A stretch of DNA of 64,000 nt from Candidatus Omnitrophota bacterium (GTDB lineage: Bacteria > Omnitrophota > Gorgyraeia > Pluralincolimonadales > Pluralincolimonadaceae), in contig PLNR01000009.1 of NCBI GenBank assembly GCA_003141835.1, positions 72,307 to 136,306 on the forward strand, in the 5' to 3' direction. Position 1 is the first letter of the stretch; each line of letters begins with the position of its first letter. This document shows positions 1 through 64,000 of this stretch, one piece after another. The position numbers were made by a program, and so were the translations under genes. The notes beneath the pieces were generated by a model. That model did no database searches. It worked only from the letters and a program-made list of their open reading frames with translations, and had not been told where the DNA came from.

Positions 1-349
1 TTTTCAATATACCCTTCTCCTGGCGCTCGAGGACGTATAAGGCCCTCACGAGCGGCAGGCCTGACCCGATAAGCGTGGCCAGCTGCCTGGTAAAGACGGT
101 CACCTGTTTTTGGCTTACGCCGCCCAACGTAAGGTTCAGTAAGGACTCTTTAGCCGGGGCAGAAGTGCCTTCGCGCAGGTCTTTGCTTGCTCCGGGAGAG
201 GCTGTTTTCGACTTCTCCTCGCTTACACTTACCGGATAAAGACCCTTCTGGCGGAGCTGGGTGACCACCTCGTCGTTAGAGTTGACCTCGAGCTTGCCTT
301 TTGTCTCTTTCCCGTCTTTGTCGATCGCTACGTAATTGAATATTGCCAT
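1..349 (-). CDS. pilC: Type IV pilus/T2SS platform protein PilC/GspF family, N-terminal part. The gene runs off the left edge of the window.
   Basis: Minus-strand translation from the ATG at 349-347 gives MAIFNYVAIDKDGKETKGKLEVNSNDEVVTQLRQKGLYPVSV...FTRQLATLIGSGLPLVRALYVLE, a typical GspF/PilC N-terminus with a T2SSF motif. There is a GGAGGGG Shine-Dalgarno just upstream. The frame stays open to position 1. Confidence 0.8.
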   Translation of the reverse strand, partial: MAIFNYVAIDKDGKETKGKLEVNSNDEVVTQLRQKGLYPVSVSEEKSKTASPGASKDLREGTSAPAKESLLNLTLGGVSQKQVTVFTRQLATLIGSGLPLVRALYVLERQEKGILK

Positions 350-404
350 AGCTGTAGTTCCCCTCCCGCTTACAAAGCAAGTATACCCTATAAGTTACCG
401 AAAA

Positions 405-2138
405 TCAAAGTATCGCGGACTGGGCTTCCTTAAGGACCTCTTCGGCCGAAGTGGCGCCCAGAAATATCTTCTCGATGCCGTCGCTAAGGAGGGTCTTCAT
501 TCCGGCCTCTATCGCGGCATCTCTTATAAGCGCAGTATGGGCTTTTTCTATGACCAAAGCCCTGATCTTGTCGTTAAGGACGAGAAGTTCGAATAAGCCC
601 GTCCTCCCCTTGTATCCGGAATTATTGCATTTTACGCATCCGGCTCCCCTGTAAAATTTCTTTCCCGCCGCCATTTCGGGTGTTATCCCCAGGTCGGATA
701 GCATCTCCGGCTCGGGTGTATATTCCTCCTTGCAGAACTCGCATATCTTCCTGACGAGGCGCTGCGCCAGTACGGCCTCGAGCGTCGAGGTCACGAGGAA
801 CGGCTCCACGCCCATATCTATAAGCCTGGTGATCGTGCCGGACGCGTCGTTGGTGTGTATGGTCGAGAAGACGAGATGCCCGGTCAACGAGGCCTGGATG
901 GCTATCTGGGCCGTCTCGGCGTCGCGGATCTCGCCGACCATGATTATATCCGGGTCCTGCCTCAAGATGTGGCGCAGCGACGACGCGAAGGTAAGGCCGA
1001 TCTTGGCGTTTATCGGCACCTGGATAACGCCCTTGAGGTCGTACTCGACCGGGTCCTCGGTCGTGATGACCTTATATTCTATCTTGTTTATCTCTTTCAT
1101 GCATCCATACAAGGTGGTCGTCTTTCCGCAGCCGGTCGGGCCGGTAGCGAGGATTATTCCGTTGGGCTTGATGATCAGGGTGCGTATCCTTTTCTTCGTA
1201 TCCTCGAGCATCCCGACATCATCGATGGAAAGGCTGACCACCGTCCTGTCGAGGACCCTCATGACGACGCTCTCGCCGAATATCGTAGGTAATGTCGAGA
1301 TCCTGAGGTCGACGCTCTTGCCTTCTATCGTGACCATGATGCGCCCGTCCTGGGGAAGCCTGCGTTCGGCTATGTCGAGGTTCGCCATGACCTTGATCCT
1401 GGATGAGAGTCCGAGACTTAAGTTCTTAGGAGGTCTTGCGACTTCATATAGGACTCCATCCACCCTGTACCTGATCCTGTAATCCTGCTCGAACGGCTCA
1501 AAATGTATGTCCGAGGCCTTCTCTTTCACGCCCTGCAGCAATATCATGTTCAACAATTTTATGACCGGGGCGCGGGAAGCGAGGTCCTGCAGTGTGGCGA
1601 TATCGGTCGACTCTTCGCCGGCCGGCAGGAGTTCCATCTTTTCGCCGAATACTCCAAGGACGTCCTGTATCGTCTCGCCCTCGCTGCCGTAATATTTCTG
1701 TATCTCCTCTTTTATCTCCTCATCGCTGGCTACGACGCCCTTGATGTTCATCCCGAGGGTAAACCGCAGGTCGTCGAAGGCTGCCACATTCAACGGATCG
1801 GCGATAGCGACGGTGAGCTGGTTCCCGTCAATGGCGACGGGAAGTATGCTATATATCTTGGCGACCGAGGCCGGGACCTTGTCGATCACTTCCTTCGGGA
1901 TCTTCACGCCCTTAAGCCTGGCTACCGAGAAGCCGGAGCGCGCGCCGAGGACCTGGAGGATATCGTCCTCTTTGACCAGGCCCATATCTATCATGATGCG
2001 GCCCAGGAGTTTACCGGTCAGTTTCTGTTCTTCGAGGGCCTGTTCCAGCTGATGGTCGTTTATAAGGCCTTTTTCAAGGAGGAGCTGGCCTACCTTCTTG
2101 TATTTATCCTGTTTAGGCGGTTCTTTTTCCGGGGCCAT
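405..2138 (-). CDS. pilB: GspE/PilB-family secretion ATPase, paralog 1. It has an N-terminal MshEN-like domain.
   Basis: 577 aa. Walker A GPTGCGKTTT. C-terminal tetracysteine motif CEFC...CVKC. N-terminal KVGQLLLEKGLINDHQLEQALEEQK matches the MshEN RLGxxLLxxGLIxxxQLxxALxxQ pattern. Confidence 0.9.
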   Translation of the reverse strand: MAPEKEPPKQDKYKKVGQLLLEKGLINDHQLEQALEEQKLTGKLLGRIMIDMGLVKEDDILQVLGARSGFSVARLKGVKIPKEVIDKVPASVAKIYSILPVAIDGNQLTVAIADPLNVAAFDDLRFTLGMNIKGVVASDEEIKEEIQKYYGSEGETIQDVLGVFGEKMELLPAGEESTDIATLQDLASRAPVIKLLNMILLQGVKEKASDIHFEPFEQDYRIRYRVDGVLYEVARPPKNLSLGLSSRIKVMANLDIAERRLPQDGRIMVTIEGKSVDLRISTLPTIFGESVVMRVLDRTVVSLSIDDVGMLEDTKKRIRTLIIKPNGIILATGPTGCGKTTTLYGCMKEINKIEYKVITTEDPVEYDLKGVIQVPINAKIGLTFASSLRHILRQDPDIIMVGEIRDAETAQIAIQASLTGHLVFSTIHTNDASGTITRLIDMGVEPFLVTSTLEAVLAQRLVRKICEFCKEEYTPEPEMLSDLGITPEMAAGKKFYRGAGCVKCNNSGYKGRTGLFELLVLNDKIRALVIEKAHTALIRDAAIEAGMKTLLSDGIEKIFLGATSAEEVLKEAQSAIL

Positions 2139-2139
2139 A

Positions 2140-3849
2140 TTATTCCTCGTAGCCGTGCGTTATGCGCACGACCTCAGATATCGTGGTGATCCCTTCCATG
2201 GCTTTCGAGAGGCCGTCCTCGCGCAGTAACTTCATGCCGTGCTTGCGTGCCGCATCGCGGATCTCGGGAGAAGGCAGCCTCTTTATGATCATCTCCCTTA
2301 TCTCGTCGGTGTTGAGGAGGAGTTCGAAGATCCCTATCCTGCCCCTGTATCCCGTATAATTGCAGTTCTTGCATCCGCGCCCGCGCCATAATTTTATCCC
2401 GGCCGCGGCAGGATCGCCCTGCTTATGGCCGAGCACATATAATTCCTCGAGGGTCGGTGGGTACTCTTCCTTGCAATTGTCGCAGATCTTGCGGACGAGC
2501 CGCTGCGCCATTACCGCCTGCACCGTCGAGCTGACCAGGTAAGATTTCACTCCCATGTCTATCAGGCGCGTAAAAGCGCCGGCAGCGTCGTTGGTATGGA
2601 GCGTGCTGAAGAGGAGATGCCCGGTCAGGGCCGCCTGTATCGCGATGGATGCCGTTTCGAAATCGCGGATCTCGCCGACCATTATGACGTCAGGCGCCTG
2701 CCTCAGCATCGTCCTGAGGCCCGAAGCAAAAGTCAGCCCGATCGAAGGCCTGACGTGCACCTGGTTTATCCCGGAGATCTGGTATTCGACCGGGTCCTCG
2801 ATAGTTATTAATTTTTTGTTCGGTTTATTGATATAGCTGAGCGAGGCGTATAATGTAGTGGTCTTGCCGCTTCCGGTCGGGCCGGTTATAAGCAACATCC
2901 CGTAAGGGAGATGTATCAGCCTTTCGAACGTATCCGCGTCCCCGTGGAGGAATCCCAATTCCTTAAGGCCGAGCATGAAGCTCGATTTGTCGAGGATCCT
3001 CATGACCACGCTCTCGCCGTATAATGCGGGGAGGGTCGACACACGGAGGTCGAGGTCCTTGCCCGCGCCCGAGATCCTGATCCTGCCGTCCTGCGGCAGC
3101 CTCTTCTCCGCAATATTCATACCGGCCATGATCTTCAGGCGGCTTATGATGGAAGGCTGCAGCTGTTTCGGCGGGCCCGGCACTTCGTGCAGGACGCCGT
3201 CGATCCTGTACCTTATGCGAAATTTGTCCTCGAGCGGCTCCACGTGGATATCCGAGGCGCGGTTCTTCACGGCCTCGGCAATTATCTGCGTGACGAGCTT
3301 TATTATAGGGGCTTCCTCTTTCTCCTCTTCCTTGGCGACCTCGCCGGCCGCTCCCTTGAAAGAGACCGCTATCTCCGAGTCCTTTTTCGACGCGACCGCG
3401 TCCAGGATATTCTTGCTGCCCCCGTAATGTTTTTCGAGCGCGATAGAGAGGTTGGTCTCCGAGGTCAGGACAAAATTTAATTTACATCCGGTCAAAGCTT
3501 CGAGGTTATCCTGGGCAAGGAGGTTTATAGGATCATCGGTGCCGACGGTAAGCACGTCGTTTTCGTATTTCAGGGGTATCATCCTGTGCCGGTAAGCGAT
3601 GTTCGGCTTTACTTTCTGGAGCACGTCGAACGGTATCTCCATATCGAAGATCGGGGAACGGGCGAGGGAGAATTCCTGGACGATGAGGTCCCTAAGCTGT
3701 TCTATTTTTAAGAAACCTATACCTGCGAGGATCTCGGAGAGGCGGCCGCCTGATTCGACCTGGGTCTTTAGGATGTTCTTAACCTGGGATTCTTCCAGGA
3801 TCCCTATAGACCTGACGTATTCGGCTATGAGCCTGCTTTTATTCAGCAA
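2140..3849 (-). CDS. pilB: GspE/PilB-family secretion ATPase, paralog 2.
   Basis: 569 aa. Walker A GPTGSGKTTT. CDNC...CKNC zinc motif. GSPII_E N-domain present, but its MshEN motif is degenerate. Confidence 0.9.
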   Translation of the reverse strand: MLNKSRLIAEYVRSIGILEESQVKNILKTQVESGGRLSEILAGIGFLKIEQLRDLIVQEFSLARSPIFDMEIPFDVLQKVKPNIAYRHRMIPLKYENDVLTVGTDDPINLLAQDNLEALTGCKLNFVLTSETNLSIALEKHYGGSKNILDAVASKKDSEIAVSFKGAAGEVAKEEEKEEAPIIKLVTQIIAEAVKNRASDIHVEPLEDKFRIRYRIDGVLHEVPGPPKQLQPSIISRLKIMAGMNIAEKRLPQDGRIRISGAGKDLDLRVSTLPALYGESVVMRILDKSSFMLGLKELGFLHGDADTFERLIHLPYGMLLITGPTGSGKTTTLYASLSYINKPNKKLITIEDPVEYQISGINQVHVRPSIGLTFASGLRTMLRQAPDVIMVGEIRDFETASIAIQAALTGHLLFSTLHTNDAAGAFTRLIDMGVKSYLVSSTVQAVMAQRLVRKICDNCKEEYPPTLEELYVLGHKQGDPAAAGIKLWRGRGCKNCNYTGYRGRIGIFELLLNTDEIREMIIKRLPSPEIRDAARKHGMKLLREDGLSKAMEGITTISEVVRITHGYEE

Positions 3850-5036
3850 ATCCCTGTCTCTCCCCTTTTATGCTCCTGCGCGCTCCGGCGCGCTGCAGCA
3901 TCAGCCTCGCGGCGGACGGCCGAGAACGGGACCTTTTTCAGTTTCGCGGCCCTTTTGCAATCTTCGTATTCCGGAGAACAAATACTAATTACGTTTTTCC
4001 AAGAGCCAACCTTCACCTTTATATTACCATATTTTGTGTTTACTTCAACTATTTTACGCTTAAGTTTCCGGCGTCCGGCCGTATGCCTCCTTATGCCGAA
4101 TGTGGGCGTCTCTTCAAAGATGATCCCGGAGAGCGTCTCGGCCGTTTGCGGCTCGGAGACGACCGTCAATACGCAGGCCGGCCGCGATTTTTTCATGATC
4201 ACCGGCGTTATATAAACATCCAACGCGCCGGCCTCAAAAAGCCTCTCGATGATATACTCGTATATTTGGGGGTTCATATCATCGATGTTAGCCTCCAATA
4301 CCGTGACGACATCCGCATCGCCGTCCGCCTGCCGTTCTCCTATTATCGACTTGAGCAGGTTCGGCCTGTCCGGGATATCGCGGCTTCCGGCGCCGTATCC
4401 GGCCCTGAGGACCTTCATCGGCGGTATATCGTCCTGCGGCCTCGAAAATGTCTTAAGGAGCGAAGCTCCCGTCGGCGTCACCAATTCGAAAGGAACGCCG
4501 GCTATGGAGATATCGATCCCCTGCAACAGGTAGGCCGTGGCAGGAGCGACATTTGCCACTGCCAGGCGCGAAGAATATATCTCGTCGATGCCCAACTCTT
4601 CCAGCGCGATACAGGCGCCGACTATATCGACCACGGAATCTATATCACCCACTTCGTGGAAATGCACTTTCTCTACTGGAACGCCGTGGGCCCTGCTCTC
4701 CGCTTTCGCGAGATTGTTGAAAACGGCGACTGACATCTCCTTGACCCGGGCCGAGAGGCCCGATGACTTTATCGCCTTCACGATGCCTTTGAATGTCTTG
4801 TCATCCGTATGTTCGTGCCCGCGGCGCTTTTTATATATGACGTCGAATTTCACGCCTGATACGCCGGCGCGCGAGACTTTACGCGCCCCCAATTTATAAT
4901 CGCCTATCTTCATCTTGCGCAGCTGCGAGCCGAGGCGCTTGATATCCAGGCCGCAATCTATGAGCGACCCCAGGAACATATCGCCGCTTATCCCGCTTGG
5001 GCAATCAAGGTATAATATTTTTTTGGGATGGGTCAT
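3843..5036 (-). CDS. larC: LarC, the nickel insertion (pyridinium-3,5-bisthiocarboxylate mononucleotide nickel chelatase) protein, DUF111 family.
   Basis: The N-terminus MTHPKKILYLDCPSGISGDMFLGSLIDCGLD is the LarC/DUF111 signature. 397 aa. Confidence 0.85.
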   Translation of the reverse strand: MTHPKKILYLDCPSGISGDMFLGSLIDCGLDIKRLGSQLRKMKIGDYKLGARKVSRAGVSGVKFDVIYKKRRGHEHTDDKTFKGIVKAIKSSGLSARVKEMSVAVFNNLAKAESRAHGVPVEKVHFHEVGDIDSVVDIVGACIALEELGIDEIYSSRLAVANVAPATAYLLQGIDISIAGVPFELVTPTGASLLKTFSRPQDDIPPMKVLRAGYGAGSRDIPDRPNLLKSIIGERQADGDADVVTVLEANIDDMNPQIYEYIIERLFEAGALDVYITPVIMKKSRPACVLTVVSEPQTAETLSGIIFEETPTFGIRRHTAGRRKLKRKIVEVNTKYGNIKVKVGSWKNVISICSPEYEDCKRAAKLKKVPFSAVRREADAAARRSAQEHKRGETGIC

Positions 5037-5782
5037 TTATTTATGAGCCCCGCGAAATATCCCGCGCCGAAACCGTTATCGATATTCATCACGCACACCC
5101 CGGGCGCGCAGGAATTCAACATCGTTAAAAGCGACGACAGCCCGCCGAATGAAGCCCCGTATCCCACCGACGTCGGCACGGCGATGACCGGGCAGGCGAC
5201 GAGCCCGCCGACGATCGAGGCGAGCGCCCCCTCCATCCCTGCGACGACTATTATGACCTTAGCTTTCTTCAGGAGCGGTATGCTGCCGACGACCCTGTGT
5301 ATGCCGGCGACGCCGACATCGTAAAGCCGCGCCGTCCGGTTACCGAGGAGCTCGAGGGTCAACGCCGCCTCCTCCGCGACAGGGATATCCGACGTGCCGG
5401 CGGTCACGATGAGGACCTCGTCCTTCCCGGGCCTCGGCTTTTTTTTAGCGAAATATATCATCCTGGCATCCTCGTTGAACTTCAAGCCGGGGATGACGGC
5501 GCAAAGATACCTGTATAATTCGGGCGAGGCCTTCGTGATGAGGAGCGTATTGCCGCTGGCGATGATGCGCTGCGCTATCTCGGCGATATCGCGGTCTTTC
5601 TTGCCCGGCGCGAATATGACTTCGGGGAAACCCTTGCGGACAGCGCGGTGGAAATCGATCTTGGCAAAACCCATGTCGTGGAAAGGAAAATGCTCGAGCT
5701 TCTTGAAAGCGGCCCTTTTGGAGATCCTGCCGTCCTTAAGGTGAGAGAGCACTTTTTTTATCGAATGTTTGGAATAATCCAT
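5033..5782 (-). CDS. larB: LarB, pyridinium-3,5-biscarboxylic acid mononucleotide synthase (PurE-like).
   Basis: 249 aa. DMGFAKIDFHRAVRKGFPEVIFAPGKK...ITKASPELY and the C-terminal PurE-like domain GTSDIPVAEEAALTLELLG...IAVPTSVGYG match LarB. Confidence 0.85.
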   Translation of the reverse strand: MDYSKHSIKKVLSHLKDGRISKRAAFKKLEHFPFHDMGFAKIDFHRAVRKGFPEVIFAPGKKDRDIAEIAQRIIASGNTLLITKASPELYRYLCAVIPGLKFNEDARMIYFAKKKPRPGKDEVLIVTAGTSDIPVAEEAALTLELLGNRTARLYDVGVAGIHRVVGSIPLLKKAKVIIVVAGMEGALASIVGGLVACPVIAVPTSVGYGASFGGLSSLLTMLNSCAPGVCVMNIDNGFGAGYFAGLINK

Positions 5783-5787
5783 GGTGC

Positions 5788-6183
5788 CTATCTTCTTAAA
5801 AGTATCACCGCCACTAAAAGGACGATCAAAACGAACGCGAGTATATAGAAATCGTTGAAATAAACGAAATCCCTTATCCTGTCGAATGCAGAGTATCCGG
5901 CCTTCTTCTCTTCTTTCTGCGCCGGCCTGATGTCGAGGATCGGGACAGACTGGTGCTTGATTATGCGTATCCTGCTGCGCAGGGCATCGACCTGGCTCTT
6001 CCTGAACCTCAGGTATTCGCCGCCGATCCTGTAAGCCGGTATCTTCCCTTCGGCGACAAAACGCCTGAGCTCTTCCTCGCTCAAGTCGAGGATATCAGCG
6101 GCGTCATGGAGGCTTATGAGCTTCTCCCTTTCGGCCGGGGTATCGGATGCCTTATTTAATTCGTTCCGATGCAATCCATTCAT
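5788..6183 (-). CDS. Excisionase-family helix-turn-helix DNA-binding protein with a C-terminal transmembrane anchor.
   Basis: The segment LSEEELRRFVAEGKIPAYRIGGEYLRFRKSQVDAL is an HTH_17/excisionase-type motif. The C-terminus FYILAFVLIVLLVAVILL is hydrophobic. Confidence 0.6.
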   Translation of the reverse strand: MNGLHRNELNKASDTPAEREKLISLHDAADILDLSEEELRRFVAEGKIPAYRIGGEYLRFRKSQVDALRSRIRIIKHQSVPILDIRPAQKEEKKAGYSAFDRIRDFVYFNDFYILAFVLIVLLVAVILLRR

Positions 6184-6685
6184 CTATTTTCGCTTTATCA
6201 AAATGCAGCCTGTCGCCTTCCCTTATCGCCGGCAGCTTCCCGCTGACCGCCCAATCCCTGACGACCGATGAATCGACCTCGAGATACCTCGCGACCTCTT
6301 CCACTTCCATCAGTTCGGCCGCGGCCTGCGATGAGGCCCTTCCGCCGGAGACCATCTGGCAATTGCCGTTAAGGACGGCTCCCTTGCTTATCTCCAGGAG
6401 CGGCGTCTTTATGTTCCCGTCAACGCGCGCCGGCGAGATGAGTTTCAGGGATTTTTTCGCGACCACTTCGCCGGTCACCCTTCCCGCAATGGTTATCTCG
6501 TCTCCGACGATGTTCGCGTTCACGAACGCCTTCTCTCCGATGGTGAGCGTCCCTTTCGTGTCAAGCGTGCCTTCAAACCTACCGTTTATCTGCAGGTTCA
6601 CCGGGTCCTTGAAAGACATCGTTCCCTGCATGCTGGCATCGACATCCAATATCTTCTCTTCCGTCTTCTTACCTTTGCCTAGCAT
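6152..6685 (-). CDS. Bactofilin-domain protein fused to a C-terminal excisionase-type HTH.
   Basis: A bactofilin beta-helical repeat pattern (INGRFEGTLDTKGTLTIGEKAFVNANIVGDEITIAGRVTGEV...VDGNIKTPLLEISKGAVLNGNCQM) is followed by VEEVARYLEVDSSVVRDWAVSGKLPAIREGDRLHF, an HTH_17 motif. Confidence 0.75.
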   Translation of the reverse strand: MLGKGKKTEEKILDVDASMQGTMSFKDPVNLQINGRFEGTLDTKGTLTIGEKAFVNANIVGDEITIAGRVTGEVVAKKSLKLISPARVDGNIKTPLLEISKGAVLNGNCQMVSGGRASSQAAAELMEVEEVARYLEVDSSVVRDWAVSGKLPAIREGDRLHFDKAKIDEWIASERIK

Positions 6686-6709
6686 CTTGACACACCCCCT
6701 CTCGTGCCT

Positions 6710-7393
6710 TTATGAATCGGTCAACACCGACCAATCGGCCTTCTTGACCCCGTCCAGCCCGCGTACCTTCGAAAGGATCTCGTTATCGTGTTCGTTCGTC
6801 AATAGTTTTACGCTGATCTTTATGATGAGGTCCTCGGAAGACGAGGATTTTTTCACGTCGAAATCTTTTATCTCAACGTCGTACTCGGAAAGCAGCGCCC
6901 GTATCTCCTGGAGCTGCGATGCGCCGGCTTTCGTATCTATCTCGAGGGTCTTGTACCAGTCCCTCCTTATCATGACCCTCTCGACCCTGTTGAGGAAGAA
7001 AAGGGCGGCTAAGACTAAAAGCGTCGTAAAAGCGGCGGGCGCATACATCCCCGCGCCGACCGCGAGGCCGAGGCCGGCAACTGTCCAGAGGCTTGCAGCC
7101 GTGGTAAGGCCGCGGACAGAGGCCTTAAATCTTATTATCGTGCCGGCGCCGAGAAAACCTATACCGCTGACGACCTGCGCCGCTATCCGGCCCGGGTCTA
7201 CGGCGGCATGGCCCCTGTAGATGTCGAAGATATACATCGAAGTGAGCATCATGAGGGCTGAACCTACGCCGACCAGGATGTGCGTCCTGAAGCCTGCGAG
7301 CCTCCCGTGCACTTCGCGCTCGTAACCGATGAGTCCGCTTAAGACCGCCGCAATAAGCAACCTTAACATCATATCCAAATCGCTAAGTCCCAT
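6710..7393 (-). CDS. mgtC: MgtC/SapB family membrane protein.
   Basis: LRLLIAAVLSGLIGYEREVHGRLAGFRTHILVGVGSALMMLTS is the MgtC signature, and an ACT-like C-terminal domain follows. Confidence 0.85.
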   Translation of the reverse strand: MGLSDLDMMLRLLIAAVLSGLIGYEREVHGRLAGFRTHILVGVGSALMMLTSMYIFDIYRGHAAVDPGRIAAQVVSGIGFLGAGTIIRFKASVRGLTTAASLWTVAGLGLAVGAGMYAPAAFTTLLVLAALFFLNRVERVMIRRDWYKTLEIDTKAGASQLQEIRALLSEYDVEIKDFDVKKSSSSEDLIIKISVKLLTNEHDNEILSKVRGLDGVKKADWSVLTDS

Positions 7394-7405
7394 TGCCCTC
7401 TCCTT

Positions 7406-8422
7406 CTAGATGCCGAGGTTAGGTTCAGCTGTCAGGTCCAGACCGGACCTTTTGCCTTTTTTATATAACAGGTACCCGGTCGAGGCGATCATCGCGCCGT
7501 TATCGAGCGAAAGACGCATCGGCGGGAATATGACCTCTATCCCGTCCCTTGCGCCGGCTTCTGTAAGCTCTTTCCTTAAAAGCCTGTTGGCGCTCACGCC
7601 TCCGCCTACGATGAGGCGATCTATCTTCTTTTTTCCGCTTTCGCGGGACTTTGCTACACAGGCGGATACCGCTTTTTCAACGACCGCTCCGATCGCTGCC
7701 TTCTGGAAACTCGCCGCGATATCCGCGGTCATCTCCGCAGTGAGCTTCCGGCCTTTCACATGATATAATACCGCAGTTTTTATCCCGCTGAAACTAAAAT
7801 CGTATGAATCATCCCCGAGATAAGGCAAAGTGAATTTTACCGCATCCGGATCGCCGCGCCGCGCCGCCTTTTCGATCGCCGGCCCGCCGGGATAACCCAG
7901 CCCGAGTATTTTTGCGGCTTTGTCGAACGCTTCGCCTATCGCGTCGTCCCTGGTCTGGCCGAGCAGCCTGAACCTGCCTATATCTTCGCAAAGTACGAGG
8001 CTTGTATGCCCGCCGGAAACTACAAGGCCCATGACAGGGAATTTAATATCCGGACGGCCGATGAGCCCGGAGTAGATATGCGCCCAAAGATGGTTCACTC
8101 CCACTACCGGTATACCGAGGGAATAGCCGAGGGATTTTGCGAACGATATCCCGACGAGGAGTGCGCCGACCAGGCCGGGCCCCTGGGTCACCGCGACCAG
8201 GTCGATATCTTCCAGCGTTACGCCGGCTGCCTTGAGGGAATCCTTTACGACATAATCGATGACTTCAAGGTGATAACGCGTGGCTATCTCCGGGACCACG
8301 CCGCCGTATTTCTTGTGGAATTCGAGGGAAGAGGCGATAGTGTCGGAGATGACCTCGTTACCGTCCTTCACTACGCTGGCGCCCGTCTCGTCGCATGATG
8401 TCTCGATGCCGAGGACAAGCAT
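7406..8422 (-). CDS. tsaD: tRNA N6-adenosine threonylcarbamoyltransferase TsaD.
   Basis: MLVLGIETSCDETGASVV...GVNHLWAHIY...GGVSANRLLR, Kae1/TsaD family. Confidence 0.95.
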   Translation of the reverse strand: MLVLGIETSCDETGASVVKDGNEVISDTIASSLEFHKKYGGVVPEIATRYHLEVIDYVVKDSLKAAGVTLEDIDLVAVTQGPGLVGALLVGISFAKSLGYSLGIPVVGVNHLWAHIYSGLIGRPDIKFPVMGLVVSGGHTSLVLCEDIGRFRLLGQTRDDAIGEAFDKAAKILGLGYPGGPAIEKAARRGDPDAVKFTLPYLGDDSYDFSFSGIKTAVLYHVKGRKLTAEMTADIAASFQKAAIGAVVEKAVSACVAKSRESGKKKIDRLIVGGGVSANRLLRKELTEAGARDGIEVIFPPMRLSLDNGAMIASTGYLLYKKGKRSGLDLTAEPNLGI

Positions 8423-8427
8423 TATCC

Positions 8428-9618
8428 CTACCTCGCCAGGTCCGATACGAACGTCATCTCTATCCCCCTGCTTTCTATAAGCGGGATCATGTCTTTCAAA
8501 ACGGATATGGTGTTAGGGCGGTCGTGGCCTATCGCCACGGCGTACCCGTTCTTTACCGCGAGGTCCATCGCCTTGCCGATCTGCTTTTTTATGTAGGCCG
8601 GGTCGCTTTCGTTATCGAGGAATACGGACCTCTTGATAAACCTTATGCCCGCTTCCTTCGCGGCCGGCTCGCAAACGGAATAATTGGTGACGAGACTGTC
8701 GAGGAAGAACATGTTGTTCTTTTTTAATTCGCCGAATACGACTTTCATAAGCCTGCGGTCTTCGGTGGCCTTGGATCCCTCGTGGTTATTCATACCGACC
8801 GCGCCGGGAACGGTCTGGAGCGCCTTATAAAGGTTAGCCCTTATCTCGTCATCGGTCATGCCGGTATAAAGGGTTGTAAGCTCAAGCTTGATCTTCGCCT
8901 TCGGCTCCATGGGCATGTGTATTATCACCTGTTGGCCGCGGGCCTCCGCCTTCTGGGCGATCATTGTCGAATAAGGAAGGCCGGGCAATATGGAAATAGT
9001 GACCGGTTTATCCACTTGCAGGATAGCTTCCAGGTTCCTTGTGCTGTAACCCCAATCATCCAGCACTATCGCCAGTTTCGGGCGCGCCGGGACCGGGACC
9101 GGCTTTATTACTTCAGGAGTCACAGGGGGAATGACCGGGACCTTCGGCGGCACCGGCGGTACCGGCTTCGCCGTTACCCTCCGGATAAGTGTCAGGCGGA
9201 ATACCGGGTTGCTTGATGAGCGTTCCGCGATGATGAACGACGCTTCTTCCCTTAATTCCTTCTTGCTCCCTTCAGGGGCCAAGGCCCCTGAAGGGACCTT
9301 GCTCTTCACCGCGCTCTCTTTTACCGTCCTTGAGACCGAAAGCAATTTAAACCCGGCCTTATCGAGTGATTTCGAGATTCTCTTCTCGAAATCATCGAAA
9401 GAGAACCCGTCCGGGACCCAATACCTCTTTTCGAGGTAGACGTGTTTCGCTTTGCCTACCAGGTCCTTATTCGAGACCTTGGCCGCGGCGAGTTCGGAAG
9501 AAACGATCCGCTCAAGCGTCCTGTCATGGAACAGGTCCCTGGTGGTATTGTAGAGCAATACCACGCAGATCACCGCCGCGATGATGACTACAACGTTATA
9601 CGCGTTTGCTTTGTTCAT
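8428..9618 (-). CDS. Divergent polysaccharide deacetylase family protein (YibQ-like) with an N-terminal TM helix and a proline-rich linker.
   Basis: PKLAIVLDDWGYS...HMPMEP...IGHDRPNT motifs. PVPPVPPKVPVIPPVTPEV linker. Confidence 0.75.
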   Translation of the reverse strand: MNKANAYNVVVIIAAVICVVLLYNTTRDLFHDRTLERIVSSELAAAKVSNKDLVGKAKHVYLEKRYWVPDGFSFDDFEKRISKSLDKAGFKLLSVSRTVKESAVKSKVPSGALAPEGSKKELREEASFIIAERSSSNPVFRLTLIRRVTAKPVPPVPPKVPVIPPVTPEVIKPVPVPARPKLAIVLDDWGYSTRNLEAILQVDKPVTISILPGLPYSTMIAQKAEARGQQVIIHMPMEPKAKIKLELTTLYTGMTDDEIRANLYKALQTVPGAVGMNNHEGSKATEDRRLMKVVFGELKKNNMFFLDSLVTNYSVCEPAAKEAGIRFIKRSVFLDNESDPAYIKKQIGKAMDLAVKNGYAVAIGHDRPNTISVLKDMIPLIESRGIEMTFVSDLAR

Positions 9619-10904
9619 TTTTGCCCGTTTTGCACGATGCAGGACTTGTATATCTTCATCGTCTTTATCACGTCTATAGCGGCCTGGAGCTGGTTGTCAT
9701 ATTCCTCTTTCTTCACAGCAGGCTTTTGCGGCTGATCCTCGATCTTATCGAAGACCTCATCGGGATTTTGCTTTGATGCCTCTTCCTTCTTGACCGGCTT
9801 ATATTCCACGACTATATCGGGCATGATGCCCTTCCCGTGGATAGAGCGGCCGCTCGGCGTGTAATATTTGCTTGTTGTAAGCCGCATCGCGGAACCGTCG
9901 GATAGAGGTATGACGGTCTGCACCGATCCCTTGCCGAATGTCTTCATGCCGACCAATACTGCGCGTTTGTGGTCCTGCAACGCGCCGGCGACTATCTCGG
10001 AACCGGAGGCCGAGCCCTGGTCGACGAGCACGACCATCGGGTAATCGGTCCTGGGCTTCTTCTCCTTCACGCGGAACTCCATCTCTTTCTTCTCGTTCCG
10101 CCCTTTGGTATATACGATCATCTCCCCGGTCGGGAGGAATTTGCCCGCGACTTCGGCGGCGACATTCAAAAGCCCGCCCGGGTCGTTCCTCAGGTCGAGG
10201 ATAAGGCTGTCCATCCCTTGCTTCTCGAGATCGACCAGCGCGTCCTCGAGGTCCTTGGCCGAGCGCTCCTGGAATATGCTGAGTTTTACGTATGCTATCT
10301 TCTCTTCCAGTATCCTCGGGTTCTTTATCGACTTCACCTTGATGATATCCCTTGTTATCGTGAAATCAAGGACCTTGCTCTCGCTCTCGCGCAGGACCGT
10401 TATCGTGACAGGCGTCCCGGCTTTTCCCCGGAGTTTCTTTACCGCCTCGACCAGTGTGATGCCGCGCGTTATGTCTTTGTCTATCTTCACGATCCTGTCC
10501 CCGGCCTTCACCCCTGCTTTGAAGGCGGGGGTATCGTCTATCGGCGCGATGACGGTAAGCAAGTCGTCCTTGACGGCTATCTCGATGCCGATCCCGCCGA
10601 ATTCGCCTTCGGTCTCGACCTTCATCTCCGCATAAGACTCGGGATCCATGAACTCGCTGAATTTATCCAGCGATTGCACCATGCCCTTGAGCGCGCCGTA
10701 TATCAGCGCTTTCGACTTGACGTCATCGACGTATTCGGAGCGGACGATGGTAAGTGCGTCTGAAAAGAGCTCAAGCTGTTTATATATATCCTCTTCCTTC
10801 TCCGGCGTGGCCTTTACCGCAGGGGCGGTCGGCGCTGCAGAGAGGCAGTTGGAAAGCGCGAAAAATACGATCAAGAACCAAACTGCAAACCTGGTTTTAC
10901 GCAT
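9615..10904 (-). CDS. ctpA: Carboxyl-terminal processing protease (S41 family, PDZ domain).
   Basis: Signal peptide, a PDZ segment, then GSASGSEIVAGALQD...KGSVQT typical of S41 Ctp/Prc. Confidence 0.9.
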   Translation of the reverse strand: MRKTRFAVWFLIVFFALSNCLSAAPTAPAVKATPEKEEDIYKQLELFSDALTIVRSEYVDDVKSKALIYGALKGMVQSLDKFSEFMDPESYAEMKVETEGEFGGIGIEIAVKDDLLTVIAPIDDTPAFKAGVKAGDRIVKIDKDITRGITLVEAVKKLRGKAGTPVTITVLRESESKVLDFTITRDIIKVKSIKNPRILEEKIAYVKLSIFQERSAKDLEDALVDLEKQGMDSLILDLRNDPGGLLNVAAEVAGKFLPTGEMIVYTKGRNEKKEMEFRVKEKKPRTDYPMVVLVDQGSASGSEIVAGALQDHKRAVLVGMKTFGKGSVQTVIPLSDGSAMRLTTSKYYTPSGRSIHGKGIMPDIVVEYKPVKKEEASKQNPDEVFDKIEDQPQKPAVKKEEYDNQLQAAIDVIKTMKIYKSCIVQNGQK

Positions 10905-12351
10905 TCTGTTCTCCTTTGCTGTTTTTCGAAAGTTTATCCCTTAATATCTTGTTGACGACCGCGGGATTGGCCTTCCCCTTGGTCTTCTTCATCACCTGGC
11001 CGACGAGGAACATGAGCGCGTTATCTTTTCCGTTCATGAAATCTTCCGAGGTCTTCGCGTTTTCCGCGATCGCCTCTTCGGCGAATTTCTCGAGCTCCCC
11101 GGTATCGGATATCTGGACAAGCCCCTTCTCCGATATTATGGCGGCGGCTTCCTTGCCCGTATCGAGCATCTCAATGATGATATCTTTCGCCATCTTGCCG
11201 CTTATCTTTCCTGAGTCGATCTCTTTAAGGAGCCCGGCGAGGGCCTGCGGTTTCAATTTTGAATCTTTTACAGTCAGGTTCTTGGCGTTCAAATACCCCG
11301 AAACGTCGCCCATCAGCCAGTTCGAGACGGCCTTCGGCTTATTATAAAATTTTACGCATTCCTCGAAATAATCTGCCGTCGCCTTATCCTGGACCAGGAC
11401 CTCGGCGTCGTATTCGGTCAGGCTTAACGCGCCGATGAACCTCGCCTTCCTCGCTTCGGGCAGTTCCGGGAGATTTTTTCTTTCATTTTCCACCACGGCC
11501 GCCTCAAGCACGAACGGGACAAGATCAGGCTCGGGGAAATACCTGTAATCGTGCGCTTCTTCTTTAGAACGCATAGATACGGTCACCCCTTTATCCGGGT
11601 CCCAGAGCCGCGTCTCCTGGATTATCCTTTCGCCGGCCTCCAGGCATTTGGATTGCCTTTCGAATTCGAACTCTAGCGCGGACTTCACGGCCTTGAACGA
11701 ATTCATGTTCTTTACCTCGGCCTTGGTGCCGAGCCCGGTCTCGCCTTTCTTCCTGATCGATATGTTCGCGTCGCAGCGCAAGCTCCCCTTCTCCATGTCG
11801 CAATCCGATACGTCAAGGTAGCGCAGGAGCAGTTTCAGGTCGGTCAGGTACTGGTAGGCCTCTTCCGGGGAATTCATATCGGGCTCGCTCACTACTTCGA
11901 GGAGCGGCATCCCGGAGCGGTTGAAATCGACAAAACTCGAATCACCGCCCTCCTCATGGATGAGCTTTCCCGCGTCCTCCTCCATGTGCACCCTTTTTAT
12001 CTTTATCGTTTTTTCCTTACCCTCTATCGTTATCTTCAATTGGCCGTTCTCTGAAAGCGGCTCATCGTATTGCGATATCTGGTAATCCTTCGGCAAATCA
12101 GGATAGAAATAGTTCTTCCTGTGGAATTTTACCTGCTGGGATACTTTGCAGCCGACGGCGAGGGCAACCTTTATCGCCTCGACCAGCGCGCGCCGGTTCA
12201 GGACAGGCAGGGTGCCGGGGAAACCCAGGCAGACCGGGCACGTATGTGAATTCGGCGCGCCGCCGAACTCGGTCGTGCAGCCGCAGAACATCTTCGATAC
12301 GGTCTTAAGCTGGACGTGGACTTCAAGCCCTACGACTGGTTCATACGCCAT
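10897..12351 (-). CDS. gatB: Asp/Glu-tRNA amidotransferase subunit B.
   Basis: MAYEPVVGLEVHVQLKT...CGC. 484 aa, GatB/YqeY C-terminus. Confidence 0.95.
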   Translation of the reverse strand: MAYEPVVGLEVHVQLKTVSKMFCGCTTEFGGAPNSHTCPVCLGFPGTLPVLNRRALVEAIKVALAVGCKVSQQVKFHRKNYFYPDLPKDYQISQYDEPLSENGQLKITIEGKEKTIKIKRVHMEEDAGKLIHEEGGDSSFVDFNRSGMPLLEVVSEPDMNSPEEAYQYLTDLKLLLRYLDVSDCDMEKGSLRCDANISIRKKGETGLGTKAEVKNMNSFKAVKSALEFEFERQSKCLEAGERIIQETRLWDPDKGVTVSMRSKEEAHDYRYFPEPDLVPFVLEAAVVENERKNLPELPEARKARFIGALSLTEYDAEVLVQDKATADYFEECVKFYNKPKAVSNWLMGDVSGYLNAKNLTVKDSKLKPQALAGLLKEIDSGKISGKMAKDIIIEMLDTGKEAAAIISEKGLVQISDTGELEKFAEEAIAENAKTSEDFMNGKDNALMFLVGQVMKKTKGKANPAVVNKILRDKLSKNSKGEQNA

Positions 12352-12354
12352 ATT

Positions 12355-13800
12355 CTAAAGCTCCGGGCTCCTCTTGTGCCAATCGGTATTACTTTCGTAA
12401 GTATAAGCGACGCGAAATAAATCTTCTTCCTTAAAGAAATTCCCTATAAGCTGCATCCCTATCGGCAGGCCGCCCTTGGTGAATCCGCACGGCATAGATA
12501 ACGCCGGGACGCCCGCGAGGTTTACCGATATCGTGAATATGTCAGACAGGTACATAGAAAGCGGATCCGCGGATTTTTCCCCGACTTTGAACGCCGCTGT
12601 CGGTGAAGTCGGCGTTAATATGCAGTCGCAGCCGCCCTCAAAAACCTGATCAAAATCACTCTTTATCAGCCAACGGACTTTCTGCGCCTTAAGATAATAG
12701 GCGTCGTAATATCCGCTTGATAAGACATATGTGCCGAGGATTATCCTGCGCTTAGCCTCGGCGCCGAAACCTTCCCCGCGCGTCCTCTCGTACATATCCA
12801 GGAGGTTCGCCGGGTCCTCGCAACGGTATCCGTATTGCACTCCGTCAAAACGCGCAAGGTTCGATGACGCTTCTGCGGTCGCAAGGATATAATAGACTGC
12901 TACGGCATATTCGGTATGCGGCAGCGATACGTCGACGATCTGCGCGCCTTTGCCTTTAAGGAGGGCTATCGCTTCCCTGACCGCGGCCTCGACTTCTTTG
13001 TCCATCCCGGCCACGAAATATTCTTTGGGTATCCCGATCTTCATGCCTTTTACGTCGTTTTTCAGGCAAGACGCGTAATCGGGGACCGGGACATTAACCG
13101 ATGTCGAATCTTTTTCGTCAAAGCCCGCGATTACGCCGAGGAGGAGCGCCGCATCTTTGATATCCTTGGTGAACGGCCCGATCTGGTCCAGGCTTGAGGC
13201 GAACGCGATGAGCCCGTACCGCGATACCCTGCCGTATGTCGGTTTCATACCGACGACGCCGCAAAGCGAAGCCGGCTGCCTTATCGATCCGCCTGTATCC
13301 GAACCTATCGCCATTATCGCCTCGTCGGCCGAGACTACCGCCGCAGAACCGCCGCTCGAACCGCCGGGTATCCTCGATGTATCCCACGGGTTCAATGTCG
13401 GGAAATACGAGGAATTTTCGCAGGAAGAGCCGAACGCGAATTCGTCCATGTTAGTCCTGCCGAAGACCACCGCGCCGGCAGACCTTAATTTTTCGATGAC
13501 CGTGGCGTTATACGGGGGCTTGAAACCTCGGAGGATCTTTGAGGCGCAGGTAGTCAGCTCGCCCTCGACGCAGATATTGTCTTTTACCGCGACCGGGATG
13601 CCTTTCAACTTTCCGGTGGCCGGAAGGCTCTTGACATGGCGCAAGGCCATTTCTTTATCGAGGTTGATATAGCCTTTTATCTTTTTGTCTACGGATTGCG
13701 CGCGGGAATAGACCGATTCGATTATCTCTTCGGGTTTTACAGATTTCTTATCCAGCAGGCTCAAGAGTTCGCCGGCCGTGAGGGAATAAAGGTTATCCAT
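12355..13800 (-). CDS. gatA: Asp/Glu-tRNA amidotransferase subunit A (amidase).
   Basis: Amidase signature GGSSGGSAAVV. 481 aa, lies between gatC and gatB. Confidence 0.95.
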   Translation of the reverse strand: MDNLYSLTAGELLSLLDKKSVKPEEIIESVYSRAQSVDKKIKGYINLDKEMALRHVKSLPATGKLKGIPVAVKDNICVEGELTTCASKILRGFKPPYNATVIEKLRSAGAVVFGRTNMDEFAFGSSCENSSYFPTLNPWDTSRIPGGSSGGSAAVVSADEAIMAIGSDTGGSIRQPASLCGVVGMKPTYGRVSRYGLIAFASSLDQIGPFTKDIKDAALLLGVIAGFDEKDSTSVNVPVPDYASCLKNDVKGMKIGIPKEYFVAGMDKEVEAAVREAIALLKGKGAQIVDVSLPHTEYAVAVYYILATAEASSNLARFDGVQYGYRCEDPANLLDMYERTRGEGFGAEAKRRIILGTYVLSSGYYDAYYLKAQKVRWLIKSDFDQVFEGGCDCILTPTSPTAAFKVGEKSADPLSMYLSDIFTISVNLAGVPALSMPCGFTKGGLPIGMQLIGNFFKEEDLFRVAYTYESNTDWHKRSPEL

Positions 13801-13809
13801 ATACGCGAA

Positions 13810-14106
13810 TTATTCTTCTATTATCCTCGGGACCTTGAAGAAATCGCCTTTCTTCTGGGGGGCGTTCGAAAGCGCCTTTTCGGGCGGGAGCGACGGTTTT
13901 ACCTCATCCGCCCTAAAACTGTTAGAAGCGTCATGCGGATGGCTCATCGGAGGGGTGCGGTTCTGCACGTCGAGCTTCTGGTTCAGCTTATCGACATAAC
14001 CGAGTATCCCGTCCAGCTGGCGCGAGAAGAGGGCCACCTCTTCATCGGTCAGTTTTATCCTTGCCAACCGCGCGGCATATCTAACCTTCTCTTCCATTAC
14101 GCTCAT
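13810..14106 (-). CDS. gatC: Asp/Glu-tRNA amidotransferase subunit C.
   Basis: 98 aa. LARIKLTDEEVALFSRQLDGILGYVDKL is GatC-like. It precedes gatA. Confidence 0.9.
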   Translation of the reverse strand: MSVMEEKVRYAARLARIKLTDEEVALFSRQLDGILGYVDKLNQKLDVQNRTPPMSHPHDASNSFRADEVKPSLPPEKALSNAPQKKGDFFKVPRIIEE

Positions 14107-14154
14107 CTTAACTTGCTAAGATATCACAACTTACGCCGGATGTCAACCGGAGGA

Positions 14155-14994
14155 TTAGAGGGCGTTGGAGATGCGGGCGAATTCTTCGAGGGAGAGCTGT
14201 TCGGCCCTGATATTCGGGTCGATGCCTATCTTTTTGAGGAGTCCGGCGAGGCCTGCCTTATCGAGTTTTATCTCCTCGCTCGAAAGGAGGGAATTAAGCA
14301 GCATCTTCCTGCGCTGGCCGAAGCCCGCTTTGACGACTGCGAAAAATTTATCTTCGTCGTTGGCCTGGACCGGGGGTTTTTGTAGTATCGCGAGCTCGAC
14401 GAACGACGAATCGACCTCGGGTTCGGGATAGAACGCCTGCCTGCCTATGTCGAGCAATATGCGCGGCTTGGTGTAGTACTGCACGAAGACAGAGAGCGAA
14501 CCGTAATCCCTGCCGCCCGGCTTAGCGCATATCCTCTCGGCGACTTCCTTCTGGATCGTTATGAACACCGTCTCAAAATTATGCCTGCCGGCGATCAGTT
14601 TCTCTATTATCGGCGAGGTGATGTAATACGGGAGGTTGCCTATCACTTTGACTTTGTAAGGCGACTCGGCAAGCGCCCGCTCGAGATCGAGCTCCAGGAA
14701 ATCTTCGCAGACGATATTTACGTTGGTGAACCCCTTGAGGATATCGCCGAGCGCCACGCAGGTGCCCCTGTCCTTCTCTACGGCCAGGACATGCGATACA
14801 TGGTGCGCGAGGCGTTCCGTGACCGCGCCCAATCCCGCGCCTATCTCCATGACCCAGTCCGTATCGTTGAACTTGCAGGCTTCTATTATATCCTCGATGA
14901 CGTCGCTGTCGACAAGGTAGTTCTGGCCAAGATATTTCCTGGGCGTGAGCCCGTATCTTTTCAAGACAGATTTTAATTCGGATAGGTTGAGCAA
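14155..14994 (-). CDS. rsmA: 16S rRNA (adenine1518/1519-N6)-dimethyltransferase RsmA/KsgA.
   Basis: LGQNYLVDSDVIEDII...EIGAGLGAVT...VIGNLPYYITSPII. Confidence 0.95.
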   Translation of the reverse strand: MLNLSELKSVLKRYGLTPRKYLGQNYLVDSDVIEDIIEACKFNDTDWVMEIGAGLGAVTERLAHHVSHVLAVEKDRGTCVALGDILKGFTNVNIVCEDFLELDLERALAESPYKVKVIGNLPYYITSPIIEKLIAGRHNFETVFITIQKEVAERICAKPGGRDYGSLSVFVQYYTKPRILLDIGRQAFYPEPEVDSSFVELAILQKPPVQANDEDKFFAVVKAGFGQRRKMLLNSLLSSEEIKLDKAGLAGLLKKIGIDPNIRAEQLSLEEFARISNAL

Positions 14995-14996
14995 GT

Positions 14997-16001
14997 TCAG
15001 CCCTTCTTTTTCTTGAAGATATCTATGGCGAGTTTTACCGACTCGGTCAACGGCCTGTGATTGGCTATCCCTTTTCCGGCTATGTCGAAAGCCGTGCCGT
15101 GGCCGGGAGAGGTCCTTACGAACGGCAGGCCCAAGGTAATATTTATACTGGAGTCCCTGGCTATCATCTTCAACGGAGTAAGCCCCTGGTCATGGTACAT
15201 CGCTACGATGCAGTCGAGCTTCCGGCGGTAGGCCATGTAAAAGAGCGCCTCTGACGCGGCCGGCCCGACTATATTCTTAAAACGCTTCTTCGCTTCGTTG
15301 ACCGCGGGGGCTATTATTTCGATCTCCTCCGTGCCTATCTTCCCGCCTTCCCCGCCGTGCGGATTAAGGCTTGAGACCCCTATCCTCGGCTCGGCTATGC
15401 CGAAATAACCGGCCAGCGCCTCGTGGCTCAATCTTATGGCCCTGATTATCTCTTCTTTTGTGACCGCCTTCGGCACCGCGCGGACCGGGATGTGCCTCGT
15501 AACGAGAGTCACTTTAAGCGGCCCGCCTATAAGCATCATGGCAAAATCTTTCGTCCCAAATTTATTTGCCATATATTCCGTGTGCCCGATAAAATTTATG
15601 CCCGGGAACGCGGACGAGACCGCCTCTTTGCTTAACGGGGCGTTAACGAGGCAGTCAGCCTTCTTTTCTTTGATCAGTTTGAGCGCGAGGTCGAGATAGG
15701 CCAGGGAGGCCTCGCCGGAAAGCTTTGATTGGCGGCCGAATTTCACCTGGCTGGGGGCGATGATATACGGGTCTACCACCGAGATCCCTCGAAGGGACGC
15801 CACCGGGACCGCCGGGAGCCTCAACGCGGCGTTGATGACCGAGCTGTCGCCGACAATAATAAAATCGGCAAGCCTGCGTAACCTGCGGCTTACCAGCGTT
15901 TTTAATACTATCTCGGGCCCTATGCCGAAAGGATCACCTAAAGTAACGGCTACCCGCGGCCGCGACGGCTTGCGGGTTTTATTTGACCTGTATAAAAGCA
16001 T
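14997..16001 (-). CDS. pdxA: 4-hydroxythreonine-4-phosphate dehydrogenase PdxA.
   Basis: VAVTLGDPFGIGPEIVLK...GHTEY...NPHGGEGG. Confidence 0.9.
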   Translation of the reverse strand: MLLYRSNKTRKPSRPRVAVTLGDPFGIGPEIVLKTLVSRRLRRLADFIIVGDSSVINAALRLPAVPVASLRGISVVDPYIIAPSQVKFGRQSKLSGEASLAYLDLALKLIKEKKADCLVNAPLSKEAVSSAFPGINFIGHTEYMANKFGTKDFAMMLIGGPLKVTLVTRHIPVRAVPKAVTKEEIIRAIRLSHEALAGYFGIAEPRIGVSSLNPHGGEGGKIGTEEIEIIAPAVNEAKKRFKNIVGPAASEALFYMAYRRKLDCIVAMYHDQGLTPLKMIARDSSINITLGLPFVRTSPGHGTAFDIAGKGIANHRPLTESVKLAIDIFKKKKG

Positions 16002-16938
16002 CGCGTTTCAGTTTCGCTATCCAGTCCTGGTAACGTTTCTGGGCTTTTTCCCTGAAGATTATATTCTCTATATCCGACCGCGCTTCCGGAAGCGGACGCA
16101 CGTAGCTATCCTTCTTCTCGTCGACCTTGAAGATATAATATCCGGTATCGGTCTTTACCGGCTCGCTCACCTCGCCCGGCTTCAATGCGAATATAACCTT
16201 CTCGAAATCCTCGCGCATCTGGCCTCTCTCGACGGTCCCGAAATCCCCGCCTTCCTTCGCCTTGGCGCCCGTCGAATACGCTTTGGCCAACTCGCCGAAG
16301 TCGCGGCCTTCCTTGGCGAGTTTTACCATGTCATCGGCTTTCTGCTTGACGGCATCCTCGGTGCTATCCTGGTCGATACGGAGTATGATGCCGCGCAGAT
16401 GGACCGATTCCGGCGCCTTAAGTTCTTCCGCGTGTATTTTGTAATAATTCTCTATCTCGGTAGGCGTAACTACTACCTTACCCCTTACCTGGCTATCCAC
16501 GAGCTTGGTCATTATTATATTTTCCCTGTAGCGCTTTTTCAGGATCTCGGTAGAGACGCCTGACTTCTCGAGCTCGCCGTAAAATACCTCTTCCGAAGGA
16601 AAACGGGATTTCACTTCCTTTAACCTTTGTTCCACCTCGGCATCCGCTGCGGTGATATTGTCTTTTTTGGCTTCCTGGAGTATCAGCTTGTTCTCTATCA
16701 TCTGGTTCAGGAGGTCTTTGCGCACCTCTTCGGTCTTTGCCTTAAGTTCGTCCCCGGAATATTCTTTTTTCAGGTCATCGATGCTGGAAAGGAGGGCCTC
16801 GTCCAGGTCCGCCTCGGTGACGACATCATCGTTGACGACCGCGAGTATCTTGTTCACGGCGCCGGTCGTCTGGCATAACGCCAGGGACTGCAGCGCCAAG
16901 ACGAAGACCAGCAATAATATGCTTAACTTTGCCTTCAT
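15979..16938 (-). CDS. surA: SurA-like periplasmic chaperone / parvulin-type peptidyl-prolyl isomerase.
   Basis: Signal peptide, SurA N-domain, then a parvulin domain GGDFGTVERGQM...GEVSEPVKTDTGYYIFKV. Confidence 0.8.
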   Translation of the reverse strand: MKAKLSILLLVFVLALQSLALCQTTGAVNKILAVVNDDVVTEADLDEALLSSIDDLKKEYSGDELKAKTEEVRKDLLNQMIENKLILQEAKKDNITAADAEVEQRLKEVKSRFPSEEVFYGELEKSGVSTEILKKRYRENIIMTKLVDSQVRGKVVVTPTEIENYYKIHAEELKAPESVHLRGIILRIDQDSTEDAVKQKADDMVKLAKEGRDFGELAKAYSTGAKAKEGGDFGTVERGQMREDFEKVIFALKPGEVSEPVKTDTGYYIFKVDEKKDSYVRPLPEARSDIENIIFREKAQKRYQDWIAKLKRDAFIQVK

Positions 16939-17768
16939 TTACCCTGCCCTGCTTCCAGTAATTTCTCGTTTATCTTGACATGCGCTTTTGACCTCAGGCT
17001 TTTGACGAGGTCGTCGAGCGTCCTCTGCTGCGCCTTATCCTTCAATTCTTTTTCGATGGCGTCCCTGACCTCGGAAAGCTCCACCGTCCTCGGCTCGATC
17101 CTGTCGGTCAATTTTATGATATGGTATCCGAATTTTGTCTTGATTATGCCGCTCAACTGGCCGACCTGGAGCTTGAAACAGACCTCTTCTATCTCCGGCA
17201 TCAACTGGCCTTTTATGAAATAGCCCAAGTCGCCGCCCCTCGCTTTCGAGGGATCCTTCGAATATTGCTTAGCCAATTCGGCGAAATCGCCGCCGTCTTT
17301 GAGCTTCTGGAGGACTTCGTTGGCCTCGGCCTCGGTATCGACCATTATATGGCTCGCGCGCAGTTTTAACGGCGTGACAAAATCGTCCTTGTGTATAGCG
17401 TAAAACTCTTTTATCTTCTCCTCGCTCACCGCGGATTTCTTGACTTCGGTCTCCATCAGCCTGGCTATAAGTATCTTCCGCTTCGCCTCATCCAAAAGTT
17501 CCTTCACCTCAGGCTCCTTGTTGATGCCGCGCCTGAGCGCTTCCTTATAGATGAGCTGCTCATTTATCATATCGTCGAGGAAGTCTTTTTTCCGCTCGCC
17601 CACGAGCGTCTTATAGTAAGCGGGCATCTTGGAAACCCTCTTCTCGAAATCCCCTACGGTTATAGCCCTGCCGTCAACGGTCGCGAGAGGCTTGGATTTC
17701 GCATTACCGCACCCGGAAAAGGCGAAAATAGAGGCTATAAGCATAGTGATCAGGCAAAGTTTTTTCAT
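16935..17768 (-). CDS. Second SurA/PrsA-like parvulin PPIase, probably a lipoprotein.
   Basis: Parvulin domain GGDLGYFIKGQLMPEIE...KTKFGYHIIKL. The likely start is the ATG at 17768 (MKKLCLITMLIASIFAFSGC, a lipobox-like FSGC), rather than the 17852 start in the ORF track, which overlaps the mfd end. Confidence 0.75.
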   Translation of the reverse strand: MKKLCLITMLIASIFAFSGCGNAKSKPLATVDGRAITVGDFEKRVSKMPAYYKTLVGERKKDFLDDMINEQLIYKEALRRGINKEPEVKELLDEAKRKILIARLMETEVKKSAVSEEKIKEFYAIHKDDFVTPLKLRASHIMVDTEAEANEVLQKLKDGGDFAELAKQYSKDPSKARGGDLGYFIKGQLMPEIEEVCFKLQVGQLSGIIKTKFGYHIIKLTDRIEPRTVELSEVRDAIEKELKDKAQQRTLDDLVKSLRSKAHVKINEKLLEAGQGK

Positions 17769-17785
17769 ATTTAGGATATAATATA

Positions 17786-19708
17786 TCATAACCGGCTCCG
17801 GATAGGCAAGCCCTTTCGGAGCCCGGCTATCGTGCTCCTTAACAGCCTGCAATACATGTCGAAACCTATCGCCTGGATAAAGCCGTGCTGTTCGGTGCCC
17901 AAAAGGTTGCCGGCGCCGCGCAGCTCAAGGTCCTCCATCGCTATCTTAAAACCGGAACCGAGCTCGGTATGCTCCTCTATCGCCTTGAGCCTCGCCTCGG
18001 CATCCTTCGGCAATTGCCACCCCTTTGGATAAAGGAAATATGAATACGCCTGGACGATATACCTGCCCACCCTCCCCCTCAGCTGGTAGAGGTCGGCCAG
18101 GCCGAACATATCTGCGCGGTTCACAAATATAGTGTTCGCATTGGGGATATCGATGCCGGACTGGATTATGGCGGTCGAGACGAGCACGTCGATCCTGCCT
18201 TTTATGAAACCGACCATGATATTCTCCAGTTCGTGCGCAGGCATCTGCCCGTGCGCCTCTTCTATTTTGGCGTTGGGGACGATCTCCTTCAACCGCTGCG
18301 CCAGCTTATTCAGCCCCTGTATCCTGTTATTAACAAAGAAGACCTGGCCGCCGCGTTTCAGTTCGCGGGTTATCCCTTCTTTTATTATCCGCTCGTCGAA
18401 CTCCGCGATCCTCGTCGCGACCGGTATCCTGTTCGCCGGCGGGGTGTCGATGACCGACATATCCTTTATGCCCATCAGCGACATATAGAGGGTGCGCGGG
18501 ATCGGCGTGGCAGTAAGCGTCAGGACGTCGACTAAAAGCCTCATTCTCTTCAACCGCTCCTTGTGTTTTACCCCGAACCTCTGTTCCTCGTCGATTATCA
18601 CAAGTCCGAGCTCCTTGAACGCCACGTCCTGCGAGAGTAGCCTGTGCGTCCCTATTATGATATCGATCGAACCATCCTTTACCCCGGCGATTATCACGTC
18701 CTGTTCCGAACCGCTCCTGAAACGCGAGAGCATCTCGATATTTACCGGGTATTCCTTCATCCTCTCCTTGAAGGTTGCGTAATGCTGTTCGGCGAGGATG
18801 GTAGTCGGCACGAGCATCGCGACCTGTTTGTTGTCAGTCACCGCCTTGAACGCGGCGCGCAAAGCGACTTCGGTCTTTCCGTATCCCACGTCGCCGCAGA
18901 CGAGCCTGTCCATCGGCTTCGGGCTTTCCATATCGCGTTTTATCTCCCGGGTCGCCCTTACCTGCGCCGGCGTATCCTTGAACCGGAACGACTTCTCGAG
19001 CCCGGCCTGCCACTCGGTATCTTTTGAAAATGCGTAGCCCTTCAACGACTCCCGCTTCGCCTGGATCTCGATGTATTCGAGGGCGAGCGAATAGATGCCT
19101 TTCCTGGCTCGCGCCTTCGCCAGCGCCCACGCCTTAGTCCCGAGCTTATAGAGCTTGGGCGGGCGCCCCTCGAAACCTATATATTTCTGGACGAGGCCCA
19201 TATCCGACATAGGCACGAAAAGTTTCGCGGCCTCGGCGTATTCGAGGACGATATAGTCGACGAATCCCTTCGGCTCCTTTACCCTCTCTATCCCTTTATA
19301 CCGGCCTATGCCGTGTTTTACGTGGACGACGTGATCGCCCGGGGATATGTCGACGAAGTTGCTTATCGGCAGCTCTTCGGATATGTCCAGTCCGGGAATG
19401 CGGCGGGTCTTTAGTTTGCGCGGGACTATGCCTTTGACCGGAAGGATGATCGCCATCTGGTGGTCGAGGAAAGAAGTGCCTGTGGCGATGTCGAACGATT
19501 TGATATGCGCGAGCCTGTCCGCGTCGAACTCGAGGCGCACCGGCTCGTCGAAGGTCATAGGAAAGATATCGAGGATCCCGCCGCGCTGGGCAAAGTCCCC
19601 CTCTTCGGCAACTTTCGGCCGCCGCTCATAACCCAGCTCGACCAGGCGGCCGTGCACCTTATCGAGGCTCAATTCCTCGTTCTTATAGAGTTTAAGTGAT
19701 TCGAACAT
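17786..19708 (-). CDS. mfd: Transcription-repair coupling factor Mfd, compact form lacking domains D1a, D1b, D3 and D7.
   Basis: D2-like [13 protein letters not shown]-interaction domain [17 protein letters not shown]. Translocase motifs [41 protein letters not shown]. The most likely start is the ATG at 19708, which is preceded by GGAGA-5nt. The ORF-track extension to 19999 reads through a repeat element. Confidence 0.85.
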
Positions 19709-19858
19709 AAATTTCTCCACGGCTTGTGTCACGTCTATCAACAGGTCCTTAGACCTCGTACGGGCGGGTCCTGCCTGCCGAGCACCTCGTCCCATTTTGC
19801 TTCGGGCAAAAGGGACAAGGGCTCCGTCGGCAGTCACCCGCTTGAACCAAAAGCAGTG

Positions 19859-20051
19859 CCGCAAATTCATTGCTCGGAAAACGAGGGTCTTTTGCCCCTC
19901 ATCGCCTGGAAAGACTCGAGCGGGCACGGATCGCCCGCTTATAATATCCTGCGAGAGCGAGAGGATTTCAAGCGGCGCGGGCCTCGCAGGGGCCCGCAAG
20001 CGCGCGATGAGGGGAAAAGAACCCGAGTTTTAGACCGCTGTGAATTTGCGG
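19859..20051 (-). mobile_element. MITE-like 193-bp GC-rich structured repeat with 11-bp terminal inverted repeats (CCGCAAATTCA...TGAATTTGCGG), copy A.
   Basis: About 90% identical to 55677-55867 in the opposite orientation. It fills most of the mfd-argS intergenic region. There is an internal long-range stem CCCCTCATCGC/GCGATGAGGGG and nested hairpins. Confidence 0.7.
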
Positions 20052-20066
20052 CCGGCACTGCGAAAG

Positions 20067-21728
20067 CTACATCTTTGCGGGACAGGAGACTCCGAGCAGG
20101 GTCAGGCCGTTGGCGAGTGTCTGCTTGACGCATGAGACCAGGTACAGCCTCGCGCGGCTGAGTTCCGCGTCGTCAGAGATAACCTTGTTCGCCTCGTAGA
20201 ATTTATGGAAACACGCAGCCAGTTCCTGCAGGTATGTTATTATCCTGTAAGGGTCGAGCTCCTGCGCGGCAAGTTTCACCGACGGCGGGAACTGCCTCAA
20301 TTCCTTGAATAAACTCAATTCCTCAGGCGCGCCGAGCAGCTCGAGGTCCGCGCCGGCGATATCATTATCCGGTAATTTCGACAAGGCAAGTATGCTGCAT
20401 ATCCTCGCGTGGGCGTACTGGACATAATAGACCGGGTTCTCCGGCGTCTGTTTCTTCGCAAGCTCCAGGTCGAAATCGAGGTGCGCATTGGCCTTCCTCA
20501 TCAGGAAGAAGAACCGCGCCGCGTCCTTGCCGACCTCATCGAGGACTTCGCGCAGGGTTATGTACTCGCCGGCCCGCGTGGACATCTTGACCGGCTGGCC
20601 GTTCTTATATAACGTCGCCAGCTGGATTATTATTATCGATACGGCGTCGGCCGGATAGCCTAGCGCCTGGACCGCGGCCTTTATCCTGTTTATATATCCG
20701 TGGTGGTCCGGCCCGAGTATGTCGATGACGCGCGAGAAGCCGCGTTCGAATTTATCCTTGTGATAGGCGATGTCCGGCGTCACGTACGTGTATGTGCCGT
20801 CGCTCTTTTTCAAGACCCTGTCCTTGTCGTCGCCGAACTGCGTGGACTTGAACCAGAGCGCGCCTTCTGCCTCGTACAATAATCCCTTATCCTTAAGGAG
20901 GCCGAGCGTCTTCTCTATCTTGCCTGACGCGCCCAGCGCCTTCTGGCTGAACCAGACGTCGAATTTCACGCCGAAATCCAGGAGCTCTTGTCTAATTTCT
21001 TTCAAGAGGTAATGACAACCCCAGACCGAGAATACCTTGAGGTCTTCAGCCGACCCGGCCTTGTATTTGTCACCGTGCTCCTTGCGGAACTCCTCGGCCA
21101 TCTCCTTAATATACTCGCCTTTATAGCCGTTCTCCGGGAACTCATACTGGTCGCCGATCTCCTGCCTGTACCTGGCGTATATAGACTGGCCGAGTATCGT
21201 TATCTGGACGCCTTCGTCGTTTATGTAATATTCGCGGGTCACATCGAAACCGTTGGCCTTGATTATATTGGCGAGTGAGTCGCCGAACGCGGCCTGGCGC
21301 GCGTGCGCGACGCTCAGCGTGCCGGTAGGGTTCGCACTGACGAACTCGACCTGTATCTTCTTTCCCTTCCCGGAATCGTTATGGCCGAACTTCTCTTTCC
21401 CGGACCTTATATCCTTGAGCACCTGGCGCAGCGCACCGGCAGAAAGCCTGATATTTATAAAACCGTTGAGCGGCTCTACGGCATCGATGGTGCTTTTGAG
21501 CGGTGAGGACGCGAGGGCGCCGGTGAGCGCCTTGGCTATCTCCTTGGCCAGCTCGGCCGGATTTATCTTCAGCGGCTTTGCCAGCCTGAAGGCAATATTC
21601 GTCGAGATGTCGCCGTGGGAGGGATCCCTGGGGTTCTCGAGAAAAAGGAAATCAGCGGAGTAAAGGCCCTTAAGCCTTTCCAACCCGCTTAAATTCCTGT
21701 CTATAAATCCGAGTATTTGTTTTTCCAT
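20067..21728 (-). CDS. argS: Arginine--tRNA ligase.
   Basis: SANPTGTLSVAHARQAAFGD (HIGH-like) and KMSTRAGE (KMSK). The likely start is the ATG at 21728 (MEKQILGFIDRNL), downstream of a hairpin. Confidence 0.9.
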   Translation of the reverse strand: MEKQILGFIDRNLSGLERLKGLYSADFLFLENPRDPSHGDISTNIAFRLAKPLKINPAELAKEIAKALTGALASSPLKSTIDAVEPLNGFINIRLSAGALRQVLKDIRSGKEKFGHNDSGKGKKIQVEFVSANPTGTLSVAHARQAAFGDSLANIIKANGFDVTREYYINDEGVQITILGQSIYARYRQEIGDQYEFPENGYKGEYIKEMAEEFRKEHGDKYKAGSAEDLKVFSVWGCHYLLKEIRQELLDFGVKFDVWFSQKALGASGKIEKTLGLLKDKGLLYEAEGALWFKSTQFGDDKDRVLKKSDGTYTYVTPDIAYHKDKFERGFSRVIDILGPDHHGYINRIKAAVQALGYPADAVSIIIIQLATLYKNGQPVKMSTRAGEYITLREVLDEVGKDAARFFFLMRKANAHLDFDLELAKKQTPENPVYYVQYAHARICSILALSKLPDNDIAGADLELLGAPEELSLFKELRQFPPSVKLAAQELDPYRIITYLQELAACFHKFYEANKVISDDAELSRARLYLVSCVKQTLANGLTLLGVSCPAKM

Positions 21729-21748
21729 CTTACCTGTTAAATATAATG

Positions 21749-21770
21749 CCACCCGCATTGACGCGGGTGG
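21749..21770 (-). terminator. Putative intrinsic terminator hairpin between rsfS and argS.
   Basis: CCACCCGC-attgac-GCGGGTGG is a perfect 8-bp stem. On the minus strand it is followed by CAUUAUAUUU. Confidence 0.45.
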
Positions 21771-21789
21771 CATTAATGTGAACTATCGC

Positions 21790-22050
21790 TTAGCTGAGTT
21801 TTTCCTGAGGCACATCGCCCCAAAGACTCTCCAGGTCGTAGAATTTCCGGGCTTCGGGTTCGAATATATGCACGACGCAATTGCCGAAATCCAGCAAAAC
21901 CCAATTCGACTCCCTGCCTTCCCTGTGCCAGAGCCTTATCCCTTCTTCCTCCAGCTTCGATTCTATCTCTTCCGATATGGCCTTCGCCTGGCGGATATTG
22001 GCCGCGGTCATCACGATGAAATAATCGCAGAATGCCGAAACCTTACCCAC
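21790..22050 (-). CDS. rsfS: Ribosomal silencing factor RsfS (Iojap).
   Basis: 86 aa. IVMTAANIRQAKAISEEIESKLEEEGI...WVLLDFGNCVVHIF. Confidence 0.9.
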   Translation of the reverse strand: MGKVSAFCDYFIVMTAANIRQAKAISEEIESKLEEEGIRLWHREGRESNWVLLDFGNCVVHIFEPEARKFYDLESLWGDVPQEKLS

Positions 22051-22129
22051 ATCGACTAGGACTATATCCTCGGCCTTCTTCTCTATAGCTGCATCAGCTA
22101 TAAGGACGGCCTTTGATCTGGTATCTATC

Positions 22130-22270
22130 TTACTTTCCTAATATCCTGTACATGCCGGTACCGCAAGCGGGGCATTTGCCCTTCATAGCTTTACGGCCGT
22201 TCTTCATCGTTTCTTCTTTCGCGTCTTTCATTTCCTGTTTTTTCTTGCATTTCACGCAATACCCTTCCAT
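22130..22270 (-). CDS. Small (46 aa) lysine-rich zinc-ribbon protein, DUF5679-like. It is not in the ORF track because it is shorter than 60 aa.
   Basis: The minus-strand ORF MEGYCVKCKKKQEMKDAKEETMKNGRKAMKGKCPACGTGMYRILGK has two CxxC pairs. It is preceded by GGAGG-6nt-ATG and a TTGACA-17-TAGACT promoter. Confidence 0.6.
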   Translation of the reverse strand: MEGYCVKCKKKQEMKDAKEETMKNGRKAMKGKCPACGTGMYRILGK

Positions 22271-22302
22271 AGAACACCTCCTCTTAGGTTTGGAATACGG
22301 TT

Positions 22303-22331
22303 AGTCTACCACACCTCACTGCGCCTGTCAA
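22303..22331 (-). promoter_or_regulatory. Putative sigma70 promoter (TTGACA-17-TAGACT) for the small zinc-ribbon gene.
   Basis: Read directly on the minus strand. The spacing is correct and a GGAGG Shine-Dalgarno lies downstream. Confidence 0.4.
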
Positions 22332-22349
22332 GGCAGACGGCAGGCGGGA

Positions 22350-23360
22350 CTATCCTATCGATTCGTCCATCTCTCCTACAATCTCTTCCAGCAGGTCTTT
22401 AAGGGTCACGAGGCCTACCGCCTGCTTCTTCGCGTCCGTCACTATCGCTATCTGCACCTTCATGTGCTGGAAATCCTTGAGCAGGTCGCTGACCCTTTTG
22501 TTCTTCTGCACAAAATAAGCCTCGCGGACCAGGTCCGGTATTATAACGAGGCCCTTGTTCTGCCAGATATAGAGCAGGTCCCTCGCGTAAATGACACCGA
22601 CGATGTTATCCTGTGAGCCCTTGTAGACCGGGATCCTCGAATGCCCCTCCTCGACGAGGAGGTTGAGCAGGTCCTCGGCCGTCGCCTCGATATCTATCGC
22701 GATCACCTTTTCCTTCGGCACCATCACCTCGCTTACGAGCGTGTCGCCGAACTCGAATATCTTATGGAGCATCTTGCGCTCCTCGTCGCCGAGGACGCCC
22801 TCTTCCTTGCCCAGCTCTATCATGAGCCTTATCTCTTCCTCTGTTATGAGCGGGCCGCGCTTCGTCTCGCCGCCGAATATTTTTATGATACCGTTACCGA
22901 TGGCGTAAAATACCCGGGCGATGGGAGCTAATACGTCAAGGACAAATTTTAGCGGTACGGCTATTTCCATTGATGTCTTTTCCGCGCGCTGGACCGCGAA
23001 GACCTTGGGCACTATCTCGCCGAAGACCACGATCACTGTCGCGCCTACCACGGTCGCGAGCGCCATTCCGATATCCTCGCCGTATATATGGATAAGCACG
23101 AAAGCGATGAGGACCGATATTGCGGTATTTACTATATTATTGCCCACGAGGATGGAGGTGATGAGGCGGTCCGGGTTCGAGAGGAGCGTATAGACCAGTT
23201 TGGCGTTCTTTGAACCCTTATTCATCAGGTTGCGCAGGCGTATCTTGTTCAATGATATGAGCGCCGTCTCGGAGAGCGAGAAGAAAGCCGAGACAATAAG
23301 GAGGATCCCTATCGTTATAAAAAGAGGCCAAAAATGCCCGACTTCCTGGAGCTTTGTCAT
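22350..23360 (-). CDS. CNNM/DUF21 transmembrane domain plus CBS-pair protein (HlyC/CorC-type putative Mg/Co transporter).
   Basis: Four TM helices at the N-terminus, then a CBS pair (LVSEVMVPKEKVIAID...RIPVY). No CorC_HlyC C-terminal domain. Confidence 0.8.
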   Translation of the reverse strand: MTKLQEVGHFWPLFITIGILLIVSAFFSLSETALISLNKIRLRNLMNKGSKNAKLVYTLLSNPDRLITSILVGNNIVNTAISVLIAFVLIHIYGEDIGMALATVVGATVIVVFGEIVPKVFAVQRAEKTSMEIAVPLKFVLDVLAPIARVFYAIGNGIIKIFGGETKRGPLITEEEIRLMIELGKEEGVLGDEERKMLHKIFEFGDTLVSEVMVPKEKVIAIDIEATAEDLLNLLVEEGHSRIPVYKGSQDNIVGVIYARDLLYIWQNKGLVIIPDLVREAYFVQKNKRVSDLLKDFQHMKVQIAIVTDAKKQAVGLVTLKDLLEEIVGEMDESIG

Positions 23361-23367
23361 CTATATC

Positions 23368-23937
23368 CTATCTATAAAGCCTGCGGGCTATTATGTATTC
23401 CCTTACCGGCTCAGGGACAAGATACCTTATCGACTTGCTTTCCGATATCTTCTTCCTTATAAGCGAGGATGATATCTCAAGCGATGTTATCGTGACGACA
23501 TCGATGCCGCTCGGGACGTTAGCTATGTCGTATCCCGGGCGGTTTGCGACTATGAAATGCGAGAGCTTGAATATCTGGTCGATCTCTTTCCATGAATAGA
23601 TCTCGCCCAGCGAATCCGCGCCGGTGATAAAGAATAGCTTCGCCTCCTCGCCGTATTTCTGCTTGAACGCCTTTAACGTCTCCACCGAATAAGACGTCGT
23701 CTTCGAATCTATCTCGAACGATGATACCTCAAAATCCGAATTGCCCCTCAACGCCAGCTCGACCATCTTGAACCTGTCGTTCGGCTCGGCGAGCGCCTCT
23801 TCCTTCTTGTGCGGCGGTATGTAAGCCGGGACAAAAATTACCTTGTCGAGATTGAGCTTCTCCCTCGCCTCTTCGGCAAGGACGAGATGCCCTACGTGGA
23901 TCGGGTTGAAAGTGCCTCCGAGTATGCCTATGCGCAT
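23368..23937 (-). CDS. nadD: Nicotinate-nucleotide adenylyltransferase.
   Basis: MRIGILGGTFNPIHVGHL. 189 aa. Confidence 0.9.
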   Translation of the reverse strand: MRIGILGGTFNPIHVGHLVLAEEAREKLNLDKVIFVPAYIPPHKKEEALAEPNDRFKMVELALRGNSDFEVSSFEIDSKTTSYSVETLKAFKQKYGEEAKLFFITGADSLGEIYSWKEIDQIFKLSHFIVANRPGYDIANVPSGIDVVTITSLEISSSLIRKKISESKSIRYLVPEPVREYIIARRLYR

Positions 23938-23941
23938 GATG

Positions 23942-25201
23942 TCACTCCCTTATCTGTCCGTCGCCGTAGATGATATATTTGTAGCTTGTCAGTTCTTCGA
24001 CGCCAACCGGGCCGCGCGCGTGGAACTTGTCGGTCGAGATGCCTATCTCGGCGCCGAAACCGAACTCTCCGCCGTCGGTAAAGCGCGTCGAGGCGTTTAC
24101 ATAGACCGCAGCCGAATCGACCCTGCGGAGGAACTCGACGGCATTATGGTAGTTCTCGGTCACTATCGCGTCCGAGAGTTTGGTGCTGTATTTGTTTATG
24201 TGTTCGACCGCCTCATGCAGGTCCTTGACGACCTTTATCGAGATTATCAGGTCGAGGTATTCGGTAGACCAATCCTTCTCGGTGGCAGCCTTTATCCCTT
24301 TGACGATCCTCCTGGTCATAGGGCAGCCCCTTATCTCGACGCCGGCCTCTTTATATTTCTTTGCCATCGACGGCAGGAACCTCGCCGCGATATCTTCGCT
24401 CACAAGCAGGGTCTCCATCGCGTTGCAGACCGAAGGCCTCTGGACTTTCGCGTTGAAACAGATCTTCTCGGCCATGTTGAGGTCCGCGTCATCGTCCACA
24501 TAGACGTGGCATATGCCTTTGTAATGCTTGAGGACCGGGATCTTCGAACGCTGCGCGACTTCTTTTATTAAACTCTCTCCGCCTCTCGGGATTATAAGGT
24601 CGACATAATCGCTCAGCGTCAGCAGTATATGCACGGCCTTCCTGTCAGTCGTCTTTATAAGGTTGATGGCGCCGTCAGGGATGCCGTTCGCTTTCGCCGC
24701 GTCATTGAGCGCCTCAAATATCGCGATATTGGAGTTTATCGCCTCGCTGCCGCCGCGCAGTATCGCGCAGTTGCCGGCCTTGAGGCATAATCCTATGCAA
24801 TCTGCCGTGACATTCGGGCGCGATTCATATATGACGCCGATCACGCCGAGCGGCACCCTTAATTTCCCTATCCATAACCCGTTCGGGCGCGTCCACATCT
24901 TAATGACTTCGCCGATAGGGTCGTGCTGGGCCGCGACCTGGCGCAAAGAATCGGCCATAGCCTTTATGCGTTTATCATCCAGCGTGAGCCGGTCGATGAA
25001 GGCGGCGTTAAGTTTTTTAGCCTTTGCGGCTTTCACGTCTTTCTTGTTCGCGGCAATTATGGAGGCTTTATTCCTCTCGAGCCCGTCTGCCATCGCGGTG
25101 AGCGCGCCGTCCTTCACCCTGGACGAAAGCTGGCCCATTATAAACGATGCCTTCTTCGCGCCCCGGGCGATAGCTAATATATCATTCTTCAAGCCGCCCA
25201 T
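23942..25201 (-). CDS. proA: Gamma-glutamyl phosphate reductase.
   Basis: 419 aa aldehyde dehydrogenase fold. It sits directly downstream of proB. Confidence 0.9.
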   Translation of the reverse strand: MGGLKNDILAIARGAKKASFIMGQLSSRVKDGALTAMADGLERNKASIIAANKKDVKAAKAKKLNAAFIDRLTLDDKRIKAMADSLRQVAAQHDPIGEVIKMWTRPNGLWIGKLRVPLGVIGVIYESRPNVTADCIGLCLKAGNCAILRGGSEAINSNIAIFEALNDAAKANGIPDGAINLIKTTDRKAVHILLTLSDYVDLIIPRGGESLIKEVAQRSKIPVLKHYKGICHVYVDDDADLNMAEKICFNAKVQRPSVCNAMETLLVSEDIAARFLPSMAKKYKEAGVEIRGCPMTRRIVKGIKAATEKDWSTEYLDLIISIKVVKDLHEAVEHINKYSTKLSDAIVTENYHNAVEFLRRVDSAAVYVNASTRFTDGGEFGFGAEIGISTDKFHARGPVGVEELTSYKYIIYGDGQIRE

Positions 25202-25999
25202 CTATGGAACACTCCTTTTACGCTTAGGAACAAAAATAGTGCCGACTTTTTCCTTATTCACGATCTTCGTAAGTATCTCTTCGGCCTTGCCGTTGGCGAT
25301 GACCATCGGAATGCCGGCTTCGGTAGCCGTCTTCGCGGCCTTTATCTTCGTAGACATCCCGCCGACGCACGTCTCTTTGTCGGTGCCGCAAGCAAGCTTT
25401 TCTATGCCGGCGTCTATCTCCTCCACCACATCGATGACTTCCTTCTTTTCCATGTGGCAGTAGAGCCCGTCAACGTCGGAAAGTACTATCAGCAAGTCCG
25501 CCTCCAGGAGTTTTGCCACGAGGCTCGCGAGAGTGTCGTTATCGCCGAATTTTATCTCATCGACCGAGACCGTATCGTTCTCGTTGACAATAGGTACGGC
25601 GCCGTATTCGAGGATGGTGTGTATCGTGTTCTTTACGCTCGTATACCTCTTCTTCTCCTCGAGGTCGTCTCGCGTCAATAAAACCTGGGCGACCTTCCGG
25701 CCGTAGCCCTTGAAATATTCGTCATACGCCTTCATAAGCTGGGCCTGGCCTATGGCCGCGGCAGCCTGTAAGTGTTCGAGAGTCTTCGGGCGCGACTTCA
25801 GCCCCAGGAGGTGCATGCCGGCGCCTATAGCGCCGGAGCTTACGAGCACGACCTTTATCCCCTTATCGCACATCTCACAGACCTGCTTTGAAATGCTCTT
25901 AATGGCGCTCTTATCCATGGGCGAGGTCTTAGACGTTAATGTCGATGTCCCGACCTTTACGACCACTAATTTTAAATTCGAAAGGTATTTTTCCCTCAT
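25202..25999 (-). CDS. proB: Glutamate 5-kinase, short form without a PUA domain.
   Basis: VVKVGTSTLT...VLVSSGAIGAG. 265 aa. Confidence 0.9.
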   Translation of the reverse strand: MREKYLSNLKLVVVKVGTSTLTSKTSPMDKSAIKSISKQVCEMCDKGIKVVLVSSGAIGAGMHLLGLKSRPKTLEHLQAAAAIGQAQLMKAYDEYFKGYGRKVAQVLLTRDDLEEKKRYTSVKNTIHTILEYGAVPIVNENDTVSVDEIKFGDNDTLASLVAKLLEADLLIVLSDVDGLYCHMEKKEVIDVVEEIDAGIEKLACGTDKETCVGGMSTKIKAAKTATEAGIPMVIANGKAEEILTKIVNKEKVGTIFVPKRKRSVP

Positions 26000-26964
26000 C
26001 CTATCTCTTCCAGTTTTTTCGCTATCAGGTCCACGAGTTCCTTCGTACCGTCACCGGTCTTTGCCGATATGGGTATTATATCCCTTTTTATTTTTTCTTT
26101 AAACTTTTTTAGGTTCTCTTCCGCCTGCGGAAGGTCCATCTTATTGGCAACCAGGATCTGCGGTTTCTTTTCCGCGCTTGCGCCGTATTGCTTCAGTTCG
26201 TTATTTAAGATCTTATAATCCTCGACCGGGTCCCTGGTGTCTACCCCGGCCATGTCTACGATATGCACCAGCACTTTCGTGCGGTCGATATGCTTAAGGA
26301 ATTTATGGCCGAGCCCCTTGCCTTCATGCGCGCCTTCTATCAGCCCGGGGATATCGGCTATCTTAAAATGGCGGCCGTCCTTATATTCGACTATTCCGAG
26401 TACCGGCTCTAATGTCGTGAACGGGTACGCCGCTATCTTAGGCTTGGCCTTGGAGATGTACGATATGAGCGATGACTTTCCCGCGTTCGGGAAACCGAGG
26501 AGCCCGCAATCGGCTATCAGTTTCAGCTCGAGCGAGAGCAATCTCTCTTCGCCGGGTTCGCCGGGTGTCGCGGGTTTCTTGCAGGCGTTGCCGCGCCCGC
26601 CGTGGCCGCCTTTGACTACGATAAAGCTCTCTCCGGACGAGGTCAGGTCCCTTAAGACGCGGCCTGTATCAAAATCCTTTATGACGGTCCCGCATGGGAC
26701 CTCCATGACGCAGTCCTCCCCCGTCTTTCCGTTCTTATTATTGGATGAGCCGTTCTCGCCTTTGTGGGCTTTGAAGTGCCTGCGGTACTGGAAGTCCAGG
26801 AGGGTGTGTATGTTCTCGTTCGCGCGTATGACGACGTTGCCCCCGTTGCCGCCCGGCCCGCCGTTCATGACCGGGAAACGGGAATACCTGTCCTTATACA
26901 CACTCGAGCAACCGTCGCCGCCGTGGCCTGCTTTGACCTCGATCTTCGCGGTATCTACAAACAC
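25996..26964 (-). CDS. obg: GTPase Obg, Obg fold plus G domain only.
   Basis: MFVDTAKIEVKAGHGGDGC...GGPGGNGGNV glycine-rich Obg fold. GFPNAGKSSL G1 motif. 322 aa. Confidence 0.9.
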   Translation of the reverse strand: MFVDTAKIEVKAGHGGDGCSSVYKDRYSRFPVMNGGPGGNGGNVVIRANENIHTLLDFQYRRHFKAHKGENGSSNNKNGKTGEDCVMEVPCGTVIKDFDTGRVLRDLTSSGESFIVVKGGHGGRGNACKKPATPGEPGEERLLSLELKLIADCGLLGFPNAGKSSLISYISKAKPKIAAYPFTTLEPVLGIVEYKDGRHFKIADIPGLIEGAHEGKGLGHKFLKHIDRTKVLVHIVDMAGVDTRDPVEDYKILNNELKQYGASAEKKPQILVANKMDLPQAEENLKKFKEKIKRDIIPISAKTGDGTKELVDLIAKKLEEIG

Positions 26965-26985
26965 CTTGGCTTTCGGCTTCTTATT

Positions 26986-27225
26986 TTATTGTGGCAGGAT
27001 GCTTACAGTTTTGGACTTGAAAGTTACTATTCCGTCTTTTAAGGCGAAAAGCGTATCGTCTTTGCCCTTGCCGACATTGATGCCCGCTTTGAACGGGGTC
27101 CCGCGCTGCCTTATTATAATGCTTCCGGCTGTGACCTTCTGTCCGCCTGAAGCCTTTAACCCTAACCTCTGGGAATTGCTGTCGCGGCCGTTACGTGTAG
27201 ATCCTTGTCCTTTATGATGAGCCAT
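26986..27225 (-). CDS. rpmA: 50S ribosomal protein L27.
   Basis: [24 protein letters not shown]... Confidence 0.95.
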
Positions 27226-27234
27226 TGTCTCCTC

Positions 27235-27549
27235 CTAAACCTTTATCTCTTTTATCTTAAGTTTCGTCAACTCCTGGCGGTGGCCCTTCTTCCAGTGCGA
27301 GTCCTTCCGTCTCCTGTACTTATAGGACATCAGCTTCTTGCCCCTGAAGTCGGAAATGACCTCCGCGACCACCTTGGCGTCCTTGAGGTAAGGCCTGCCA
27401 AACTTGACTTCCTTACCGTCGTGGACCATAAGCACTTCTTTTATCGTAACTTCATTGTCTTTTTCGGGATGCGTCAGGCGCTCGACCGTGATGGTGCCGC
27501 CCTTTTCTACCTTATATTGCTTCCCGCCTGTCATTATTACGGCGTACAT
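27235..27549 (-). CDS. rplU: 50S ribosomal protein L21.
   Basis: MYAVIMTGGKQYKVEKGGTITVERL... Confidence 0.95.
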   Translation of the reverse strand: MYAVIMTGGKQYKVEKGGTITVERLTHPEKDNEVTIKEVLMVHDGKEVKFGRPYLKDAKVVAEVISDFRGKKLMSYKYRRRKDSHWKKGHRQELTKLKIKEIKV

Positions 27550-27627
27550 AGAGACACTCCTTCCGTTCGGTTATTTTATTGCTAATCCCCAGACTTAAAT
27601 AAGTGTTGGGGAGGTGAATGTCGTGAA

Positions 27628-27656
27628 ATTATACCTTAAAACGGGGTAAGTGTCAA
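27628..27656 (-). promoter_or_regulatory. Consensus sigma70 promoter (TTGACA-17-TATAAT) for rplU-rpmA. An approximately 85-nt leader contains the hairpin CCCCA-15nt-TGGGG.
   Basis: The minus strand reads TTGACActtaccccgttttaaggTATAAT. A GGAAGGAG Shine-Dalgarno lies before the rplU ATG. Confidence 0.55.
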
Positions 27657-27904
27657 TTGATTTCCCGCTTATAGATGTAGCGAAATCATCCCTCGCCTGC
27701 GCAGTACTTTTTGCGGCAATCTGCAAAAAACACAAGCGTTTAGGCAAGGGAAATAGGCTGCATTACAAGCCGACCAGTCAATCGGTTCGCTCGGGCTGTC
27801 TTCTTTCCTTGTCCCGGGGTATCCCGGGACGTACGGAAAGAATCGCCTCTTCGCTCACCAGATTGCCTGGTCGTCATAGCAAGTTAACAATTCTCCCTCC
27901 CCCT

Positions 27905-28219
27905 TCAGATGTTTATATCAAAATTGGTGCCGCAATAAGGGCAATATTTGAGTTCTGGCGAGACAGAGAAAGATCCACCTGTGTTCATGATAAGATGTCC
28001 AAGGCGGCCGCGACATTTCGGGCAACGAATTCCCAGTAGGGCAAGCGTAAGAGAGATAAAAGCTACCGCGAAACCAATAAGCGAAATAACCGTTAACCAC
28101 ACATGTTTACCTTGGCTAAAGAAACCTAACACAAAGATAGCGAACCCAGAGTACATTAAGATTGTGAGACGGCGTTTATATTGTGCAATCCGGTCACGAA
28201 TAGTCATGTTATTCTCCAT
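27905..28219 (-). CDS. Hypothetical membrane protein with a C-terminal zinc ribbon, AT-rich gene.
   Basis: Two predicted TM helices, then CPKC...CPYC. Its codon usage is visibly AT-rich compared with its neighbours. Confidence 0.55.
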   Translation of the reverse strand: MENNMTIRDRIAQYKRRLTILMYSGFAIFVLGFFSQGKHVWLTVISLIGFAVAFISLTLALLGIRCPKCRGRLGHLIMNTGGSFSVSPELKYCPYCGTNFDINI

Positions 28220-28234
28220 AAATTCGGGGACGTG

Positions 28235-28816
28235 TCATTTTTGGACGTGACCCTTCTCCCCTCTTGTCTTGCAATAAATTCTTATACTCTCAAGAAGTTT
28301 TTGTTTTCCTTCAATTGCTTTACCTTTACTAGTCAAGAGTTCCATACTTTGCCTACCGACGGTGGCTGGCTGATAATAAGGACCTTCTGGAAACTTATCT
28401 GTTATTTTCCCATTGAGAAAAAATCTAGAGCTAGATGTCAATTCTGGTTTCATCGCTTCTTTCTTCAGAAATAATACAACGGTATCGCCCGGGCCCAAAT
28501 ACATGCCTTCTTCGCTGATAGCTATCTCCTGCAAAATAAAAACTTCTCTAGAGTTTTCCTCCCCAAATAAAATTTCTTTTATTTCAATCCTTTTTATGGA
28601 CCCCGATGCGTCGCCTGTTAAGCGTTTCTTTTCTTGGTCATAGTCTGCAATTATTCCCGATTCAACAACAGTACCGATAATTATCAAGTCTGATTCGTCC
28701 ACTTTTTCATGAAGAGGGATCCACTGGGAAAGAGCATTCACATTACTAATACAAAACAACAAAAATCCCATAATAAATAATGCTATTGTTCCATATTTAG
28801 ATTTCAAAAATGGCAT
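28235..28816 (-). CDS. Hypothetical secreted protein, AT-rich gene.
   Basis: N-terminal signal/anchor MPFLKSKYGTIALFIMGFLLFCISNVNA. I recognise no family. Confidence 0.55.
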   Translation of the reverse strand: MPFLKSKYGTIALFIMGFLLFCISNVNALSQWIPLHEKVDESDLIIIGTVVESGIIADYDQEKKRLTGDASGSIKRIEIKEILFGEENSREVFILQEIAISEEGMYLGPGDTVVLFLKKEAMKPELTSSSRFFLNGKITDKFPEGPYYQPATVGRQSMELLTSKGKAIEGKQKLLESIRIYCKTRGEKGHVQK

Positions 28817-28864
28817 TTCGTCCTTCTTATCTAATTGGGGATGTGTCAGTTTGATATACCCCGC

Positions 28865-29386
28865 TCAAGCCCTGTCCTTCCTATATATACTATCATAAAC
28901 ACTTAAATCCCGCTCGGAGAAAAGGACGAAGATGACCTTATCCAAAGCGCCGGGGTTTTGGGCGATGAAATCCCGAGTGGTCTTGATGGCAATGGGCGCG
29001 GCTAATTCTATGGGAAACCTGTAGACACCGGTGGAGATTGACGGGAAAGCGATGGTTTTAAGGCCGTGTTCTTTCGCGAGATTAAGGGAGTTGCGGTAAC
29101 AGGAGGCGAGCAATTCAGGCTCGTTGTGCTTGCCGTCGCGCCAGACAGGGCCGACCGTGTGTATCACGTGTTTCGCCGGCAAGTTGTAACCCTTCGTTAT
29201 CTTTGCCCCGCCTGTTTCGCAGCCGCCTAGGGTGGCGCATTCGACAAGGAGTTTTGGGCCGGCTGCGCGGTGGATCGCGCCGTCTACTCCCCCGCCTCCG
29301 AGCAATGTTTTATTGGCGGCATTGACAATGGCGTCGACCGCCAGCGTCGTGATATCTCCCTGGAATAACTCTATCTTTGTTGCCAT
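28865..29386 (-). CDS. Macro-domain protein (O-acetyl-ADP-ribose deacetylase, YmdB-like).
   Basis: [40 protein letters not shown]. Confidence 0.9.
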
Positions 29387-29979
29387 TATGCAGCCAGTTT
29401 TTTTCCCAAAAGGCGGGCTTGTTTCTTGTGCCGCGGGTTGAGGTCCTGTTTCGGCTTTTGCGCGGCGAGGCCCATGAAGAGAACGCCTATCGTCTTGGCG
29501 CCGAAGGTCTCGGCGGTAAGCTTTGACAGGTGCACTATATTCGAAGAAAAAGGAGCGAATATCGCGGGAGCGGCCGAGGAAGCTACGACTACCGCGCGTT
29601 TATTTTTCAGTTTGCTCCTAATTTTGGGAGCCATTCCTTCCCACGGCCAGTAGGCATACGGGGTAAGCCTCTCCAAAAATCTCTTCATCAAGGCCGTTAC
29701 CGTGTAATCATTCATGGGCGAGGCGATAACGATAGAATCCGAACGTTCGATCTCATCGAGTATACCGTTCATATCATCGGAGATCGGGCATTCCCCGCGC
29801 TTCGTCCCCTCTTTCTGGGTGCACGCCCTGCAATTTGTGCAGAATTCGATGTGCTTATCGAGAAGGAAGATCTTCGACACCTCGGCGCCGGATTCCTTGG
29901 CCGAGGCGAGGATCTCATCGACGGCGGTATCGGTAATTCCGCCCTTACGGTAGGTCCCGACTATCGCGGTTATTTTCAT
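29386..29979 (-). CDS. Flavodoxin-like fold NAD(P)H-dependent FMN reductase / iron-sulfur flavoprotein family.
   Basis: [24 protein letters not shown]...CTNCRACTQ. Confidence 0.7.
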
Positions 29980-31472
29980 TAAATAAGTTTCATCTCTTCG
30001 ACATGAAGCAGAGGGTCGGCCTTGATGATTATCTTCGCGTGGAAGGTGCGCTCGATGGATTCTATCGCCTGGCGGTCCTCATTGAAGAGGCGCGAGGTGA
30101 CCTCGGGGTTAACGAGGAGCTCGACCTGTTTTTTCTTCGTCTCCTTGAGATATTTCTTGACCTTCCTCAACGCCTGGATAGAGACGGTTGAGACCGATTT
30201 TATGAGGCCGCGCCCCTGGCAATACGGGCATTCGCGGAATGACATGCTCTCGACGCTGCGGCGCATCCTCTGGCGCGTCATCTCGACGAGGCAGATCTCG
30301 GATAACGGTGAGACATCTGTCTTCGCCTTGTCGCGCTTCAACGAATCTGTGAGCGCCTCAAAGACCTTGCGCCTCTTGCCTGCCTGCATCATATCGATGA
30401 AATCTATGACGATGATGCCGCCGAGGTCGCGCAGCCGTATCTGGCGCGCGACTTCGCGCGCGGCTTCCATATTCACTGCGAACGCCGTCTCCTCGAGGCT
30501 CTTCTTCTCGGTGAACTTACCGCTGTTGACGTCTATCGCGACGAGCCCTTCGGTCGGCTCGATGACAATGTAGCCGCCGCATCTTAACGGTACCTTGCGC
30601 TCGAATAATTTCTCGACGTCCTTCTCTATTCCCTTCCTGTCGTAGAGCGGTATGTCGCCTTCGTAAAGCTCGACTTTAGACCTCAGGTGCGGGGCGACAG
30701 CGCTCAGGAAATGCTGTATCTTCCTGTATTCGTCGCGGTTGTCTATTACAAGTTTTTCGACGTCCTCGGTCAGGTAGTCGCGGGCGACCCTCAATACAAG
30801 ATCATATTCTTCATGTAATTGCGCCGGCGCCTGTTTCTTGGCCGCGCCGAACTTTATCTTCCTCCATATGCCCAAAAGATATTTAAGGTCCCTGCCTAAT
30901 TCACGCTTCGACTGGCCGATACCGGCTGTCCTTATAATTACGCCCATCTCCTTCGGGACTTCAAGCCCCCTCAATATCTCCTTGAGCCGCTGGCGCTCCT
31001 TATCGTCCGATATGCGGCGCGAGATCCCGAGGTGCCTGTCGTACGGCAACAAGACAATGTAACGGCCGGGTAACGAGATATGCGTCGTCAGGCGAGCGCC
31101 TTTCGTGCCGAACGGCTCCTTCGTGATCTGGACGAGGACTTCCTGCCCTTTTTTCACAAGCTGTTCTATCGACTGGTGCGGCTGCATGCCCCTCGGGGGC
31201 TTGAGCTCTTCCTCTTCCTTGTCGATCGAGTCAAAATCCATTCCCATGCCGACGATATCGGCCAGGTATAAATAACCGTTCTTCTCCAGGCCGAGGCCGA
31301 CGAACGCGGCCTTGACGGCCGGGACGACCGAGTTCACCCTGCCCTTGATGACATTACCGACCAGCGTCTTCTGCCCTATCCTCTCGACCGAGAACTCCTC
31401 GAGGACCTTATTCTCGAGTATAGCGAGCCGCGTCTCCTGCGGCTCTACGTTGATCAAAATTTCTTTTCCCAT
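29979..31472 (-). CDS. rng: Ribonuclease G/E family endoribonuclease.
   Basis: S1 domain, RNase E/G catalytic core and zinc-link CPYCQGRG. 497 aa. Confidence 0.9.
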   Translation of the reverse strand: MGKEILINVEPQETRLAILENKVLEEFSVERIGQKTLVGNVIKGRVNSVVPAVKAAFVGLGLEKNGYLYLADIVGMGMDFDSIDKEEEELKPPRGMQPHQSIEQLVKKGQEVLVQITKEPFGTKGARLTTHISLPGRYIVLLPYDRHLGISRRISDDKERQRLKEILRGLEVPKEMGVIIRTAGIGQSKRELGRDLKYLLGIWRKIKFGAAKKQAPAQLHEEYDLVLRVARDYLTEDVEKLVIDNRDEYRKIQHFLSAVAPHLRSKVELYEGDIPLYDRKGIEKDVEKLFERKVPLRCGGYIVIEPTEGLVAIDVNSGKFTEKKSLEETAFAVNMEAAREVARQIRLRDLGGIIVIDFIDMMQAGKRRKVFEALTDSLKRDKAKTDVSPLSEICLVEMTRQRMRRSVESMSFRECPYCQGRGLIKSVSTVSIQALRKVKKYLKETKKKQVELLVNPEVTSRLFNEDRQAIESIERTFHAKIIIKADPLLHVEEMKLI

Positions 31473-31774
31473 TAATTTGTTTCCTCTATAGTTTTAATGA
31501 TTATCCCCTCAGGCAACTGCGCCTGCAATCTGTTACCGAAATCCTCTTTCGATACCAATTCCTTCATATGGAAAACCGCTTCCTCGGACTCGCTCTCTAC
31601 GCCGAGTTTCAACGCGCGTTTAAAACTTATTTTGGGCCTGGGGCTGAATCCCTGCGATATGATGAGCGATATCTCGGCCCGGCGCGCCGCGCGCTGGAAA
31701 AGCCGGACGAGGTCGAGGTGCGATATGAACTTCATTTGGCCCGTCTTGGCGAAAATGACCCGGAGCTTATTCAA
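31472..31774 (-). CDS. Short DUF2344/TIGR03936-like protein, the usual partner of TIGR03960 radical SAM enzymes.
   Basis: KTGQMKFISHLDLVRLFQRAARRAEISLIISQGFSPRPKISF resembles the DUF2344 N-terminal consensus. It is only 100 aa. Confidence 0.6.
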   Translation of the reverse strand: MNKLRVIFAKTGQMKFISHLDLVRLFQRAARRAEISLIISQGFSPRPKISFKRALKLGVESESEEAVFHMKELVSKEDFGNRLQAQLPEGIIIKTIEETN

Positions 31775-32054
31775 CCTGGCCTTTGATAGTCTTGACGTCC
31801 TTCTTCAGGTCGGCGAGCTCCTTATGCAGCTTCGCGAGCTCGTCGAGTATCGCCATATGTTCCTTGTGCAGGGCGTCTGACGTATTCTTTACGAGAAGAT
31901 CCGTCCCCACGTATTCGCCGCGGGCGTACCGGGGCATCTTGGTGGCAGCATCGAAGTCGCTGTCCAAGCTGGAATTATCCTTACCGTTATCCTGCGCCAC
32001 CGACGGCAGTACAAATACCAGCATGAATATCAACGCAAAGAAAATCCTTTTCAC
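31767..32054 (-). CDS. Small secreted coiled-coil protein downstream of pilQ.
   Basis: Signal peptide MKRIFFALIFMLVFVLPSVAQ. C-terminal heptad-like LAKLHKELADLKKDVKTIKGQ. Confidence 0.5.
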   Translation of the reverse strand: MKRIFFALIFMLVFVLPSVAQDNGKDNSSLDSDFDAATKMPRYARGEYVGTDLLVKNTSDALHKEHMAILDELAKLHKELADLKKDVKTIKGQVE

Positions 32055-32074
32055 CGCGTCCTCCTTGTGACGTA

Positions 32075-33928
32075 CTATTTATCCAGGTAACCCCTGTTCG
32101 TGCCGCTGAACCCTTCAGCCGGCGCTACCACTGTCGCTGCGGCGGGTTTCTCTGATTTTTTATCTTCCTTCTTGTTGTTCTTCTTATTATCCTTCTTCGC
32201 GGGCTCGGGAGCGGGAACGACATTGGCCTGTCCCGCCGCGAGGGCTGACTTGACCTGCGCGATCTCCTCTGCGGTAAGCTCTCCCGGCCTTATCACCCTC
32301 GCCGTTATGAATATAAGCAGGTCTATCTTGCTGGTTTCGTTCGTCGCGCGCGAGAAGAGGTTGCCGATTATGGGGATGTCGCCCAGTATCGGTATGCCTA
32401 TCCGCCCTTTAGATTTTACGTCTTTCAATAACCCGCCTATGACGATAGTCTCGCCGTCCGCCATCAGGACCTGCGTCTCGGCCTCCCTGGTCAGAAGTAT
32501 CGGGTATTCGTTAGTACCTTTCGTATTTGTGTAAGACGAGACGACAGGATGGACTATCATATTGACGAATTTCTCGTCGCCGCTCACCTGCGGGACGACG
32601 TAAAGTTGTATGCCGACATCCTGGTAATAAGCAAGGGTTGTCGTAGCCGTAGCCTGGGCGGTGCCCGAGATATTAGATTCGATGATAGGATATTTTTGCC
32701 CTACCAGAATAAGCGCTTCCTGCCCGGAGAGCGTCACCAGCTTCGGCGCCGAGAGCGTATTGGTCCTTACGTCTTCCTCAAGCGCGTGGAGCATCGCCTC
32801 CATCTGCGTCCCGAAGATCTTCGACCATAACAGCTGGAGTCCCGCGTTATACGGGTTCAGGCCCGTGGCGAGCGGGGTAAAATTAGAGGGCTTATAAGTG
32901 ACAACGCCGCCGTTGGCCGTTACCTCTGACTGCGAATAACTGCTTCCCGTTAACAGGCCTCTCGTATCGTTACTTCCGAATTTTGTGGGAACCGTGCCGA
33001 GCAGGGCCCCGTTTGCGTCCGTCAGGAGCTGGTGGCTCTGCAGCCTTGAACCGGTGCTCCACTCCATTCCCAGGTCCCTCAACAGATCTTTACTTACTTC
33101 CATTATCCTCGCCTCAATGAGGACCTGGACCGGTTTTAGATCTATATCTTTTAATATCTTAGTGATCCTGTCGAGATATGTCGGCGTATCGGTCACCACC
33201 AGCGAATGCGACCTGGCATTCTCCCTTTCCCTCCTGGTTTTGCCTTCTTCTGTCGTCGCGGTTCCGGCTGCCGAAGCGCCCACTTTCCACCCCTTCTGTC
33301 CGGTTATCTCAAGGACCGATATCTTTCCCTGGGGAGAGAGCTGCGGCTCGAGCACCTTCTTGGCGTCCGTGGCGTCGATATACTGCAAAGTGAAGACCTT
33401 GCTGGTGATGCCCTCTATCTCGGTCAATTCCCTCTTCTTCTCCCTGCGCTCTTTCAACCCATCCACAGTCGCTACGGTGATGATATTGCCCTGGCGCTCA
33501 TACGCAAACCCGTATGTGCTAAGTATGACGTCCAGCGCCTGCTCCCATGGTACGTCCACAAGCCGTATAGTGATCGTACCGACGACTTCTTTGCCCGCGA
33601 CGATATTTACACCGCTCTTGTAAGCCAGTACCCTTAGGACATTTTGTATATCGGCATCCTTAAAATCAAGGGTCACGGTGTTATTCTTGTCTTCTTCGGC
33701 CTTCGCTTGTTCCGGGGAGATCTCCTGGGGCGCGGCTTCAAACACGGGTTGCTGCGCGGCTACCGGTGCTGTCTCAACCGGAGGCGGCAAAGCTACCGGC
33801 TGCTCAACGGTAGTAGGCGGTACGGACTGCGATTCCTGCCCGTATGCGTGCCCGAAAAATAATGCTGCAATAAACAGGACGCCGATGACCGAGATCTTTG
33901 CGCGATTGGACATGTTATTCCTCCTCAC
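32075..33928 (-). CDS. pilQ: Type IV pilus secretin PilQ.
   Basis: C-terminal secretin domain (VVTDTPTYLDRI, IVIGGL...GIPILGDIPIIGNLF). Pro/Gln-rich N-terminus and Lys-rich C-terminal tail. The start could instead be the ATG at 33913. Confidence 0.9.
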   Translation of the reverse strand: MRRNNMSNRAKISVIGVLFIAALFFGHAYGQESQSVPPTTVEQPVALPPPVETAPVAAQQPVFEAAPQEISPEQAKAEEDKNNTVTLDFKDADIQNVLRVLAYKSGVNIVAGKEVVGTITIRLVDVPWEQALDVILSTYGFAYERQGNIITVATVDGLKERREKKRELTEIEGITSKVFTLQYIDATDAKKVLEPQLSPQGKISVLEITGQKGWKVGASAAGTATTEEGKTRRERENARSHSLVVTDTPTYLDRITKILKDIDLKPVQVLIEARIMEVSKDLLRDLGMEWSTGSRLQSHQLLTDANGALLGTVPTKFGSNDTRGLLTGSSYSQSEVTANGGVVTYKPSNFTPLATGLNPYNAGLQLLWSKIFGTQMEAMLHALEEDVRTNTLSAPKLVTLSGQEALILVGQKYPIIESNISGTAQATATTTLAYYQDVGIQLYVVPQVSGDEKFVNMIVHPVVSSYTNTKGTNEYPILLTREAETQVLMADGETIVIGGLLKDVKSKGRIGIPILGDIPIIGNLFSRATNETSKIDLLIFITARVIRPGELTAEEIAQVKSALAAGQANVVPAPEPAKKDNKKNNKKEDKKSEKPAAATVVAPAEGFSGTNRGYLDK

Positions 33929-34295
33929 CTCTCAAATTTATGACTGATTCTTCGCCGCCCCTGTCGAGGATCACCCTCGTCTTCTCTATAGTCTTGACCT
34001 TGTAATCTCCCAGTATATCTCCGGCCCTCACGACCGAGCCGCCGATGATAGCGTATGAATCCCCGCTCTTCGACCAGACTATCCCCTCGAGGTTCAGCTC
34101 TACATTAGCCGTCACCGGCCTCAACTCGGGAAGCAGGTTGCCGTCCCTGTCGATGAGCGGCCTGAACGGGTCGCGCTTGTTCTTTGCGTCATATTTAAAA
34201 TTCTCATCCCCGGGCGCGAACGGCGAGAACGCGATAAAGATCAAAAGTGACAATAATACCGCGGTCCTCATTTTAGTTGTAAACCGCGTCCTCAT
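33915..34295 (-). CDS. pilP: Pilus assembly protein PilP.
   Basis: 126 aa, signal/anchor, KRDPFRPL motif, sits between pilO and pilQ. Confidence 0.8.
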   Translation of the reverse strand: MRTRFTTKMRTAVLLSLLIFIAFSPFAPGDENFKYDAKNKRDPFRPLIDRDGNLLPELRPVTANVELNLEGIVWSKSGDSYAIIGGSVVRAGDILGDYKVKTIEKTRVILDRGGEESVINLRGEEE

Positions 34296-34942
34296 TTTGA
34301 TTGTGTCTCCTCGCGCAGGACATATACCACTATCAGGAATCTCGCACTGTGGTTCTGTATGTCGTCAGGGTTGGCCTTTATGTCGAAATCGCCGACCGAC
34401 ATTATATTATCGGAGGTCTCAACGCCGTTTATGAACTCGCCTAACGCATGATAACTTCCCCTGACCTCGACCGTTACGGGTAGCTCCGTATAGATAGCGG
34501 CCGGCTTCTTAGCCTCGGTCTTAGCCCCGGGTTTCGCCGCCGGGACTGCTTTGACTACCTTAGCAGCTTCGGGCGGTTTCTGTACCGGTTCTATCTTTAT
34601 TATCTTGACCTTATTCCCGTAGGCGATCTCCGCGATCTTCTGCAGGATGTTAGGCATCTCGCGGTTCGGCGGCAGCGCTTTTTCATATTCCTTGAGTTTC
34701 CCCTGGACCGAGGCGAGGCGCGCCTCAAGCCGCGACTTGCTCGCTATGAGCGCCCGGTCTTTTTTCAGGGTTTCGCTTTCCTTTATGATCTCTTTCTTGA
34801 GTTCGCCTAACTTCCGGAAGGAAGGGATCATCGCGAACTGTATCAGGCTCAACGCTATTATGAAGCCGGCTATCCCTATCAGCACCACCTTCTCCAGGTC
34901 GGCCTTCGGCATTTTCGACATGAAATTAGAGAGTCCGGACAT
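34292..34942 (-). CDS. pilO: Pilus assembly protein PilO.
   Basis: TM helix plus coiled coil, then a PilO C-terminal domain. Positioned between pilN and pilP. Confidence 0.8.
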   Translation of the reverse strand: MSGLSNFMSKMPKADLEKVVLIGIAGFIIALSLIQFAMIPSFRKLGELKKEIIKESETLKKDRALIASKSRLEARLASVQGKLKEYEKALPPNREMPNILQKIAEIAYGNKVKIIKIEPVQKPPEAAKVVKAVPAAKPGAKTEAKKPAAIYTELPVTVEVRGSYHALGEFINGVETSDNIMSVGDFDIKANPDDIQNHSARFLIVVYVLREETQSK

Positions 34943-34945
34943 ATC

Positions 34946-35563
34946 TTATAACCCCTTCCCCTTCTTGAAATGGCAGATCACTATAAAATCCATTACCTCG
35001 GTCTTCTGCAATTTCTTGCGCTCTTCCTTGGCGATCTCGATCTCATCGAAATCGGACGAGAAAGAGGCGTTCTCTTTCAGGGAATTCACGAATTTCCCTA
35101 TCGCGGCTTCGCCGGCCTCGCTTGAGAGGATATCGGAACCCTCGATGACGAGCGTTTCCTTTAAACTTCCCGGTTCGTTCGGCGTTTCACTCTTCTTTAT
35201 GGAAAGGCTCCTCAGCCAGACCCCGGATACCAGGGAATTCGAAATGTCGTTGAGCTTCCTGCCGAGGTTGAACCTCAAGCCGGACAGCTTGTCGATCACA
35301 TCGACCTTTGAGGATATATCCCTGAGGGTATTGTCTATGTTGATCGCCTCTTTATTCGTGGCGGCGATCGACGCTATTTTTTTCTTGAGGGAATCCCTTG
35401 ATACGCTCTTCACCTGGATAAAGAACCATAACAGGACCTGTACGGCGAACAGGAGGACGACGATGCCTGCGGCGACCGGTATGACAGGCAGTGAAGGCAG
35501 CTTCATCGGCTCCCTCCTCCTGACGCGTAGATGCGGCGGTAAAAGATTTATCTCTATCATCAT
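34946..35563 (-). CDS. pilN: Pilus assembly protein PilN.
   Basis: MMIEINLLPPHLR then a TM helix. Confidence 0.85.
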   Translation of the reverse strand: MMIEINLLPPHLRVRRREPMKLPSLPVIPVAAGIVVLLFAVQVLLWFFIQVKSVSRDSLKKKIASIAATNKEAINIDNTLRDISSKVDVIDKLSGLRFNLGRKLNDISNSLVSGVWLRSLSIKKSETPNEPGSLKETLVIEGSDILSSEAGEAAIGKFVNSLKENASFSSDFDEIEIAKEERKKLQKTEVMDFIVICHFKKGKGL

Positions 35564-36490
35564 CTACCTTCTTATCGCGAGCCCGACGCAAACGGCCAAT
35601 TGGCCGGAGGCGTCCTTAAGGGCCTGCGGATCCACTTTAACGGAAACCGTGAGGTTTTTTACCGGGTCCCAGGCCGAGACCTCGAACCCGAAAGCCTGCG
35701 AGAAGCGCTGCAGCAGCGCCGTGTCTTTCGCGCCGCCGCCGCTGACGTATATCCCGTCTATACCCTTGCCGAACTGGTTCTCATAATAGTCGAACGAGAG
35801 CCTGACCTGGTTCTCGAGCGTATCCGCGTTCTTTACATCCACCGGGATATCGCGGGTAAAATTGAGCGTCTCGTTCTTGAGTATGCAGACGTTGGTCATG
35901 CTCGCGCCGATATTCAAAAGGGCGAGCGTCTTGTCCTTGCCCAACCCGGGATTGTTGAATATGAATGCGTTCGTCACGGCGATGGCGTCGCAGTCGATAG
36001 CCCCGGCCTCTAATCCCGCTTCGTTTATATATCCGAGATATTCGTCCACGAGATCTTTTTTCGAAGCCACGATGAGGACCTTCATCTTATTGCCTTCGGC
36101 GTTCTGGTCGATCACCTGGGCGTCTATATAGACCTCATTTATGTTGAACGGGATATGTTTTTCGGCCTCGAATTGCAAAGCGGATTTTAATTCGCCCTCG
36201 CTCATCTTCGGGAAGAGCACTTGGCGGACAACGACCCCCTGCCCGGATACGGACATCGTTACGTTTTGGACCTTCGTCTCCGATGAGGAGATCGCCTGCT
36301 TTATCGCCCCGACGACCTTTTCTTTCGTCTTTTCTCCCTCGATCGCCCGGACGGCGAAAAAATCGAGCTGGAACGCGCCGGCCTTTTGCCGCGACAGCGC
36401 CAATACCTTCACGGAAGAAGTGCCGATGTCGATCCCGACCTTGACCTTCGTCCTGTTAAAATTCAAAAACGGGAACTTTATCTCTTTCAT
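35564..36490 (-). CDS. pilM: Pilus assembly protein PilM (actin-like).
   Basis: VGIDIGTSSVKVLAL... Confidence 0.9.
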   Translation of the reverse strand: MKEIKFPFLNFNRTKVKVGIDIGTSSVKVLALSRQKAGAFQLDFFAVRAIEGEKTKEKVVGAIKQAISSSETKVQNVTMSVSGQGVVVRQVLFPKMSEGELKSALQFEAEKHIPFNINEVYIDAQVIDQNAEGNKMKVLIVASKKDLVDEYLGYINEAGLEAGAIDCDAIAVTNAFIFNNPGLGKDKTLALLNIGASMTNVCILKNETLNFTRDIPVDVKNADTLENQVRLSFDYYENQFGKGIDGIYVSGGGAKDTALLQRFSQAFGFEVSAWDPVKNLTVSVKVDPQALKDASGQLAVCVGLAIRR

Positions 36491-36493
36491 ATC

Positions 36494-36952
36494 CTATTCA
36501 ATCGGGGGATCGGACACGCCCGCTTTCCCCCCGCTCTTTGCCCTTATTATGCCTGTGCTGTCGGTAAAAAAATACCTGTTCCCTGTCCTGCCCGGGGTAG
36601 TCGGTTCGGCGCTCAGCTCAAAATTTTCCGGGTCGACGAACGTATAATTGAACCTGTAGCCCTGTTTCTGCTTGTTTACGGCCAGGACCGAATCGAGGTA
36701 GGGCGGATCGGAATCAGGCGCGACCAGGTTATCCAGGGCTGCCGGGAAAGTATGGGGGCTCGAATTCGTATAATAGCTGTTGCAGGCCGACCCGATCGTC
36801 CGGCACGACACTATGGCCGATGCCTCGTTCGCGTTTATGCGGGATGTAAGGAAGACAGGAATGGCAATTGCCGCCAAAGTAGCTATAATGGCGATAACTA
36901 TCATTATTTCTACGAGAGTAAAACCGTAATATGATAGTTTTTCTTCTTTCAT
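36494..36952 (-). CDS. pilA: Type IVa major pilin, paralog 1.
   Basis: Prepilin leader MKEEKLSYYG, then FTLVEIMIVIAIIATLAAIAIP (class III signal with Glu at +5). Confidence 0.9.
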   Translation of the reverse strand: MKEEKLSYYGFTLVEIMIVIAIIATLAAIAIPVFLTSRINANEASAIVSCRTIGSACNSYYTNSSPHTFPAALDNLVAPDSDPPYLDSVLAVNKQKQGYRFNYTFVDPENFELSAEPTTPGRTGNRYFFTDSTGIIRAKSGGKAGVSDPPIE

Positions 36953-36960
36953 TGGATTTT

Positions 36961-36989
36961 AGTTTATATTTTTTAAGCAAAAAAGTCAA
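36961..36989 (-). promoter_or_regulatory. Putative sigma70 promoter (TTGACT-17-TAAACT) for pilin paralog 1. It implies a leaderless or near-leaderless mRNA.
   Basis: The -10 element ends about 9 nt before the ATG at 36952 and there is no Shine-Dalgarno. Confidence 0.3.
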
Positions 36990-37057
36990 GGAAAATTGCC
37001 AAATATTACGATATTTCCCTCTTGACAGCCCCGCTGCGGCGGGACGTTGCAAAACTC

Positions 37058-37086
37058 TTGATATTAACAGGGCGTTATAGTAAACT
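37058..37086 (+). promoter_or_regulatory. Putative sigma70 promoter (TTGATA-17-TAAACT) for the plus-strand minor-pilin operon.
   Basis: Followed by a GGAGGGA Shine-Dalgarno and the ATG at 37107. Confidence 0.35.
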
Positions 37087-37106
37087 TTTAATTGGAGGGA
37101 TGCGAG

Positions 37107-37586
37107 ATGCGGTACAATCCGCTTAAACGCGGTTTTACTCTGATGGAAGTGATGTTCGCGGCCGGGATAATGCTCATCGCCATAGGCGGACTTTTGGGGG
37201 GATACGTTCTCTGTTTTAACCTGAGCGAGACGGCAAAGAACTTGACCTTAGCCGATAACGCTATCCAGCAGAAACTTGAAGAGATACACTACCAGATGCT
37301 CGAAACAACCACTTATTATGATAATACTACATTCGATATTCCGGGTTTCGCGCCTGGGAATGCCAAAGGCGCGATCTACGTAGACGCCATTCCCAATAGC
37401 ACGGACCTCAAAAGAGTGACTATCTCCGTCTCCTGGCGGCAAAAAAGCGGAAGGATAATCGGGTCGGATAACGGCAGCGGCGGCGGGATGGCGCTTAACG
37501 GGATACGCGACGGTACGGAGCAGGTGGACGCGAACGGTTGCCTGACATCTCCGGCGATGATCTCAGAGGTGGTGACGGACAGATGA
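37107..37586 (+). CDS. Minor pilin/pseudopilin with a prepilin-type N-terminal methylation domain (PilV-like).
   Basis: MRYNPLKRG then FTLMEVMFAAGIMLIAIGGL. The ORF-track start at 37092 is a TTG inside the Shine-Dalgarno. Confidence 0.8.
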   Translation: MRYNPLKRGFTLMEVMFAAGIMLIAIGGLLGGYVLCFNLSETAKNLTLADNAIQQKLEEIHYQMLETTTYYDNTTFDIPGFAPGNAKGAIYVDAIPNSTDLKRVTISVSWRQKSGRIIGSDNGSGGGMALNGIRDGTEQVDANGCLTSPAMISEVVTDR

Positions 37587-38182
37587 ACGCAAGATCTCGC
37601 AAAGGATTAAGCCTGGTTGAATTGATGGTAACCATAGGCATAATGGTTATAGTCGGGGGGATCCTGGCGCGTTTCCTTGTTATAGGAGGCGCGGCATGGC
37701 ATTCCGGGGACGCCGCTATACAGGCAGCCCAGGAAGCAAGAAAAGGCATAATGTACATGACAAGGGAATTACGGCAGGCCAATTTAGCCTCCCTGGCTAA
37801 TACGGCAGGCGCGAAATACGCGCAACATCCAAATACCGACTATAACTCCGTCGTCTTCCGGGTCGTGACCGTCTTTGCCGGTAACAATAATTACGGCGCC
37901 TACGGTTCCGTGATGACTAATGCCGGCGTGCCGAACTTGTCCGCTCCTATCTCTTATTACATAAATAACAACCAGCTGATAAGGCTCAAGGACAATGTCA
38001 CCAAAGTGCTTGCGAACAATGTGACCGGACTGGCGTTCCGCCTGCAAAAAGATTCTTATACGCTGAATGGCCAGGAATGCGCGGTCACGACTCTCTTGAT
38101 AACGCTGCAGACATCGAAGACCACTGCAGAGAGAAGGCAAATCCCGATGACTTTAACCAGCGCCGTCTTATTGAGGAACTAA
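37583..38182 (+). CDS. Minor pilin/pseudopilin (PilW-like).
   Basis: MNARSRKG then LSLVELMVTIGIMVIVGGIL. ATGA overlap with the upstream gene. Confidence 0.8.
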   Translation: MNARSRKGLSLVELMVTIGIMVIVGGILARFLVIGGAAWHSGDAAIQAAQEARKGIMYMTRELRQANLASLANTAGAKYAQHPNTDYNSVVFRVVTVFAGNNNYGAYGSVMTNAGVPNLSAPISYYINNNQLIRLKDNVTKVLANNVTGLAFRLQKDSYTLNGQECAVTTLLITLQTSKTTAERRQIPMTLTSAVLLRN

Positions 38183-38185
38183 AAA

Positions 38186-39508
38186 ATGGGACACAAAAAA
38201 GGGTTTATGCTGATCGTGGCTTACTCGGTAGTCGCTGTCATCCTTATCCTTGTCGCCGCTTATGTCTCCCGCAGCGTAGCCGAGGTGAGGATAGCACAAA
38301 GGGAAAAAAATTCCTTAGCGGCGCTTAAAGCGGCGGAATCAGGGATAGACTACGGCTTTGCGTGGCTGAGCCTCCAGCCTGCCCCGCCTGCAGGCGTGAC
38401 CCCTATAGTAAACCCCACGATAACCGGGGTACCGAAACCTGCCCTGACAACCGGGGCATACTCGGTAACGATCATCCCGAACGCCAGCAATCCGACAAAC
38501 TGGCCGAAAAAATACGAAATAGTGGCTGTCGGGACGTCCGGGGACTCGACCCGCACCGTATATTACGAGGTCCAGCGCGATACCTTTGCCAAGAATATCT
38601 GGTTCACGAATACCGAGAGTTACGGCGGGACGAACGTGTGGTTCGTAACGGCTGACTCGCTGGACGGCCCGGTACATACTAACGACAGCTTCAACATCTC
38701 CGGGAACCCGTCTTTCCCCGACCTGATAGATCCGCATCCGACCGAACAGTGCGGTCCGGACATAAATTACATGCACCCGGGCGTGGATAATCCGTATTTT
38801 GCCCAGCCGGTTGATTTCAACGTCGATCCTATAGTGATGCCCGGTCATGAACGTACGGAACCCCTTCGCACCGCAGCCGCGTCCGGCGGCCGCGTCTTTG
38901 CGGGAAGCACTACGATAATTTTGAACGCCGACGGCACGATGAACGTGACGAACGCGACCGGTGGTTACAATAATACCAATATGCCCATACCGGCGAACGG
39001 GGCCATATACGTCCAGAACAGGGTACAGGGGAACCACATCGCCGAATACGGCGATGTCAACGTACGAGGGACGTTGAACGGCCGCCTCACTATAGGGGCA
39101 AACGATGACGTGACTATCACGGGAAATGTCCTGTACAACAACAATCCCCAGACGAACCCAAACTCGACCGACACGCTGGGGCTCGTAGCCGAGGGGGATG
39201 TCATCATCTCGCAAAACGCGTGCCCGAACGGCGCCAATTCAAACCTTACGATCCAGGCGGCCGTAATGGCCATGGCGGATTCGTTCTACCTGGATAATTG
39301 GACCTCAACGATGAAAGGCATCTTGAACGTATACGGCGGGATAACCCAGAACCAGCGGGGGCCTGTCGGGACTTTCAATACGAATAATAACAGCAAGGCA
39401 AGCGGTTTTTCAAAAAATTATCTCTACGACAGGAGGCTGCGCGACGCGCCGCCCCCTTATTATCCGGATACTAATAGATATGAAGGGGCAGCCTGGAGGG
39501 ATCAATGA
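38186..39508 (+). CDS. PilX-like large minor-pilin / pilus tip-associated protein.
   Basis: N-terminus MGHKKGFMLIVAYSVVAVILILVAAYVSRSV is PilX_N-like and lacks Glu at +5. 440 aa, with an Asn/Thr/Gly-rich predicted beta-rich region. Confidence 0.65.
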   Translation: MGHKKGFMLIVAYSVVAVILILVAAYVSRSVAEVRIAQREKNSLAALKAAESGIDYGFAWLSLQPAPPAGVTPIVNPTITGVPKPALTTGAYSVTIIPNASNPTNWPKKYEIVAVGTSGDSTRTVYYEVQRDTFAKNIWFTNTESYGGTNVWFVTADSLDGPVHTNDSFNISGNPSFPDLIDPHPTEQCGPDINYMHPGVDNPYFAQPVDFNVDPIVMPGHERTEPLRTAAASGGRVFAGSTTIILNADGTMNVTNATGGYNNTNMPIPANGAIYVQNRVQGNHIAEYGDVNVRGTLNGRLTIGANDDVTITGNVLYNNNPQTNPNSTDTLGLVAEGDVIISQNACPNGANSNLTIQAAVMAMADSFYLDNWTSTMKGILNVYGGITQNQRGPVGTFNTNNNSKASGFSKNYLYDRRLRDAPPPYYPDTNRYEGAAWRDQ

Positions 39509-39930
39509 AGATATCAAAAACTCAAATAGCCATAATAATATGTTTATGCATCCTCGCGGTAATAATCATCCTCTCGCTCGGCAGGCCACAATCAAAACCT
39601 GCCGCGACGGCGGGACCTGAAGCCAGGCCGGAAGAACAAGCGCTCCCGCAGGCCGGGAAATATGAATTGCCGCCGCAGGAGAATGCCGGATATCCGGCTT
39701 CGCAACCCGTGAACACTCAGTCCGCGAAACCGGCATCGACGCCTTCGGCGTCGACAACACCCGGGACTTTATCTGAAAATACGCAAAGTCCCAATAACAG
39801 CTCGAACGGCGGGATATTGAATCCGGAGCAAGTTTACGAACCGTCGCCTGACCTGCCGCAAAAACCGCCTAAGCTGCCGCCTCCGGAAAAAATGCAGGAG
39901 ATGCAAAGAAGGGGCATAGTGGCGTTCTGA
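39505..39930 (+). CDS. Small membrane-anchored Pro/Ser/Thr-rich protein, last gene of the minor-pilin operon.
   Basis: TM helix IAIIICLCILAVIIILSL, then a low-complexity P/S/T/Q-rich tail. Overlaps the upstream gene by 4 nt. Confidence 0.5.
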   Translation: MKISKTQIAIIICLCILAVIIILSLGRPQSKPAATAGPEARPEEQALPQAGKYELPPQENAGYPASQPVNTQSAKPASTPSASTTPGTLSENTQSPNNSSNGGILNPEQVYEPSPDLPQKPPKLPPPEKMQEMQRRGIVAF

Positions 39931-39946
39931 AAACGGGCGAGGGTCC

Positions 39947-40381
39947 CTATTCTACCGGGACGCCTGACGCGTCGTCTATCCTTATCACCCCGGACTCATC
40001 CACAAAGAAGATCCTGATGCCGGTGATGTTGGGAGTTATCGGGGTCGCCGTGCAGGTGTACTGGTTCGGGCCCACAAAAGTGTAATTGAAATTATATCCC
40101 TGCTTCGCTCCCCCACCCAGGGTAGGATCTATATATGGCGGGTTTTCAGTGCTTAATGTCACAAGGTCCGGAGGGTATGTGGGCGGGTTCTGCATGCTGC
40201 GGTAACTCTCGCAGCCGGTGCTTATCGTCCTCATCGAGCCTATCGCCGACGATTCATTCGCGATGACCCTCGCCCGCAGGAAACCGGGTATCGCGATGAC
40301 CGCGAGCGTGACAAGTATGGCCACGACGATCATTATCTCGACAAGCGTAAAACCTTTCCTGCGGTCCTGGCCCTTACACAT
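39947..40381 (-). CDS. pilA: Type IVa major pilin, paralog 3.
   Basis: MCKGQDRRKG then FTLVEIMIVVAILVTLAVIAIP. C-terminal Cys pair CESY...YTCTATP. The ORF-track start at 40417 is a TTG lying inside a -35 box. Confidence 0.85.
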   Translation of the reverse strand: MCKGQDRRKGFTLVEIMIVVAILVTLAVIAIPGFLRARVIANESSAIGSMRTISTGCESYRSMQNPPTYPPDLVTLSTENPPYIDPTLGGGAKQGYNFNYTFVGPNQYTCTATPITPNITGIRIFFVDESGVIRIDDASGVPVE

Positions 40382-40389
40382 GCTATTTA

Positions 40390-40417
40390 ATCTATAACCA
40401 AAACATAAAAATGTCAA
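40390..40417 (-). promoter_or_regulatory. Putative sigma70 promoter (TTGACA-16-ATAGAT) for pilin paralog 3. It implies a leaderless mRNA.
   Basis: The -10 element ends about 9 nt before the ATG at 40381 and there is no Shine-Dalgarno. Confidence 0.3.
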
Positions 40418-40444
40418 CCCTTCGTTTCGCGCAGGGCAGGCATA

Positions 40445-40480
40445 ACAAAAAGGCGAGGACTTTACTCCTCGCCTTTTCGC
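40445..40480 (-). terminator. Intrinsic terminator after pilin paralog 2.
   Basis: GGCGAGGA-cttta-TCCTCGCC is a perfect 8-bp stem. It is flanked by an A-tract and a T-tract (minus-strand RNA ...GGCGAGGAguaaagUCCUCGCCuuuuuguu). Confidence 0.7.
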
Positions 40481-40499
40481 ATACTTTACGCCCTGAGCG

Positions 40500-40931
40500 T
40501 TATTCTATCGGGTTGCCCGCGGCGTTCGTCAATCTTATTACGCCCGACTCGTCAACGAAGAACACCCTCGTACCGGTTACGTTAGCCGTAACAGGCGTAG
40601 CCGTGCAGGTATACTGGTTCGCGTTTACCAAAGCGTAAACGAAACCGTAACCCTGCTTTGTACCACCGGCCAACGTCGTATCGATGTACGGAGGAGTAGC
40701 GGCGCCTAAAGCTGCCAAGGTGGCCGGATATGTAACCGGGCTCTGGGCTGCTCTGAAGCTTTCACATGCCGTGCTTATCGTACGGAGTGAACTTATCGCT
40801 GCTGCTTCGTTAGCATTGAGTCTAGCGCGTAGTAAGTTGGGTATCGCTATGGCGGCTAAAAGAGCTATAATGGCAACTACGATCATGATCTCAACGAGCG
40901 TAAAACCCTTTCTTCCTACTAGCATTCTCAT
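40500..40931 (-). CDS. pilA: Type IVa major pilin, paralog 2.
   Basis: MRMLVGRKG then FTLVEIMIVVAIIALLAAIAIP. Cys pair CESF...YTCTATP. AGGAGGGG-7nt-ATG. Confidence 0.9.
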   Translation of the reverse strand: MRMLVGRKGFTLVEIMIVVAIIALLAAIAIPNLLRARLNANEAAAISSLRTISTACESFRAAQSPVTYPATLAALGAATPPYIDTTLAGGTKQGYGFVYALVNANQYTCTATPVTANVTGTRVFFVDESGVIRLTNAAGNPIE

Positions 40932-40982
40932 TTTCTTTCCCCTCCTTTCTTCCTAGATTGGGACTTCCTTACTTTCAACTAA

Positions 40983-41010
40983 AGTATAACATAAAAGTTA
41001 TCTCTGTCAA
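40983..41010 (-). promoter_or_regulatory. Sigma70 promoter (TTGACA-16-TATACT) for pilin paralog 2.
   Basis: Read directly from the sequence. It lies in the pilC-pilin intergenic region. Confidence 0.5.
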
Positions 41011-41015
41011 GCGTT

Positions 41016-42227
41016 CTATTTGCCGACGACCTGGATCAGCTTCACTATCGGCAGGAACATCGATACGACGATGCCGCCTACCACGATCCCGAGGAAAGCG
41101 ATTATAAGCGGCTCTATCAGGCTCGTCAACCCGGATACGGCCGCGTCGACTTCGCTCTCGTAAAAATCGGCGACCTTCCCGAGCATCTCCTCGAGCTTGC
41201 CTGTCTGCTCCCCCACCGAGATCATCCTCGTTACCATCGGCGGGAAGACCTTGCTTGCTGTCAGCGGCTGCGCTATCGACTCGCCTTCCTTGATGCTCAT
41301 CTTGGTCTTCAGGACCGCCGCCTCTATTACCCTGTTGCCCGAGGTCTTTCCCACTATTTCAAGCGCCGTCAATATCGAAACGCCGCTCTTCTGTAACGTC
41401 GAAAGCGTGCGCGCGAACCTCGCGATGGCCACCTTCCTTAATAACGGCCCGATAACGGGTATCTTCAACAAGAAAGTGTCGAAGGCAAGCCTTCCCTTAT
41501 CCGTCTTTATGACCTGCGAAAGCGATATGGAACCTATCACCAATCCTATAATAACGAAAAGCAGGTAGCCCCTCACGATATGGGAGATCTTTATCAGTAT
41601 AAGCGTAGGCAGAGGCAGTGTTACGCCGATGGTGGCGAATATGCTCTCGAACGTCGGGACTACTTTGACTATCAGGAAAGTCGTGATAAGGATCGCCATC
41701 GTAACAACGACCGCCGGATATATGAGGCTCGATTTTACTTTCCTTATCAGGGCGATCGTCTTTTCCATGTAGATGGCGACCCTGTCGAGGATCTCATCAA
41801 GGTTGCCGCTCGACTCGCCTGCCCTGACCATGTTTATGAAGAAAGGAGAAAATACATTCGGCTGTTTGCCCAGCGCCTCGGAGAGGCTCAGCCCTCCCTC
41901 GACATTATCGCGGACCCTCTTTACGACGTTCTTGAAACCCTTGCTCTCCATCTGATCCTGGAGCGCGTCAAGGGCGCCGACGAGCGGTATGCCGGCGTCG
42001 ACCATCGTGGCGAGCTGCCTGGAGAAGACGACCAGGTCATCCATTTTTACCTTCCCGCCGCCTCCGAAGGACAGCCCCTTGGCCGTTTCCTTCGCCTCGC
42101 TCAGCGAAATTATCACGTATTCCTTCTGCCTGAGCATGTCTACCAGGGCGATGCTGCTGGGCGCTTCCATGGTGCCGGATATCGTCCTGCCGTCCTTATC
42201 CTTCGCGGTATATTTGAATTGGGGCAC
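41016..42227 (-). CDS. pilC: Type IV pilus platform protein PilC (GspF family).
   Basis: MPQFKYTAKDKDGRTISGTMEAPS, two T2SSF domains, three TM helices. Confidence 0.9.
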   Translation of the reverse strand: MPQFKYTAKDKDGRTISGTMEAPSSIALVDMLRQKEYVIISLSEAKETAKGLSFGGGGKVKMDDLVVFSRQLATMVDAGIPLVGALDALQDQMESKGFKNVVKRVRDNVEGGLSLSEALGKQPNVFSPFFINMVRAGESSGNLDEILDRVAIYMEKTIALIRKVKSSLIYPAVVVTMAILITTFLIVKVVPTFESIFATIGVTLPLPTLILIKISHIVRGYLLFVIIGLVIGSISLSQVIKTDKGRLAFDTFLLKIPVIGPLLRKVAIARFARTLSTLQKSGVSILTALEIVGKTSGNRVIEAAVLKTKMSIKEGESIAQPLTASKVFPPMVTRMISVGEQTGKLEEMLGKVADFYESEVDAAVSGLTSLIEPLIIAFLGIVVGGIVVSMFLPIVKLIQVVGK

Positions 42228-42228
42228 T

Positions 42229-43938
42229 TTATTCCTCCGACGTTACCCTTAAGACTTCCTCTATGGTGGTATGGCCCAAAGCCAGGTTCTCGAGCGCGGC
42301 CGCGCGCAGGGTGAGCATCCCCTTCTCTTTCACGCAATATTCTTTTATCTTATCGCTCTGCACCCTGTCAAGTATCATCTCTTTTATCTTGTCGTCTACG
42401 GTGAGGTTCTCGAGGATGGCGAACCTGCCGTAATACCCCGTATTATTGCATTTGGCGCACCCTTTTCCCTTAAAGAAGGCCGCTTTCTCCTTTTCCTTAT
42501 ATCCTATTTTGTCCAGTATCTCCTTTGGGATGACGATCTTCTCTTTGCAATTCGCGCATACCCTCTTCATCAACCTCTGCGCGCATATAAATACCACGCT
42601 GGACGCTACCAAAAACGGCTCGACGCCCATGTCTATAAGCCTTGTTATGGCGCTCGGCGCGTCGTTCGTGTGCAGGGTCGAAAGGAGTAATTGTCCGGTG
42701 AGCGACGCCTTGATAGCTATATCCGCGGTCTCGAAATCGCGGATCTCGCCGACCATGACGATATCCGGCGCCTGGCGCAGGAAAGCGCGCAGGCCGCCCG
42801 CAAAGGTAAGGCCTATCTCCGGCTTGACCTGAACCTGGGTTATCCCCATGAGCTCGTATTCGATCGGGTCCTCTATCGTGACGATATTCTTTTCCGGCGT
42901 ATTCAATATATTAAGGATGGAATAAAGGGTCGTGGACTTGCCGCTCCCGGTCGGCCCGGTCACAAGGAACATCCCGTAAGGCCTGGAGATCGCCTCCCTT
43001 AATTCCTCCAGGGTCTTGGGGAGGAAGCCGAGTTTTTCCGGGGAAACTTTAATGCTCGATTTATCGAGGACCCTCAGGACGACCTTCTCGCCGTGGACCA
43101 GAGGCAGGGTTGAAACGCGGAAATCTATCTCCCTCTCCTCCATCCTCACCTTGAACCTGCCGTCCTGCGGGAGGCGCCATTCGGTGATATCCATGTCCGA
43201 CATTATCTTGATCCTGGTAAGCACCGCGTTCTGGTTCGATTTCGGCAGGTGCGAGAATTCCGTAAGCGCGCCGTCGATACGGTAGCGTATGCGCAAGTCT
43301 GTCTCCATGGGTTCCACATGGATGTCGGAGGCGCGGCGTTTGAGCGCCTCGCTTATTATGACGTCGACCATCTTGAGTATCGGCGCCTTCTGGCTCTCTA
43401 TGGCCAGCGTGGAAACATCGAACCGTTCCGCATCCCCGGTCTGGAGGAGTTCCAGTTCGTCGTCCTTGACGTCTTTTACTATCTTATCTATGGAAAGCGT
43501 CTCTTCCCCGTAATAGGCCGCGATCGAGGCGATGATATCCTTATCCGTAGCTATGACCGGGTCTATCTCGTATTTAGTCAGGATCTTCAGGTCATCGAGG
43601 GCGAATATGTCGAGCGGATCGGACATGGCCACGGTCATGCGGTTGCCGATCTTCGAAACCGGGATAAGATGGTAAAGGCGCGCGATCTTCACTGGGACAA
43701 GGGAGATGATCTCCTTGTCTATCTTGTATTTCGCCAGGTTTATCGGAGTTATGTTGAGTTCCTGGCTGAATATCGATAAAAGCTCGTTCTCATTGACGAG
43801 CCCCTTCTGCACAAGGATCTTGCTCAGGCTGCCGCCCTTCTCTTTCTGGGTCTTTATGGCCTCGTCCAGTTTCTCCCTGGATATGGAGCCTTTATTCACC
43901 AGGACTTCGGCTAATTTATCTCTTATGCTCTGTGCCAT
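42229..43938 (-). CDS. pilB: GspE/PilB-family pilus assembly ATPase, paralog 3, with an MshEN-type N-domain.
   Basis: Walker A GPTGSGKSTT. CANC...CAKC. N-terminal KLAEVLVNKGSISREKLDEAIKTQKE is an MshEN motif. Confidence 0.9.
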   Translation of the reverse strand: MAQSIRDKLAEVLVNKGSISREKLDEAIKTQKEKGGSLSKILVQKGLVNENELLSIFSQELNITPINLAKYKIDKEIISLVPVKIARLYHLIPVSKIGNRMTVAMSDPLDIFALDDLKILTKYEIDPVIATDKDIIASIAAYYGEETLSIDKIVKDVKDDELELLQTGDAERFDVSTLAIESQKAPILKMVDVIISEALKRRASDIHVEPMETDLRIRYRIDGALTEFSHLPKSNQNAVLTRIKIMSDMDITEWRLPQDGRFKVRMEEREIDFRVSTLPLVHGEKVVLRVLDKSSIKVSPEKLGFLPKTLEELREAISRPYGMFLVTGPTGSGKSTTLYSILNILNTPEKNIVTIEDPIEYELMGITQVQVKPEIGLTFAGGLRAFLRQAPDIVMVGEIRDFETADIAIKASLTGQLLLSTLHTNDAPSAITRLIDMGVEPFLVASSVVFICAQRLMKRVCANCKEKIVIPKEILDKIGYKEKEKAAFFKGKGCAKCNNTGYYGRFAILENLTVDDKIKEMILDRVQSDKIKEYCVKEKGMLTLRAAALENLALGHTTIEEVLRVTSEE

Positions 43939-43941
43939 AAT

Positions 43942-45645
43942 TTAATCCTGCTCCCCGAGGGTCACGCGCACCACCTCTTCAAGGGTCGTGGTCCCGTCAA
44001 AAACCTTCCTCAAGCCGCTCTCCCTTAAAGTCACGAGTCCGGCCCTGCGCGCCGCTTCGTAGACGACGGACTCGTGCGCCCTCTTGGCTATAAGCTCCCT
44101 CAGCTCCGGGTTTATAGCTACCGCCTCTATAAGGCCTATCCTTCCCCTGAAGCCGGTCTTGAAACAATGGTCGCAGCCTTTGCCCTTGTAGAACTTCACG
44201 TTCTCAGGCGCCTTTATCTTAAGTTTTTCGAGCAATGACTTGTGTATTTCCTGGACCTCTTTGCAGCGCGGGCAGATCTTCCTGACAAGCCGCTGGGCAG
44301 CTACAAGGACCACCGAAGAACTGATAAGGAACGGCTCGACTCCCATATTCATCAGCCTCATTATGACGCCGGTCGCCGTGTTGGTATGCAGCGTGCTGAG
44401 CACGAGGTGCCCGGTCAGCGCGGCTTTTATCGCGATGTCGACGGTCTCCAGGTCCCTTATCTCGCCGACCATTATGACGTTAGGATCCTGCCGCAGTATG
44501 GAGCGCAGCGTCGCCGCGTACGTCAACCCGATATTTGTATTTATATTGACCTGGTTTATCCCCGGCAGCAGGTATTCGACGGGATCTTCTACGGTGACGA
44601 AATTCTTTTCCGGCGCGTCTATATGCTTGATGACCGAATACAGGGTCGTCGTCTTCCCTGAACCTGCAGGGCCGCAGACGAGTATCATACCGTGGGGCCT
44701 CCTCGAGGCCTTCTTTAATTCATCGAGGGGTTCCTTCTCGAACCCCAGCCTGTCGACATCGAGCATGGCCTGGGACCTGTCGAGGATCCTGAGCGCTACC
44801 TTTTCGCCGAACGCGGTCGGGACGGTCGAGACCCTGAAGTCGACCTCCCTCTCCTGCACCTTTATCTTGAACCTTCCGTCCTGGGGCAGGCGCCGCTCGG
44901 CGATATTGAGGTTCGACATGACCTTGATCCTGGATATTATGCCCGACTGTATCGTCCTCGGCAGCGATTGCGCCTCCCTGAATATCCCGTCGATCTTATA
45001 CCTGATGCGCAGGTGGTCTTCCATCGGTTCTATGAGGATATCGCTCGCCCTCGCTTTCGTCGCTTCCAGGACTATAGCGCTAGTGAGTTTTACAACCGGC
45101 GTATCGGCTACCGCGCCCAGCACCTCGATCGACTCATCTTCCGGTCTCCTGGAAGAGATGAGCTCTATGTTAGTCTCTTTTACCAGCGCTTCGATGGTCG
45201 AGGTCGCCGCGGTCCCGTAATGCTGGTCTATCGCGGCCTTGACGTCGTCCTGCGTGGTTATGATAGGCGTGATGTCCATGCCGGTGACGTTCTTTATGTC
45301 GTCAAGGGCGAAGACATTAAGCGGGTCTGCCATCGCGACGGTGAGGATGTTGCCCATCTTCGATATAGGCATGATCTGGTAATTGACGGCTATCTTTTTC
45401 GGGATGAACTTGGTTATTTCCGGGTCTATCTTGAACTTGGAAAGGGATATCGGCGGGATGCCGAGTTCCTGGCTTACGATCGCAAGTAATTCCCTCTGCG
45501 TTATCGCGCCCAGGGAGACAAGGATATCTCCCAGCGAACCGCCCTTCTCTTTCTGGGCTTGAAGGGCCTGGTTCAATTTCTCTTCGGTGATCGCCCCTTT
45601 TTTTAACAGTATCTCGCTTAGCCGTTCCTTGATCCCAGATGGCAT
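43942..45645 (-). CDS. pilB: GspE/PilB-family pilus assembly ATPase, paralog 4, with an MshEN-type N-domain.
   Basis: GPAGSGKTTT. CPRC...CDHC. N-terminal RLSEILLKKGAITEEKLNQALQAQKE. Confidence 0.9.
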   Translation of the reverse strand: MPSGIKERLSEILLKKGAITEEKLNQALQAQKEKGGSLGDILVSLGAITQRELLAIVSQELGIPPISLSKFKIDPEITKFIPKKIAVNYQIMPISKMGNILTVAMADPLNVFALDDIKNVTGMDITPIITTQDDVKAAIDQHYGTAATSTIEALVKETNIELISSRRPEDESIEVLGAVADTPVVKLTSAIVLEATKARASDILIEPMEDHLRIRYKIDGIFREAQSLPRTIQSGIISRIKVMSNLNIAERRLPQDGRFKIKVQEREVDFRVSTVPTAFGEKVALRILDRSQAMLDVDRLGFEKEPLDELKKASRRPHGMILVCGPAGSGKTTTLYSVIKHIDAPEKNFVTVEDPVEYLLPGINQVNINTNIGLTYAATLRSILRQDPNVIMVGEIRDLETVDIAIKAALTGHLVLSTLHTNTATGVIMRLMNMGVEPFLISSSVVLVAAQRLVRKICPRCKEVQEIHKSLLEKLKIKAPENVKFYKGKGCDHCFKTGFRGRIGLIEAVAINPELRELIAKRAHESVVYEAARRAGLVTLRESGLRKVFDGTTTLEEVVRVTLGEQD

Positions 45646-45661
45646 CGGCTGTCAGGGTCTC

Positions 45662-46108
45662 CTATTTTTTGTAGAACTTATCGATCGCCTGCTTTATGTC
45701 TGTCGCGGTAGAAACGAATATCTGTATCGAACAGCCTGTCACCATCTCTATGTCCTCGACCGCCTGGATGTTCAGCGGGTCGGCCATCGCGATGGTCACG
45801 GTATTGCCGATCTTATCTATCGGTATGAGGCAATACTGGCGCGCGACGTTCTCCGGCACCATCTTTATCGCCGACTCGTCCATCTCGTAATTGGCAAGCG
45901 GCAGGTACGGGAAACCGTACTGGACCGTGATGGCTTGGGCAATTTGCTCCTCAGTTACATATCCGAGCCCAGCCAGGATCTGGCCCAAAAGCCCGCCCTT
46001 CTCCTTCTGGATCTTCAGGGCCTCGTCGAGATGCGCCTGTTTTATCACGCCTTTTTCCAGGAGGAGCTGTCCGATCGTTTTAGTTATTACGCGCTTTACC
46101 GACGCCAT
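45662..46108 (-). CDS. Stand-alone GSPII_E N-terminal (MshEN-like) domain protein, a putative c-di-GMP receptor.
   Basis: 148 aa. KTIGQLLLEKGVIKQAHLDEALKIQKE matches the MshEN c-di-GMP-binding motif. There is no ATPase domain. Confidence 0.75.
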   Translation of the reverse strand: MASVKRVITKTIGQLLLEKGVIKQAHLDEALKIQKEKGGLLGQILAGLGYVTEEQIAQAITVQYGFPYLPLANYEMDESAIKMVPENVARQYCLIPIDKIGNTVTIAMADPLNIQAVEDIEMVTGCSIQIFVSTATDIKQAIDKFYKK

Positions 46109-46114
46109 ATGGCC

Positions 46115-47182
46115 CTATTTCCTGAATAACCTGTCAAGATCGTCCGGATCAGTGCTGCGAAGTATCGCGTCCTCGTAACTTATCAATTTCTTGTTGTAGA
46201 GCTCGAATAGGGTCTGGTTCATCGTCCTCATGCCCTCTTTCTGGCTCGTCTGTATCACCGAATATAATTGGTGCGTCTTCGCCTCGCGCACCAGGCTCCT
46301 AACCGCCGGGGTAGCGATCAATACCTCGGTCGCCAGTACCCTGCCGTGGCCGCTGGCCTTGGGTATGAGCTGCTGGGCGAGGATCCCCAGGAGCACAAAT
46401 GAAAGCTGTATCCTGACCTGCTGCTGCTGGTGGGAAGGAAATACGTCTATGACCCTGTTTATCGTCTGGACCGCGTCAGAGGTATGGAGCGTCGAAAGTA
46501 CGAGATGGCCCGTCTCTGCGATATCCAGGGCGGCCTCGATCGTCTCGAGGTCGCGCATTTCACCGATGAGTATGACATTCGGGTCCTGCCTTAATACATG
46601 TTTCAAGGATTGCGCGAATGACTGCGTATCCGACCCGACCTCGCGCTGGTCGACCAGCGCTTTCTTGTTCTTGTGGACATACTCGATCGGGTCCTCCACG
46701 ATCACTATGTGGCAATTCTTCTCCGAGTTTATCTTGTCAACCATCGAGGCGAGCGTCGTGGACTTGCCGCTTCCGGTGGCTCCCGTGACAAGGACCAGCC
46801 CTTTGGGCCTTTTGCACAGGTCCTCTACGACATTGAGCGGGAGGCCGCACTCCTCGAAACTCATTATGTGGAGCGGAAGCAGCCTTACCGCCGCGCTGAC
46901 ATAACCTCTCTGGAGGAAGACATTGACCCTGAAACGCCCGAGCCCTTCTATGCCGAACGAGACATCAAGCTCAAGTTCCCGCTCGAACTTCTCTATATGC
47001 TGGGGCTTGAGCATGCTGTAAGCCAGCCTCTTGGTGTCCTCGGCCGCGAGGGTGCCGAATTCGGTCGGCACTAATTGCTCGTCTATCCTAAGCAGGGGCG
47101 GGGCAAATACGGAAATATGCAGGTCGGACGCCCCTTTCTGGACCATCAGTTTAAGCAGTGTCTCTATCTGGACATTCACCAT
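46115..47182 (-). CDS. pilT: Twitching motility retraction ATPase PilT.
   Basis: MVNVQIETLLKLMVQKGASDLHISV...VTGATGSGKSTTLASMVD...GEMRDLETIE. Confidence 0.95.
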   Translation of the reverse strand: MVNVQIETLLKLMVQKGASDLHISVFAPPLLRIDEQLVPTEFGTLAAEDTKRLAYSMLKPQHIEKFERELELDVSFGIEGLGRFRVNVFLQRGYVSAAVRLLPLHIMSFEECGLPLNVVEDLCKRPKGLVLVTGATGSGKSTTLASMVDKINSEKNCHIVIVEDPIEYVHKNKKALVDQREVGSDTQSFAQSLKHVLRQDPNVILIGEMRDLETIEAALDIAETGHLVLSTLHTSDAVQTINRVIDVFPSHQQQQVRIQLSFVLLGILAQQLIPKASGHGRVLATEVLIATPAVRSLVREAKTHQLYSVIQTSQKEGMRTMNQTLFELYNKKLISYEDAILRSTDPDDLDRLFRK

Positions 47183-47198
47183 GGGACCTCCTTAAGGA

Positions 47199-48638
47199 TT
47201 AAGAGACTATCGTATTCTTTCCCTTTGCTTTCGCTTCGTTCAGGGCTGAATTCGCTTTTTTTATCAGGTCTTCGGCGGCCACGCCGTCTATCGGGTTCTC
47301 GCTCACGCCGCCGCTTACGGTCACGAAGTTGCGCGGATAACCTTTGCCGCCGGTGATGCCGAAAGCCTCTACGCGCTGCTTGAGGACTTCAGCCGCCGTA
47401 TTCCCCTGTTTCTTGTTCTTCTCCGGCAGTATCACGGCGAACGTATCTCCGCTCAATCTGCCGACCCTGTCAACCTCGGTAATGTTGGATTCTATTATCT
47501 TGCCGATCTTTTTTATGGTATCTTCGGCCGCCAACTCCCCGTTTATGTCCCTGTATAAATTGAGGTCGTCGATATTAAAAAGCAAAAACGAGCACGGCCG
47601 CTGGTACAGCACGGCGCGCTTAATCTCTTCCTCGAGACGGGACATGATGAATTTCTCGTTATAGAGGCCGGTGAGTTCGTCCTTGATGGCCAGTTCCTTT
47701 GCCTTGGCCGTCAATAATTCGTTCTCAACGGCTATGGCCGTCTGTTTCGCGAAAAGTTTTATAAGTTCAGCGTCCTCTTCCTTGAACTCATAATCCGGCG
47801 CCGTATTGCATAACCCTATTACCCCGAAGCCGCGCCCGTGCGCGACAATGGGAGAAAGGAGGCAATTCGTTACGCTGAAGACCTTCCGGAATTCCTCGAT
47901 GTCCGGCGTAATGCGCGACCGCCTGTCTATGGTGGCCATCTTGTTATCGGCGACGAGTTTTCCGAGGAGCCCCGTGCCTATCTTGATCCGGAACGAATTC
48001 AGGCTGCCGCTCAGGTTCTCGCTCTCTTTCATCACGAGGGTATTCTTCTCCTCGGTAAGCATCACGAACGCGGACGAATCTTCCTCGACTTGGCTGATCT
48101 TGCCGATGGTTATCTTAAGTATCTCCTCGAGCGAAGCTCCCTGCGAGATGAGATTGCTGACCTGAAGGAGGCTCGACATGATAAGGACCTTCTTGTTGAT
48201 CTCTACGTTTATCTCTTTGGTCCTCTCGCCGTAGGAACGCAGTTCGTCCATGTTCTCGCGTATACGGCGGGTGAGCACGTTAAGGGTGGTGCCGAGCTCT
48301 CCCACCTCGTCCTCGGTCTTGACATCTATGCTCCTCGAGAAATCGCCGTTAGCGATGCCCTTGGCCCTGGCAGCCATATCGATTATCGGCGAGGCGATGT
48401 CCCAGATGATCTTGAAGCCGAGCACGGCGATGAGCATGGTTATACCTATGATCAGCGAGACGTTTTTCGTCGTGAAATCCAAGTCGATATTCGGCTGGAG
48501 GAACGGGAAATAAATGAAATTGTAAGCGAGATAGACACAGATGGCAAGCGGTATGAAGGACATCAACACGAAAACAACGGTTAGCTTATAACGGAGACCG
48601 GCGGGTATAAGCGACAGTTTCTTGATTATTCCTGCCAT
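47199..48638 (-). CDS. Membrane sensor protein with TM, HAMP, GAF and a degenerate GGDEF domain (SGDTF in place of GG[DE]EF).
   Basis: Two TM helices and a HAMP-like segment. A GAF-like region. The C-terminal GGDEF fold (LTGLYNEKF...RLSGDTFAVILPE) has a degenerate active site and no RxxD I-site. The likely start is the ATG at 48638, after a GGGAGA Shine-Dalgarno. Confidence 0.75.
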   Translation of the reverse strand: MAGIIKKLSLIPAGLRYKLTVVFVLMSFIPLAICVYLAYNFIYFPFLQPNIDLDFTTKNVSLIIGITMLIAVLGFKIIWDIASPIIDMAARAKGIANGDFSRSIDVKTEDEVGELGTTLNVLTRRIRENMDELRSYGERTKEINVEINKKVLIMSSLLQVSNLISQGASLEEILKITIGKISQVEEDSSAFVMLTEEKNTLVMKESENLSGSLNSFRIKIGTGLLGKLVADNKMATIDRRSRITPDIEEFRKVFSVTNCLLSPIVAHGRGFGVIGLCNTAPDYEFKEEDAELIKLFAKQTAIAVENELLTAKAKELAIKDELTGLYNEKFIMSRLEEEIKRAVLYQRPCSFLLFNIDDLNLYRDINGELAAEDTIKKIGKIIESNITEVDRVGRLSGDTFAVILPEKNKKQGNTAAEVLKQRVEAFGITGGKGYPRNFVTVSGGVSENPIDGVAAEDLIKKANSALNEAKAKGKNTIVS

Positions 48639-48671
48639 CTTTATCATCTCCCTTCGTAATTTATTATAAAA

Positions 48672-48700
48672 AGTATACCTGTTCCTAAATTAGGTGTCAA
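48672..48700 (-). promoter_or_regulatory. Sigma70 promoter (TTGACA-17-TATACT) upstream of the sensor-pilT-mshEN-pilB-pilB-pilC gene string.
   Basis: Read directly from the sequence. It is followed by a GGGAGA Shine-Dalgarno. Confidence 0.5.
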
Positions 48701-48706
48701 ACATAA

Positions 48707-50341
48707 TTATCGCAACGCGATAAATCCCCAGGGCAGCCTTTCGTCTAACCCACGCTCTCTCAATGAATAACGATCCGGGTCTATGCCTGCTTCGCGGAAA
48801 GCCGGCAGCCACTTTTCGAGGTCGAAATTTTCCTTCCAGCTGTCGAACCGGCACCCGTTTTTCCAGGCAAGATAAAGCGCCTTTGAGAGTTCCCTGTCCC
48901 CGCGCGCGAAGACCGCCTCCAGGTAGCTCATCTTCGGGTCATGGAAAACAAATTTTACCCTTGTCCGCCTCGCCTTCTCCCTTATATACCTCTGCCTCCT
49001 GTATACCTCATCGGCCGGAAGCATCGCCTCGCGTTCAAACCTCGTATGCGGCTTCGGGATAAAGACCGATACCGCGGCATTTATGTCGGCGGGCCTGCCG
49101 TCGACCTTCTTTTTTGTCTCGGAGACCTCCCTGGCCAGGTCGACGATGGCATCGAGGTCGCTGTCATCCTCTCCGGGCAGGCCGATCATGAAATATAGCT
49201 TTATCCTGCGCCAATTGTTCTTGAAAGCCTGGTACGCGCATTCTTTTAGCGCCTCCGGCGGTATATTTTTATTGATCGCCTTTCGCAACTTATCGCTGCC
49301 GACCTCCGGAGCGAAGGTAAGACCCGTATGCCTGCCCGAGGTGAGCTCGAGCGGGAACCGGCTCGTCATCTCCTCGACCCTGAGCGACGGGAAAGAGATG
49401 CTTACCGCCCTCTCCTTGAAGGCCCCTGTCAGCGATGTCACTATCTCCATTATCTGCGGGTGGTCGCCCGAGGATAATGAGACGAGCGATATCTCGTCAT
49501 AGCCCGTATTTTTATATATCTTCTCAGCCAGCGAGAGTATCTTCGACGGCGAACGGAAACGGTTGGGCCCGTATATCGCGCACGCCTGGCAGAAATTGCA
49601 CGCCCTCCTGCAGCCGCGCATTATCTCTATCTGTATCCTGTCATGGACGACGTTTATGAAAGGCACTACCGGCTTTTCCGGGAACGGCGCGGCCTCGAGG
49701 TCGGCGATGAACCTTTTATTTACCTTCTTCGAAATGGAGGGTACATACACGCCTTCGAGCGCGGCAAGTTTTTCCAACAACGCGCGCCGGCCCGAGCCGT
49801 CTTTCTTGTTCTCTATCACCGCGTCGACGACTTCCAGTATCGCCTCCTCGGCCTCGCCGATGATGAAACAATCGAAGAAATCCGCGACCGGTTCGGGATT
49901 GAAAGCGCACGGCCCGCCGCCCACTATGAGAGGACTGGAGCCGTCGCGGTCTTTCGAAAAGAGCGGTATGCCGGAAAGGTCGAGCATGTTAAGGATATTC
50001 GTATAACTCAACTCATACTGGAGGGAAAATCCAACTATGTCGAACTTGCCGAGCGGCCGGCGCGTCTCAAGGGAAAAAAGCGGTATCTTATTCTCCCTCA
50101 TGGCCTTTTCCATATCGTGCCACGGCGCGAACGAGCGTTCGCATGCGACATCGCCCCTGTCATTGAGGATGGAATAGAGGATCTTCAACCCGAGATGGCT
50201 CATCCCGACTTCGTAGAGGTCGGGGAAACATAAGGCGACCCTGCAGCCTATCCCCTTATCCCCTTTTACGACGCTGTTCCATTCGCCGCCCGTGTACCGG
50301 GCGGGTTTTTCCACGCCGAGGAGTATCTCGTCGGTCAGCAT
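48707..50341 (-). CDS. B12-binding-domain radical SAM protein, TIGR03960 family.
   Basis: CRRACNFCQAC (CxxxCxxC) radical SAM cluster motif. 544 aa. Its start overlaps the rodA stop (ATGA). Confidence 0.85.
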   Translation of the reverse strand: MLTDEILLGVEKPARYTGGEWNSVVKGDKGIGCRVALCFPDLYEVGMSHLGLKILYSILNDRGDVACERSFAPWHDMEKAMRENKIPLFSLETRRPLGKFDIVGFSLQYELSYTNILNMLDLSGIPLFSKDRDGSSPLIVGGGPCAFNPEPVADFFDCFIIGEAEEAILEVVDAVIENKKDGSGRRALLEKLAALEGVYVPSISKKVNKRFIADLEAAPFPEKPVVPFINVVHDRIQIEIMRGCRRACNFCQACAIYGPNRFRSPSKILSLAEKIYKNTGYDEISLVSLSSGDHPQIMEIVTSLTGAFKERAVSISFPSLRVEEMTSRFPLELTSGRHTGLTFAPEVGSDKLRKAINKNIPPEALKECAYQAFKNNWRRIKLYFMIGLPGEDDSDLDAIVDLAREVSETKKKVDGRPADINAAVSVFIPKPHTRFEREAMLPADEVYRRQRYIREKARRTRVKFVFHDPKMSYLEAVFARGDRELSKALYLAWKNGCRFDSWKENFDLEKWLPAFREAGIDPDRYSLRERGLDERLPWGFIALR

Positions 50342-51447
50342 CAGAAGACTTTGCGTTTATTTTTTATGTTCTCGAGGATGCCTACGCAGGCGAGGGACAT
50401 TATAAGGAAGGAACCGCCGTATGAGACGAAAGGAAGCGGCAGGCCGACTACAGGCATTATGCCGCAGACCATGCCGATATTCACTATCACATGCACGGTG
50501 AACATCGTGGTTATCCCGTAGGCAAGGGTCTTGCCGTATGTGTCGCTTGTCGTCTCGGCGATCCTTATCCCCTTATCCACGAAACTGTAAAAAAGGAACA
50601 AGAGCAAGGCGCCGCCTATGAACCCCCACTCCTCGCCCACCACCGAGAAGATGAAATCCGTGTGGCGCTCAGGCAGGAAGTTCAGCTGGTTCTGCGTCCC
50701 GGCGAGCCATCCCTTGCCTAATATCCCTCCCGATCCTATCGCTATCTTGGATTGTATGATCGTATATCCCGCGCCGAGCGGGTCCAGGTTGGGGTTGAGG
50801 AAGACTAAAAGCCGCGCCCTCTGGTAATCCTTCAGGATGAACCACAAAAACGGCACGCACGCCAGCCCTGCGCCGATCATGAAAAGAAGGTATTTCGGCC
50901 GCGCCCCGGCGATCAGCAGCATGGTAAAGAGGATCGGCACGAAGATCAATGCCGTCCCGAGGTCCGGTTCCTTGAATATGAGGAGCATCGGGACCACGGC
51001 CATGGCGAAAGGAATGATCAGGGCCTTCATCTCTCCTATGCCTTCCTTTATGTCGCCGAGATATTTTGCCAGCGCGAATATAAAAGTGACCTTCGCGAAT
51101 TCAGACGGCTGGAACGCGAACGAGCCGAACTCTATCCACCTCCTCGCCCCGTAACGGACATCCCCGATGCCGGGGACGAGGACAAGGACCAGGAACAGGA
51201 CGTTCAGGCCGAAGATGTAATAACTGAAATCTATTATCCTCTGGTAGCCTATCCTGAATATCACCACGGCGACAACAAGGCCGATCGCCGCGGAATTGAC
51301 CTGCCTCATCGCGAGGTTCGCGTTCGAGGAGACGAGTTTCTGGTACGAGGCGCTGTAGACGACGAAGAGCCCCATGAGCAGGATTATCGCCGTTATGAGC
51401 ACGAGCCCGTAATCGAATTCGCCTTTTAACTTATACCCGTTCTTCAT
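50341..51447 (-). CDS. rodA: Peptidoglycan glycosyltransferase RodA (SEDS family).
   Basis: 368 aa polytopic membrane protein, FtsW/RodA motifs, located downstream of mrdA. Confidence 0.9.
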   Translation of the reverse strand: MKNGYKLKGEFDYGLVLITAIILLMGLFVVYSASYQKLVSSNANLAMRQVNSAAIGLVVAVVIFRIGYQRIIDFSYYIFGLNVLFLVLVLVPGIGDVRYGARRWIEFGSFAFQPSEFAKVTFIFALAKYLGDIKEGIGEMKALIIPFAMAVVPMLLIFKEPDLGTALIFVPILFTMLLIAGARPKYLLFMIGAGLACVPFLWFILKDYQRARLLVFLNPNLDPLGAGYTIIQSKIAIGSGGILGKGWLAGTQNQLNFLPERHTDFIFSVVGEEWGFIGGALLLFLFYSFVDKGIRIAETTSDTYGKTLAYGITTMFTVHVIVNIGMVCGIMPVVGLPLPFVSYGGSFLIMSLACVGILENIKNKRKVF

Positions 51448-53168
51448 TTGAATATTTCCGTGTTATCCTTGGCGAAATCCAGCACCTTCTTCGCTATGTC
51501 CGCGGCAGTCACGCCGCCGTGGCCGCCGTGTTCGACCATGACCACAAAAGCTATCTTCGGGTCTTCAGCCGGCGCGAAACCCAAGAACCACGCGTGCGGA
51601 TCGCCGTTAGGCGTCTGCGCGGTGCCGGTCTTCGCAGCAACCTTTATCCCCTCTATCCTGGCCCTCTGCCCGGTACCGGTATCCGAGGCGACGACGTTCA
51701 CCATCGCGGACTTTATCGTCTGCATCGCTGCCTTTGAGACCGGTATCGTCCTCGGTTTAGGCACCTGCACATAGTCATTGCCGACCTTCTTTAAAATATG
51801 CGGCCTCGGCGCGCTGCCCTCGGTCGCAAGCGCCGAAACGACCTCGACCATCTGCAGCGGCGTCACAAGGAGATCGCCCTGGCCTATGGCGTAATTGATC
51901 GTCTCGCCCTCATACCAGGCCTGCCCTCTCCTCGCTTTTTTCCAGGCGGGATTCGGCACGAGGCCGGCGCTTTCGCCGGCGATATCAATGCCTGTGGGCC
52001 TCCCCAAGCCGAACTTCTGGGCATATTCAGAGATCGTATCCGGCCCCAGCTTGTGCCCGAGATTGTAAAAATAAACGTTGCATGAATGCGTTATCGCATC
52101 GCGAAGGTCCTGCGGCCCGTGGCCTCCTTCTTTCCAGCAGTCGAACTCGGCCCTTCCGAGGTAGAATTTCCCGGTGCAGACGAAAGTCGTATGCTCGGTA
52201 ATTGTCTTCGTCTCGAGGCCTGCGTCCGACATTATTATTTTAAAAATTGAGCCGGGCGGGTACTGGCCGTTCACCGCGCGGTTGAGCATCGGGTGCGAGC
52301 CGGACTTCATGTAATCAAGCACCTGTTCGCCCTTGCCCCGCTCTACGAATATATTCGAGTCGAATGACGGAGATGAAACCAAGGCTAATATCTCCCCATT
52401 GCGCGGGTCCATGATGACAAGCGAACCCTTGACCCCTTCGAGGCAATCGGCCGCGTAGGCCTGCAATTTCGCATCGACGGTCAGGGTGATATCCTCGCCC
52501 TTCTTCTGGTTCTTGCTCCCGAGGATCTTGACCAGCCTGCCTGAGGCATCCACTTCCAGCTGCGTGCCGCCGTCCTCGCCCTTGAGGTATTTGTCGTATG
52601 CCCTCTCGATGCCGGAACGGCCGACCAGGTCATCTCCCGAATACCCGTAATCCCTGAGCCTCTCAAGCTCTTCCTTGTTTATGAGGCTTAGGTAACCGAT
52701 GAGGTGCGATGTTCTTTCGCCGTAGATATACCACCGCAGCGTCCTCGGGAGGACCAGGACCCCGGGCAGCTCCTGTTTCTTCTCCTCCAGGCGGAAGGCG
52801 AGATCCTTATCTACGTCGCCTGCTATGGTTATCGGCGCGAACGGCGCGGTATAATCTTTTTTCACTATCGATTCGATGCGGGACCTCGAAATGCCGAGGG
52901 CCTGGGAGAGGCGGCCGTATGTCGTATCGACATTCTCGACCTCCTGCGGGATTATGACGACATCAAAAGAGAGGCGGTTGTCGACTATCGCGAGGCCGTT
53001 CCTGTCGTAGATAGTGCCGCGAAGGCCGGGCAGCGGTATGAGCCTTATGTGGTTCTTCTTGGACAGGTCGTGATAGAGCGGCCATCTCAATATCTGCAGA
53101 TAGACGAGCCCCGCCAGTATGACCAGGAACAATATATCGACTATGACCGAATATATCCTACCGCGCAT
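51444..53168 (-). CDS. mrdA: Penicillin-binding protein 2 (elongasome transpeptidase).
   Basis: PBP dimerisation domain and transpeptidase motifs STFK-like (GSIFK), SxN, KTGT. Confidence 0.9.
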   Translation of the reverse strand: MRGRIYSVIVDILFLVILAGLVYLQILRWPLYHDLSKKNHIRLIPLPGLRGTIYDRNGLAIVDNRLSFDVVIIPQEVENVDTTYGRLSQALGISRSRIESIVKKDYTAPFAPITIAGDVDKDLAFRLEEKKQELPGVLVLPRTLRWYIYGERTSHLIGYLSLINKEELERLRDYGYSGDDLVGRSGIERAYDKYLKGEDGGTQLEVDASGRLVKILGSKNQKKGEDITLTVDAKLQAYAADCLEGVKGSLVIMDPRNGEILALVSSPSFDSNIFVERGKGEQVLDYMKSGSHPMLNRAVNGQYPPGSIFKIIMSDAGLETKTITEHTTFVCTGKFYLGRAEFDCWKEGGHGPQDLRDAITHSCNVYFYNLGHKLGPDTISEYAQKFGLGRPTGIDIAGESAGLVPNPAWKKARRGQAWYEGETINYAIGQGDLLVTPLQMVEVVSALATEGSAPRPHILKKVGNDYVQVPKPRTIPVSKAAMQTIKSAMVNVVASDTGTGQRARIEGIKVAAKTGTAQTPNGDPHAWFLGFAPAEDPKIAFVVMVEHGGHGGVTAADIAKKVLDFAKDNTEIFK

Positions 53169-53177
53169 ATTTATATT

Positions 53178-53708
53178 TTATTGAGGGCGCCTGCCCTCAA
53201 ACACCTTTTTCTTGAAGACTATCTCTTTATAGTCCGTTTCTACGGACGGCATGAAAAATTCGAGGACCTTGAAGACAAGAGGCGCCAATAACGAAGTATA
53301 TACCGCCGCGGGTATGGCGAGGAAGAAGACCGCCCTGTAATAAGGAAATCCGGACGAGCAGATGAACAGGTCGTAGATGAGCATCGAAGACGCGGCCGCG
53401 GCGGCAGCCATTATCATCTGCGCCGACGCCAAATGCCTGTAAAGCGCTTCTTTATATAAGCCCGCGATATAACCGATCGCCCCGTAAAGTATGAGTATCA
53501 AAGGATGCGCGCCTGAGAAGGCCATCTCCAGGAGCCCGCCGAAGAAGCCGCAGGCCGCGCCCTTCTCTTTATTGGAATTAAGCGAGAAAAAGAGGACGCC
53601 TATGAGGACGAGTTCCGGGCTTACGCCGAGAAGTTTTATGTAATTACAGCTTCCCGCCTCAAGGATAGAAATTATAACCAGCGTTATGATGATCCTGGGC
53701 CAGCTCAT
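53178..53708 (-). CDS. mreD: Rod shape-determining protein MreD.
   Basis: 176 aa polytopic membrane protein following mreC. Confidence 0.8.
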   Translation of the reverse strand: MSWPRIIITLVIISILEAGSCNYIKLLGVSPELVLIGVLFFSLNSNKEKGAACGFFGGLLEMAFSGAHPLILILYGAIGYIAGLYKEALYRHLASAQMIMAAAAAASSMLIYDLFICSSGFPYYRAVFFLAIPAAVYTSLLAPLVFKVLEFFMPSVETDYKEIVFKKKVFEGRRPQ

Positions 53709-54484
53709 TCTACCGCTAATACCTCCTCGATCGCCATCGGGTTTATCGCCGGCTCTATTACCGCGAACTGGTACATCTGGTTGAATTCAAGCCTGGCATC
53801 TATCACTTTCCCGGCGAGGAACCCCTGCGGATAGACGCCGCTCGTTCCGGAGGCGACGACAGTGTCGCCGGCCTTTATGTCCGCGTCCTTGGGTATGAAC
53901 TTCATTATGCACCGGCCGTGTGTGATGCCGTACATAAGGCCGCTCGCCCTCCCCCTCTGCGAGACGACCGCGACCCTTATCTCGGGATCCGTTACCAGCG
54001 ATACGCGCGAGCTCGATAAGCCGACCGCGGTGACTTTACCGATAATGACCCCGTCGGCCAGCACGGCCATGTCTTCCTTCATGCGGTCGTTGGCGCCTTT
54101 GTTTATTACCAGGCTCTCGGACCAGTTCGTCAGGTCCAGTTTGGTGACTTTGGCGGCTACGGAGCGCCGCCCGATCTTGTCCTTCATGGAGAGTATGCCC
54201 TTGAGCCTCCTGTTCTCGGAGACGGCCTCATCAAGCGCGGCGGCCCGGGACTTCAACGCCGCGGCATCGCGCTGCAATCTTTTATTTTCATTGGCTATGC
54301 TCTTGAAATGCAGGAGCTCGAACCCGGTTTCGACGACCGCGGACGCGATCTGCGCCGGGAGATGGAGGATGGAATTCAAACCTAAGGTAGTTCTGTTTGC
54401 GAGGGATTCAAACGCGATAAGCAGGATTATAAAAAGAGATACTGCGGCGACAAGAGTTAGAGGTTTGTTCTGGAATTTTTTCAC
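53705..54484 (-). CDS. mreC: Rod shape-determining protein MreC.
   Basis: TM helix, coiled coil and a beta-rich C-terminal domain. Sits between mreB and mreD. Confidence 0.85.
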   Translation of the reverse strand: MKKFQNKPLTLVAAVSLFIILLIAFESLANRTTLGLNSILHLPAQIASAVVETGFELLHFKSIANENKRLQRDAAALKSRAAALDEAVSENRRLKGILSMKDKIGRRSVAAKVTKLDLTNWSESLVINKGANDRMKEDMAVLADGVIIGKVTAVGLSSSRVSLVTDPEIRVAVVSQRGRASGLMYGITHGRCIMKFIPKDADIKAGDTVVASGTSGVYPQGFLAGKVIDARLEFNQMYQFAVIEPAINPMAIEEVLAVE

Positions 54485-54489
54485 ATCGT

Positions 54490-55566
54490 TTACTGTGATT
54501 CAGGGGACTTCGACGCGGTAGTGACCGTCACCTTCTTGAGATATTTTATTTCGCTTAAGACCATCCCTGTCCCGAGCGCGACCGCTGTGATCGGGTCCTC
54601 GGCTATGTGTACGGGAAGGCCTGTCTGTTCCGAAAGGAGTTTGTCCAGGCCCCTGAGCAACCCGCCGCCGCCTGCCAATACCATCCCGCGCTCTATGAGG
54701 TCCGCGGAAAGCTCCGGCGGTGTGCGCTCGAGGGTTATCCTGACCGCCTCGACTATGGCAGCTATTGGCTCCGCAAGAGCTTCTCTTACTTCCTCGGAAG
54801 AGATCGTGACCGTCTTCGGGAGGCCGGCAACCAGGTCGCGGCCGCGGACTTCCATCGTCATCTCCTCATCAAGCGGATAAGCCGAGCCTATCTTTATCTT
54901 TACCTCCTCGGCGGTGCGTTCGCCGATCATAAGATTATAAGTCTTTTTCAGGTGCTGTATTATCGCGTCGTCCATCTCGTCGCCGCCTATGCGGATAGAT
55001 TTCGAGTAGACTATATCGGAGAGTGAGACTACGGCCATCTCTGTCGTGCCGCCGCCGATATCGATAATCATGTTGCCGGCGGGTTCCTGTATCGGCAGCC
55101 CGACGCCTATCGCGGCCGCTATCGGCTCCTCGACGAGGTATACCTCGCGGGCGCCTGCCCTCTCGGCCGAATCCTTGACCGCGCGCTTCTCGACCTCGGT
55201 AATGCCCGAGGGGATGGCGATTACCATGCGCGGCCTGACCAAAACTCTCCTGTTGTGGACCTTATTAATAAAATACCGAAGCATAGCTTCGGTGATCTCA
55301 AAATCAGCAATAACTCCGTCTTTCATCGGCCTTATGGCCACTATCGAACCGGGGGTGCGGCCTAACATCCGCTTCGCCTCTTCGCCGACCGCCAGGACAT
55401 GGTTAGTCCCTTTCTGAATGGCGACGACCGAAGGTTCGCAAAGCACTATCCCTTGGCCTTTTACGTAAACAAGCGTGCTCGCCGTGCCAAGGTCGATGCC
55501 CATGTCGTTTGAGAACATGCCGGAGATATTGTTAAATCCCCTCTTTAAGACATCGAAAATGTTCAC
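54490..55566 (-). CDS. mreB: Rod shape-determining actin homolog MreB.
   Basis: [13 protein letters not shown]...IDIGGGTTE... Confidence 0.95.
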
Positions 55567-55676
55567 CCTATACCTCTTTCTTTTTTATGGGAAAATGGGG
55601 TTCATTTTGACCCACCCTCCCAGTATCATAAGAGGATACCAAACCACCCTCAAATTGTCAATACATAAAGCGCCGG

Positions 55677-55867
55677 CCGCAAATTCACAGCGGTCTAAAA
55701 CTCGGGTTCTTTTCCCCTCATCGCCCGCTTGCGGGCCCCTGCGAGGCCCGCGCCGCTTGAAATCCTCTCGCTCTGCCTTAAGTAATAGCGGGGCAGCCGT
55801 GCCCGCTCGAGTCTTTCCAGGCGATGAGGGGCAAAAGACCCTCGTTTTCCGAGCAATGAATTCGCGG
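55677..55867 (+). mobile_element. MITE-like 191-bp GC-rich structured repeat with 11-bp TIRs (CCGCAAATTCA...TGAATTCGCGG), copy B.
   Basis: Inverted homolog of 19859-20051. It contains the stem CCCCTCATCGCC/GGCGATGAGGGG enclosing about 110 nt of nested hairpins. Confidence 0.7.
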
Positions 55868-55924
55868 AGGCGGCTTGTGCTTTAAGCCTAATATATGGCC
55901 CATAGACCTTCGTGTTATTGCAGG

Positions 55925-55990
55925 GCTTTACTAATCCGAGCGGGCCGGTTCGCCAGGCAATCTTTTATCTGCGAGAGCGAGGAGTATAGT
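55925..55990 (-). repeat. Degenerate fragment of the same repeat family, in the opposite orientation to copy B.
   Basis: The shared blocks CGAGCGGGC and CTGCGAGAGCGAGGA are collinear with the middle of the element. Confidence 0.4.
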
Positions 55991-56091
55991 ACAGAGTGAT
56001 CCCATCTGCTGGGATGGGAGAACGTCCCTGCAAGAACACAAGGTCGAAGGGCCAGCATATAGATGCCGGGATGAAGAGACAAGCCGCGGGA

Positions 56092-57378
56092 TTATACTAA
56101 AAGGGAATCGAGGTCTTTGAGGAAGTTGGGATATGACTTGGCGATGCAGGAGGTGTCGTCAATGACGGTGTCGCCCTTCGCCGCGAGGCCTGCGACGGCT
56201 ATCGACATCGCGGTCCTGTGGTCGCCGAAGCTCATCGCGGTTATGCCATTAAGCGCGCCGGTCCCCTCGATGACGATATCGTCGCCCTTCAGGTTGAACT
56301 TCGCGCCCATGTTCTTTAAGTTCGCGGCCATCGAGCTTATCCTGTCGGTCTCCTTGACCTTGAGTTCCTGAACGCCTTTTATTATCGTAATGCCTCTGGC
56401 GTAAGCGGCCGCGACCATGACAACGGGCAATTCATCTATCGAACGCGGGATGAGGTCCCCCTCTATGACCGCGCCGCGCAACTCGCTGCTCTCTATGGTT
56501 ATGTCGCCGACCGGCTCTGACGCTGCCTCCCTCGCATTTTCTATCGTGATCTTCGCGCCCATCTTATTGAGGATATCTATTATCCCGGTCCGCGTGGGAT
56601 TTACGCCGATCGACTTAAGCGTCACTGACGAATCCTTTACTATCGTCGCGGCAACCATGAAGAACGCTGCGGCGGATATATCTCCGGGGACATCTATATC
56701 CTGCGCGCGCAAATTCGCCCCGCCCTCGACCGATACCTTAAGCCCTTCGGCCGAGACACGCGCGCCGAACGCCTTGAGCATTCGCTCCGTATGGTCCCTC
56801 GACTTCGACGGCTCGGTGACAGAGGTCTTCCCGCCGGCGTAAAGCCCGGCTAGGAGGATCGCGGATTTGACCTGCGCGCTCGCGACCGGCGAAACATAAT
56901 CTATGGGTTTTAATTTCCCGCCGCGCACGGTTATCGGCGCGTAATCGGCGTTGTTCTTACCCTCGAATTTAGCGCCCATCAGGGAGAGCGGCTCGGTGAC
57001 GCGGCGCATCGGCCGCGCGGCCAATCCCTTATCAGCGGTCAAGGTCGCCGCGAAAGGCTGGCCTGCCAGGATGCCGAGGAGCAGGCGCATCGACGTGCCG
57101 GAATTGCGCATGAAAATCGGCCCTGAGGGTTCTTTTAGGCCTTTAATGCCGAGGCCTATTATGGTTATTTCATCAGGACTTTCTTTGATATCGATGCCGA
57201 GGGCGCGGAACGCCTCTATCGTGGTGAGGGTATCGTCTGAATGGAGTATATTCTTGATGACGCTCGTGCCGTTAGCGAGCGAGGCGAGCATAACGGCCCT
57301 GTGGGAGATGGACTTATCGCCGGGTAAAGCCAGGGATCCGCGCAATCTTTTTGCGGGTCTTATCGTGGCGGAGCTCAA
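56092..57378 (-). CDS. aroA: 3-phosphoshikimate 1-carboxyvinyltransferase.
   Basis: LPGDKSISHRAVMLASLANG...RPM... Confidence 0.95.
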   Translation of the reverse strand: MSSATIRPAKRLRGSLALPGDKSISHRAVMLASLANGTSVIKNILHSDDTLTTIEAFRALGIDIKESPDEITIIGLGIKGLKEPSGPIFMRNSGTSMRLLLGILAGQPFAATLTADKGLAARPMRRVTEPLSLMGAKFEGKNNADYAPITVRGGKLKPIDYVSPVASAQVKSAILLAGLYAGGKTSVTEPSKSRDHTERMLKAFGARVSAEGLKVSVEGGANLRAQDIDVPGDISAAAFFMVAATIVKDSSVTLKSIGVNPTRTGIIDILNKMGAKITIENAREAASEPVGDITIESSELRGAVIEGDLIPRSIDELPVVMVAAAYARGITIIKGVQELKVKETDRISSMAANLKNMGAKFNLKGDDIVIEGTGALNGITAMSFGDHRTAMSIAVAGLAAKGDTVIDDTSCIAKSYPNFLKDLDSLLV

Positions 57379-57379
57379 C

Positions 57380-58150
57380 TTACATAGCTTTCGCTATGTC
57401 GCCCTCTTTGATCTCACCGCTGTCAGGCAGTATGTTGGCGGCCGACATCGTCTCGTATACCTTCTCGACCTGGGCCTTGGCGACAAGCTTGTTATTCCTG
57501 AAGACTCCGAATGTCACGCCCGGGGTTATGCCTTTATTGTTGCCCGCGGCGACGACTATAAAATTAAATTCCTTGTTTACTACGAGGACTTTGCCTTCGG
57601 CCTCAACGCCGGGCTTGACGACTATCTTGTCAAGCTCTACTTCCTTTTTCGCATTAAGGTCCTCTACCTGTTTTGAAAGGCTCTGGTTGGTGACCTGCAG
57701 GTCGTTAAGTTTCTTCTGGGCCGCGGCGTATTCCTTCTGTAATTTATCGAACTGGTCCTGGATGGCTGCGCGTCCGGTCTTCTCGCTCTCCCAATTCGTC
57801 TTCACTTCCTCTATCTCTTTATCCTTATCGGACAACTTGGCGAGGGCGCCTTCCTTGGCTTTCCTCTCGTCCGCGATCTGCGACGCGAGCTGCTCGGCCT
57901 TATCCTGTAATGAGGTCACCTTGCCCTTGAGGTCGGCAAGCTGGGACTCGAGATCGGTCTTGAGCTTTTTCTGCTCGTCGAGCTGCTTCTGCAGGTCATC
58001 CTTGTTGGCCTGTAGATCTTTTAGGGAATTCTCGGTTGCAATACGGGTTTTCTTTTCGGATTGGAGCCCGCTGAAAGTAACGAAAGAAAATGCCAGGAAT
58101 ACAACGCATAGGATCGCTAATAATATGACTATAAGCCGGAACGATTTCAT
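57380..58150 (-). CDS. Membrane-anchored coiled-coil protein with a C-terminal beta-rich domain, hypothetical.
   Basis: N-terminal TM helix, about 150 aa of heptad-rich Q/K/E/L sequence, then a globular C-terminus (VLVVNKEFNFIVVAAGNNKGITPG). Confidence 0.55.
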   Translation of the reverse strand: MKSFRLIVILLAILCVVFLAFSFVTFSGLQSEKKTRIATENSLKDLQANKDDLQKQLDEQKKLKTDLESQLADLKGKVTSLQDKAEQLASQIADERKAKEGALAKLSDKDKEIEEVKTNWESEKTGRAAIQDQFDKLQKEYAAAQKKLNDLQVTNQSLSKQVEDLNAKKEVELDKIVVKPGVEAEGKVLVVNKEFNFIVVAAGNNKGITPGVTFGVFRNNKLVAKAQVEKVYETMSAANILPDSGEIKEGDIAKAM

Positions 58151-58200
58151 TTGTTCCTCCTTTTTAATTTCTATTGAAAAGTATTATATAGAACCGGGCT

Positions 58201-59112
58201 TCAAAATGCAAGAGAAATATCTGGGCCCATTATATTTTTCATGTCATCCGGCAGGTCGGCCCTGAATTCCATCTCCCTGCCGTCCTTGGGATGGCGCAGC
58301 TTCAGGTAATACGAATGGAGCGCCTGCCTGGGGAATTTCCCTTTCGAGCCGTACTTCTCATCACCCAGCACGGGATGGCCGATGTAGGCCATATGGACGC
58401 GTATCTGGTGCGTCCTGCCGGTCTTGAGGTCCAGCTTGACAAGGGTGAAACCGTCAAACCTCTTTATGACCTTATATTCGGTCACGGCATTGCGCTCCGA
58501 GTCATGCCTGACCGCCATCTTCTGCCGGTTGCTCGGGTGCCTGCCGATGGGCAGGTCCACGACGCCGTTGTCCATCTCCACGACGCCCTTGACCAGGGCC
58601 AGGTAATTTTTCTTCACGACGCGGTCCTTGAACTGCCTCGCGAGTTCCGCATGGCTGGCGTTGTTCTTCGCCGCGACCATCACGCCGGAGGTGTCCTTGT
58701 CCAGGCGGTGGACTATGCCGGGCCTGCCCTCGTTCATGTCGGAAAGTTTCCTGCAGTGGAAAAGCAGGGCGTTTACTATCGTGCCGGAACGCGTGCCCGG
58801 CGCGGGATGGACGGCGATCCCCGGCTGCTTGTTTATCACTATCATGTCGTCGTCTTCGTAAATTATCTCAAGGGGAATATCCTCGGCCTTCAGTTCAGGG
58901 GACGCGGGCTCCTCAAACGAGACCTCTATCTTCTCACCGGGCTTGACCTTGTGGTGCGCTTTGGCCGGCTTGCCGTCGACGAGGATATGCCCGGCGCCGA
59001 TAAGTTTTTTCAGGTGGGAGCGCGAGACAGTCTCGGGCAAGACCGAAACGAGATATTGGTCGAGGCGCGCGGATCCCGCCTCCGGCCCTACTTCGAAGGT
59101 ATAATTTTCCAT
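58201..59112 (-). CDS. rluD: RluA-family 23S rRNA pseudouridine synthase with an N-terminal S4 domain (RluD-type).
   Basis: S4-like N-terminus and catalytic HRLDKDTSG. The likely start is the ATG at 59112 (MENYTFEV...). The ORF-track extension overlaps lgt. Confidence 0.85.
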   Translation of the reverse strand: MENYTFEVGPEAGSARLDQYLVSVLPETVSRSHLKKLIGAGHILVDGKPAKAHHKVKPGEKIEVSFEEPASPELKAEDIPLEIIYEDDDMIVINKQPGIAVHPAPGTRSGTIVNALLFHCRKLSDMNEGRPGIVHRLDKDTSGVMVAAKNNASHAELARQFKDRVVKKNYLALVKGVVEMDNGVVDLPIGRHPSNRQKMAVRHDSERNAVTEYKVIKRFDGFTLVKLDLKTGRTHQIRVHMAYIGHPVLGDEKYGSKGKFPRQALHSYYLKLRHPKDGREMEFRADLPDDMKNIMGPDISLAF

Positions 59113-59810
59113 AATATCACCGCCGTAGCGAATACCACTATTGATACTGCCTGTGAGAAGGTCAATCCCATTACGGCGAGCATGTTGTCGCCGCGCAGGA
59201 ACTCGATGAAGAACCTGAAAACGGAATAAAGTATAAGGTACAGGAAGAGCGTCCTCCCGTTCGACGGTGCGCGCTTCCTTAATAGCAGGTATACGATAAA
59301 CATCGCGGCGGATTCGAAGAGCTGGGTCGGCAGTACCGCGCCCTGCTCCGGGTTGAAGACGACCCCTATTGGCAGCGATGTAGGCTTGCCGTAGCAGCAG
59401 CCGTTCAGGAAGCATCCTATGCGGCCGATCGCCTGGCCCAAGGCAATATACGGCATCAGGAGGTCCGCGGTCTTTAATACCGGCATCTTATACATACGCA
59501 GGAAGACGGCCCCGCTTATGACTGCCAGGATGAGCCCGCCGTACCAGACCAGGCCTCCCTCCCAGAGCTTGAATACATCCATCGGCCTGGATTTGAAATA
59601 ATCGAGGTCCAAAAGCACGAACATCAGCCTTCCGCCTATTACGCCGGATACGATAAGGGTGACCATGAGGTCGAGGATCTTCTCGCCGTCCATGCCGATG
59701 GCGGACGCGCGGCGTCTCGCCAGGAACGAGCATACCAGGAAAGCCAGCGCGAGCATCGCGCCGTATGAGTATACCGGAAAGCAGCCTGCCTTAAATAATA
59801 CGGGATGCAT
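59088..59810 (-). CDS. lgt: Prolipoprotein diacylglyceryl transferase.
   Basis: MHPVLFKAGCFPVYSYGAMLALAFL...GGRL... Confidence 0.9.
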   Translation of the reverse strand: MHPVLFKAGCFPVYSYGAMLALAFLVCSFLARRRASAIGMDGEKILDLMVTLIVSGVIGGRLMFVLLDLDYFKSRPMDVFKLWEGGLVWYGGLILAVISGAVFLRMYKMPVLKTADLLMPYIALGQAIGRIGCFLNGCCYGKPTSLPIGVVFNPEQGAVLPTQLFESAAMFIVYLLLRKRAPSNGRTLFLYLILYSVFRFFIEFLRGDNMLAVMGLTFSQAVSIVVFATAVILWKIIPSK

Positions 59811-60255
59811 CTTCCCCCCTCAATATCATCACGAAAAGCAATACCGCCCCTATCGTTATGCAGGAATCAGCGACATTGAAGACCGGCCAAAAGTGCAGGT
59901 CTATGAAATCCACTACATGACCGAAACGGAGCCTGTCTATCAGGTTCCCTATCGCGCCGCCGAGTATCAAGGCGAAAGGCAGGTAAAGGGAGGGTTTCTT
60001 CTTTACCAGGTAGAAAATAGTGAACGCTATCGCTATGACGGAAATTGCCACGAAGACGGTGGTCTGGCACCTGAAGAGGCCGAAAGCGGCCCCGGTATTC
60101 TTGACGAGGGTGAAACTTACGATGGTGCCGATCGCGGGAATAGAACCTGCGGAAGTCAATTTCGTTATCGCTATCGCCTTGGTCACCTGGTCTATGATGA
60201 CTACCAAGGCGGCGATAATGAAGGGCGCTAGTCCCTTCCGCAGAAGGGGCAGCAT
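59791..60255 (-). CDS. lspA: Lipoprotein signal peptidase II.
   Basis: 154 aa, four TM helices, conserved Asn/Asp motifs (FNVAD). Confidence 0.9.
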   Translation of the reverse strand: MLPLLRKGLAPFIIAALVVIIDQVTKAIAITKLTSAGSIPAIGTIVSFTLVKNTGAAFGLFRCQTTVFVAISVIAIAFTIFYLVKKKPSLYLPFALILGGAIGNLIDRLRFGHVVDFIDLHFWPVFNVADSCITIGAVLLFVMILRGEDASRII

Positions 60256-60650
60256 CAGATTATCTTCTTCTGCGGATCCTCTTTAGCCTGGCATTCGAGG
60301 CAAAGGCCGGCCCAGGGCATAGCGGAAAGGCGTTGTTTGGGTATCGGCTTTTCGCATTCGGTGCATATGCCGAAGGTCTTATCCTCGATGCGTTTGAGCG
60401 CCTCTTCTATGGCATAAAGTATCTTCTGCTGGACGTTCGTGGCGATGCCGAGCGAGAATTCCCTCTCGAAGCTGTCCGTAGCGACATCAGCCATGTGGAA
60501 AGAATAAGCCGACAGGTCGCCGGAGGCGTCCCTCTGCGACGTATTCAGGGAATCCTTCTGTACGCCGCGGACCTCTTTGAGCATCTCCTCTTTTTTCTTG
60601 AGGAGCATCTTCTTAAATTTTTCGAGCTCTTCTTTATCTAGCTTCATCAT
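60255..60650 (-). CDS. DksA/TraR-family C4 zinc-finger regulator.
   Basis: Coiled-coil N-terminus and CTECEKPI...CLECQ. The likely start is the ATG 2 nt after the ileS stop. Confidence 0.75.
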   Translation of the reverse strand: MMKLDKEELEKFKKMLLKKKEEMLKEVRGVQKDSLNTSQRDASGDLSAYSFHMADVATDSFEREFSLGIATNVQQKILYAIEEALKRIEDKTFGICTECEKPIPKQRLSAMPWAGLCLECQAKEDPQKKII

Positions 60651-60652
60651 TA

Positions 60653-63430
60653 TTATTCTCCTTTTAATACCTTTGAACAGCGCCCGCAAAGTTCCGGATG
60701 TTCCGCGTCGCTTCCAACCTCTTTTTTGTACGTCCAGCACCTGCCGCATTTGCCTCCGGAGGCCTTATCCACGTAGATGCCCAGCCCTTCGGCTTCGAGC
60801 AACCCGTCTTTTCCCGCCGGCATTCCGCTTACTTCCTCCAGCCTGAAATCCGAGACCAGGAATACGGCGGCCAGCTCTTTCGCGAAATCATGCAGGAACC
60901 TGTATTTCCCGGCATCCTTTACATATAACGTGACGCTTGCTTCCATCGAATCGCCGATGACTGCCTTAGCCCTCTTCTCCTCTATCGCCTTCATTACGAA
61001 AGGCCGCAGGGCGAAGATCTTCTCCCATTTCTCCTCAAGGGACCTGTCTATGTATCCCTCTTTGGGCTCGGGCCAAAGCGAGGCGTGTATGCACGATTCC
61101 GGGTCGTCGCGCTTCATCTTCTGCCATATCTCGTCGGCAGTGAATGGCGCGACCGGCGCGAGGACTTTCGCCAGGACCGACACTATCTCATAGATAGCGG
61201 CCTGGCACGACCTCCGCTCTTTCGAGTTCGGCGCATAAGTATACAACCTGTCCTTTGATACGTCAAGATAAAAACTGGAAAGCTCGACGGTGCAAAAATT
61301 ATACAGCGCGCGGAAGACCTTGTGGAACTCGAACGCGTCATAATAACCCGCGGCTTCCGCGGCAAGCGAATATGCCTTCGAGACCGCCCATTTATCCACC
61401 TCGAGCAGGTCCTTGTGCGCGAGCCTGTCTTTATTCGGGTCGAAATCGAAAAGATTTCCCAGTATGAAGCGCGCTGTGTTCCTGATCTTGCGGTACGCCT
61501 CTGAAGTGCGCTCGATTATCTCTTTCGATATCCTTATATCCTCGTAGTAATCGCACGATGCGACCCACATCCTCAACACGTCTGCACCGTGCGTCTTTAT
61601 CACGTCCTGCGGTGAGATGGTGTTGCCCAGCGATTTCGACATCTTCCTGCCTTCGCCGTCGACAACGAACCCGTGCGTCAGGACGTTATTGAACGGAGGC
61701 CTGCCCTCTATGGGCATCGAGGTCAGTATCGCCGCCTGGAACCACCCGCGGTGCTGGTCGCTGCCTTCAAGATAAAGGTCGGCCGGGAACGCTAGCTCTT
61801 TCCTGCTCCTTAATACGGACTGGTGGCTGACGCCGGAATCGAACCAGACGTCGAGTATATCTTCTTCCTTCCTGAATTTCTTGCCTTTACATTCCGGGCA
61901 CTCGAACCCGCCAGGCAACAGCTCTTCCGCGGGCTTGCTGAACCAGACGTTCGAGCCATCAACCTCCATCAGCCCTGCGATATGGTTTATCACTTTGGTG
62001 TCGAGTATGGGTTTCTTGCACGACTCGCAATAGAATGCGGGTATGGGAACCCCCCAGTACCTCTGGCGCGAAAGGCACCAGTCAGGCCGGTTCTCTATCA
62101 TCGCCGAGATCCTGTTCTCGCCGACAGCAGGGACCCATTTCACTTTCTTTACTTCTTCGAGCGTTTTCTTCCTCAAAGAATTGTGGTCGACGTTTATGAA
62201 CCACTGGACGGTGGCCCTGAAGATGACAGGCTCCTTACACCTCCAGCAATGCGGATATGAATGCGAGATCGTCCCGCTGCTGAGAAGCGCACCGTCTTTC
62301 CTTAATCTCTCTAATATGGGTTCGTTGGCCTTGAAGACATGCATGCCGGCGAATTCCCCGGCCGTCTTGTCGAAGATTCCCCTCTCGTCGACAGGCATTA
62401 TCGTCGGCAGGCCGTATCTCTGCCCGGTAAGATAATCTTCCATGCCGTGGCCCGGCGCTGTGTGGACGCATCCTGAGCCTTCCTCGTTCGATACATAATC
62501 CGCGAGGACAACTTTTCCTTCCCTCTCGATGAACGGATGCTTATATGTTATCCCCTCAATGTCTTTCCCTTTTACCGTGGAGATGACTTTATAGTCTTTA
62601 AAGCCGGCCTTCTCCGCGACTGATCCGAGAAGGTCCTTCGCGAGGATATAATGTTCGCCGTTCGCCTCGATCGTCACGTAATCGAGCGACGGATGGACTG
62701 CGACCGCGACATTCGCGACCAACGTCCACGGCGTAGTCGTCCAGATGATGAGATGATCCTCGCCGCCTTTTACTTTGGGACCGGTCATCTTGAATCTGAC
62801 GAATACGGACGGGGATGCATGGTCCGCGTATTCGACCTCGGCCTCGGCTAAAGCAGTCTCGCAGCGCACGCACCAGTTGACCGGCTTTACGCCTTTATAG
62901 ACATAACCGCCTTCGACGAGCTTGCCGAACGAGCGGATGATGCCGGCGACATATCCGGGCTTGAGCGTAAGATACGGGTCATCCCAGTCGCCGAATACCC
63001 CCAGGCGTTTAAATTGTTCCTTCTGGGTGCCGACAAATTTGAGCGCGTAATCGGCCGCTTTCTTCCTGAACTCAAGCTGGCCTATCTGGCCCTTCGATAT
63101 CTTGAGCTCCTTAAATAAAGCGTGCTCGACCGGCAGCCCGTGGCAGTCCCAACCCGGGACATACGGCGAATCGAACCCGCGCATCGTCTTATATTTTACG
63201 ACTATGTCCTTGAGCGTCTTATTGAGCGCGTGGCCGATATGGATGTCGCCGTTAGCGTACGGTGGTCCGTCATGCAGGATATACTTCGGTTTCCCGGCGA
63301 ATTTCTTCCTGATGCGGCCGTATATATCATTCTCCTGCCAGGATTTCAGCATCTCAGGCTCCCTCTTGGGGAGGTCGGCCTTCATCGGGAAATCGGTCTT
63401 CGGCAGATTTAACGTGTCTTTATAATTCAT
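60653..63430 (-). CDS. ileS: Isoleucine--tRNA ligase.
   Basis: HIGH ([13 protein letters not shown]) and KMSKS ([10 protein letters not shown]). C-terminal zinc finger CGRCW...CGRC. Confidence 0.95.
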
Positions 63431-63453
63431 CCCGCACCTTTCTTTAATTCAAA

Positions 63454-63474
63454 CCGCACCTTAATAAGGTGCGG
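63454..63474 (-). terminator. Intrinsic terminator hairpin downstream of the PNP-family gene. Its 3' arm is duplicated as the ileS Shine-Dalgarno.
   Basis: CCGCACCTT-aat-AAGGTGCGG is a perfect 9-bp stem, followed on the minus strand by UUUGAAUU. Confidence 0.55.
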
Positions 63475-63477
63475 GGT

Positions 63478-64000
63478 TCATATCTTCTCTATCAGTTTAC
63501 AGATCAGTTTAGTCAATTTCGGTTCGGCTTCGTTTGCAGTCTTTATTATCTCATCTATATTGCACGGCTTGAGGGTTTCGGGGAGGCATACGTCCGTGAT
63601 TACGCTCGCGCCGAAGATCCGCAATCCCGCGTGCCTTGCGACAATGACTTCCGGTACGGTCGACATCCCGACCGCGTCCGCGCCGATCACCTGGAAGAAC
63701 TTATACTCGGCGCGCGTCTCGAGGTTGGGGCCGCTGACGCCGATATAAATACCTTTGTGCATCCTTATCTTCTCTTCCTTGGCGACCTGCTCGGCCAGTT
63801 TGATAAGCTCCGGGTCGTAGAGGTCGCAGAAATCAGGGAACCTGGGCCCGAGGGATTCGTCGTTCGGCCCTATCAACGGGTTGACACCGGTGAAATTTAT
63901 GTGGTCGGATATCGCCATGAGGTCGCCGGCCTTGTAGCCCGGATTCATCCCGCCAGCCGCGTTCGAGACGATGAGTATCTTCGCTCCGAGAGCCTTTACC
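63478..64000 (-). CDS. Purine nucleoside / methylthioadenosine phosphorylase family protein (PNP_UDP_1 fold), C-terminal part. The gene continues beyond the right edge of the window.
   Basis: [50 protein letters not shown] is the PNP signature region. The frame is open to position 64000. Confidence 0.8.

Follow-up and report, generated by a model that had tools for sequence, protein, structure and literature searches.

Current models of type IV pilus extension treat the motor PilB as a C2-symmetric homohexamer whose identical subunits pass through three states. In this ATPase, T411 contacts the neighbouring packing unit and is sandwiched by H413 and H420, the gamma-phosphate is bound by H420, and a C-terminal tetracysteine zinc motif is specific to the PilB/GspE clade of PilT-like secretion ATPases (PMC5424180). 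T221, the PilT counterpart of T411, belongs to the adjacent packing unit and works in trans (PMC6858323). McCallum 2017 and 2019 give no role for H203 or D387, and our literature search found no description of tandem or heteromeric PilB proteins, Omnitrophota pili, the ASDIH motif or a PilB with two ATPase domains. All residue numbers used herein are anchored on GmPilB.

The DNA considered here (the window) is a 64-kb stretch within a 443-kb contig of a Candidatus Omnitrophota MAG. A preliminary description had reported two pairs of PilB/GspE-type ATPases, each followed by PilC, and this arrangement is borne out by minus-strand ORFs located exactly where it placed them (405-2138, 2140-3849, 42229-43938 and 43942-45645); the genes of each pair are translationally coupled and precede PilC/GspF. 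The features of the two modules are as follows.

1..349, minus strand: N-terminal part of the GspF/PilC platform protein of module 1 (the fragment scores 73 bits with NCBIfam GspF)
405..2138, minus strand: paralog 1 (par1-type), the downstream ATPase, adjoining GspF; all family-invariant residues kept
2140..3849, minus strand: paralog 2 (par2-type), the upstream ATPase; a variant that carries D387A and E437K and whose c-di-GMP motif is degenerate
32075..33928, minus strand: PilQ-type secretin (Pfam Secretin 150 bits, STN, Secretin_N)
33915..36490, minus strand: alignment-complex genes, made up of the next four ORFs
33915-34295, minus strand: PilP-position ORF, named from position only, without a family match
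34292-34942, minus strand: PilO (Pfam PilO 64 bits)
34946-35563, minus strand: PilN-position ORF, named from position only, without a family match
35564-36490, minus strand: PilM (Pfam PilM_2 168 bits)
36494..36952, minus strand: prepilin-type protein (N_methyl motif; tblastn similarity to PilA1)
37092..39930, plus strand: four genes in a divergent operon, putatively encoding minor pilins or tip proteins (N_methyl in ORFs 1-2; DUF4900 in the 440-aa ORF)
40500-40931 and 39947-40417, minus strand: two tandem major-pilin-like genes (N_methyl / IV_pilin_GFxxxE)
41016..42227, minus strand: PilC platform protein (Pfam T2SSF x2, 218 bits; NCBIfam PilC 420 bits)
42229..43938, minus strand: paralog 3 (par3-type), the PilC-proximal ATPase; H413Q (Q416), D387A, T332S
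43942..45645, minus strand: paralog 4 (par4-type), the upstream ATPase; H203L (ASDIL), D423T (HTNT), H413 and D387 kept
45662..46108, minus strand: stand-alone MshEN-domain protein, 148 aa (Pfam MshEN 75 bits; NF053729 60.5 bits, cutoff 38)
46115..47182, minus strand: PilT retraction ATPase (TIGR01420 479 bits, cutoff 319; tblastn)
47199..48647, minus strand: membrane protein with a degenerate GGDEF motif, SGDTF (TIGR00254 99 bits)

A tblastn search of the window recovers four PilB-like genes and no more, with a single PilT (46115-47182) and a single PilC, and the earlier claim of a single PilT is thus upheld for these 64 kb of the 443-kb contig. Pfam detects MshEN and T2SSE in all four paralogs (T2SSE E-values 1e-134 to 1e-142; PF00437 448-473 bits, PF05157 51-79 bits), and their top match among solved structures is Geobacter PilB (486-559 bits, approximately 50% identity). 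Walker A and the CxxC...CxxC motif are kept in all four, as originally noticed, along with the Asp box, Walker B with the catalytic Glu, and both Arg fingers, such that each has the ATPase core motifs, tetracysteine and MshEN/N1D domain of the PilB/GspE clade; the tetracysteine is also present in nearly all of their orthologs. The NCBIfam PilB equivalog TIGR02538 gives paralogs 1 to 4 scores of 626, 630, 654 and 642, short of its cutoff of 675.65; all four are PilB-like yet outside the curated PilB equivalog. For the GspE equivalog TIGR02533 (cutoff 630.25), paralog 1 scores 641 and paralogs 2, 3 and 4 score 623, 594 and 586. Paralogs 3 and 4 are indeed the closest pair, at 50% identity versus 42-45% for every other pair. 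Three features go beyond the preliminary description: the free-standing MshEN gene at 45662-46108, the Gln at the first His-box position of paralog 3 and the ASDIL of paralog 4. None of the four is a pseudogene, again as had been proposed, given their intact reading frames, retained catalytic residues and dN/dS of about 0.05.

Module 2 is a complete type IVa pilus cluster, in which PilT is accompanied by PilMNOPQ and pilins; family matches were obtained for PilT, PilC, PilM, PilO, the secretin and the N_methyl pilins. Its tandem major-pilin-like genes are 63% identical in the C-terminal part and have a promoter-like site at 41010-40983. A second promoter-like site (48700-48672) is located at the degenerate-GGDEF gene, which is likely the first of the operon. 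Paralog 4 is separated from paralog 3 by 3 nt.

Module 1 is a different kind of machine, and the window carries two distinct type IV filament systems, a type IVa pilus (T4aP) and a T2SS-like pseudopilus cassette. The ORF at 349-1, described earlier as a PilC N-terminus, does encode the N-terminus of a GspF/PilC protein; the source contig holds the whole gene, which encodes 422 aa and extends beyond the window start (L001:11790-13058; GspF 406 bits, cutoff 424). Past the window edge, module 1 continues into pseudopilin genes to form a GspF/GspG/minor-pseudopilin cassette, in which the GspG-like protein scores 63 bits against a cutoff of 89 and the J/K-like matches are weak. GspC, GspD, GspL and GspM were not seen in the 21.7 kb available, nor in the covered stretches of L001, L162, L163 and L164. 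The preliminary description considered the housekeeping surroundings of this module unusual. However, this view does not hold, because the pseudopilin genes continue beyond the edge and synteny across Omnitrophota extends over the entire gatB...larBC-pilB-pilB-gspF block; the odd location is a window-edge artefact. Paralog 2 precedes paralog 1 by a 1-base gap, with a GAGGA Shine-Dalgarno-like sequence within the 3' end of paralog 2. Paralog 1 has an intact c-di-GMP motif and the residue signature HTDHHD, and its positional orthologs occur at L082, L083, L085 and L162-L164.

Each pair is ancient, co-inherited and under purifying selection. We recovered 35 Omnitrophota-type loci, with identities to paralog 4 ranging from 95% down to 44%, and all 35 keep the order MshEN-only, par4-type, par3-type, PilC, with the MshEN-only gene preceding the pair wherever a locus reaches far enough. 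Acidobacteriota loci carry a single PilB. The pair of module 1 persists, together with the synteny on its flanks, at 85%, 69%, 57% and 55% identity. In a bootstrapped neighbour-joining (NJ) tree of 196 PilBs, drawn from a retrieval-biased sample, support is 94 for the par3-type clade, 60 for par4-type, 100 for the par1 group and 99 for the par2 group, and only 48% for a sister relation of the par3-type and par4-type clades. The gene trees of the two module 2 ATPases mirror each other. Members of a pair share 45-50% identity, and the junction gaps of 1-3 nt have Shine-Dalgarno-like sequences inside the upstream gene. All four paralogs have dN/dS of 0.05-0.08, similar to PilT and PilC (0.048 for par3-type and 0.066 for par4-type; 0.010 for the MshEN-only protein). 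The concern that the paralogs might be recent tandem duplicates is therefore answered by locus conservation and by the tree. For module 1, a tandem-duplicate origin was also rejected since par1 and par2 come out as sister groups in just 12 of 100 bootstraps.

The two copies differ in the residues they have lost. Core catalytic residues are retained at 100% in both members of each pair, and R271, R286, E357, E395 and H420 are present in 35/35 par3-type and 100% of par4-type proteins. H203 is found in every par3-type protein (35/35) and in 100% of 121-129 outgroup PilBs, but in 0/33 par4-type proteins; paralog 4 reads ASDIL where ASDIH is otherwise invariant, and position 423 is T in 31 of 33 par4-type proteins. 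Conversely, all 33 par4-type proteins have H413, the first His-box histidine, and D387, which adjoins Walker B, whereas par3-type proteins keep H413 in 2/35 cases (32/35 have Q instead) and D387 in none of 35. Among 126 par2-type orthologs, D387A occurs in 94% and E437K in 96%. The lost sets thus differ: H413 and D387 in par3-type, H203 and D423 in par4-type, and D387 and E437 in par2-type proteins.

In the His box of paralog 3, Gln replaces the first His (TGQLLLSTLHTN) and H420 is kept. Disabling substitutions had been raised as a possible objection, but this change is clade-conserved and under purifying selection; we rejected a pseudogene or disabling lesion because 32/35 orthologs share the Gln, dN/dS is 0.05 and the catalytic residues are all intact. 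We also rejected loss of an Arg finger, as the varying first Arg of RLPQDGR in deep par3-type proteins maps to R251 of GmPilB; the fingers R271 and R286 are intact everywhere, and R257 is present in 34/35 members of the par3-type clade.

The same asymmetry is evident in natural fusions. Of the 149 closest representatives at 50% identity, 14 are proteins of approximately 1000 aa that join two complete PilB units, with D387 kept in unit 1 of all 14 and lost from unit 2 of 10; the other four retain Asp in both units and are exceptions to the D387 rule. The units lie equidistant from all PilB clades, at 38-41% identity, with no special closeness to those of Omnitrophota. The fusions are therefore of independent origin, and descent from the Omnitrophota pairs was rejected on the same grounds. 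Elsewhere, two of three D387-lacking PilBs that we checked adjoin a D387-bearing PilB (L168, L169), and the third (P0194), which lies on a contig of 3.8 kb, lacks a neighbouring partner there and is a further exception to the rule.

Several proteins encoded in the window have domains related to c-di-GMP. We took as the mark of an MshEN receptor two 24-residue RLGxxL(L/V/I)xxG(L/V/I/F)(L/V/I)xxxxLxxxLxxQ motifs with a 5-residue linker. The paralog 2 N-domain had been called degenerate, and this is correct for its c-di-GMP motif (NF053729 21 bits versus a cutoff of 38; 48-62 for the others); the domain still scores as MshEN (Pfam, 51 bits). Paralogs 1, 3 and 4 and the MshEN-only protein pass NF053729. 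In place of the key Arg of the motif there is frequently Lys or some other residue, and both module 2 PilBs lack Gly3 of the first RLG motif, which the MshEN-only protein keeps. The protein at 47199..48647 lacks the GG(D/E)EF motif of diguanylate cyclases, having SGDTF in its place, and GG[DE]EF is likewise absent from all 19 orthologs; local c-di-GMP synthesis by this upstream gene was therefore rejected.

We infer that both proteins of a pair act on the same platform, and sequence evidence suggests that they may share one ring. In the mechanism we favour, each platform (PilC/GspF) would be served by a coupled, subfunctionalised PilB-family pair, both members of which keep all residues known to bind or hydrolyse ATP. 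One member per pair has lost D387, and in module 2 also H413, a residue that helps to hold the trans-acting T411 in place where neighbouring subunits meet; the module 2 partner has lost a different invariant pair, H203 and D423. Given that each copy has lost different invariant residues, the pilus motor may be built from two kinds of subunit. Our leading reading, to which we give about even odds, is that the members of a pair depend on each other within a single extension motor, which would most likely be a mixed hexamer whose active sites or interfaces fall into two classes. Our more specific proposal is tentative, and we place it somewhat below an even chance: an obligate heterohexameric PilB, for example alternating A3B3, would extend both the pili and the pseudopili of Omnitrophota, with one packing-unit interface keeping the ancestral H203/D387/H413 set and the other remodelled. 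The preliminary description had offered heteromeric PilB assemblies or distinct filaments. The former gains indirect support from phylum-wide co-inheritance, reciprocal residue loss and the fusion asymmetry, with the shared ring as the conjectural part; the latter stands between the modules (T4aP versus pseudopilin cassette) and does not account for the two ATPases within each module.

Alternatively, two separate homohexamers could alternate on one platform, one as the primary extension motor and the other as an accessory or dependent motor, an 'extension-side PilU' that may add force, speed or a different gear. The best-studied paralogous pair in the family, PilT and PilU, cooperates in this manner (PMC6821130), and both Omnitrophota copies keep their catalytic residues and their own N1D/MshEN domains, so that each could be a self-sufficient ring. 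Nevertheless, each copy is missing something that no stand-alone PilB in the sample has lost (H203, or both D387 and H413), which would be easier to bear if a partner supplied it, and the covalent fusions with the same D387 asymmetry must hold both units in one assembly. We consider separate rings the main rival, less likely than the shared motor.

It is unlikely that the par3-type or par2-type protein serves mainly as a regulator or scaffold, an ATPase that would cycle slowly or not at all and gate the true motor in response to c-di-GMP or another signal. H413Q, D387x and T332S cluster near nucleotide and interface motifs, MshEN-only and degenerate GGDEF proteins are conserved in the module 2 operon, and the c-di-GMP motif of paralog 2 has decayed, all of which would suit such a role. 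However, pseudo-enzymes usually lose some catalytic residues, and the variant copies show 100% conservation of the Walker A Lys, the catalytic E395, E357 (which binds Mg), both Arg fingers and the gamma-phosphate His H420. Dedication of each ATPase within a module to a different pilin or filament type is very improbable, despite the two major-pilin-like genes that come after PilC both in the window and at most of the related loci: each module has a single PilC, several paired loci have one pilin gene after PilC (e.g. L009, L025), and PilB works via PilC rather than directly on pilins in established T4aP models (PMC5424180). We give almost no credence to redundant recent tandem duplicates or a decaying pseudogene copy, because adjacency and equal length are outweighed by identities of 45-50%, phylum-wide positional orthologs, dN/dS of about 0.05 and intact frames.

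Among known systems, module 1 resembles the T2SS in that its paralog 1 lies above the cutoff of the GspE equivalog (compare Vibrio EpsE, PDB 1P9R/4KSR/4PHT) and in its GspF-like platform, T2SSG-type major pseudopilin and J/K-like minor pseudopilins. Unlike the classical T2SS, it carries a second PilB-type ATPase, its operon has a PilT-like ATPase in deeper lineages, which the classical system does not, and its GspK-like proteins are giant, with PA14 or beta-helix domains. The N-termini of the downstream proteins weakly match proteins A and C of the Verru_Chthon cassette (TIGR02596-02600) and the cyanobacterial Hps pseudopilin HpsC; this likeness is confined to prepilin-like N-termini, because scores are 25-31 bits against cutoffs of 256-332. 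Omnitrophota are small cells with suspected host-dependent or predatory lifestyles, and the pilus and the pseudopilus cassette with its giant PA14/GspK-like proteins are likely contact organelles. With regard to MshE of Vibrio cholerae (PDB 5HTL), all five N-terminal domains here match Pfam MshEN and four pass NF053729; a difference is that one copy is a free-standing 148-aa protein with dN/dS of 0.01.

The PilBs of Geobacter metallireducens and sulfurreducens (PDB 5TSG/5TSH/5ZFR/6OLJ) and Myxococcus (3JC8) share with the Omnitrophota proteins the MshEN/N1D, N2D and CTD with zinc tetracysteine, and module 2 has the familiar operon with PilT, PilC, PilM-Q and pilins. However, known PilBs are single-gene homohexamers, whereas Omnitrophota have two conserved paralogs per machine that, depending on the copy, lack H203 and D423 or D387 and H413, all invariant in known PilBs. 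If the motor has two non-identical subunits, it would be a natural experiment on how these four residues contribute to inter-subunit communication, and could reveal whether built-in asymmetry is merely tolerated by the rotary cycle or put to use in it. An alternating A3B3 ring would provide two active-site classes and, if real, a heterohexamer would represent a second, unrecognised architecture of the type IV filament extension motor, of which the double-PilB fusions of other lineages, an unannotated class of approximately 1000-aa proteins, would be the covalent version. PilT and PilU are likewise side-by-side paralogous ATPases, and joint work on one machine is suggested here too; they differ in being retraction ATPases that form separate homohexamers (PMC6821130), whereas the Omnitrophota pairs are PilB-type, with N1D and zinc motifs, and have reciprocally lost invariant residues. 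In hetero-oligomeric ATPase rings derived from paralogs, such as F1 alpha3beta3 and V1 A3B3, duplicated paralogs are mutually dependent and have diverged asymmetrically at nucleotide and interface residues, and one subunit has lost catalysis; in Omnitrophota, by contrast, both copies keep every known catalytic residue.

The four PilB/GspE-type ATPase genes of the window are open reading frames located exactly where the preliminary description placed them, and they form two adjacent pairs, termed module 1 (paralogs 2 and 1) and module 2 (paralogs 4 and 3).

405-2138, minus strand: paralog 1, ORF, 577 aa
2140-3849, minus strand: paralog 2, ORF, 569 aa
42229-43938, minus strand: paralog 3, ORF, 569 aa
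43942-45645, minus strand: paralog 4, ORF, 567 aa

Each encodes MshEN and T2SSE domains (Pfam; T2SSE at 448-473 bits), and the best solved-structure match for all four is Geobacter PilB, scoring 486-559 bits, with Vibrio GspE lower at 383-434 bits. Against the curated NCBIfam models, paralog 1 clears the GspE cutoff (641 versus 630), and all four fall below the PilB equivalog cutoff. Every copy has Walker A and the tetracysteine motif, as had been reported, together with the Asp box and the Walker B/catalytic Glu; paralogs 3 and 4 are indeed the closest pair, at 50% identity versus 42-45% for all remaining pairs. Two substitutions had been overlooked: the first His-box histidine of paralog 3 is replaced by Gln (TGQLLLSTLHTN), and in paralog 4 the invariant ASDIH reads ASDIL. 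Paralogs 4 and 3 also share a reading frame, with only TAA-ATT between them (43939-43944), such that read-through of one stop would yield a 1137-aa fusion akin to natural double-PilB proteins. Given that the spacing varies in orthologs (gaps of 4-10 nt), this junction is probably a coincidence.

The two substitutions belong to a reciprocal pattern that is evident when positional orthologs of paralogs 3 and 4 (par3-type and par4-type) are compared at alignment columns whose conservation in 121-129 other PilBs is 85-90% or higher. Residue numbers are those of Geobacter metallireducens PilB, anchored via a PDB alignment (chain index minus 20), wherein Q416 of paralog 3 corresponds to H413.

Residues that distinguish the two module 2 clades
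H203 (ASDIH): par4-type Leu/Phe 33/33; par3-type His 35/35; other PilBs His 100%
H413: par4-type His 33/33; par3-type Gln 32, Glu 1, His 2; other PilBs His 100%
D387, located two residues ahead of Walker B: par4-type Asp 33/33; par3-type Asp 0/35 (S/A/N/T); other PilBs Asp 100%
D423: par4-type Thr 31/33; par3-type Asp 34/35; other PilBs Asp 94-95%
T332 (Walker A): par4-type Thr 31/33; par3-type Ser 33/35; other PilBs Thr 96%

The disabling substitutions that had been considered possible are not found, as the arginine fingers R271 and R286, the Mg-binding E357, the catalytic E395 and the gamma-phosphate-binding H420 are 100% retained in both clades. Published structural work indicates that H420 of PilB binds the gamma-phosphate, and that T411, sandwiched by H413 and H420, touches the neighbouring packing unit (McCallum et al., PMC5424180); in PilT, the equivalent Thr is supplied in trans by the adjacent packing unit (PMC6858323). 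In these papers we found no role given for H203 or D387. Among the nearest representatives at 50% identity, Gln413 occurs only with the par3-type signature. The basal lineage (locus L041) has His413 in both copies, and so H413Q arose after the par3/par4 duplication. In module 1, orthologs of paralog 2 carry D387A in 94% of 126 sequences and E437K in 96%, and orthologs of paralog 1 are canonical.

The pairing is conserved. In a scan using one genome per species, the nearest relatives of paralog 4 are from Candidatus Omnitrophota MAGs (closest 95% identity), although some close relatives are labelled Planctomycetia, the taxon labels being the submitters' own. Two adjacent PilB genes occur in all 35 Omnitrophota-type loci, down to 44% identity; the upstream copy always best matches paralog 4 and the downstream copy paralog 3, with a gene for a stand-alone MshEN-domain (MshEN-only) protein before the pair and pilC after it. 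Acidobacteriota and other loci from the same scan have one PilB each. A neighbour-joining tree of a retrieval-biased sample of 196 PilBs (556 columns, 100 bootstraps) recovers the par3-type clade at 94%, the par4-type clade at 60%, and the par1 and par2 groups at 100% and 99%. The deep nodes are weak, including par3 with par4 (48%) and par1 with par2 (12%). The branching order within the par3-type clade mirrors that within the par4-type clade, as is expected of co-inheritance since one old duplication. Measured against the closest relative, paralog 3 has a dN/dS of 0.048, paralog 4 of 0.066, PilT of 0.030 and the MshEN-only protein of 0.010; with metagenomic locus L082 as the comparison, where dS is saturated, paralog 2 has 0.084 and paralog 1 has 0.066. 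Recent tandem duplication, raised in the preliminary description, and pseudogenisation are both excluded by the tree, the mirrored subtrees and the low dN/dS.

The genes of module 2 form a complete type IVa pilus cluster.

47199-48647, minus strand: degenerate-GGDEF membrane protein, heading the pilus operon
46115-47182, minus strand: PilT (tblastn)
45662-46108, minus strand: MshEN-only protein, 148 aa, between PilT and paralog 4, missed previously
41016-42227, minus strand: PilC, complete (tblastn)
37092-39930, plus strand: divergent minor-pilin operon of four genes
32075-33928, minus strand: secretin

The first three genes are followed on the minus strand by paralog 4, paralog 3, PilC and two pilins, with intergenic gaps of 1-16 nt and promoter-like sites 5' of the GGDEF gene and of pilA. 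Beyond the divergent operon lie a prepilin, PilM, an ORF in the PilN position, PilO, an ORF in the PilP position and the secretin. By tblastn, the window holds four PilB-like genes, one PilT (as had been stated), one complete PilC and only the N-terminus of a second platform protein (349-1). PilT is absent from the module 2-type locus in six lineages; homologues without it between the GGDEF-like and MshEN-only genes are L016, L018, L022, L023, L026 and L063. In four lineages the par3-type PilB and PilC genes are separated by an additional, divergent MshEN-only gene, which is 35-42% identical to the first (L023:14160-14618, L026:13539-14000, L055:13862-14326, L063:14148-14609). Located 5' of the pilus operon (48707-55566, minus strand) are a B12-binding radical SAM gene (TIGR03960) and the rodA, pbp2, mreD, mreC and mreB cell-shape cluster, and the 12-32 kb stretch separating the modules carries ordinary housekeeping genes (gatCA, mfd, argS, proAB, RNase G and a macro-domain protein).

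A model of the c-di-GMP motif accepts paralogs 1, 3 and 4 and the MshEN-only protein but not paralog 2, whose N-domain had rightly been called degenerate. Gly3 of the first RLG motif is lost clade-wide in both module 2 PilBs. The MshEN-only protein retains the LG of the first motif and has K-x-(L/I)-G...Q in 35/35 orthologs. Its gene is found in every related locus reaching that far and is the most constrained of the operon (dN/dS as above; 99% identity to the closest MAG versus 93-97% for its neighbours). We speculate that c-di-GMP sensing may have been delegated from the module 2 PilBs to this protein. In the upstream GGDEF protein, SGDTF replaces GG(D/E)EF and TEVD replaces the RxxD I-site, and the motif is degenerate, in differing ways, in 19/19 orthologs. 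A role as local cyclase is ruled out because the domain is degenerate everywhere (SGDTF and variants), and the protein is best regarded as a conserved non-cyclase.

Module 1 is truncated by the window edge and continues on the 443-kb source contig (ENA metagenome assembly), where the genes downstream of paralogs 2 and 1 encode GspF (422 aa), a T2SSG-type pseudopilin, more prepilin-like proteins and, in addition, GspK-like proteins of very large size that contain PA14 or beta-helix domains. In the latter (L001:14654-17626, 990 aa, PA14; 17642-19315, 557 aa, beta-helix; 19428-21734, >769 aa), the N-termini are of prepilin or GspK-like type and match Verru_Chthon cassette proteins weakly; these proteins may be tip adhesins or secreted substrates. 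Module 1 is thus a filament system different from module 2, and the earlier suggestion of distinct filaments holds between modules. The par2-type, par1-type, GspF and GspG genes recur in metagenomes at ~85% (L082, L083) and ~54% (L085) identity, and paralog 2 has at least 120 relatives, mostly Omnitrophota, spanning 100% to 53% identity among the matches listed. In all three relatives whose context was inspected (L162-L164), both ATPases keep positional orthology and the upstream genes gatB, ctpB, deacetylase, tsaD, mgtC, bactofilin and HTH are retained, so that the housekeeping location, thought unusual in the preliminary description, is conserved synteny. Of these, only L162 has both larB and larC 5' of the pair as in the window; L164 has larB without larC, and PHO4 and PhoU genes replace both in L163. 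The two most divergent relatives (57% and 55%) carry an additional PilT-like gene between the ATPases, 45-46% identical to the window PilT, on which basis a module 1 PilT has been lost in the lineage of the window. Such ATPases of ~355 aa, flanked by the two PilB-type genes of GspF/GspG cassettes in the more divergent Omnitrophota relatives of module 1 (L163:9726-10793, L164:9742-10806, L089:1201-2286, L168:3658-4728), are unusual, being of retraction type within a T2SS-like operon.

Paired PilB units also occur as natural fusions. An exhaustive search of representatives with paralog 3 gave 17,552 matches at E < 1e-30, and 14 of the best 149 are fusions (P0121, P0124, P0126, P0127, P0133, P0134, P0141, P0150, P0152, P0154, P0163, P0171, P0176, P0257; loci L165:5187-8225 and L166:6001-9144). 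Each is ~1000 aa and joins two complete PilB ATPase units behind a single N-terminal domain (two T2SSE matches in gene calls). D387 is kept in unit 1 of 14/14 and is Asn/Ala in unit 2 of 10/14; H203 is also absent from two unit 2 copies. Because the units are equally 38-41% identical to every Omnitrophota clade (unit 2 being the more divergent), the fusions originated independently of the Omnitrophota pairs. Covalent linkage forces both units into one assembly, a Rosetta-stone-type hint that paired units may share one ring in which one of them sheds D387. The N-terminus of P0124 carries T2SSF-like domains (PilC cytoplasmic), and in its unit 1 the Walker A Lys is replaced by Thr; no pilus genes were seen near L165 or L166. 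Three further single-unit representatives without D387 were checked in context: L169 has the order PilB(D387), PilB(S387), PilT, PilC; L168 has PilB(S387), PilT, PilB(D387); and in L167, a 3.8-kb contig, the PilB has no adjacent partner. The D387 rule therefore has exceptions among the few cases checked. Sporadic tandem PilB genes also appear in unrelated metagenome contigs (L130:112-3737 and L169:3207-6647; PilB-PilB-PilT, with or without PilC). The evidence suggests that the paired design arose more than once.

Each module has one platform gene and two translationally coupled PilB genes (stop-start gap of 1-3 nt), with Shine-Dalgarno-like sequences inside the upstream PilB gene. Both copies exhibit strict co-inheritance, strong constraint, intact catalytic residues and complementary loss of non-catalytic invariants, from which we infer that the two PilBs of a module would be mutually dependent partners in one extension motor. 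One PilB serving as a regulatory pseudo-motor is less likely, given that the catalytic set is untouched. Motors dedicated to different pilins within a module are also less likely, since each module has a single PilC, through which PilB acts.

In the literature covered, which was incomplete, we found no account of PilB in tandem or heteromeric form, of Omnitrophota pilus motors or of double-PilB fusions. As the physical form of the partnership, we favour a mixed hexamer containing both paralogs, because each copy is without something that no stand-alone PilB lacks, and because the fusions exhibit the same asymmetry. Its main rival is a pair of cooperating homohexamers on one platform, an arrangement with a precedent in PilT and PilU, which have been demonstrated to operate as separate, cooperating homohexamers (PMC6821130).

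Follow-up and report, generated by a model that had tools for sequence, protein, structure and literature searches.

What is the GC-rich, structured sequence that occurs in inverted copies within the 64-kb stretch of DNA analysed here (the window)? The initial annotation had offered two answers, a structured RNA or a MITE, and had described two copies, inverted, intergenic and about 90% identical. That pair is real: blastn aligned the reverse complement of copy A (19859-20051) with copy B (55677-55867) at 93.3% identity over 193 columns (E 9e-79), and both copies lie between genes, copy A in the spacer from the argS stop (20067) to the start of an mfd-like gene (19708), and copy B in the spacer from the stop of an EPSP-synthase-family gene (56092) to the mreB start (55566). 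The count of two, on the other hand, was too low, as the window holds three core-bearing copies (A, B and C) and one core-less relative. We use strand S for the strand bearing GAGCGGGCACGG, and in copies A and C this is the plus strand, in copy B the minus strand.

Copies A and B belong to one subfamily, fam1, and in both the folding strand is S (copy A, 19856..20054, plus strand, supported by blastn, the fold and a five-copy alignment of 67 pairs; copy B, 55677..55867, minus strand, supported by blastn, the fold and a positional orthologue in locus L074). The two differ in one segment, helix P3, outside of which they are 99% identical. Their homology ends at terminal inverted repeats, as had been described (CCGCAAATTCA / TGAATT(T/C)GCGG, extendable to GGCCGCAAATT in relatives), with one side extending 5 nt more, through GCCGG; the T/C difference in the terminus results in a G.U pair in copy B. 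A 12-bp inner stem, CCCCTCATCGCC/GGCGATGAGGGG, had been called perfect, which is true of copy B (12/12) but not of copy A (11/12), and a search for this stem gave 5 matches against 0.6 expected by chance. When folded as RNA, each copy forms a single long rod that branches at its centre. The fold energies of the two copies are -93.4 and -85.7 kcal/mol (z -6.0 for copy A and -5.1 for copy B), and none of 200 shuffles folded as well.

The branched centre of copy A, read on the plus strand, can be mapped onto the features shared by the family described below. Its core, as matched by our covariance model R1 (97.4 bits), spans 19888-20022. Within it, the junction motif GAGCGGGCACGG (19918..19929), invariant in pattern-selected members, is followed by helix P3 (19931..19954; UCGC...GCGA with an AT-rich loop), by a second conserved motif, AGAGCGAGA (19954..19962), which lies opposite the first and forms CGAGC/GCGAG with tandem G.A pairs, and by helix P4 (19977..19997; GCGGGCC-UCGCAGG-GGCCCGC). 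The core of copy B lies at 55706-55838 on the minus strand (R1, 94.1 bits). A hairpin AGCGGGC...GCCCGCT, previously put forward as a compensatory change between the two copies, is not a pairing conserved in the family; the near-invariant motif GAGCGGGCACGG makes up its 5' half. The two copies do show a true compensatory change in helix P3: UCGC...GCGA in copy A corresponds to UGCC...GGCA in copy B, with both partners altered at pairs 81/102 and 82/101.

A scan of a genome collection with the arm pattern found seven loci, of which six were chance matches and one was a real relative, an Omnitrophica WOR_2 MAG (L004) that is syntenic with window positions 13079-20364 at 78-85% identity. Metagenome contigs scanned with GAGCGGGCACGG-N14-31-AGAGCGAGA gave at least 120 loci. 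Among these listed matches, 18 did not fit a whole-element profile and were set aside as chance matches, and 102 fitted it with a shared architecture, so that the check for more copies ended with a family of at least 102 whole-element loci among the metagenome matches listed.

Members of this family are 190-220 nt long and consist of a variable outer stem (P1/P2) around a conserved three-way junction, in which about 40 nucleotides of one strand are conserved. The order of the junction elements is GAGCGGGCAYGG, hairpin P3, AGAGCGAG. Arm 1 runs from a helix through CGAGC/GCGAG, with its tandem G.A pairs, to the loop GGGCAYGGU and hairpin P3, and arm 2 is made of GAAGCG, hairpin P4 and AAGCG, with AGCG/AGCG pairing. 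The P4 loop has the family consensus (A/U)CGC(U/A/C)GG, summarised as ACGCUGG. Since matching the exact search pattern leaves the two motifs no room to vary in most of the sample, the unbiased view comes from the 11 members without the exact pattern (copy C and ten others), which were found by the covariance model alone. These 11 have a near-invariant GAGCGGGCAYGG-like motif as well as GAGCGAG, so that the conservation goes beyond an effect of the search pattern.

The structure is well supported by covariation. RNAalifold, applied to 53 members among the matches listed, predicted 27 pairs, and double changes occur at 22 of these. Model R1 was built from this alignment and picks up copies A, B and C in the window. 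Across 82 model hits, standard pairs filled 92.6% of pair cells, compared to 67.7% after shuffling and a range of 38-62% for slid alignments used as controls; the covariation score was 0.582, compared to 0.16 for shuffled and at most 0.134 for slid alignments; and compensatory (double) changes were seen at 24 of the 27 pairs, so covariation, which had been proposed as a check once more homologues were aligned, is indeed present. In the smaller fam1 alignment (A, B, L004, L035 and L074), both partners have changed at nine of 67 pairs, and each of the five one-sided changes yields G.U on strand S.

The last observation is one of several that set strand S apart from its complement. Strand S folds more stably in 72 of 75 members among the matches listed, by a mean of 10.8 kcal/mol, although it is also G-rich, and G-richness alone favours stabler folds. 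Non-standard combinations at consensus pairs include 47 G.U against 25 A.C, and the commonest of all is G.A (95 cells), chiefly in tandem within helices. A kink-turn reading of the G.A pairs was rejected because the tandem G.A has Watson-Crick pairs to either side and no 3-nt bulge. The strand bias and the tolerance of G.U and G.A fit an RNA, and would also fit a folded single-stranded DNA.

These dispersed hairpin repeats form a large, uncatalogued family whose hosts come from at least three bacterial phyla. The GC content of host contigs lies between 37% and 70% among the matches listed, and the hosts include, besides Omnitrophica, Candidatus Aminicenantales (L085), Acidobacteriota (L046) and a Parcubacteria-group bacterium (L031), the taxonomy being taken, for a few loci, from the names of neighbouring proteins or of their 90%-identity clusters. 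Several main-subfamily loci share 65-69% nucleotide identity with genes of the window, and these are probably Omnitrophota as well. The comparison with Rfam suggested in the initial annotation gave no Rfam 15 family at the gathering threshold, either in the window or in 20 loci, and the best sub-threshold matches (E 0.24-6) were chance-like. Likewise, we found no published description in the Omnitrophota RNA-motif and MITE literature, by searching for the motif strings, or in a paper on 224 candidate RNA motifs. Neither a phage nor a plasmid origin was borne out, with 0 exact-pattern matches in IMG/VR viral contigs and 0 blastn matches in PLSDB.

The third core-bearing element of the window, copy C (55870..56087, plus strand; fold -96.2 kcal/mol, z -5.5), is diverged and belongs to another subfamily. 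A gap of 2 nt separates it from copy B, which it meets head-to-head, and one of 5 nt from the stop codon of the EPSP-synthase-family gene (murA/aroA type; 56092..57378, minus strand), which adjoins it on the other side. Its core (55909-56043, plus strand) was absent from the training set of R1 and was found by the model with 60.9 bits (E 7.5e-16); an orthologue is present at positions 3365-3499 of L074. The core-less relative is a 78-nt hairpin in the mfd leader (19764..19841, minus strand; fold z -7.0). Its main-subfamily termini, GCGGGUGAC...GGCAGGACCCGC, recur in L035, L051/L092, L020, L125, L101 and L126. Core-less hairpins with such termini are 62-95 nt long, and as they carry the termini of the main subfamily, the core is dispensable for the spread of that subfamily.

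The genes around the copies are ordinary ones: argS (20067..21773, minus strand), whose stop codon is about 13 nt from copy A; the mfd-like gene (17786..19708, minus strand), with UvrB_inter, CarD_TRCF_RID, DEAD and Helicase_C domains; and, downstream of copy B, mreB (54490..55566, minus strand), with its own promoter-like site at 55661-55633. Two putative sigma-70-like sites, both called by consensus match only, fall inside the elements. One (TTGAAA-17-GATATT, 19943..19971, minus strand) is antisense to copy A and directed towards mfd, and its -35-like TTGAAA is peculiar to fam1. The other (ATAACA-17-TATATT, 55890..55918, minus strand) is in the 5' arm of copy C and points into strand S of copy B and then mreB, with similar sequence in L004 and L074. 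Two promoter readings were discarded: a "third component", a conserved block beside fam1 5' ends (AAAGCC..TATATT..ACAAGCCGC) that resembled a dedicated promoter, turned out to be the 5' arm of a neighbouring C-type or fam2 element, its promoter-like match being retained as no more than a lead, and a sigma-54 promoter within GGGCACGGTTGCC had the wrong GG-to-GC spacing. At copies A, B and C no terminator-like site was called, and there is no U-tract after the hairpin; hairpins of the main subfamily run into stretches of A at their ends.

When related contigs are compared, the elements behave as dispersed repeats. Three core-bearing copies are found in the 64-kb window and three in the 8 kb of L004. 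Positions 14119-14156 of the window are an empty site, where L004 and L056 have two elements, in L004 a full copy and an element of a second type, with other arms but the same central motifs. The L004 counterpart of the copy-A site contains a fam1 arm fragment and two other family members, piled up. Five related contigs carry the element in their folD-metF spacer, 15, 55 or 80 nt away from the stop codon of folD; both orientations occur there, and the outer stems differ. Among the matches listed, 12 loci contain more than one copy, often arranged head-to-head in the manner of B and C. From this distribution we infer that the elements are mobile.

Most copies abut a stop codon (among the matches listed, 37 are convergent and 20 co-directional within about 60 nt). 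Orientation with respect to the neighbouring genes is mixed: among the matches listed, 28 cases, or about half, are antisense to both neighbours and 20 are co-directional with both, and some of the antisense copies sit in spacers of 25-30 nt. We looked for better conservation of sense-strand copies and saw no difference between copies antisense to both neighbours and co-directional ones, so that in-situ selection for an mRNA-borne RNA cannot explain the conservation of every copy. The neighbours themselves are unrelated housekeeping genes, and some copies stand alone between such genes (L045, L121). An association with particular genes, as expected for a riboswitch or for an RT-, TnpB- or IscB-linked RNA, was rejected, as an all-against-all comparison of 167 neighbouring proteins gave no recurrent family apart from orthologous loci.

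None of the five fam1 copies is flanked by a direct target-site duplication. Many main-subfamily members are flanked by T...A, which is complementary rather than direct, forms part of the stem, and is C...G in other members. No transposase or other ORF was enclosed by matching termini in the 818 kb searched, and no RAYT or TnpA gene was seen beside any copy. Elements were weakly enriched at contig ends (23%, with 15% expected).

At the same time, copies within one genome evolve in concert. Outside P3, copy A is 92% identical to its positional orthologue in L035 and copy B 85% identical to its own in L074, compared to the 99% between A and B. The P3 segment is locus-specific, that of copy B resembling L074 and a different subfamily in L004. 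This homogenisation of A and B points to gene conversion or recent copying, with a mosaic structure.

We consider it rather likely that copies A, B and C are non-autonomous repeats of the MITE/REP type which carry a structured single-strand module, most probably RNA, that is recognised in trans. Of the original proposal of a structured RNA or MITE, the part describing a structured, GC-rich, MITE-like repeat holds, but the conserved part of the element is not its termini: a strand-specific, asymmetric core is conserved across phyla with variable ends, unlike what a plain MITE predicts. By this account strand S would act single-stranded, most probably as an RNA that arises by read-through of the genes next to it or starts at promoters close by; the long outer stem would join the two ends and display the junction; and the junction would be recognised by a trans-acting factor, perhaps a protein. 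Recognition during copying, or an activity of the RNA as cargo, could then hold the core constant, with the outer stems drifting by compensatory change as the core stays fixed, and the cell might derive some benefit. More tentatively, the core could be a new cross-phylum class of functional RNA on hairpin-repeat vehicles, either a self-processing ribozyme or a protein ligand, amplified independently in Omnitrophota, Acidobacteriota and CPR, and would then be the bacterial equivalent of dispersed repeats that derive from RNAs; we regard this as possible rather than probable.

Several other explanations deserve consideration. A plain DNA-level MITE, derived by internal deletion from a cut-and-paste transposon and moved via its terminal inverted repeats, would have a hairpin as a mere by-product of palindromy and a core conserved through young copies and horizontal movement. 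Such an origin would agree with small, non-coding elements that have terminal inverted repeats, occur in both orientations, vary in presence and are nested, as well as with the core-less elements of the same termini, the T...A flanks of many main-subfamily members, and conservation that is independent of the strand of the neighbours. We nevertheless think it unlikely, because unrelated termini accompany the same asymmetric covarying core over hosts of 37-70% GC in three phyla, which reverses the MITE rule of conserved ends and a free inside, and because wobble pairs are strand-biased. Moreover, fam1 has no direct target duplication, the TA of the main subfamily belongs to the stem and is swapped for C...G elsewhere, and no transposase lay between the termini in the 818 kb searched. 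The strand-specific structure, with its tolerated G.T and G.A pairs, would be in line with propagation through single-stranded DNA, in the manner of REP/BIME-RAYT or of IS200/IS605-derived PATEs, where an HUH (Y1) transposase would read, on the lagging-strand template, P3 and P4 with the AGCG sequences flanking them. In keeping with this are the two hairpins on the same strand, each with RAGCG repeat flanks, the extragenic sites just after stops, the head-to-head pairs, clusters and concerted evolution reminiscent of BIMEs and REPINs, and the absence of target duplication. Still, the element is 5-10 times as long as a REP and has no GTAG head, its long terminal inverted arms have no equivalent in IS200/IS605 ends, no RAYT or TnpA gene was seen beside any copy, and the orientations of A (+), B (-) and C (+) within 36 kb reveal no replication-strand bias, so that this route, too, seems improbable to us.

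The position of the copies could also be taken to suggest a cis-acting element that serves the host, for example a large REP-like 3' hairpin for mRNA protection or termination, maybe with an outward promoter, kept in place because it is useful. Most copies do abut a stop (the 37 convergent and 20 co-directional cases within about 60 nt, among the matches listed), their stems are highly stable in either orientation, and promoter-like sites point out of copy A towards mfd and out of copy C towards copy B/mreB. A stabiliser would need the stem only, though, leaving about 40 junction nucleotides conserved on one strand unexplained; there is no U-tract and no terminator-like site was called; and the -35-like TTGAAA is restricted to fam1. 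We therefore regard a host-serving role of this kind as quite unlikely. Least credible of all, and in our judgement very unlikely indeed, are ordinary chromosomal small-RNA genes, such as those for a divergent 6S-like rod RNA, that were duplicated by chance. A rod of about 190 nt conserved across phyla, and lone copies between housekeeping genes (e.g., L045 and L121), would suit such genes. Against them, several copies are found within a few kb, presence varies among relatives, and copies lie antisense inside tight operon spacers; the elements have no conserved promoter or terminator, and the Rfam 6S models give no match.

Correia/NEMIS of Neisseria, RUP of Streptococcus and ERIC/IRU of enterobacteria are bacterial MITEs, imperfect palindromes of 100-250 bp with inverted ends, which are non-coding, intergenic, often co-transcribed, multicopy, found in either orientation and variably present, and which may bear promoter-like sequences. 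Our element resembles them as a small, non-coding, multicopy intergenic palindrome with inverted ends. Unlike in those families, its ends vary by subfamily and an internal covarying junction is conserved across phyla, and there is neither a TA/target duplication nor, in 818 kb, a parent IS. REP units, mobilised by RAYT, are 20-40 nt long, with a GTAG head and little internal complexity. With REP/BIME/REPIN the element shares the extragenic position past stops, the inverted pairs and clusters, homogenisation within a genome and strand-specific hairpins, but it is of a different build: it measures 190-220 nt, contains a three-way junction in which about 40 unpaired nucleotides are conserved, and has no GTAG-headed unit.

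Among structured RNAs in Rfam, raiA, OLE, ROOL and HEARO have comparable conserved junction or loop nucleotides and compensated helices, span phyla and are of unknown function, but they are single genes or tied to particular neighbours, whereas the module described here is dispersed and found in any orientation. An analogy, and no more than that, can be drawn with SINEs such as Alu, derived from 7SL RNA, where many non-autonomous copies of a structured RNA keep the fold of their active masters and are not selected in situ; unlike SINEs, the present element has no poly(A) tail, internal promoter or reverse-transcriptase partner, and long inverted arms close off its copies. 6S RNA is a rod of similar length (about 190 nt) with paired 5' and 3' ends, but it has a large central bubble and no such junction motifs, occurs in 1-2 copies per genome, and its Rfam models do not match.

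Should the core prove to be a functional RNA, it would constitute a large new class, with more than 100 distinct examples and about 40 conserved nucleotides, in the poorly studied and mostly uncultured Omnitrophota, Aminicenantales and Parcubacteria, and it would be unusual in having spread in the form of dispersed repeats, not as a single gene. If the core is a handle for copying machinery, it would point to a mobilisation system that reads a folded junction and not the ends of the element.

The repeats also offer substrates for gene conversion and inversion. Copies A and B share identical blocks of 66, 49 and 48 bp, and the proposed 35.6-kb inversion between them is feasible on these grounds. 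Both junctions are colinear in L004 and L074, though, and the genes that flank each junction are all on the minus strand, indicating that no inversion is seen. In addition, the repeats cause spurious extensions of open reading frames and may fragment metagenome assemblies. Taken together with the recombination substrates, these effects suggest that annotation pipelines for these phyla should mask or model the repeats. The window provides an example in the N-terminus of the mfd-like gene, where, as the initial annotation had stated, the open reading frame (17786-19999) overruns the true ATG at 19708 by 97 codons, crossing the leader and extending into copy A, and where similarity to the L004 orthologue ends at about 19713, near that ATG.

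The initial annotation counted two copies of the hairpin repeat in this region, copies A and B; to these a third has to be added, since a diverged member of the same family, copy C (window 55870-56087, plus strand), lies head-to-head with copy B and is separated from it by only 2 nt. On its other side, copy C lies 5 nt from the stop codon of the EPSP-synthase-family gene. Copies B and C are adjacent in the window, while in the relative L074 the orthologues of the two copies are separated by an AT-rich stretch (L074 2850-3320), in which a small minus-strand gene has a membrane-protein-like sequence.

Where a copy in the surveyed loci has a stop codon no more than about 60 nt away, it is convergent with the gene concerned in 37 cases and co-directional with it in 20, a possible orientation bias that has to be read against the approximate placing of the element boundaries. 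Sigma-70-like sites, identified by consensus match only, were seen within two of the copies in the window, both on the minus strand and both pointing outward: one inside copy A (19943-19971), directed towards mfd, and one inside copy C (55890-55918), directed into copy B and, beyond it, towards mreB. The mfd-like gene itself (17786-19708, minus strand) encodes a protein of only 640 aa with UvrB_inter, CarD_TRCF_RID, DEAD and Helicase_C domains; Mfd is usually about 1,100-1,200 aa long. The gene may be split, or its product a shortened version of the protein.

The leader of the mfd-like gene also contains a 78-nt hairpin on the minus strand (19764-19841) that lacks the three-way-junction core but has GCGGGUGAC...GGCAGGACCCGC as its termini, as does the main metagenomic subfamily. 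Its fold has a z-score of -7.0, and it has an orthologue at L035 2197-2271. The same termini enclose a different interior, GGGGCCCCC...GAGCACGGAUGGGG, in two further elements (L020 1251-1330, minus strand, and L125 2351-2439, plus strand), which may represent a second type of ‘cargo’. Members at three other loci (L009, at about 3000-3200, L018 and L127) carry an extra ~200 nt directly after AGAGCGAGA and the 3’ strand of the helix; this insertion forms a hairpin itself and looks like a nested repeat.

Two long inverted-repeat pairs in the window, at 36902-37154 (25-nt arms, 203-nt spacing) and at 28286-28554 (22-nt arms, 225-nt spacing), are unrelated in sequence to the hairpin-repeat family. 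A group I intron match (Rfam RF00028, 61.5 bits; L013 311-504, minus strand) was found on a low-GC metagenome contig. A member of the family is present on the same contig, as is a putative transposase gene, judged to be one by its N-terminal sequence alone.

Follow-up and report, generated by a model that had tools for sequence, protein, structure and literature searches.

The window analysed here, a stretch of 64,000 nucleotides, comes from a Candidatus Omnitrophota genome and contains a set of type IVa pilus (T4aP) genes occupying about 17 kb (31767–48706). The set is bounded by a TIGR03960 B12-binding radical-SAM gene (rSAM, 48707–50341) and by a gene encoding a 100-residue TIGR03936/DUF2344 protein (31472–31774), with mreBCD-mrdA-rodA beyond rSAM and rng…rplU-rpmA-obg beyond DUF2344. 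All genes and sites given with coordinates below are on the minus strand, with the exception of one divergent operon. Gene calls between rSAM and DUF2344 are Pfam or NCBIfam matches except where they were assigned by position, and these matches confirm the pilus gene set that the first-pass annotation had placed here.

Reading from rSAM, the first gene encodes a HAMP-GAF-GGDEF membrane sensor (47199–48647; Pfam HAMP, GAF, and GGDEF), in which the active-site motif and the I-site read SGDTF and TEVD in the translation; both sites are degenerate. It is followed by pilT, encoding the retraction ATPase (46115–47182; TIGR01420, 479 bits against a cutoff of 319), and by a stand-alone MshEN-domain protein of 148 residues (45662–46108; PF05157, 75.5 bits), which also matches the NF053729 c-di-GMP motif (60.5 bits against a cutoff of 38) and is a candidate c-di-GMP receptor. 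Two tandem pilB paralogs come next (43942–45645 and 42229–43938), 50% identical to each other and each with an MshEN N-terminus; they score 642 and 654 bits with TIGR02538, slightly below its equivalog cutoff of 675.65. Beyond them are pilC, encoding the platform protein (41016–42227; two T2SSF domains, with PilC/GspF models at about 410–420 bits), and two pilin genes (40500–40931 and 39947–40417; N_methyl/TIGR02532 above cutoff). The divergent minor-pilin operon (37092–39930, plus strand) has four genes, encoding 164, 214, 440, and 141 residues; the first two carry an N_methyl motif and the third carries DUF4900. The minor pilins are only 28–60% identical in relatives, as against 80–94% for the products of neighbouring genes. 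A third pilin gene (36494–36952; N_methyl/TIGR02532) heads the pilMNOPQ string, and all three pilins have the prepilin N-terminal motif. The string consists of pilM (35564–36490; PilM_2), pilN (34946–35563), pilO (34292–34942; PilO), pilP (33915–34295), and the secretin gene pilQ (32075–33928; STN, Secretin_N, and Secretin), where pilN and pilP were assigned from position and conservation in relatives.

The rSAM protein scores 674 bits with TIGR03960 (cutoff 462); its Pfam domains are Radical_SAM_N2 and Radical_SAM, and its CxxxCxxC motif reads CRRACNFC. On its far side lie rodA (50341–51447; FTSW_RODA_SPOVE), mrdA/PBP2 (51444–53168; Transpeptidase and PBP_dimer), mreD (53178–53708; position only), mreC (53705–54484; PF04085), and mreB (54490–55566; NF010539, 537 bits), the upstream end of a conserved cell-shape cluster. 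On the other side, DUF2344 is followed by rng, encoding an RNase E/G family ribonuclease (29979–31472; TIGR00757, 504 bits), and then by genes for an FMN reductase (29386–29979) and a Macro-domain protein (28865–29386), both identified with Pfam, and by a low-GC patch that contains two orphan ORFs. Beyond these are rplU (27235–27549) and rpmA (26986–27225), identified from their translations, and obg (25996–26964; translation and Obg Pfam domains); the orthologs of rplU and rpmA in locus L021 match the L21 and L27 Pfam families. The flank order proposed earlier was correct for the mre/rod genes, rng, rplU, rpmA, and obg, but other genes intervene between rng and rplU. The FMN reductase and Macro genes are missing between rng and rplU in four related loci (L022, L026, L029, and L035), and L021 has the Macro gene but not the FMN reductase; the pair is thus best described as lineage-specific.

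The gene neighbourhood mre-rodA … rplU-rpmA-obg is conserved in Firmicutes and other bacteria. The window resembles it in having mreB-mreC-mreD-mrdA-rodA on one side and rplU-rpmA-obg-proB-proA-nadD on the other, and differs from it in being interrupted by the 17 kb of pilus genes and, in this lineage, in the FMN reductase gene, Macro gene, and low-GC patch between rng and rplU.

The previous gene list for the pilQ-DUF2344 side omitted a small ORF, orf95 (31767–32054), which encodes 95 residues and has a GGAGG ribosome-binding site followed by a GTG start. The product has a signal peptide and a C-terminal coiled coil but no match to any known family, and it is conserved in six lineages; its dN/dS is 0.30. 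The genes in this region are closely packed: DUF2344 overlaps the end of orf95 by 8 nt and the beginning of rng by 1 nt, and all boundaries in pilQ-orf95-DUF2344-rng are 20-nt or overlapping. A consensus scan found no terminator-like site on the minus strand from pilQ to rng. Because the boundaries are tight or overlapping and there is no terminator-like signal, the junction genes are most likely transcribed together with the pilMNOPQ string and coupled to it in translation. A separate unit, GGDEF-pilT-MshEN-pilB-pilB-pilC-pilins, appears to begin right after rSAM, at a promoter-like site in the 59-nt rSAM-GGDEF gap (48672–48700; TTGACA-17-TATACT, 11/12); this site is a match in a consensus scan, and not evidence of function.

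We then compared gene order with other Omnitrophota. The order mreCD-mrdA-rodA-rSAM-GGDEF-pilT-MshEN-pilB-pilB-pilC-pilin-pilin-(minor pilins) is found in 11 independent assemblies (L001–L010 and L015, with rSAM 73–93% identical), where it was followed to the end of each contig; mreD, mrdA, and rodA keep their order in L001–L010. Every Omnitrophota locus recovered shares this left-side order within the reach of its contig, and even in L016, where rSAM is only 46% identical, the rSAM-GGDEF adjacency with which it starts is present. The right junction was sampled in ten lineages (the window, L021, L022, L024, L026, L028, L029, L033, L034, and L035), in which the short DUF2344 is 47–92% identical. 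The junction secretin-(small secreted ORF)-short DUF2344-rng is kept in all ten, with the secretin immediately upstream and rng immediately downstream, taking the cut and unannotated downstream ORF of L034 to be rng. In L022 and L029 the interval from rSAM to the short DUF2344 contains the secretin and the small ORF only, and the secretin is 49–51% identical to the PilQ of the window, compared with 51–52% for PilQ proteins inside pilMNOPQ operons. In L024 and L028 the junction is present and rSAM is not nearby. On this comparison, the pilQ-(orf95)-short DUF2344-rng junction is the most stable part of the arrangement. In a separate contig, L032, a short DUF2344 that is 44% identical follows rodA-rSAM directly, and neither pilus genes nor rng are present. 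The shortening of DUF2344 and the splitting of the rSAM-DUF2344 pair are therefore separable events.

In other phyla the two partners are found together: their genes are neighbours in Clostridia and are fused in Zixibacteria, and of the best 150 family representatives 10 are fusions of 700 residues or more. L031 has the order DUF2344-rng-rplU-rpmA outside a pilus context. Since the pair is adjacent or fused outside Omnitrophota, the reference synteny is real, as had been claimed for many bacteria. Both window proteins score above the curated cutoffs. They differ from the Clostridia and Zixibacteria pair in two ways: their genes share a strand but are separated by 17 kb and probably belong to different transcription units, and the DUF2344 protein corresponds to no more than the N-terminal half of the family profile.

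The short protein belongs to the TIGR03936/DUF2344 family (TIGR03936, 124.6 bits against a cutoff of 71.9; PF10105, 120.7 bits), and profiling assigns it to profile positions 1–97 of 209 and 1–96 of 176, respectively. Among the homologs listed, at least 120 in number, all are 87–120 residues long and 58–92% identical to it. Its start and stop codons are intact, its dN/dS against a relative is 0.20, and 19 columns are invariant across 48 sequences. In an alignment of 60 full-length DUF2344 proteins, all of the invariant and most of the nearly invariant columns are in the first 90 residues, and the short form keeps almost all of the invariant residues of the family. Neither the window nor any related locus encodes the C-terminal half, and no signal peptide was found on the short protein.

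The AlphaFold2 model of the short protein has a pLDDT of 89.5 and a pTM of 0.80, and matches TruA and Pus1 with query-normalised TM-scores of 0.63–0.72. The model of a full-length DUF2344 (pLDDT 95.5) matches Pus3, Pus10, TruA, TruB, and Cbf5, with 57 matches at E ≤ 1e-3. Pfam places DUF2344 in one group with the pseudouridine-synthase domain, a domain described as a tandem duplication (PMC7955657). Full-length DUF2344 thus models as a pseudouridine-synthase-like two-part fold, similar to TruA, Pus1, Pus3, Pus10, TruB, and Cbf5 (E of 1e-7, TM-score of about 0.6) at a sequence identity of only about 10%. According to the models, the Omnitrophota protein is the first part only, folding independently and resembling one part of TruA/Pus1 (TM-score of about 0.7). 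Having a single part, it cannot build the usual cleft alone. It has probably kept its partnership with rSAM, acting in trans on a substrate that we infer to be RNA- or ribosome-related.

T4aP genes have been reported in 135 of 141 Velamenicoccia and in most genomes of other Omnitrophota classes (Seymour et al., 2023, Nat Microbiol, PMC10066038), in clusters with the same components as here (PilB, PilT, PilC, PilMNOPQ, and pilins). That study stresses the co-location of T4aP with type 2/3 F-type ATPases; its text contains no occurrence of secretin, PilQ, or synteny, and it does not describe the position between rSAM and DUF2344 or the secretin-DUF2344-rng junction. As far as the loci compared here indicate, what is new is the conserved junction secretin-(small ORF)-short DUF2344-rng.

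The explanation that we consider likely is that a vertically inherited T4aP cluster lies inside an ancient mreBCD-mrdA-rodA-rSAM-DUF2344-rng-rplU-rpmA-obg neighbourhood, with a short DUF2344 that is conserved and working. The cluster would have entered, or been assembled, between rSAM and DUF2344 early in Omnitrophota history and been kept since; if the junction genes are indeed co-transcribed, breaking the pilQ-DUF2344-rng junction would cut rng and DUF2344 off from their expression signals. Gene content, order conservation, the short form with its purifying selection, and the fold are established by the analyses above; co-transcription and the direction and timing of the rearrangement we infer.

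Selection rather than operon inertia might instead hold the junction, if the short DUF2344, with rng, had been recruited to the secretin/pilus machinery; such a link could, for example, couple RNA processing or pilus-gene expression to envelope assembly. This would fit the persistence of the junction in 10 of 10 lineages, even without adjacent pilMNOP (L022 and L029) or a nearby rSAM (L024 and L028), and the fact that C-terminal loss nearly always coincides with the new neighbourhood. We nevertheless consider it unlikely: DUF2344-rng adjacency also occurs outside a pilus context (L031), the short form occurs in L032 in the absence of pilus genes, the short protein lacks a signal peptide and keeps the residues of an rSAM-associated family, rSAM is retained in Omnitrophota genomes with the short form, and no mechanism is known that leads from a pseudouridine-synthase-like domain to a secretin.

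It is very improbable that the 100-residue protein is a truncated pseudogene remnant, left once an insertion had parted it from rSAM. The first-pass annotation called it a remnant, which would suit its limited profile coverage (TIGR03936 positions 1–97 of 209) and its distance of 17 kb from its usual partner. That reading is contradicted by a length that stays at about 100 residues in over 100 homologs as distant as 58% identity, by the dN/dS of 0.20, by the confident stand-alone fold, and by the finding of no separate C-terminal half in the window or the related loci; moreover, the start and stop are intact, the overlaps with neighbouring genes indicate translational coupling, and the retained part holds the invariant residues. 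In relatives the same pilus genes do lie between rSAM and DUF2344, yet there too DUF2344 is short and not full-length. The short DUF2344 is a conserved working form and not a decayed gene.

There is even less reason to think that a recently acquired genomic island interrupted the rSAM-DUF2344 pair in this genome, which we regard as extremely unlikely. The 17 kb do form a self-contained functional module, and tetranucleotide distance deviates over the minor-pilin block (36–41 kb, z of about 3), the only other deviation being the low-GC patch outside the region. However, the insert and its order are common to the 11 independent assemblies, the junction with DUF2344-rng persists where DUF2344 identity is as low as 47%, and pilB, pilT, pilC, and pilMNOPQ are native in GC and tetranucleotide content. 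No tRNA genes, Rfam matches, or flanking repeats were found, and no gene in the pilus region matched an integrase family in the Pfam/NCBIfam profiles. The GC content of 31767–48706 resembles that of the flanks, as noted earlier, and the suggestion of an old or lineage-specific arrangement rather than a recent island is borne out by the shared order, the composition, and the lack of tRNA genes and repeats, the composition being native apart from the two deviations already given. Although the source is probably a metagenome-assembled genome, an assembly type prone to chimeras, there is next to no chance that a chimeric contig joined a pilus locus to housekeeping genes, as both junctions recur in many independent assemblies (NCBI, JGI, ENA, and Logan) and have tight, in-frame gene boundaries.

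The presence of pilus genes between rSAM and DUF2344 is therefore a gene-order trait at the level of the phylum, and not a peculiarity of one genome.

The gene map of the window, based on its ORF listing and family scans, agrees almost item by item with the gene list of the first-pass annotation. On the reverse strand, mreB (54490–55566), mreC (53705–54484), mreD (53178–53708, called by position), mrdA (51444–53168) and rodA (50341–51447) lead into the TIGR03960 B12-binding radical SAM gene, rSAM (48707–50341). This is followed by a gene for a HAMP-GAF-GGDEF protein (47199–48647), pilT (46115–47182), a gene for a stand-alone MshEN protein of 148 amino acids (45662–46108), two pilB genes (43942–45645 and 42229–43938, 50% identical to each other), pilC (41016–42227) and two pilins (40500–40931 and 39947–40417). 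A minor-pilin operon of four genes then lies on the forward strand (37092–39930), and the reverse strand resumes with a third pilin (36494–36952), pilMNOPQ (32075–36490), a 95-residue small ORF without known family that we call orf95 (31767–32054), the short, 100-residue TIGR03936/DUF2344 protein (31472–31774) and rng (29979–31472).

The earlier description of the region was correct in its gene content, and overlooked orf95, as well as the genes that separate rng from rplU. Downstream, the order is rng, FMN reductase, Macro-domain protein, a low-GC patch, and then rplU, rpmA and obg. The patch (27600–28850, between rplU and the Macro gene) has a GC content of 0.447 vs. about 0.54, with a tetranucleotide z of about 3, and carries ORFs for a 104-residue membrane zinc-ribbon protein (27905–28219) and a 193-residue secreted protein (28235–28816), neither of which matches a family. 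The patch and the genes for the FMN reductase and the Macro-domain protein form a lineage-specific insert; rng directly adjoins rplU, with no gene between them, in the homologous loci L022, L026, L028, L029 and L035.

The window contains the PilB and PilT required of a type IVa pilus (T4aP), and also the required PilC, PilMNOP and PilQ (T2SSF twice, PilM_2, PilO, and Secretin plus STN). PilT scores 479 against TIGR01420 (cutoff 319). Both PilB proteins, at 642 and 654, fall just below the 675.65 equivalog cutoff of TIGR02538, and are full-length in architecture, with T2SSE plus MshEN. No HMM matched PilN or PilP, which were called from position and conservation. N_methyl/TIGR02532 is found on five proteins, and no prepilin peptidase PilD was seen among the annotated genes of the 64-kb window. 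MshEN motifs are present in both PilB proteins and in the stand-alone protein. The GGDEF domain scores 106 bits; the active diguanylate cyclase motif GG(D/E)EF is absent from it, where SGDTF stands instead, and TEVD replaces the RxxD of the I-site. Some 38 kb away from the pilus locus (405–3849, reverse strand) is another tandem pair of PilB/GspE-type ATPases with MshEN domains (577 and 569 residues), beside a LarC-like gene (3843–5036) and a LarB/AIRC-like gene (5033–5782). These ATPases are 42–45% identical to the two PilB proteins of the locus, and bring the PilB-like ATPases of the window to four, alongside its one stand-alone MshEN protein.

The rSAM protein is a clear TIGR03960 member (674 bits vs. 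a cutoff of 462), with PF19864 (Radical_SAM_N2), PF04055 and the CxxxCxxC motif CRRACNFC. It lies 16.9 kb from the DUF2344 gene, so the two are neither adjacent nor fused in the window. A search of the protein against one genome per species gave 20 loci, and all loci at 73–93% identity belong to metagenome-assembled genomes of Candidatus Omnitrophota; two of these carry the label “uncultured Planctomycetia”. When the window proteins were mapped, L001–L010 and L015 were found to keep the window order to the limit of each contig: mreC-mreD-mrdA-rodA-rSAM-GGDEF-pilT-MshEN-pilB-pilB-pilC-pilin-pilin, then the reversed minor pilins. The more distant Omnitrophota locus L016 (rSAM 46% identical) has rodA-rSAM and then a GGDEF-type gene. 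By comparison, rSAM and DUF2344 are adjacent or fused in L012–L014, L017, L018, L020 and L032: Clostridia loci carry a DUF2344 gene of about 220 codons directly after rSAM, and a Zixibacteria locus carries an rSAM-DUF2344 fusion of 899 residues. The adjacency that the first-pass annotation assumed to be normal elsewhere is therefore real. The order common to the Omnitrophota loci, set beside adjacency or fusion outside them, makes the split a trait of the lineage and not of this genome, in support of the proposal that the arrangement is old and lineage-specific.

We then compared the neighbourhoods of nine short DUF2344 homologs, which are 47–92% identical to the protein in the window. A secretin lies immediately upstream and rng immediately downstream in all nine loci and in the window, where rng is assumed for L034, a 1.1-kb contig on which the downstream ORF is cut and unannotated. 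Beyond rng, where the contig extends, the order is usually rplU-rpmA-obg-proB-proA-nadD (in L024 it differs, and rpmA was not called in L028 and L035). Upstream, three layouts occur. The window, L021, L026 and L033 have the full pilus cluster running to pilQ-orf-DUF2344; L024, L028 and L035 have pilMNOPQ-DUF2344 without the small ORF; and L022 and L029 have PilZ-unknown-rSAM-secretin-orf-DUF2344-rng, with only two genes between rSAM and DUF2344 and pilMNOP not nearby. The secretin of this third layout is 49–51% identical to the PilQ of the window, matching the 51–52% of the PilQ proteins from pilMNOPQ operons, and is therefore the same gene. On this comparison of gene orders, the secretin-(orf95)-short DUF2344-rng junction is the most stable element, rather than the whole 17-kb block.

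In L022 (5166–6288) and L029 (5150–6213), rodA is replaced before rSAM by a PilZ-domain protein and a family-less protein of 200–247 residues, the PilZ gene adding a putative second tie between c-di-GMP and this neighbourhood. L022 also encodes (1–3024), a few kb before rSAM, a protein of about 2,478 residues, predicted to be a surface protein, with Peptidase_S8, LTD, cadherin-like and Big domains, which resembles the very long ORFs reported for Omnitrophota. Two further loci show that shortening and splitting of DUF2344 can occur separately: L031 has a full-length DUF2344 (235 residues, 51% identical) followed by rng-rplU-rpmA, and in L032 the order mrdA-rodA-rSAM leads into a short DUF2344 (102 residues, 44% identical), without pilus genes and without rng.

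The short DUF2344 protein scores above the curated cutoffs of both family profiles (TIGR03936, 124.6 bits vs. 71.9; PF10105, 120.7 bits vs. 23.8), and differs from the full two-part form of about 210 residues in aligning only to positions 1–97 of 209 and 1–96 of 176, respectively. Its homologs have a constant length: among the matches listed, 120 of 120 are 87–120 residues long and 58–92% identical, and those bearing a name are from Omnitrophota. An alignment of 48 sequences has nineteen invariant columns. Compared with L021, dN/dS is 0.20 for the short DUF2344, 0.19 for pilQ and 0.04 for rng. The start of the gene overlaps the stop of orf95, and its stop overlaps the start of rng. The AlphaFold2 model of the short protein alone is confident (pLDDT 89.5, pTM 0.80) and forms a β-α-β-β-α-β unit.

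At E ≤ 1e-3 the family as a whole counts 8,521 representatives clustered at 50% identity; the best 150 of them include 103 of 200–319 residues, 10 fusions of at least 700 residues and 22 proteins shorter than 140 residues. When 60 full-length proteins were aligned, every invariant column, and the majority of those that are nearly invariant, fell within the first 90 residues. DUF2344 has a conserved aspartate in SHLD, and also RxxxRxxxR residues. The evidence from conservation, selection, gene structure, fold and conserved residues therefore indicates that the Omnitrophota protein has retained the conserved core and lost the second part, which is variable. The earlier description of the 100-residue protein as a remnant is rejected by its constant length, its dN/dS, its invariant columns and its confident stand-alone fold: it belongs to TIGR03936, represents the N-terminal half of the profile only, and is not decayed.

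We considered other origins for a half-size protein. An internal duplication has no sequence-level signal: an HMM derived from the half protein gave no significant second match in the 103 full-length proteins, and hhalign of the N- against the C-terminal halves gave a probability of 1.6%. Any kinship of the two DUF2344 parts is therefore structural only, consistent with the pseudouridine-synthase domain being a tandem duplication whose halves have little sequence similarity (PMC7955657). A split gene with its C-terminal half nearby is rejected, as an HMM of the C-terminal half, which detects every full-length homolog, finds no match either in the window or among the Omnitrophota loci.

Pfam groups DUF2344 with the pseudouridine-synthase domain (PMC7955657), and the predicted structures fit this grouping. 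The best PDB matches of the short model are to one part of TruA or Pus1, with query-normalised TM-scores of 0.63–0.72. The model of P0126, a full-length relative (pLDDT 95.5), matches Pus3, Pus10, TruA, TruB and Cbf5, with 57 matches at E ≤ 1e-3 and a best value of 1.3e-7. By sequence, the half protein had no significant match in the PDB. Pseudouridine synthases have a two-part catalytic fold with a catalytic aspartate, whereas the short DUF2344 is without the second part, and the match observed is one of fold. A few kb upstream of mreB, a conventional RluA-type pseudouridine synthase (58201–59415, reverse strand) has S4 and PseudoU_synth_2 domains; the genome therefore has ordinary pseudouridine synthases besides the DUF2344 protein.

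The small ORF orf95 encodes a conserved protein of about 95 residues, with a signal peptide, a C-terminal coiled coil (motif LHxEN…L…L…I) and a dN/dS of 0.30. Scans of Pfam and NCBIfam assign it to no family. Wherever found, it lies between the secretin and the short DUF2344; besides the window copy, it occurs in L021 (9706–10008), L022 (9707–9997), L026 (9723–10004), L029 (9714–9992) and L033 (7351–7635). It may be a secretin-associated periplasmic factor. It is not a displaced C-terminal half of DUF2344, having a signal peptide and coiled coil and no match to the C-half HMM.

GC is flat across the pilus region, as the first-pass annotation had stated for the region and its flanks. Tetranucleotide composition bears this out over pilB, pilT, pilC and pilMNOPQ, where the distance is ordinary, and departs from it at 36–41 kb (the minor-pilin/pilin block); the distance is raised (z about 3) only there and at 27–29 kb, in the low-GC patch outside the region. 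The minor-pilin operon (37092–39930, forward strand) is the sole compositionally unusual part of the pilus locus. It is 28–60% identical in relatives in which pilB, pilT and pilC are 80–94% identical, and on these figures evolves much faster than the adjoining genes. The scan for island signatures found no tRNA or tmRNA genes, no Rfam match and no flanking repeats, the repeats present being paralogous segments (MshEN N-termini, pilin N-termini and Walker A regions). An integrative genomic island is rejected on composition, tRNA or direct-repeat borders, integrase, and patchy distribution among relatives. A chimeric contig is excluded because both junctions recur in many independent assemblies. 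The gene order has been inherited vertically and is old.

From the third pilin through pilMNOPQ, orf95, DUF2344, rng and FMN reductase to the Macro gene, all gaps are of 20 nt or less or are overlaps. A consensus scan found no terminator-like site on the coding strand from pilQ to rng; at the same consensus level, the 59-nt gap that follows rSAM contains a strong promoter-like site (TTGACA-17-TATACT), and more such sites lie upstream of pilin genes. Expression of DUF2344 and rng would depend on transcription reading through from the pil genes and on translational coupling to them, and the right junction would persist as a result. The left part, from GGDEF to the pilins, may form a separate unit, which is probably c-di-GMP-responsive, given its MshEN motifs and degenerate GGDEF protein and the PilZ gene of the L022/L029 layout. 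Judged by fold and gene neighbourhood, the short DUF2344 probably still acts in trans for the rSAM enzyme, on a substrate that is RNA or linked to the ribosome.

A bolder joint reading, which we consider improbable, is that DUF2344 was cut to a single pseudouridine-synthase-like part and locked, phylum-long, in an operon with a secretin and RNase G, perhaps with cleft rebuilding and co-regulation. The single part might then pair with itself or dock on rSAM in trans, rebuilding an RNA-binding cleft, and the secretin-DUF2344-rng unit might mean that envelope or pilus assembly is co-regulated with RNA or ribosome maturation, in cells that are very small and possibly host-dependent.

T4aP clusters have already been reported to be near-universal in Omnitrophota (PMC10066038), so the pilus locus itself is ordinary; that study is silent on a secretin and on a syntenic link to rSAM, DUF2344 or rng. 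When the literature was searched for TIGR03960, TIGR03936 and DUF2344, no work on their function came up. Two modest findings, the one-part form of DUF2344 and the secretin-DUF2344-rng junction that runs through the phylum, appear to be undescribed so far. The junction, with or without orf95, gives an uncultivated phylum a clean synteny marker, and may aid the checking of Omnitrophota bins and the ordering of rearrangements inside the phylum. As a natural experiment, the arrangement indicates that DUF2344 has its conserved core in the N-terminal 100 residues and that physical linkage to rSAM is dispensable. These two features, with the predicted pseudouridine-synthase-like fold and the rng/rplU/rpmA/obg neighbourhood, would point to an RNA or ribosome substrate. 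The TIGR03960/DUF2344 pair is an uncharacterised system, and the Omnitrophota arrangement offers a clue to its role.
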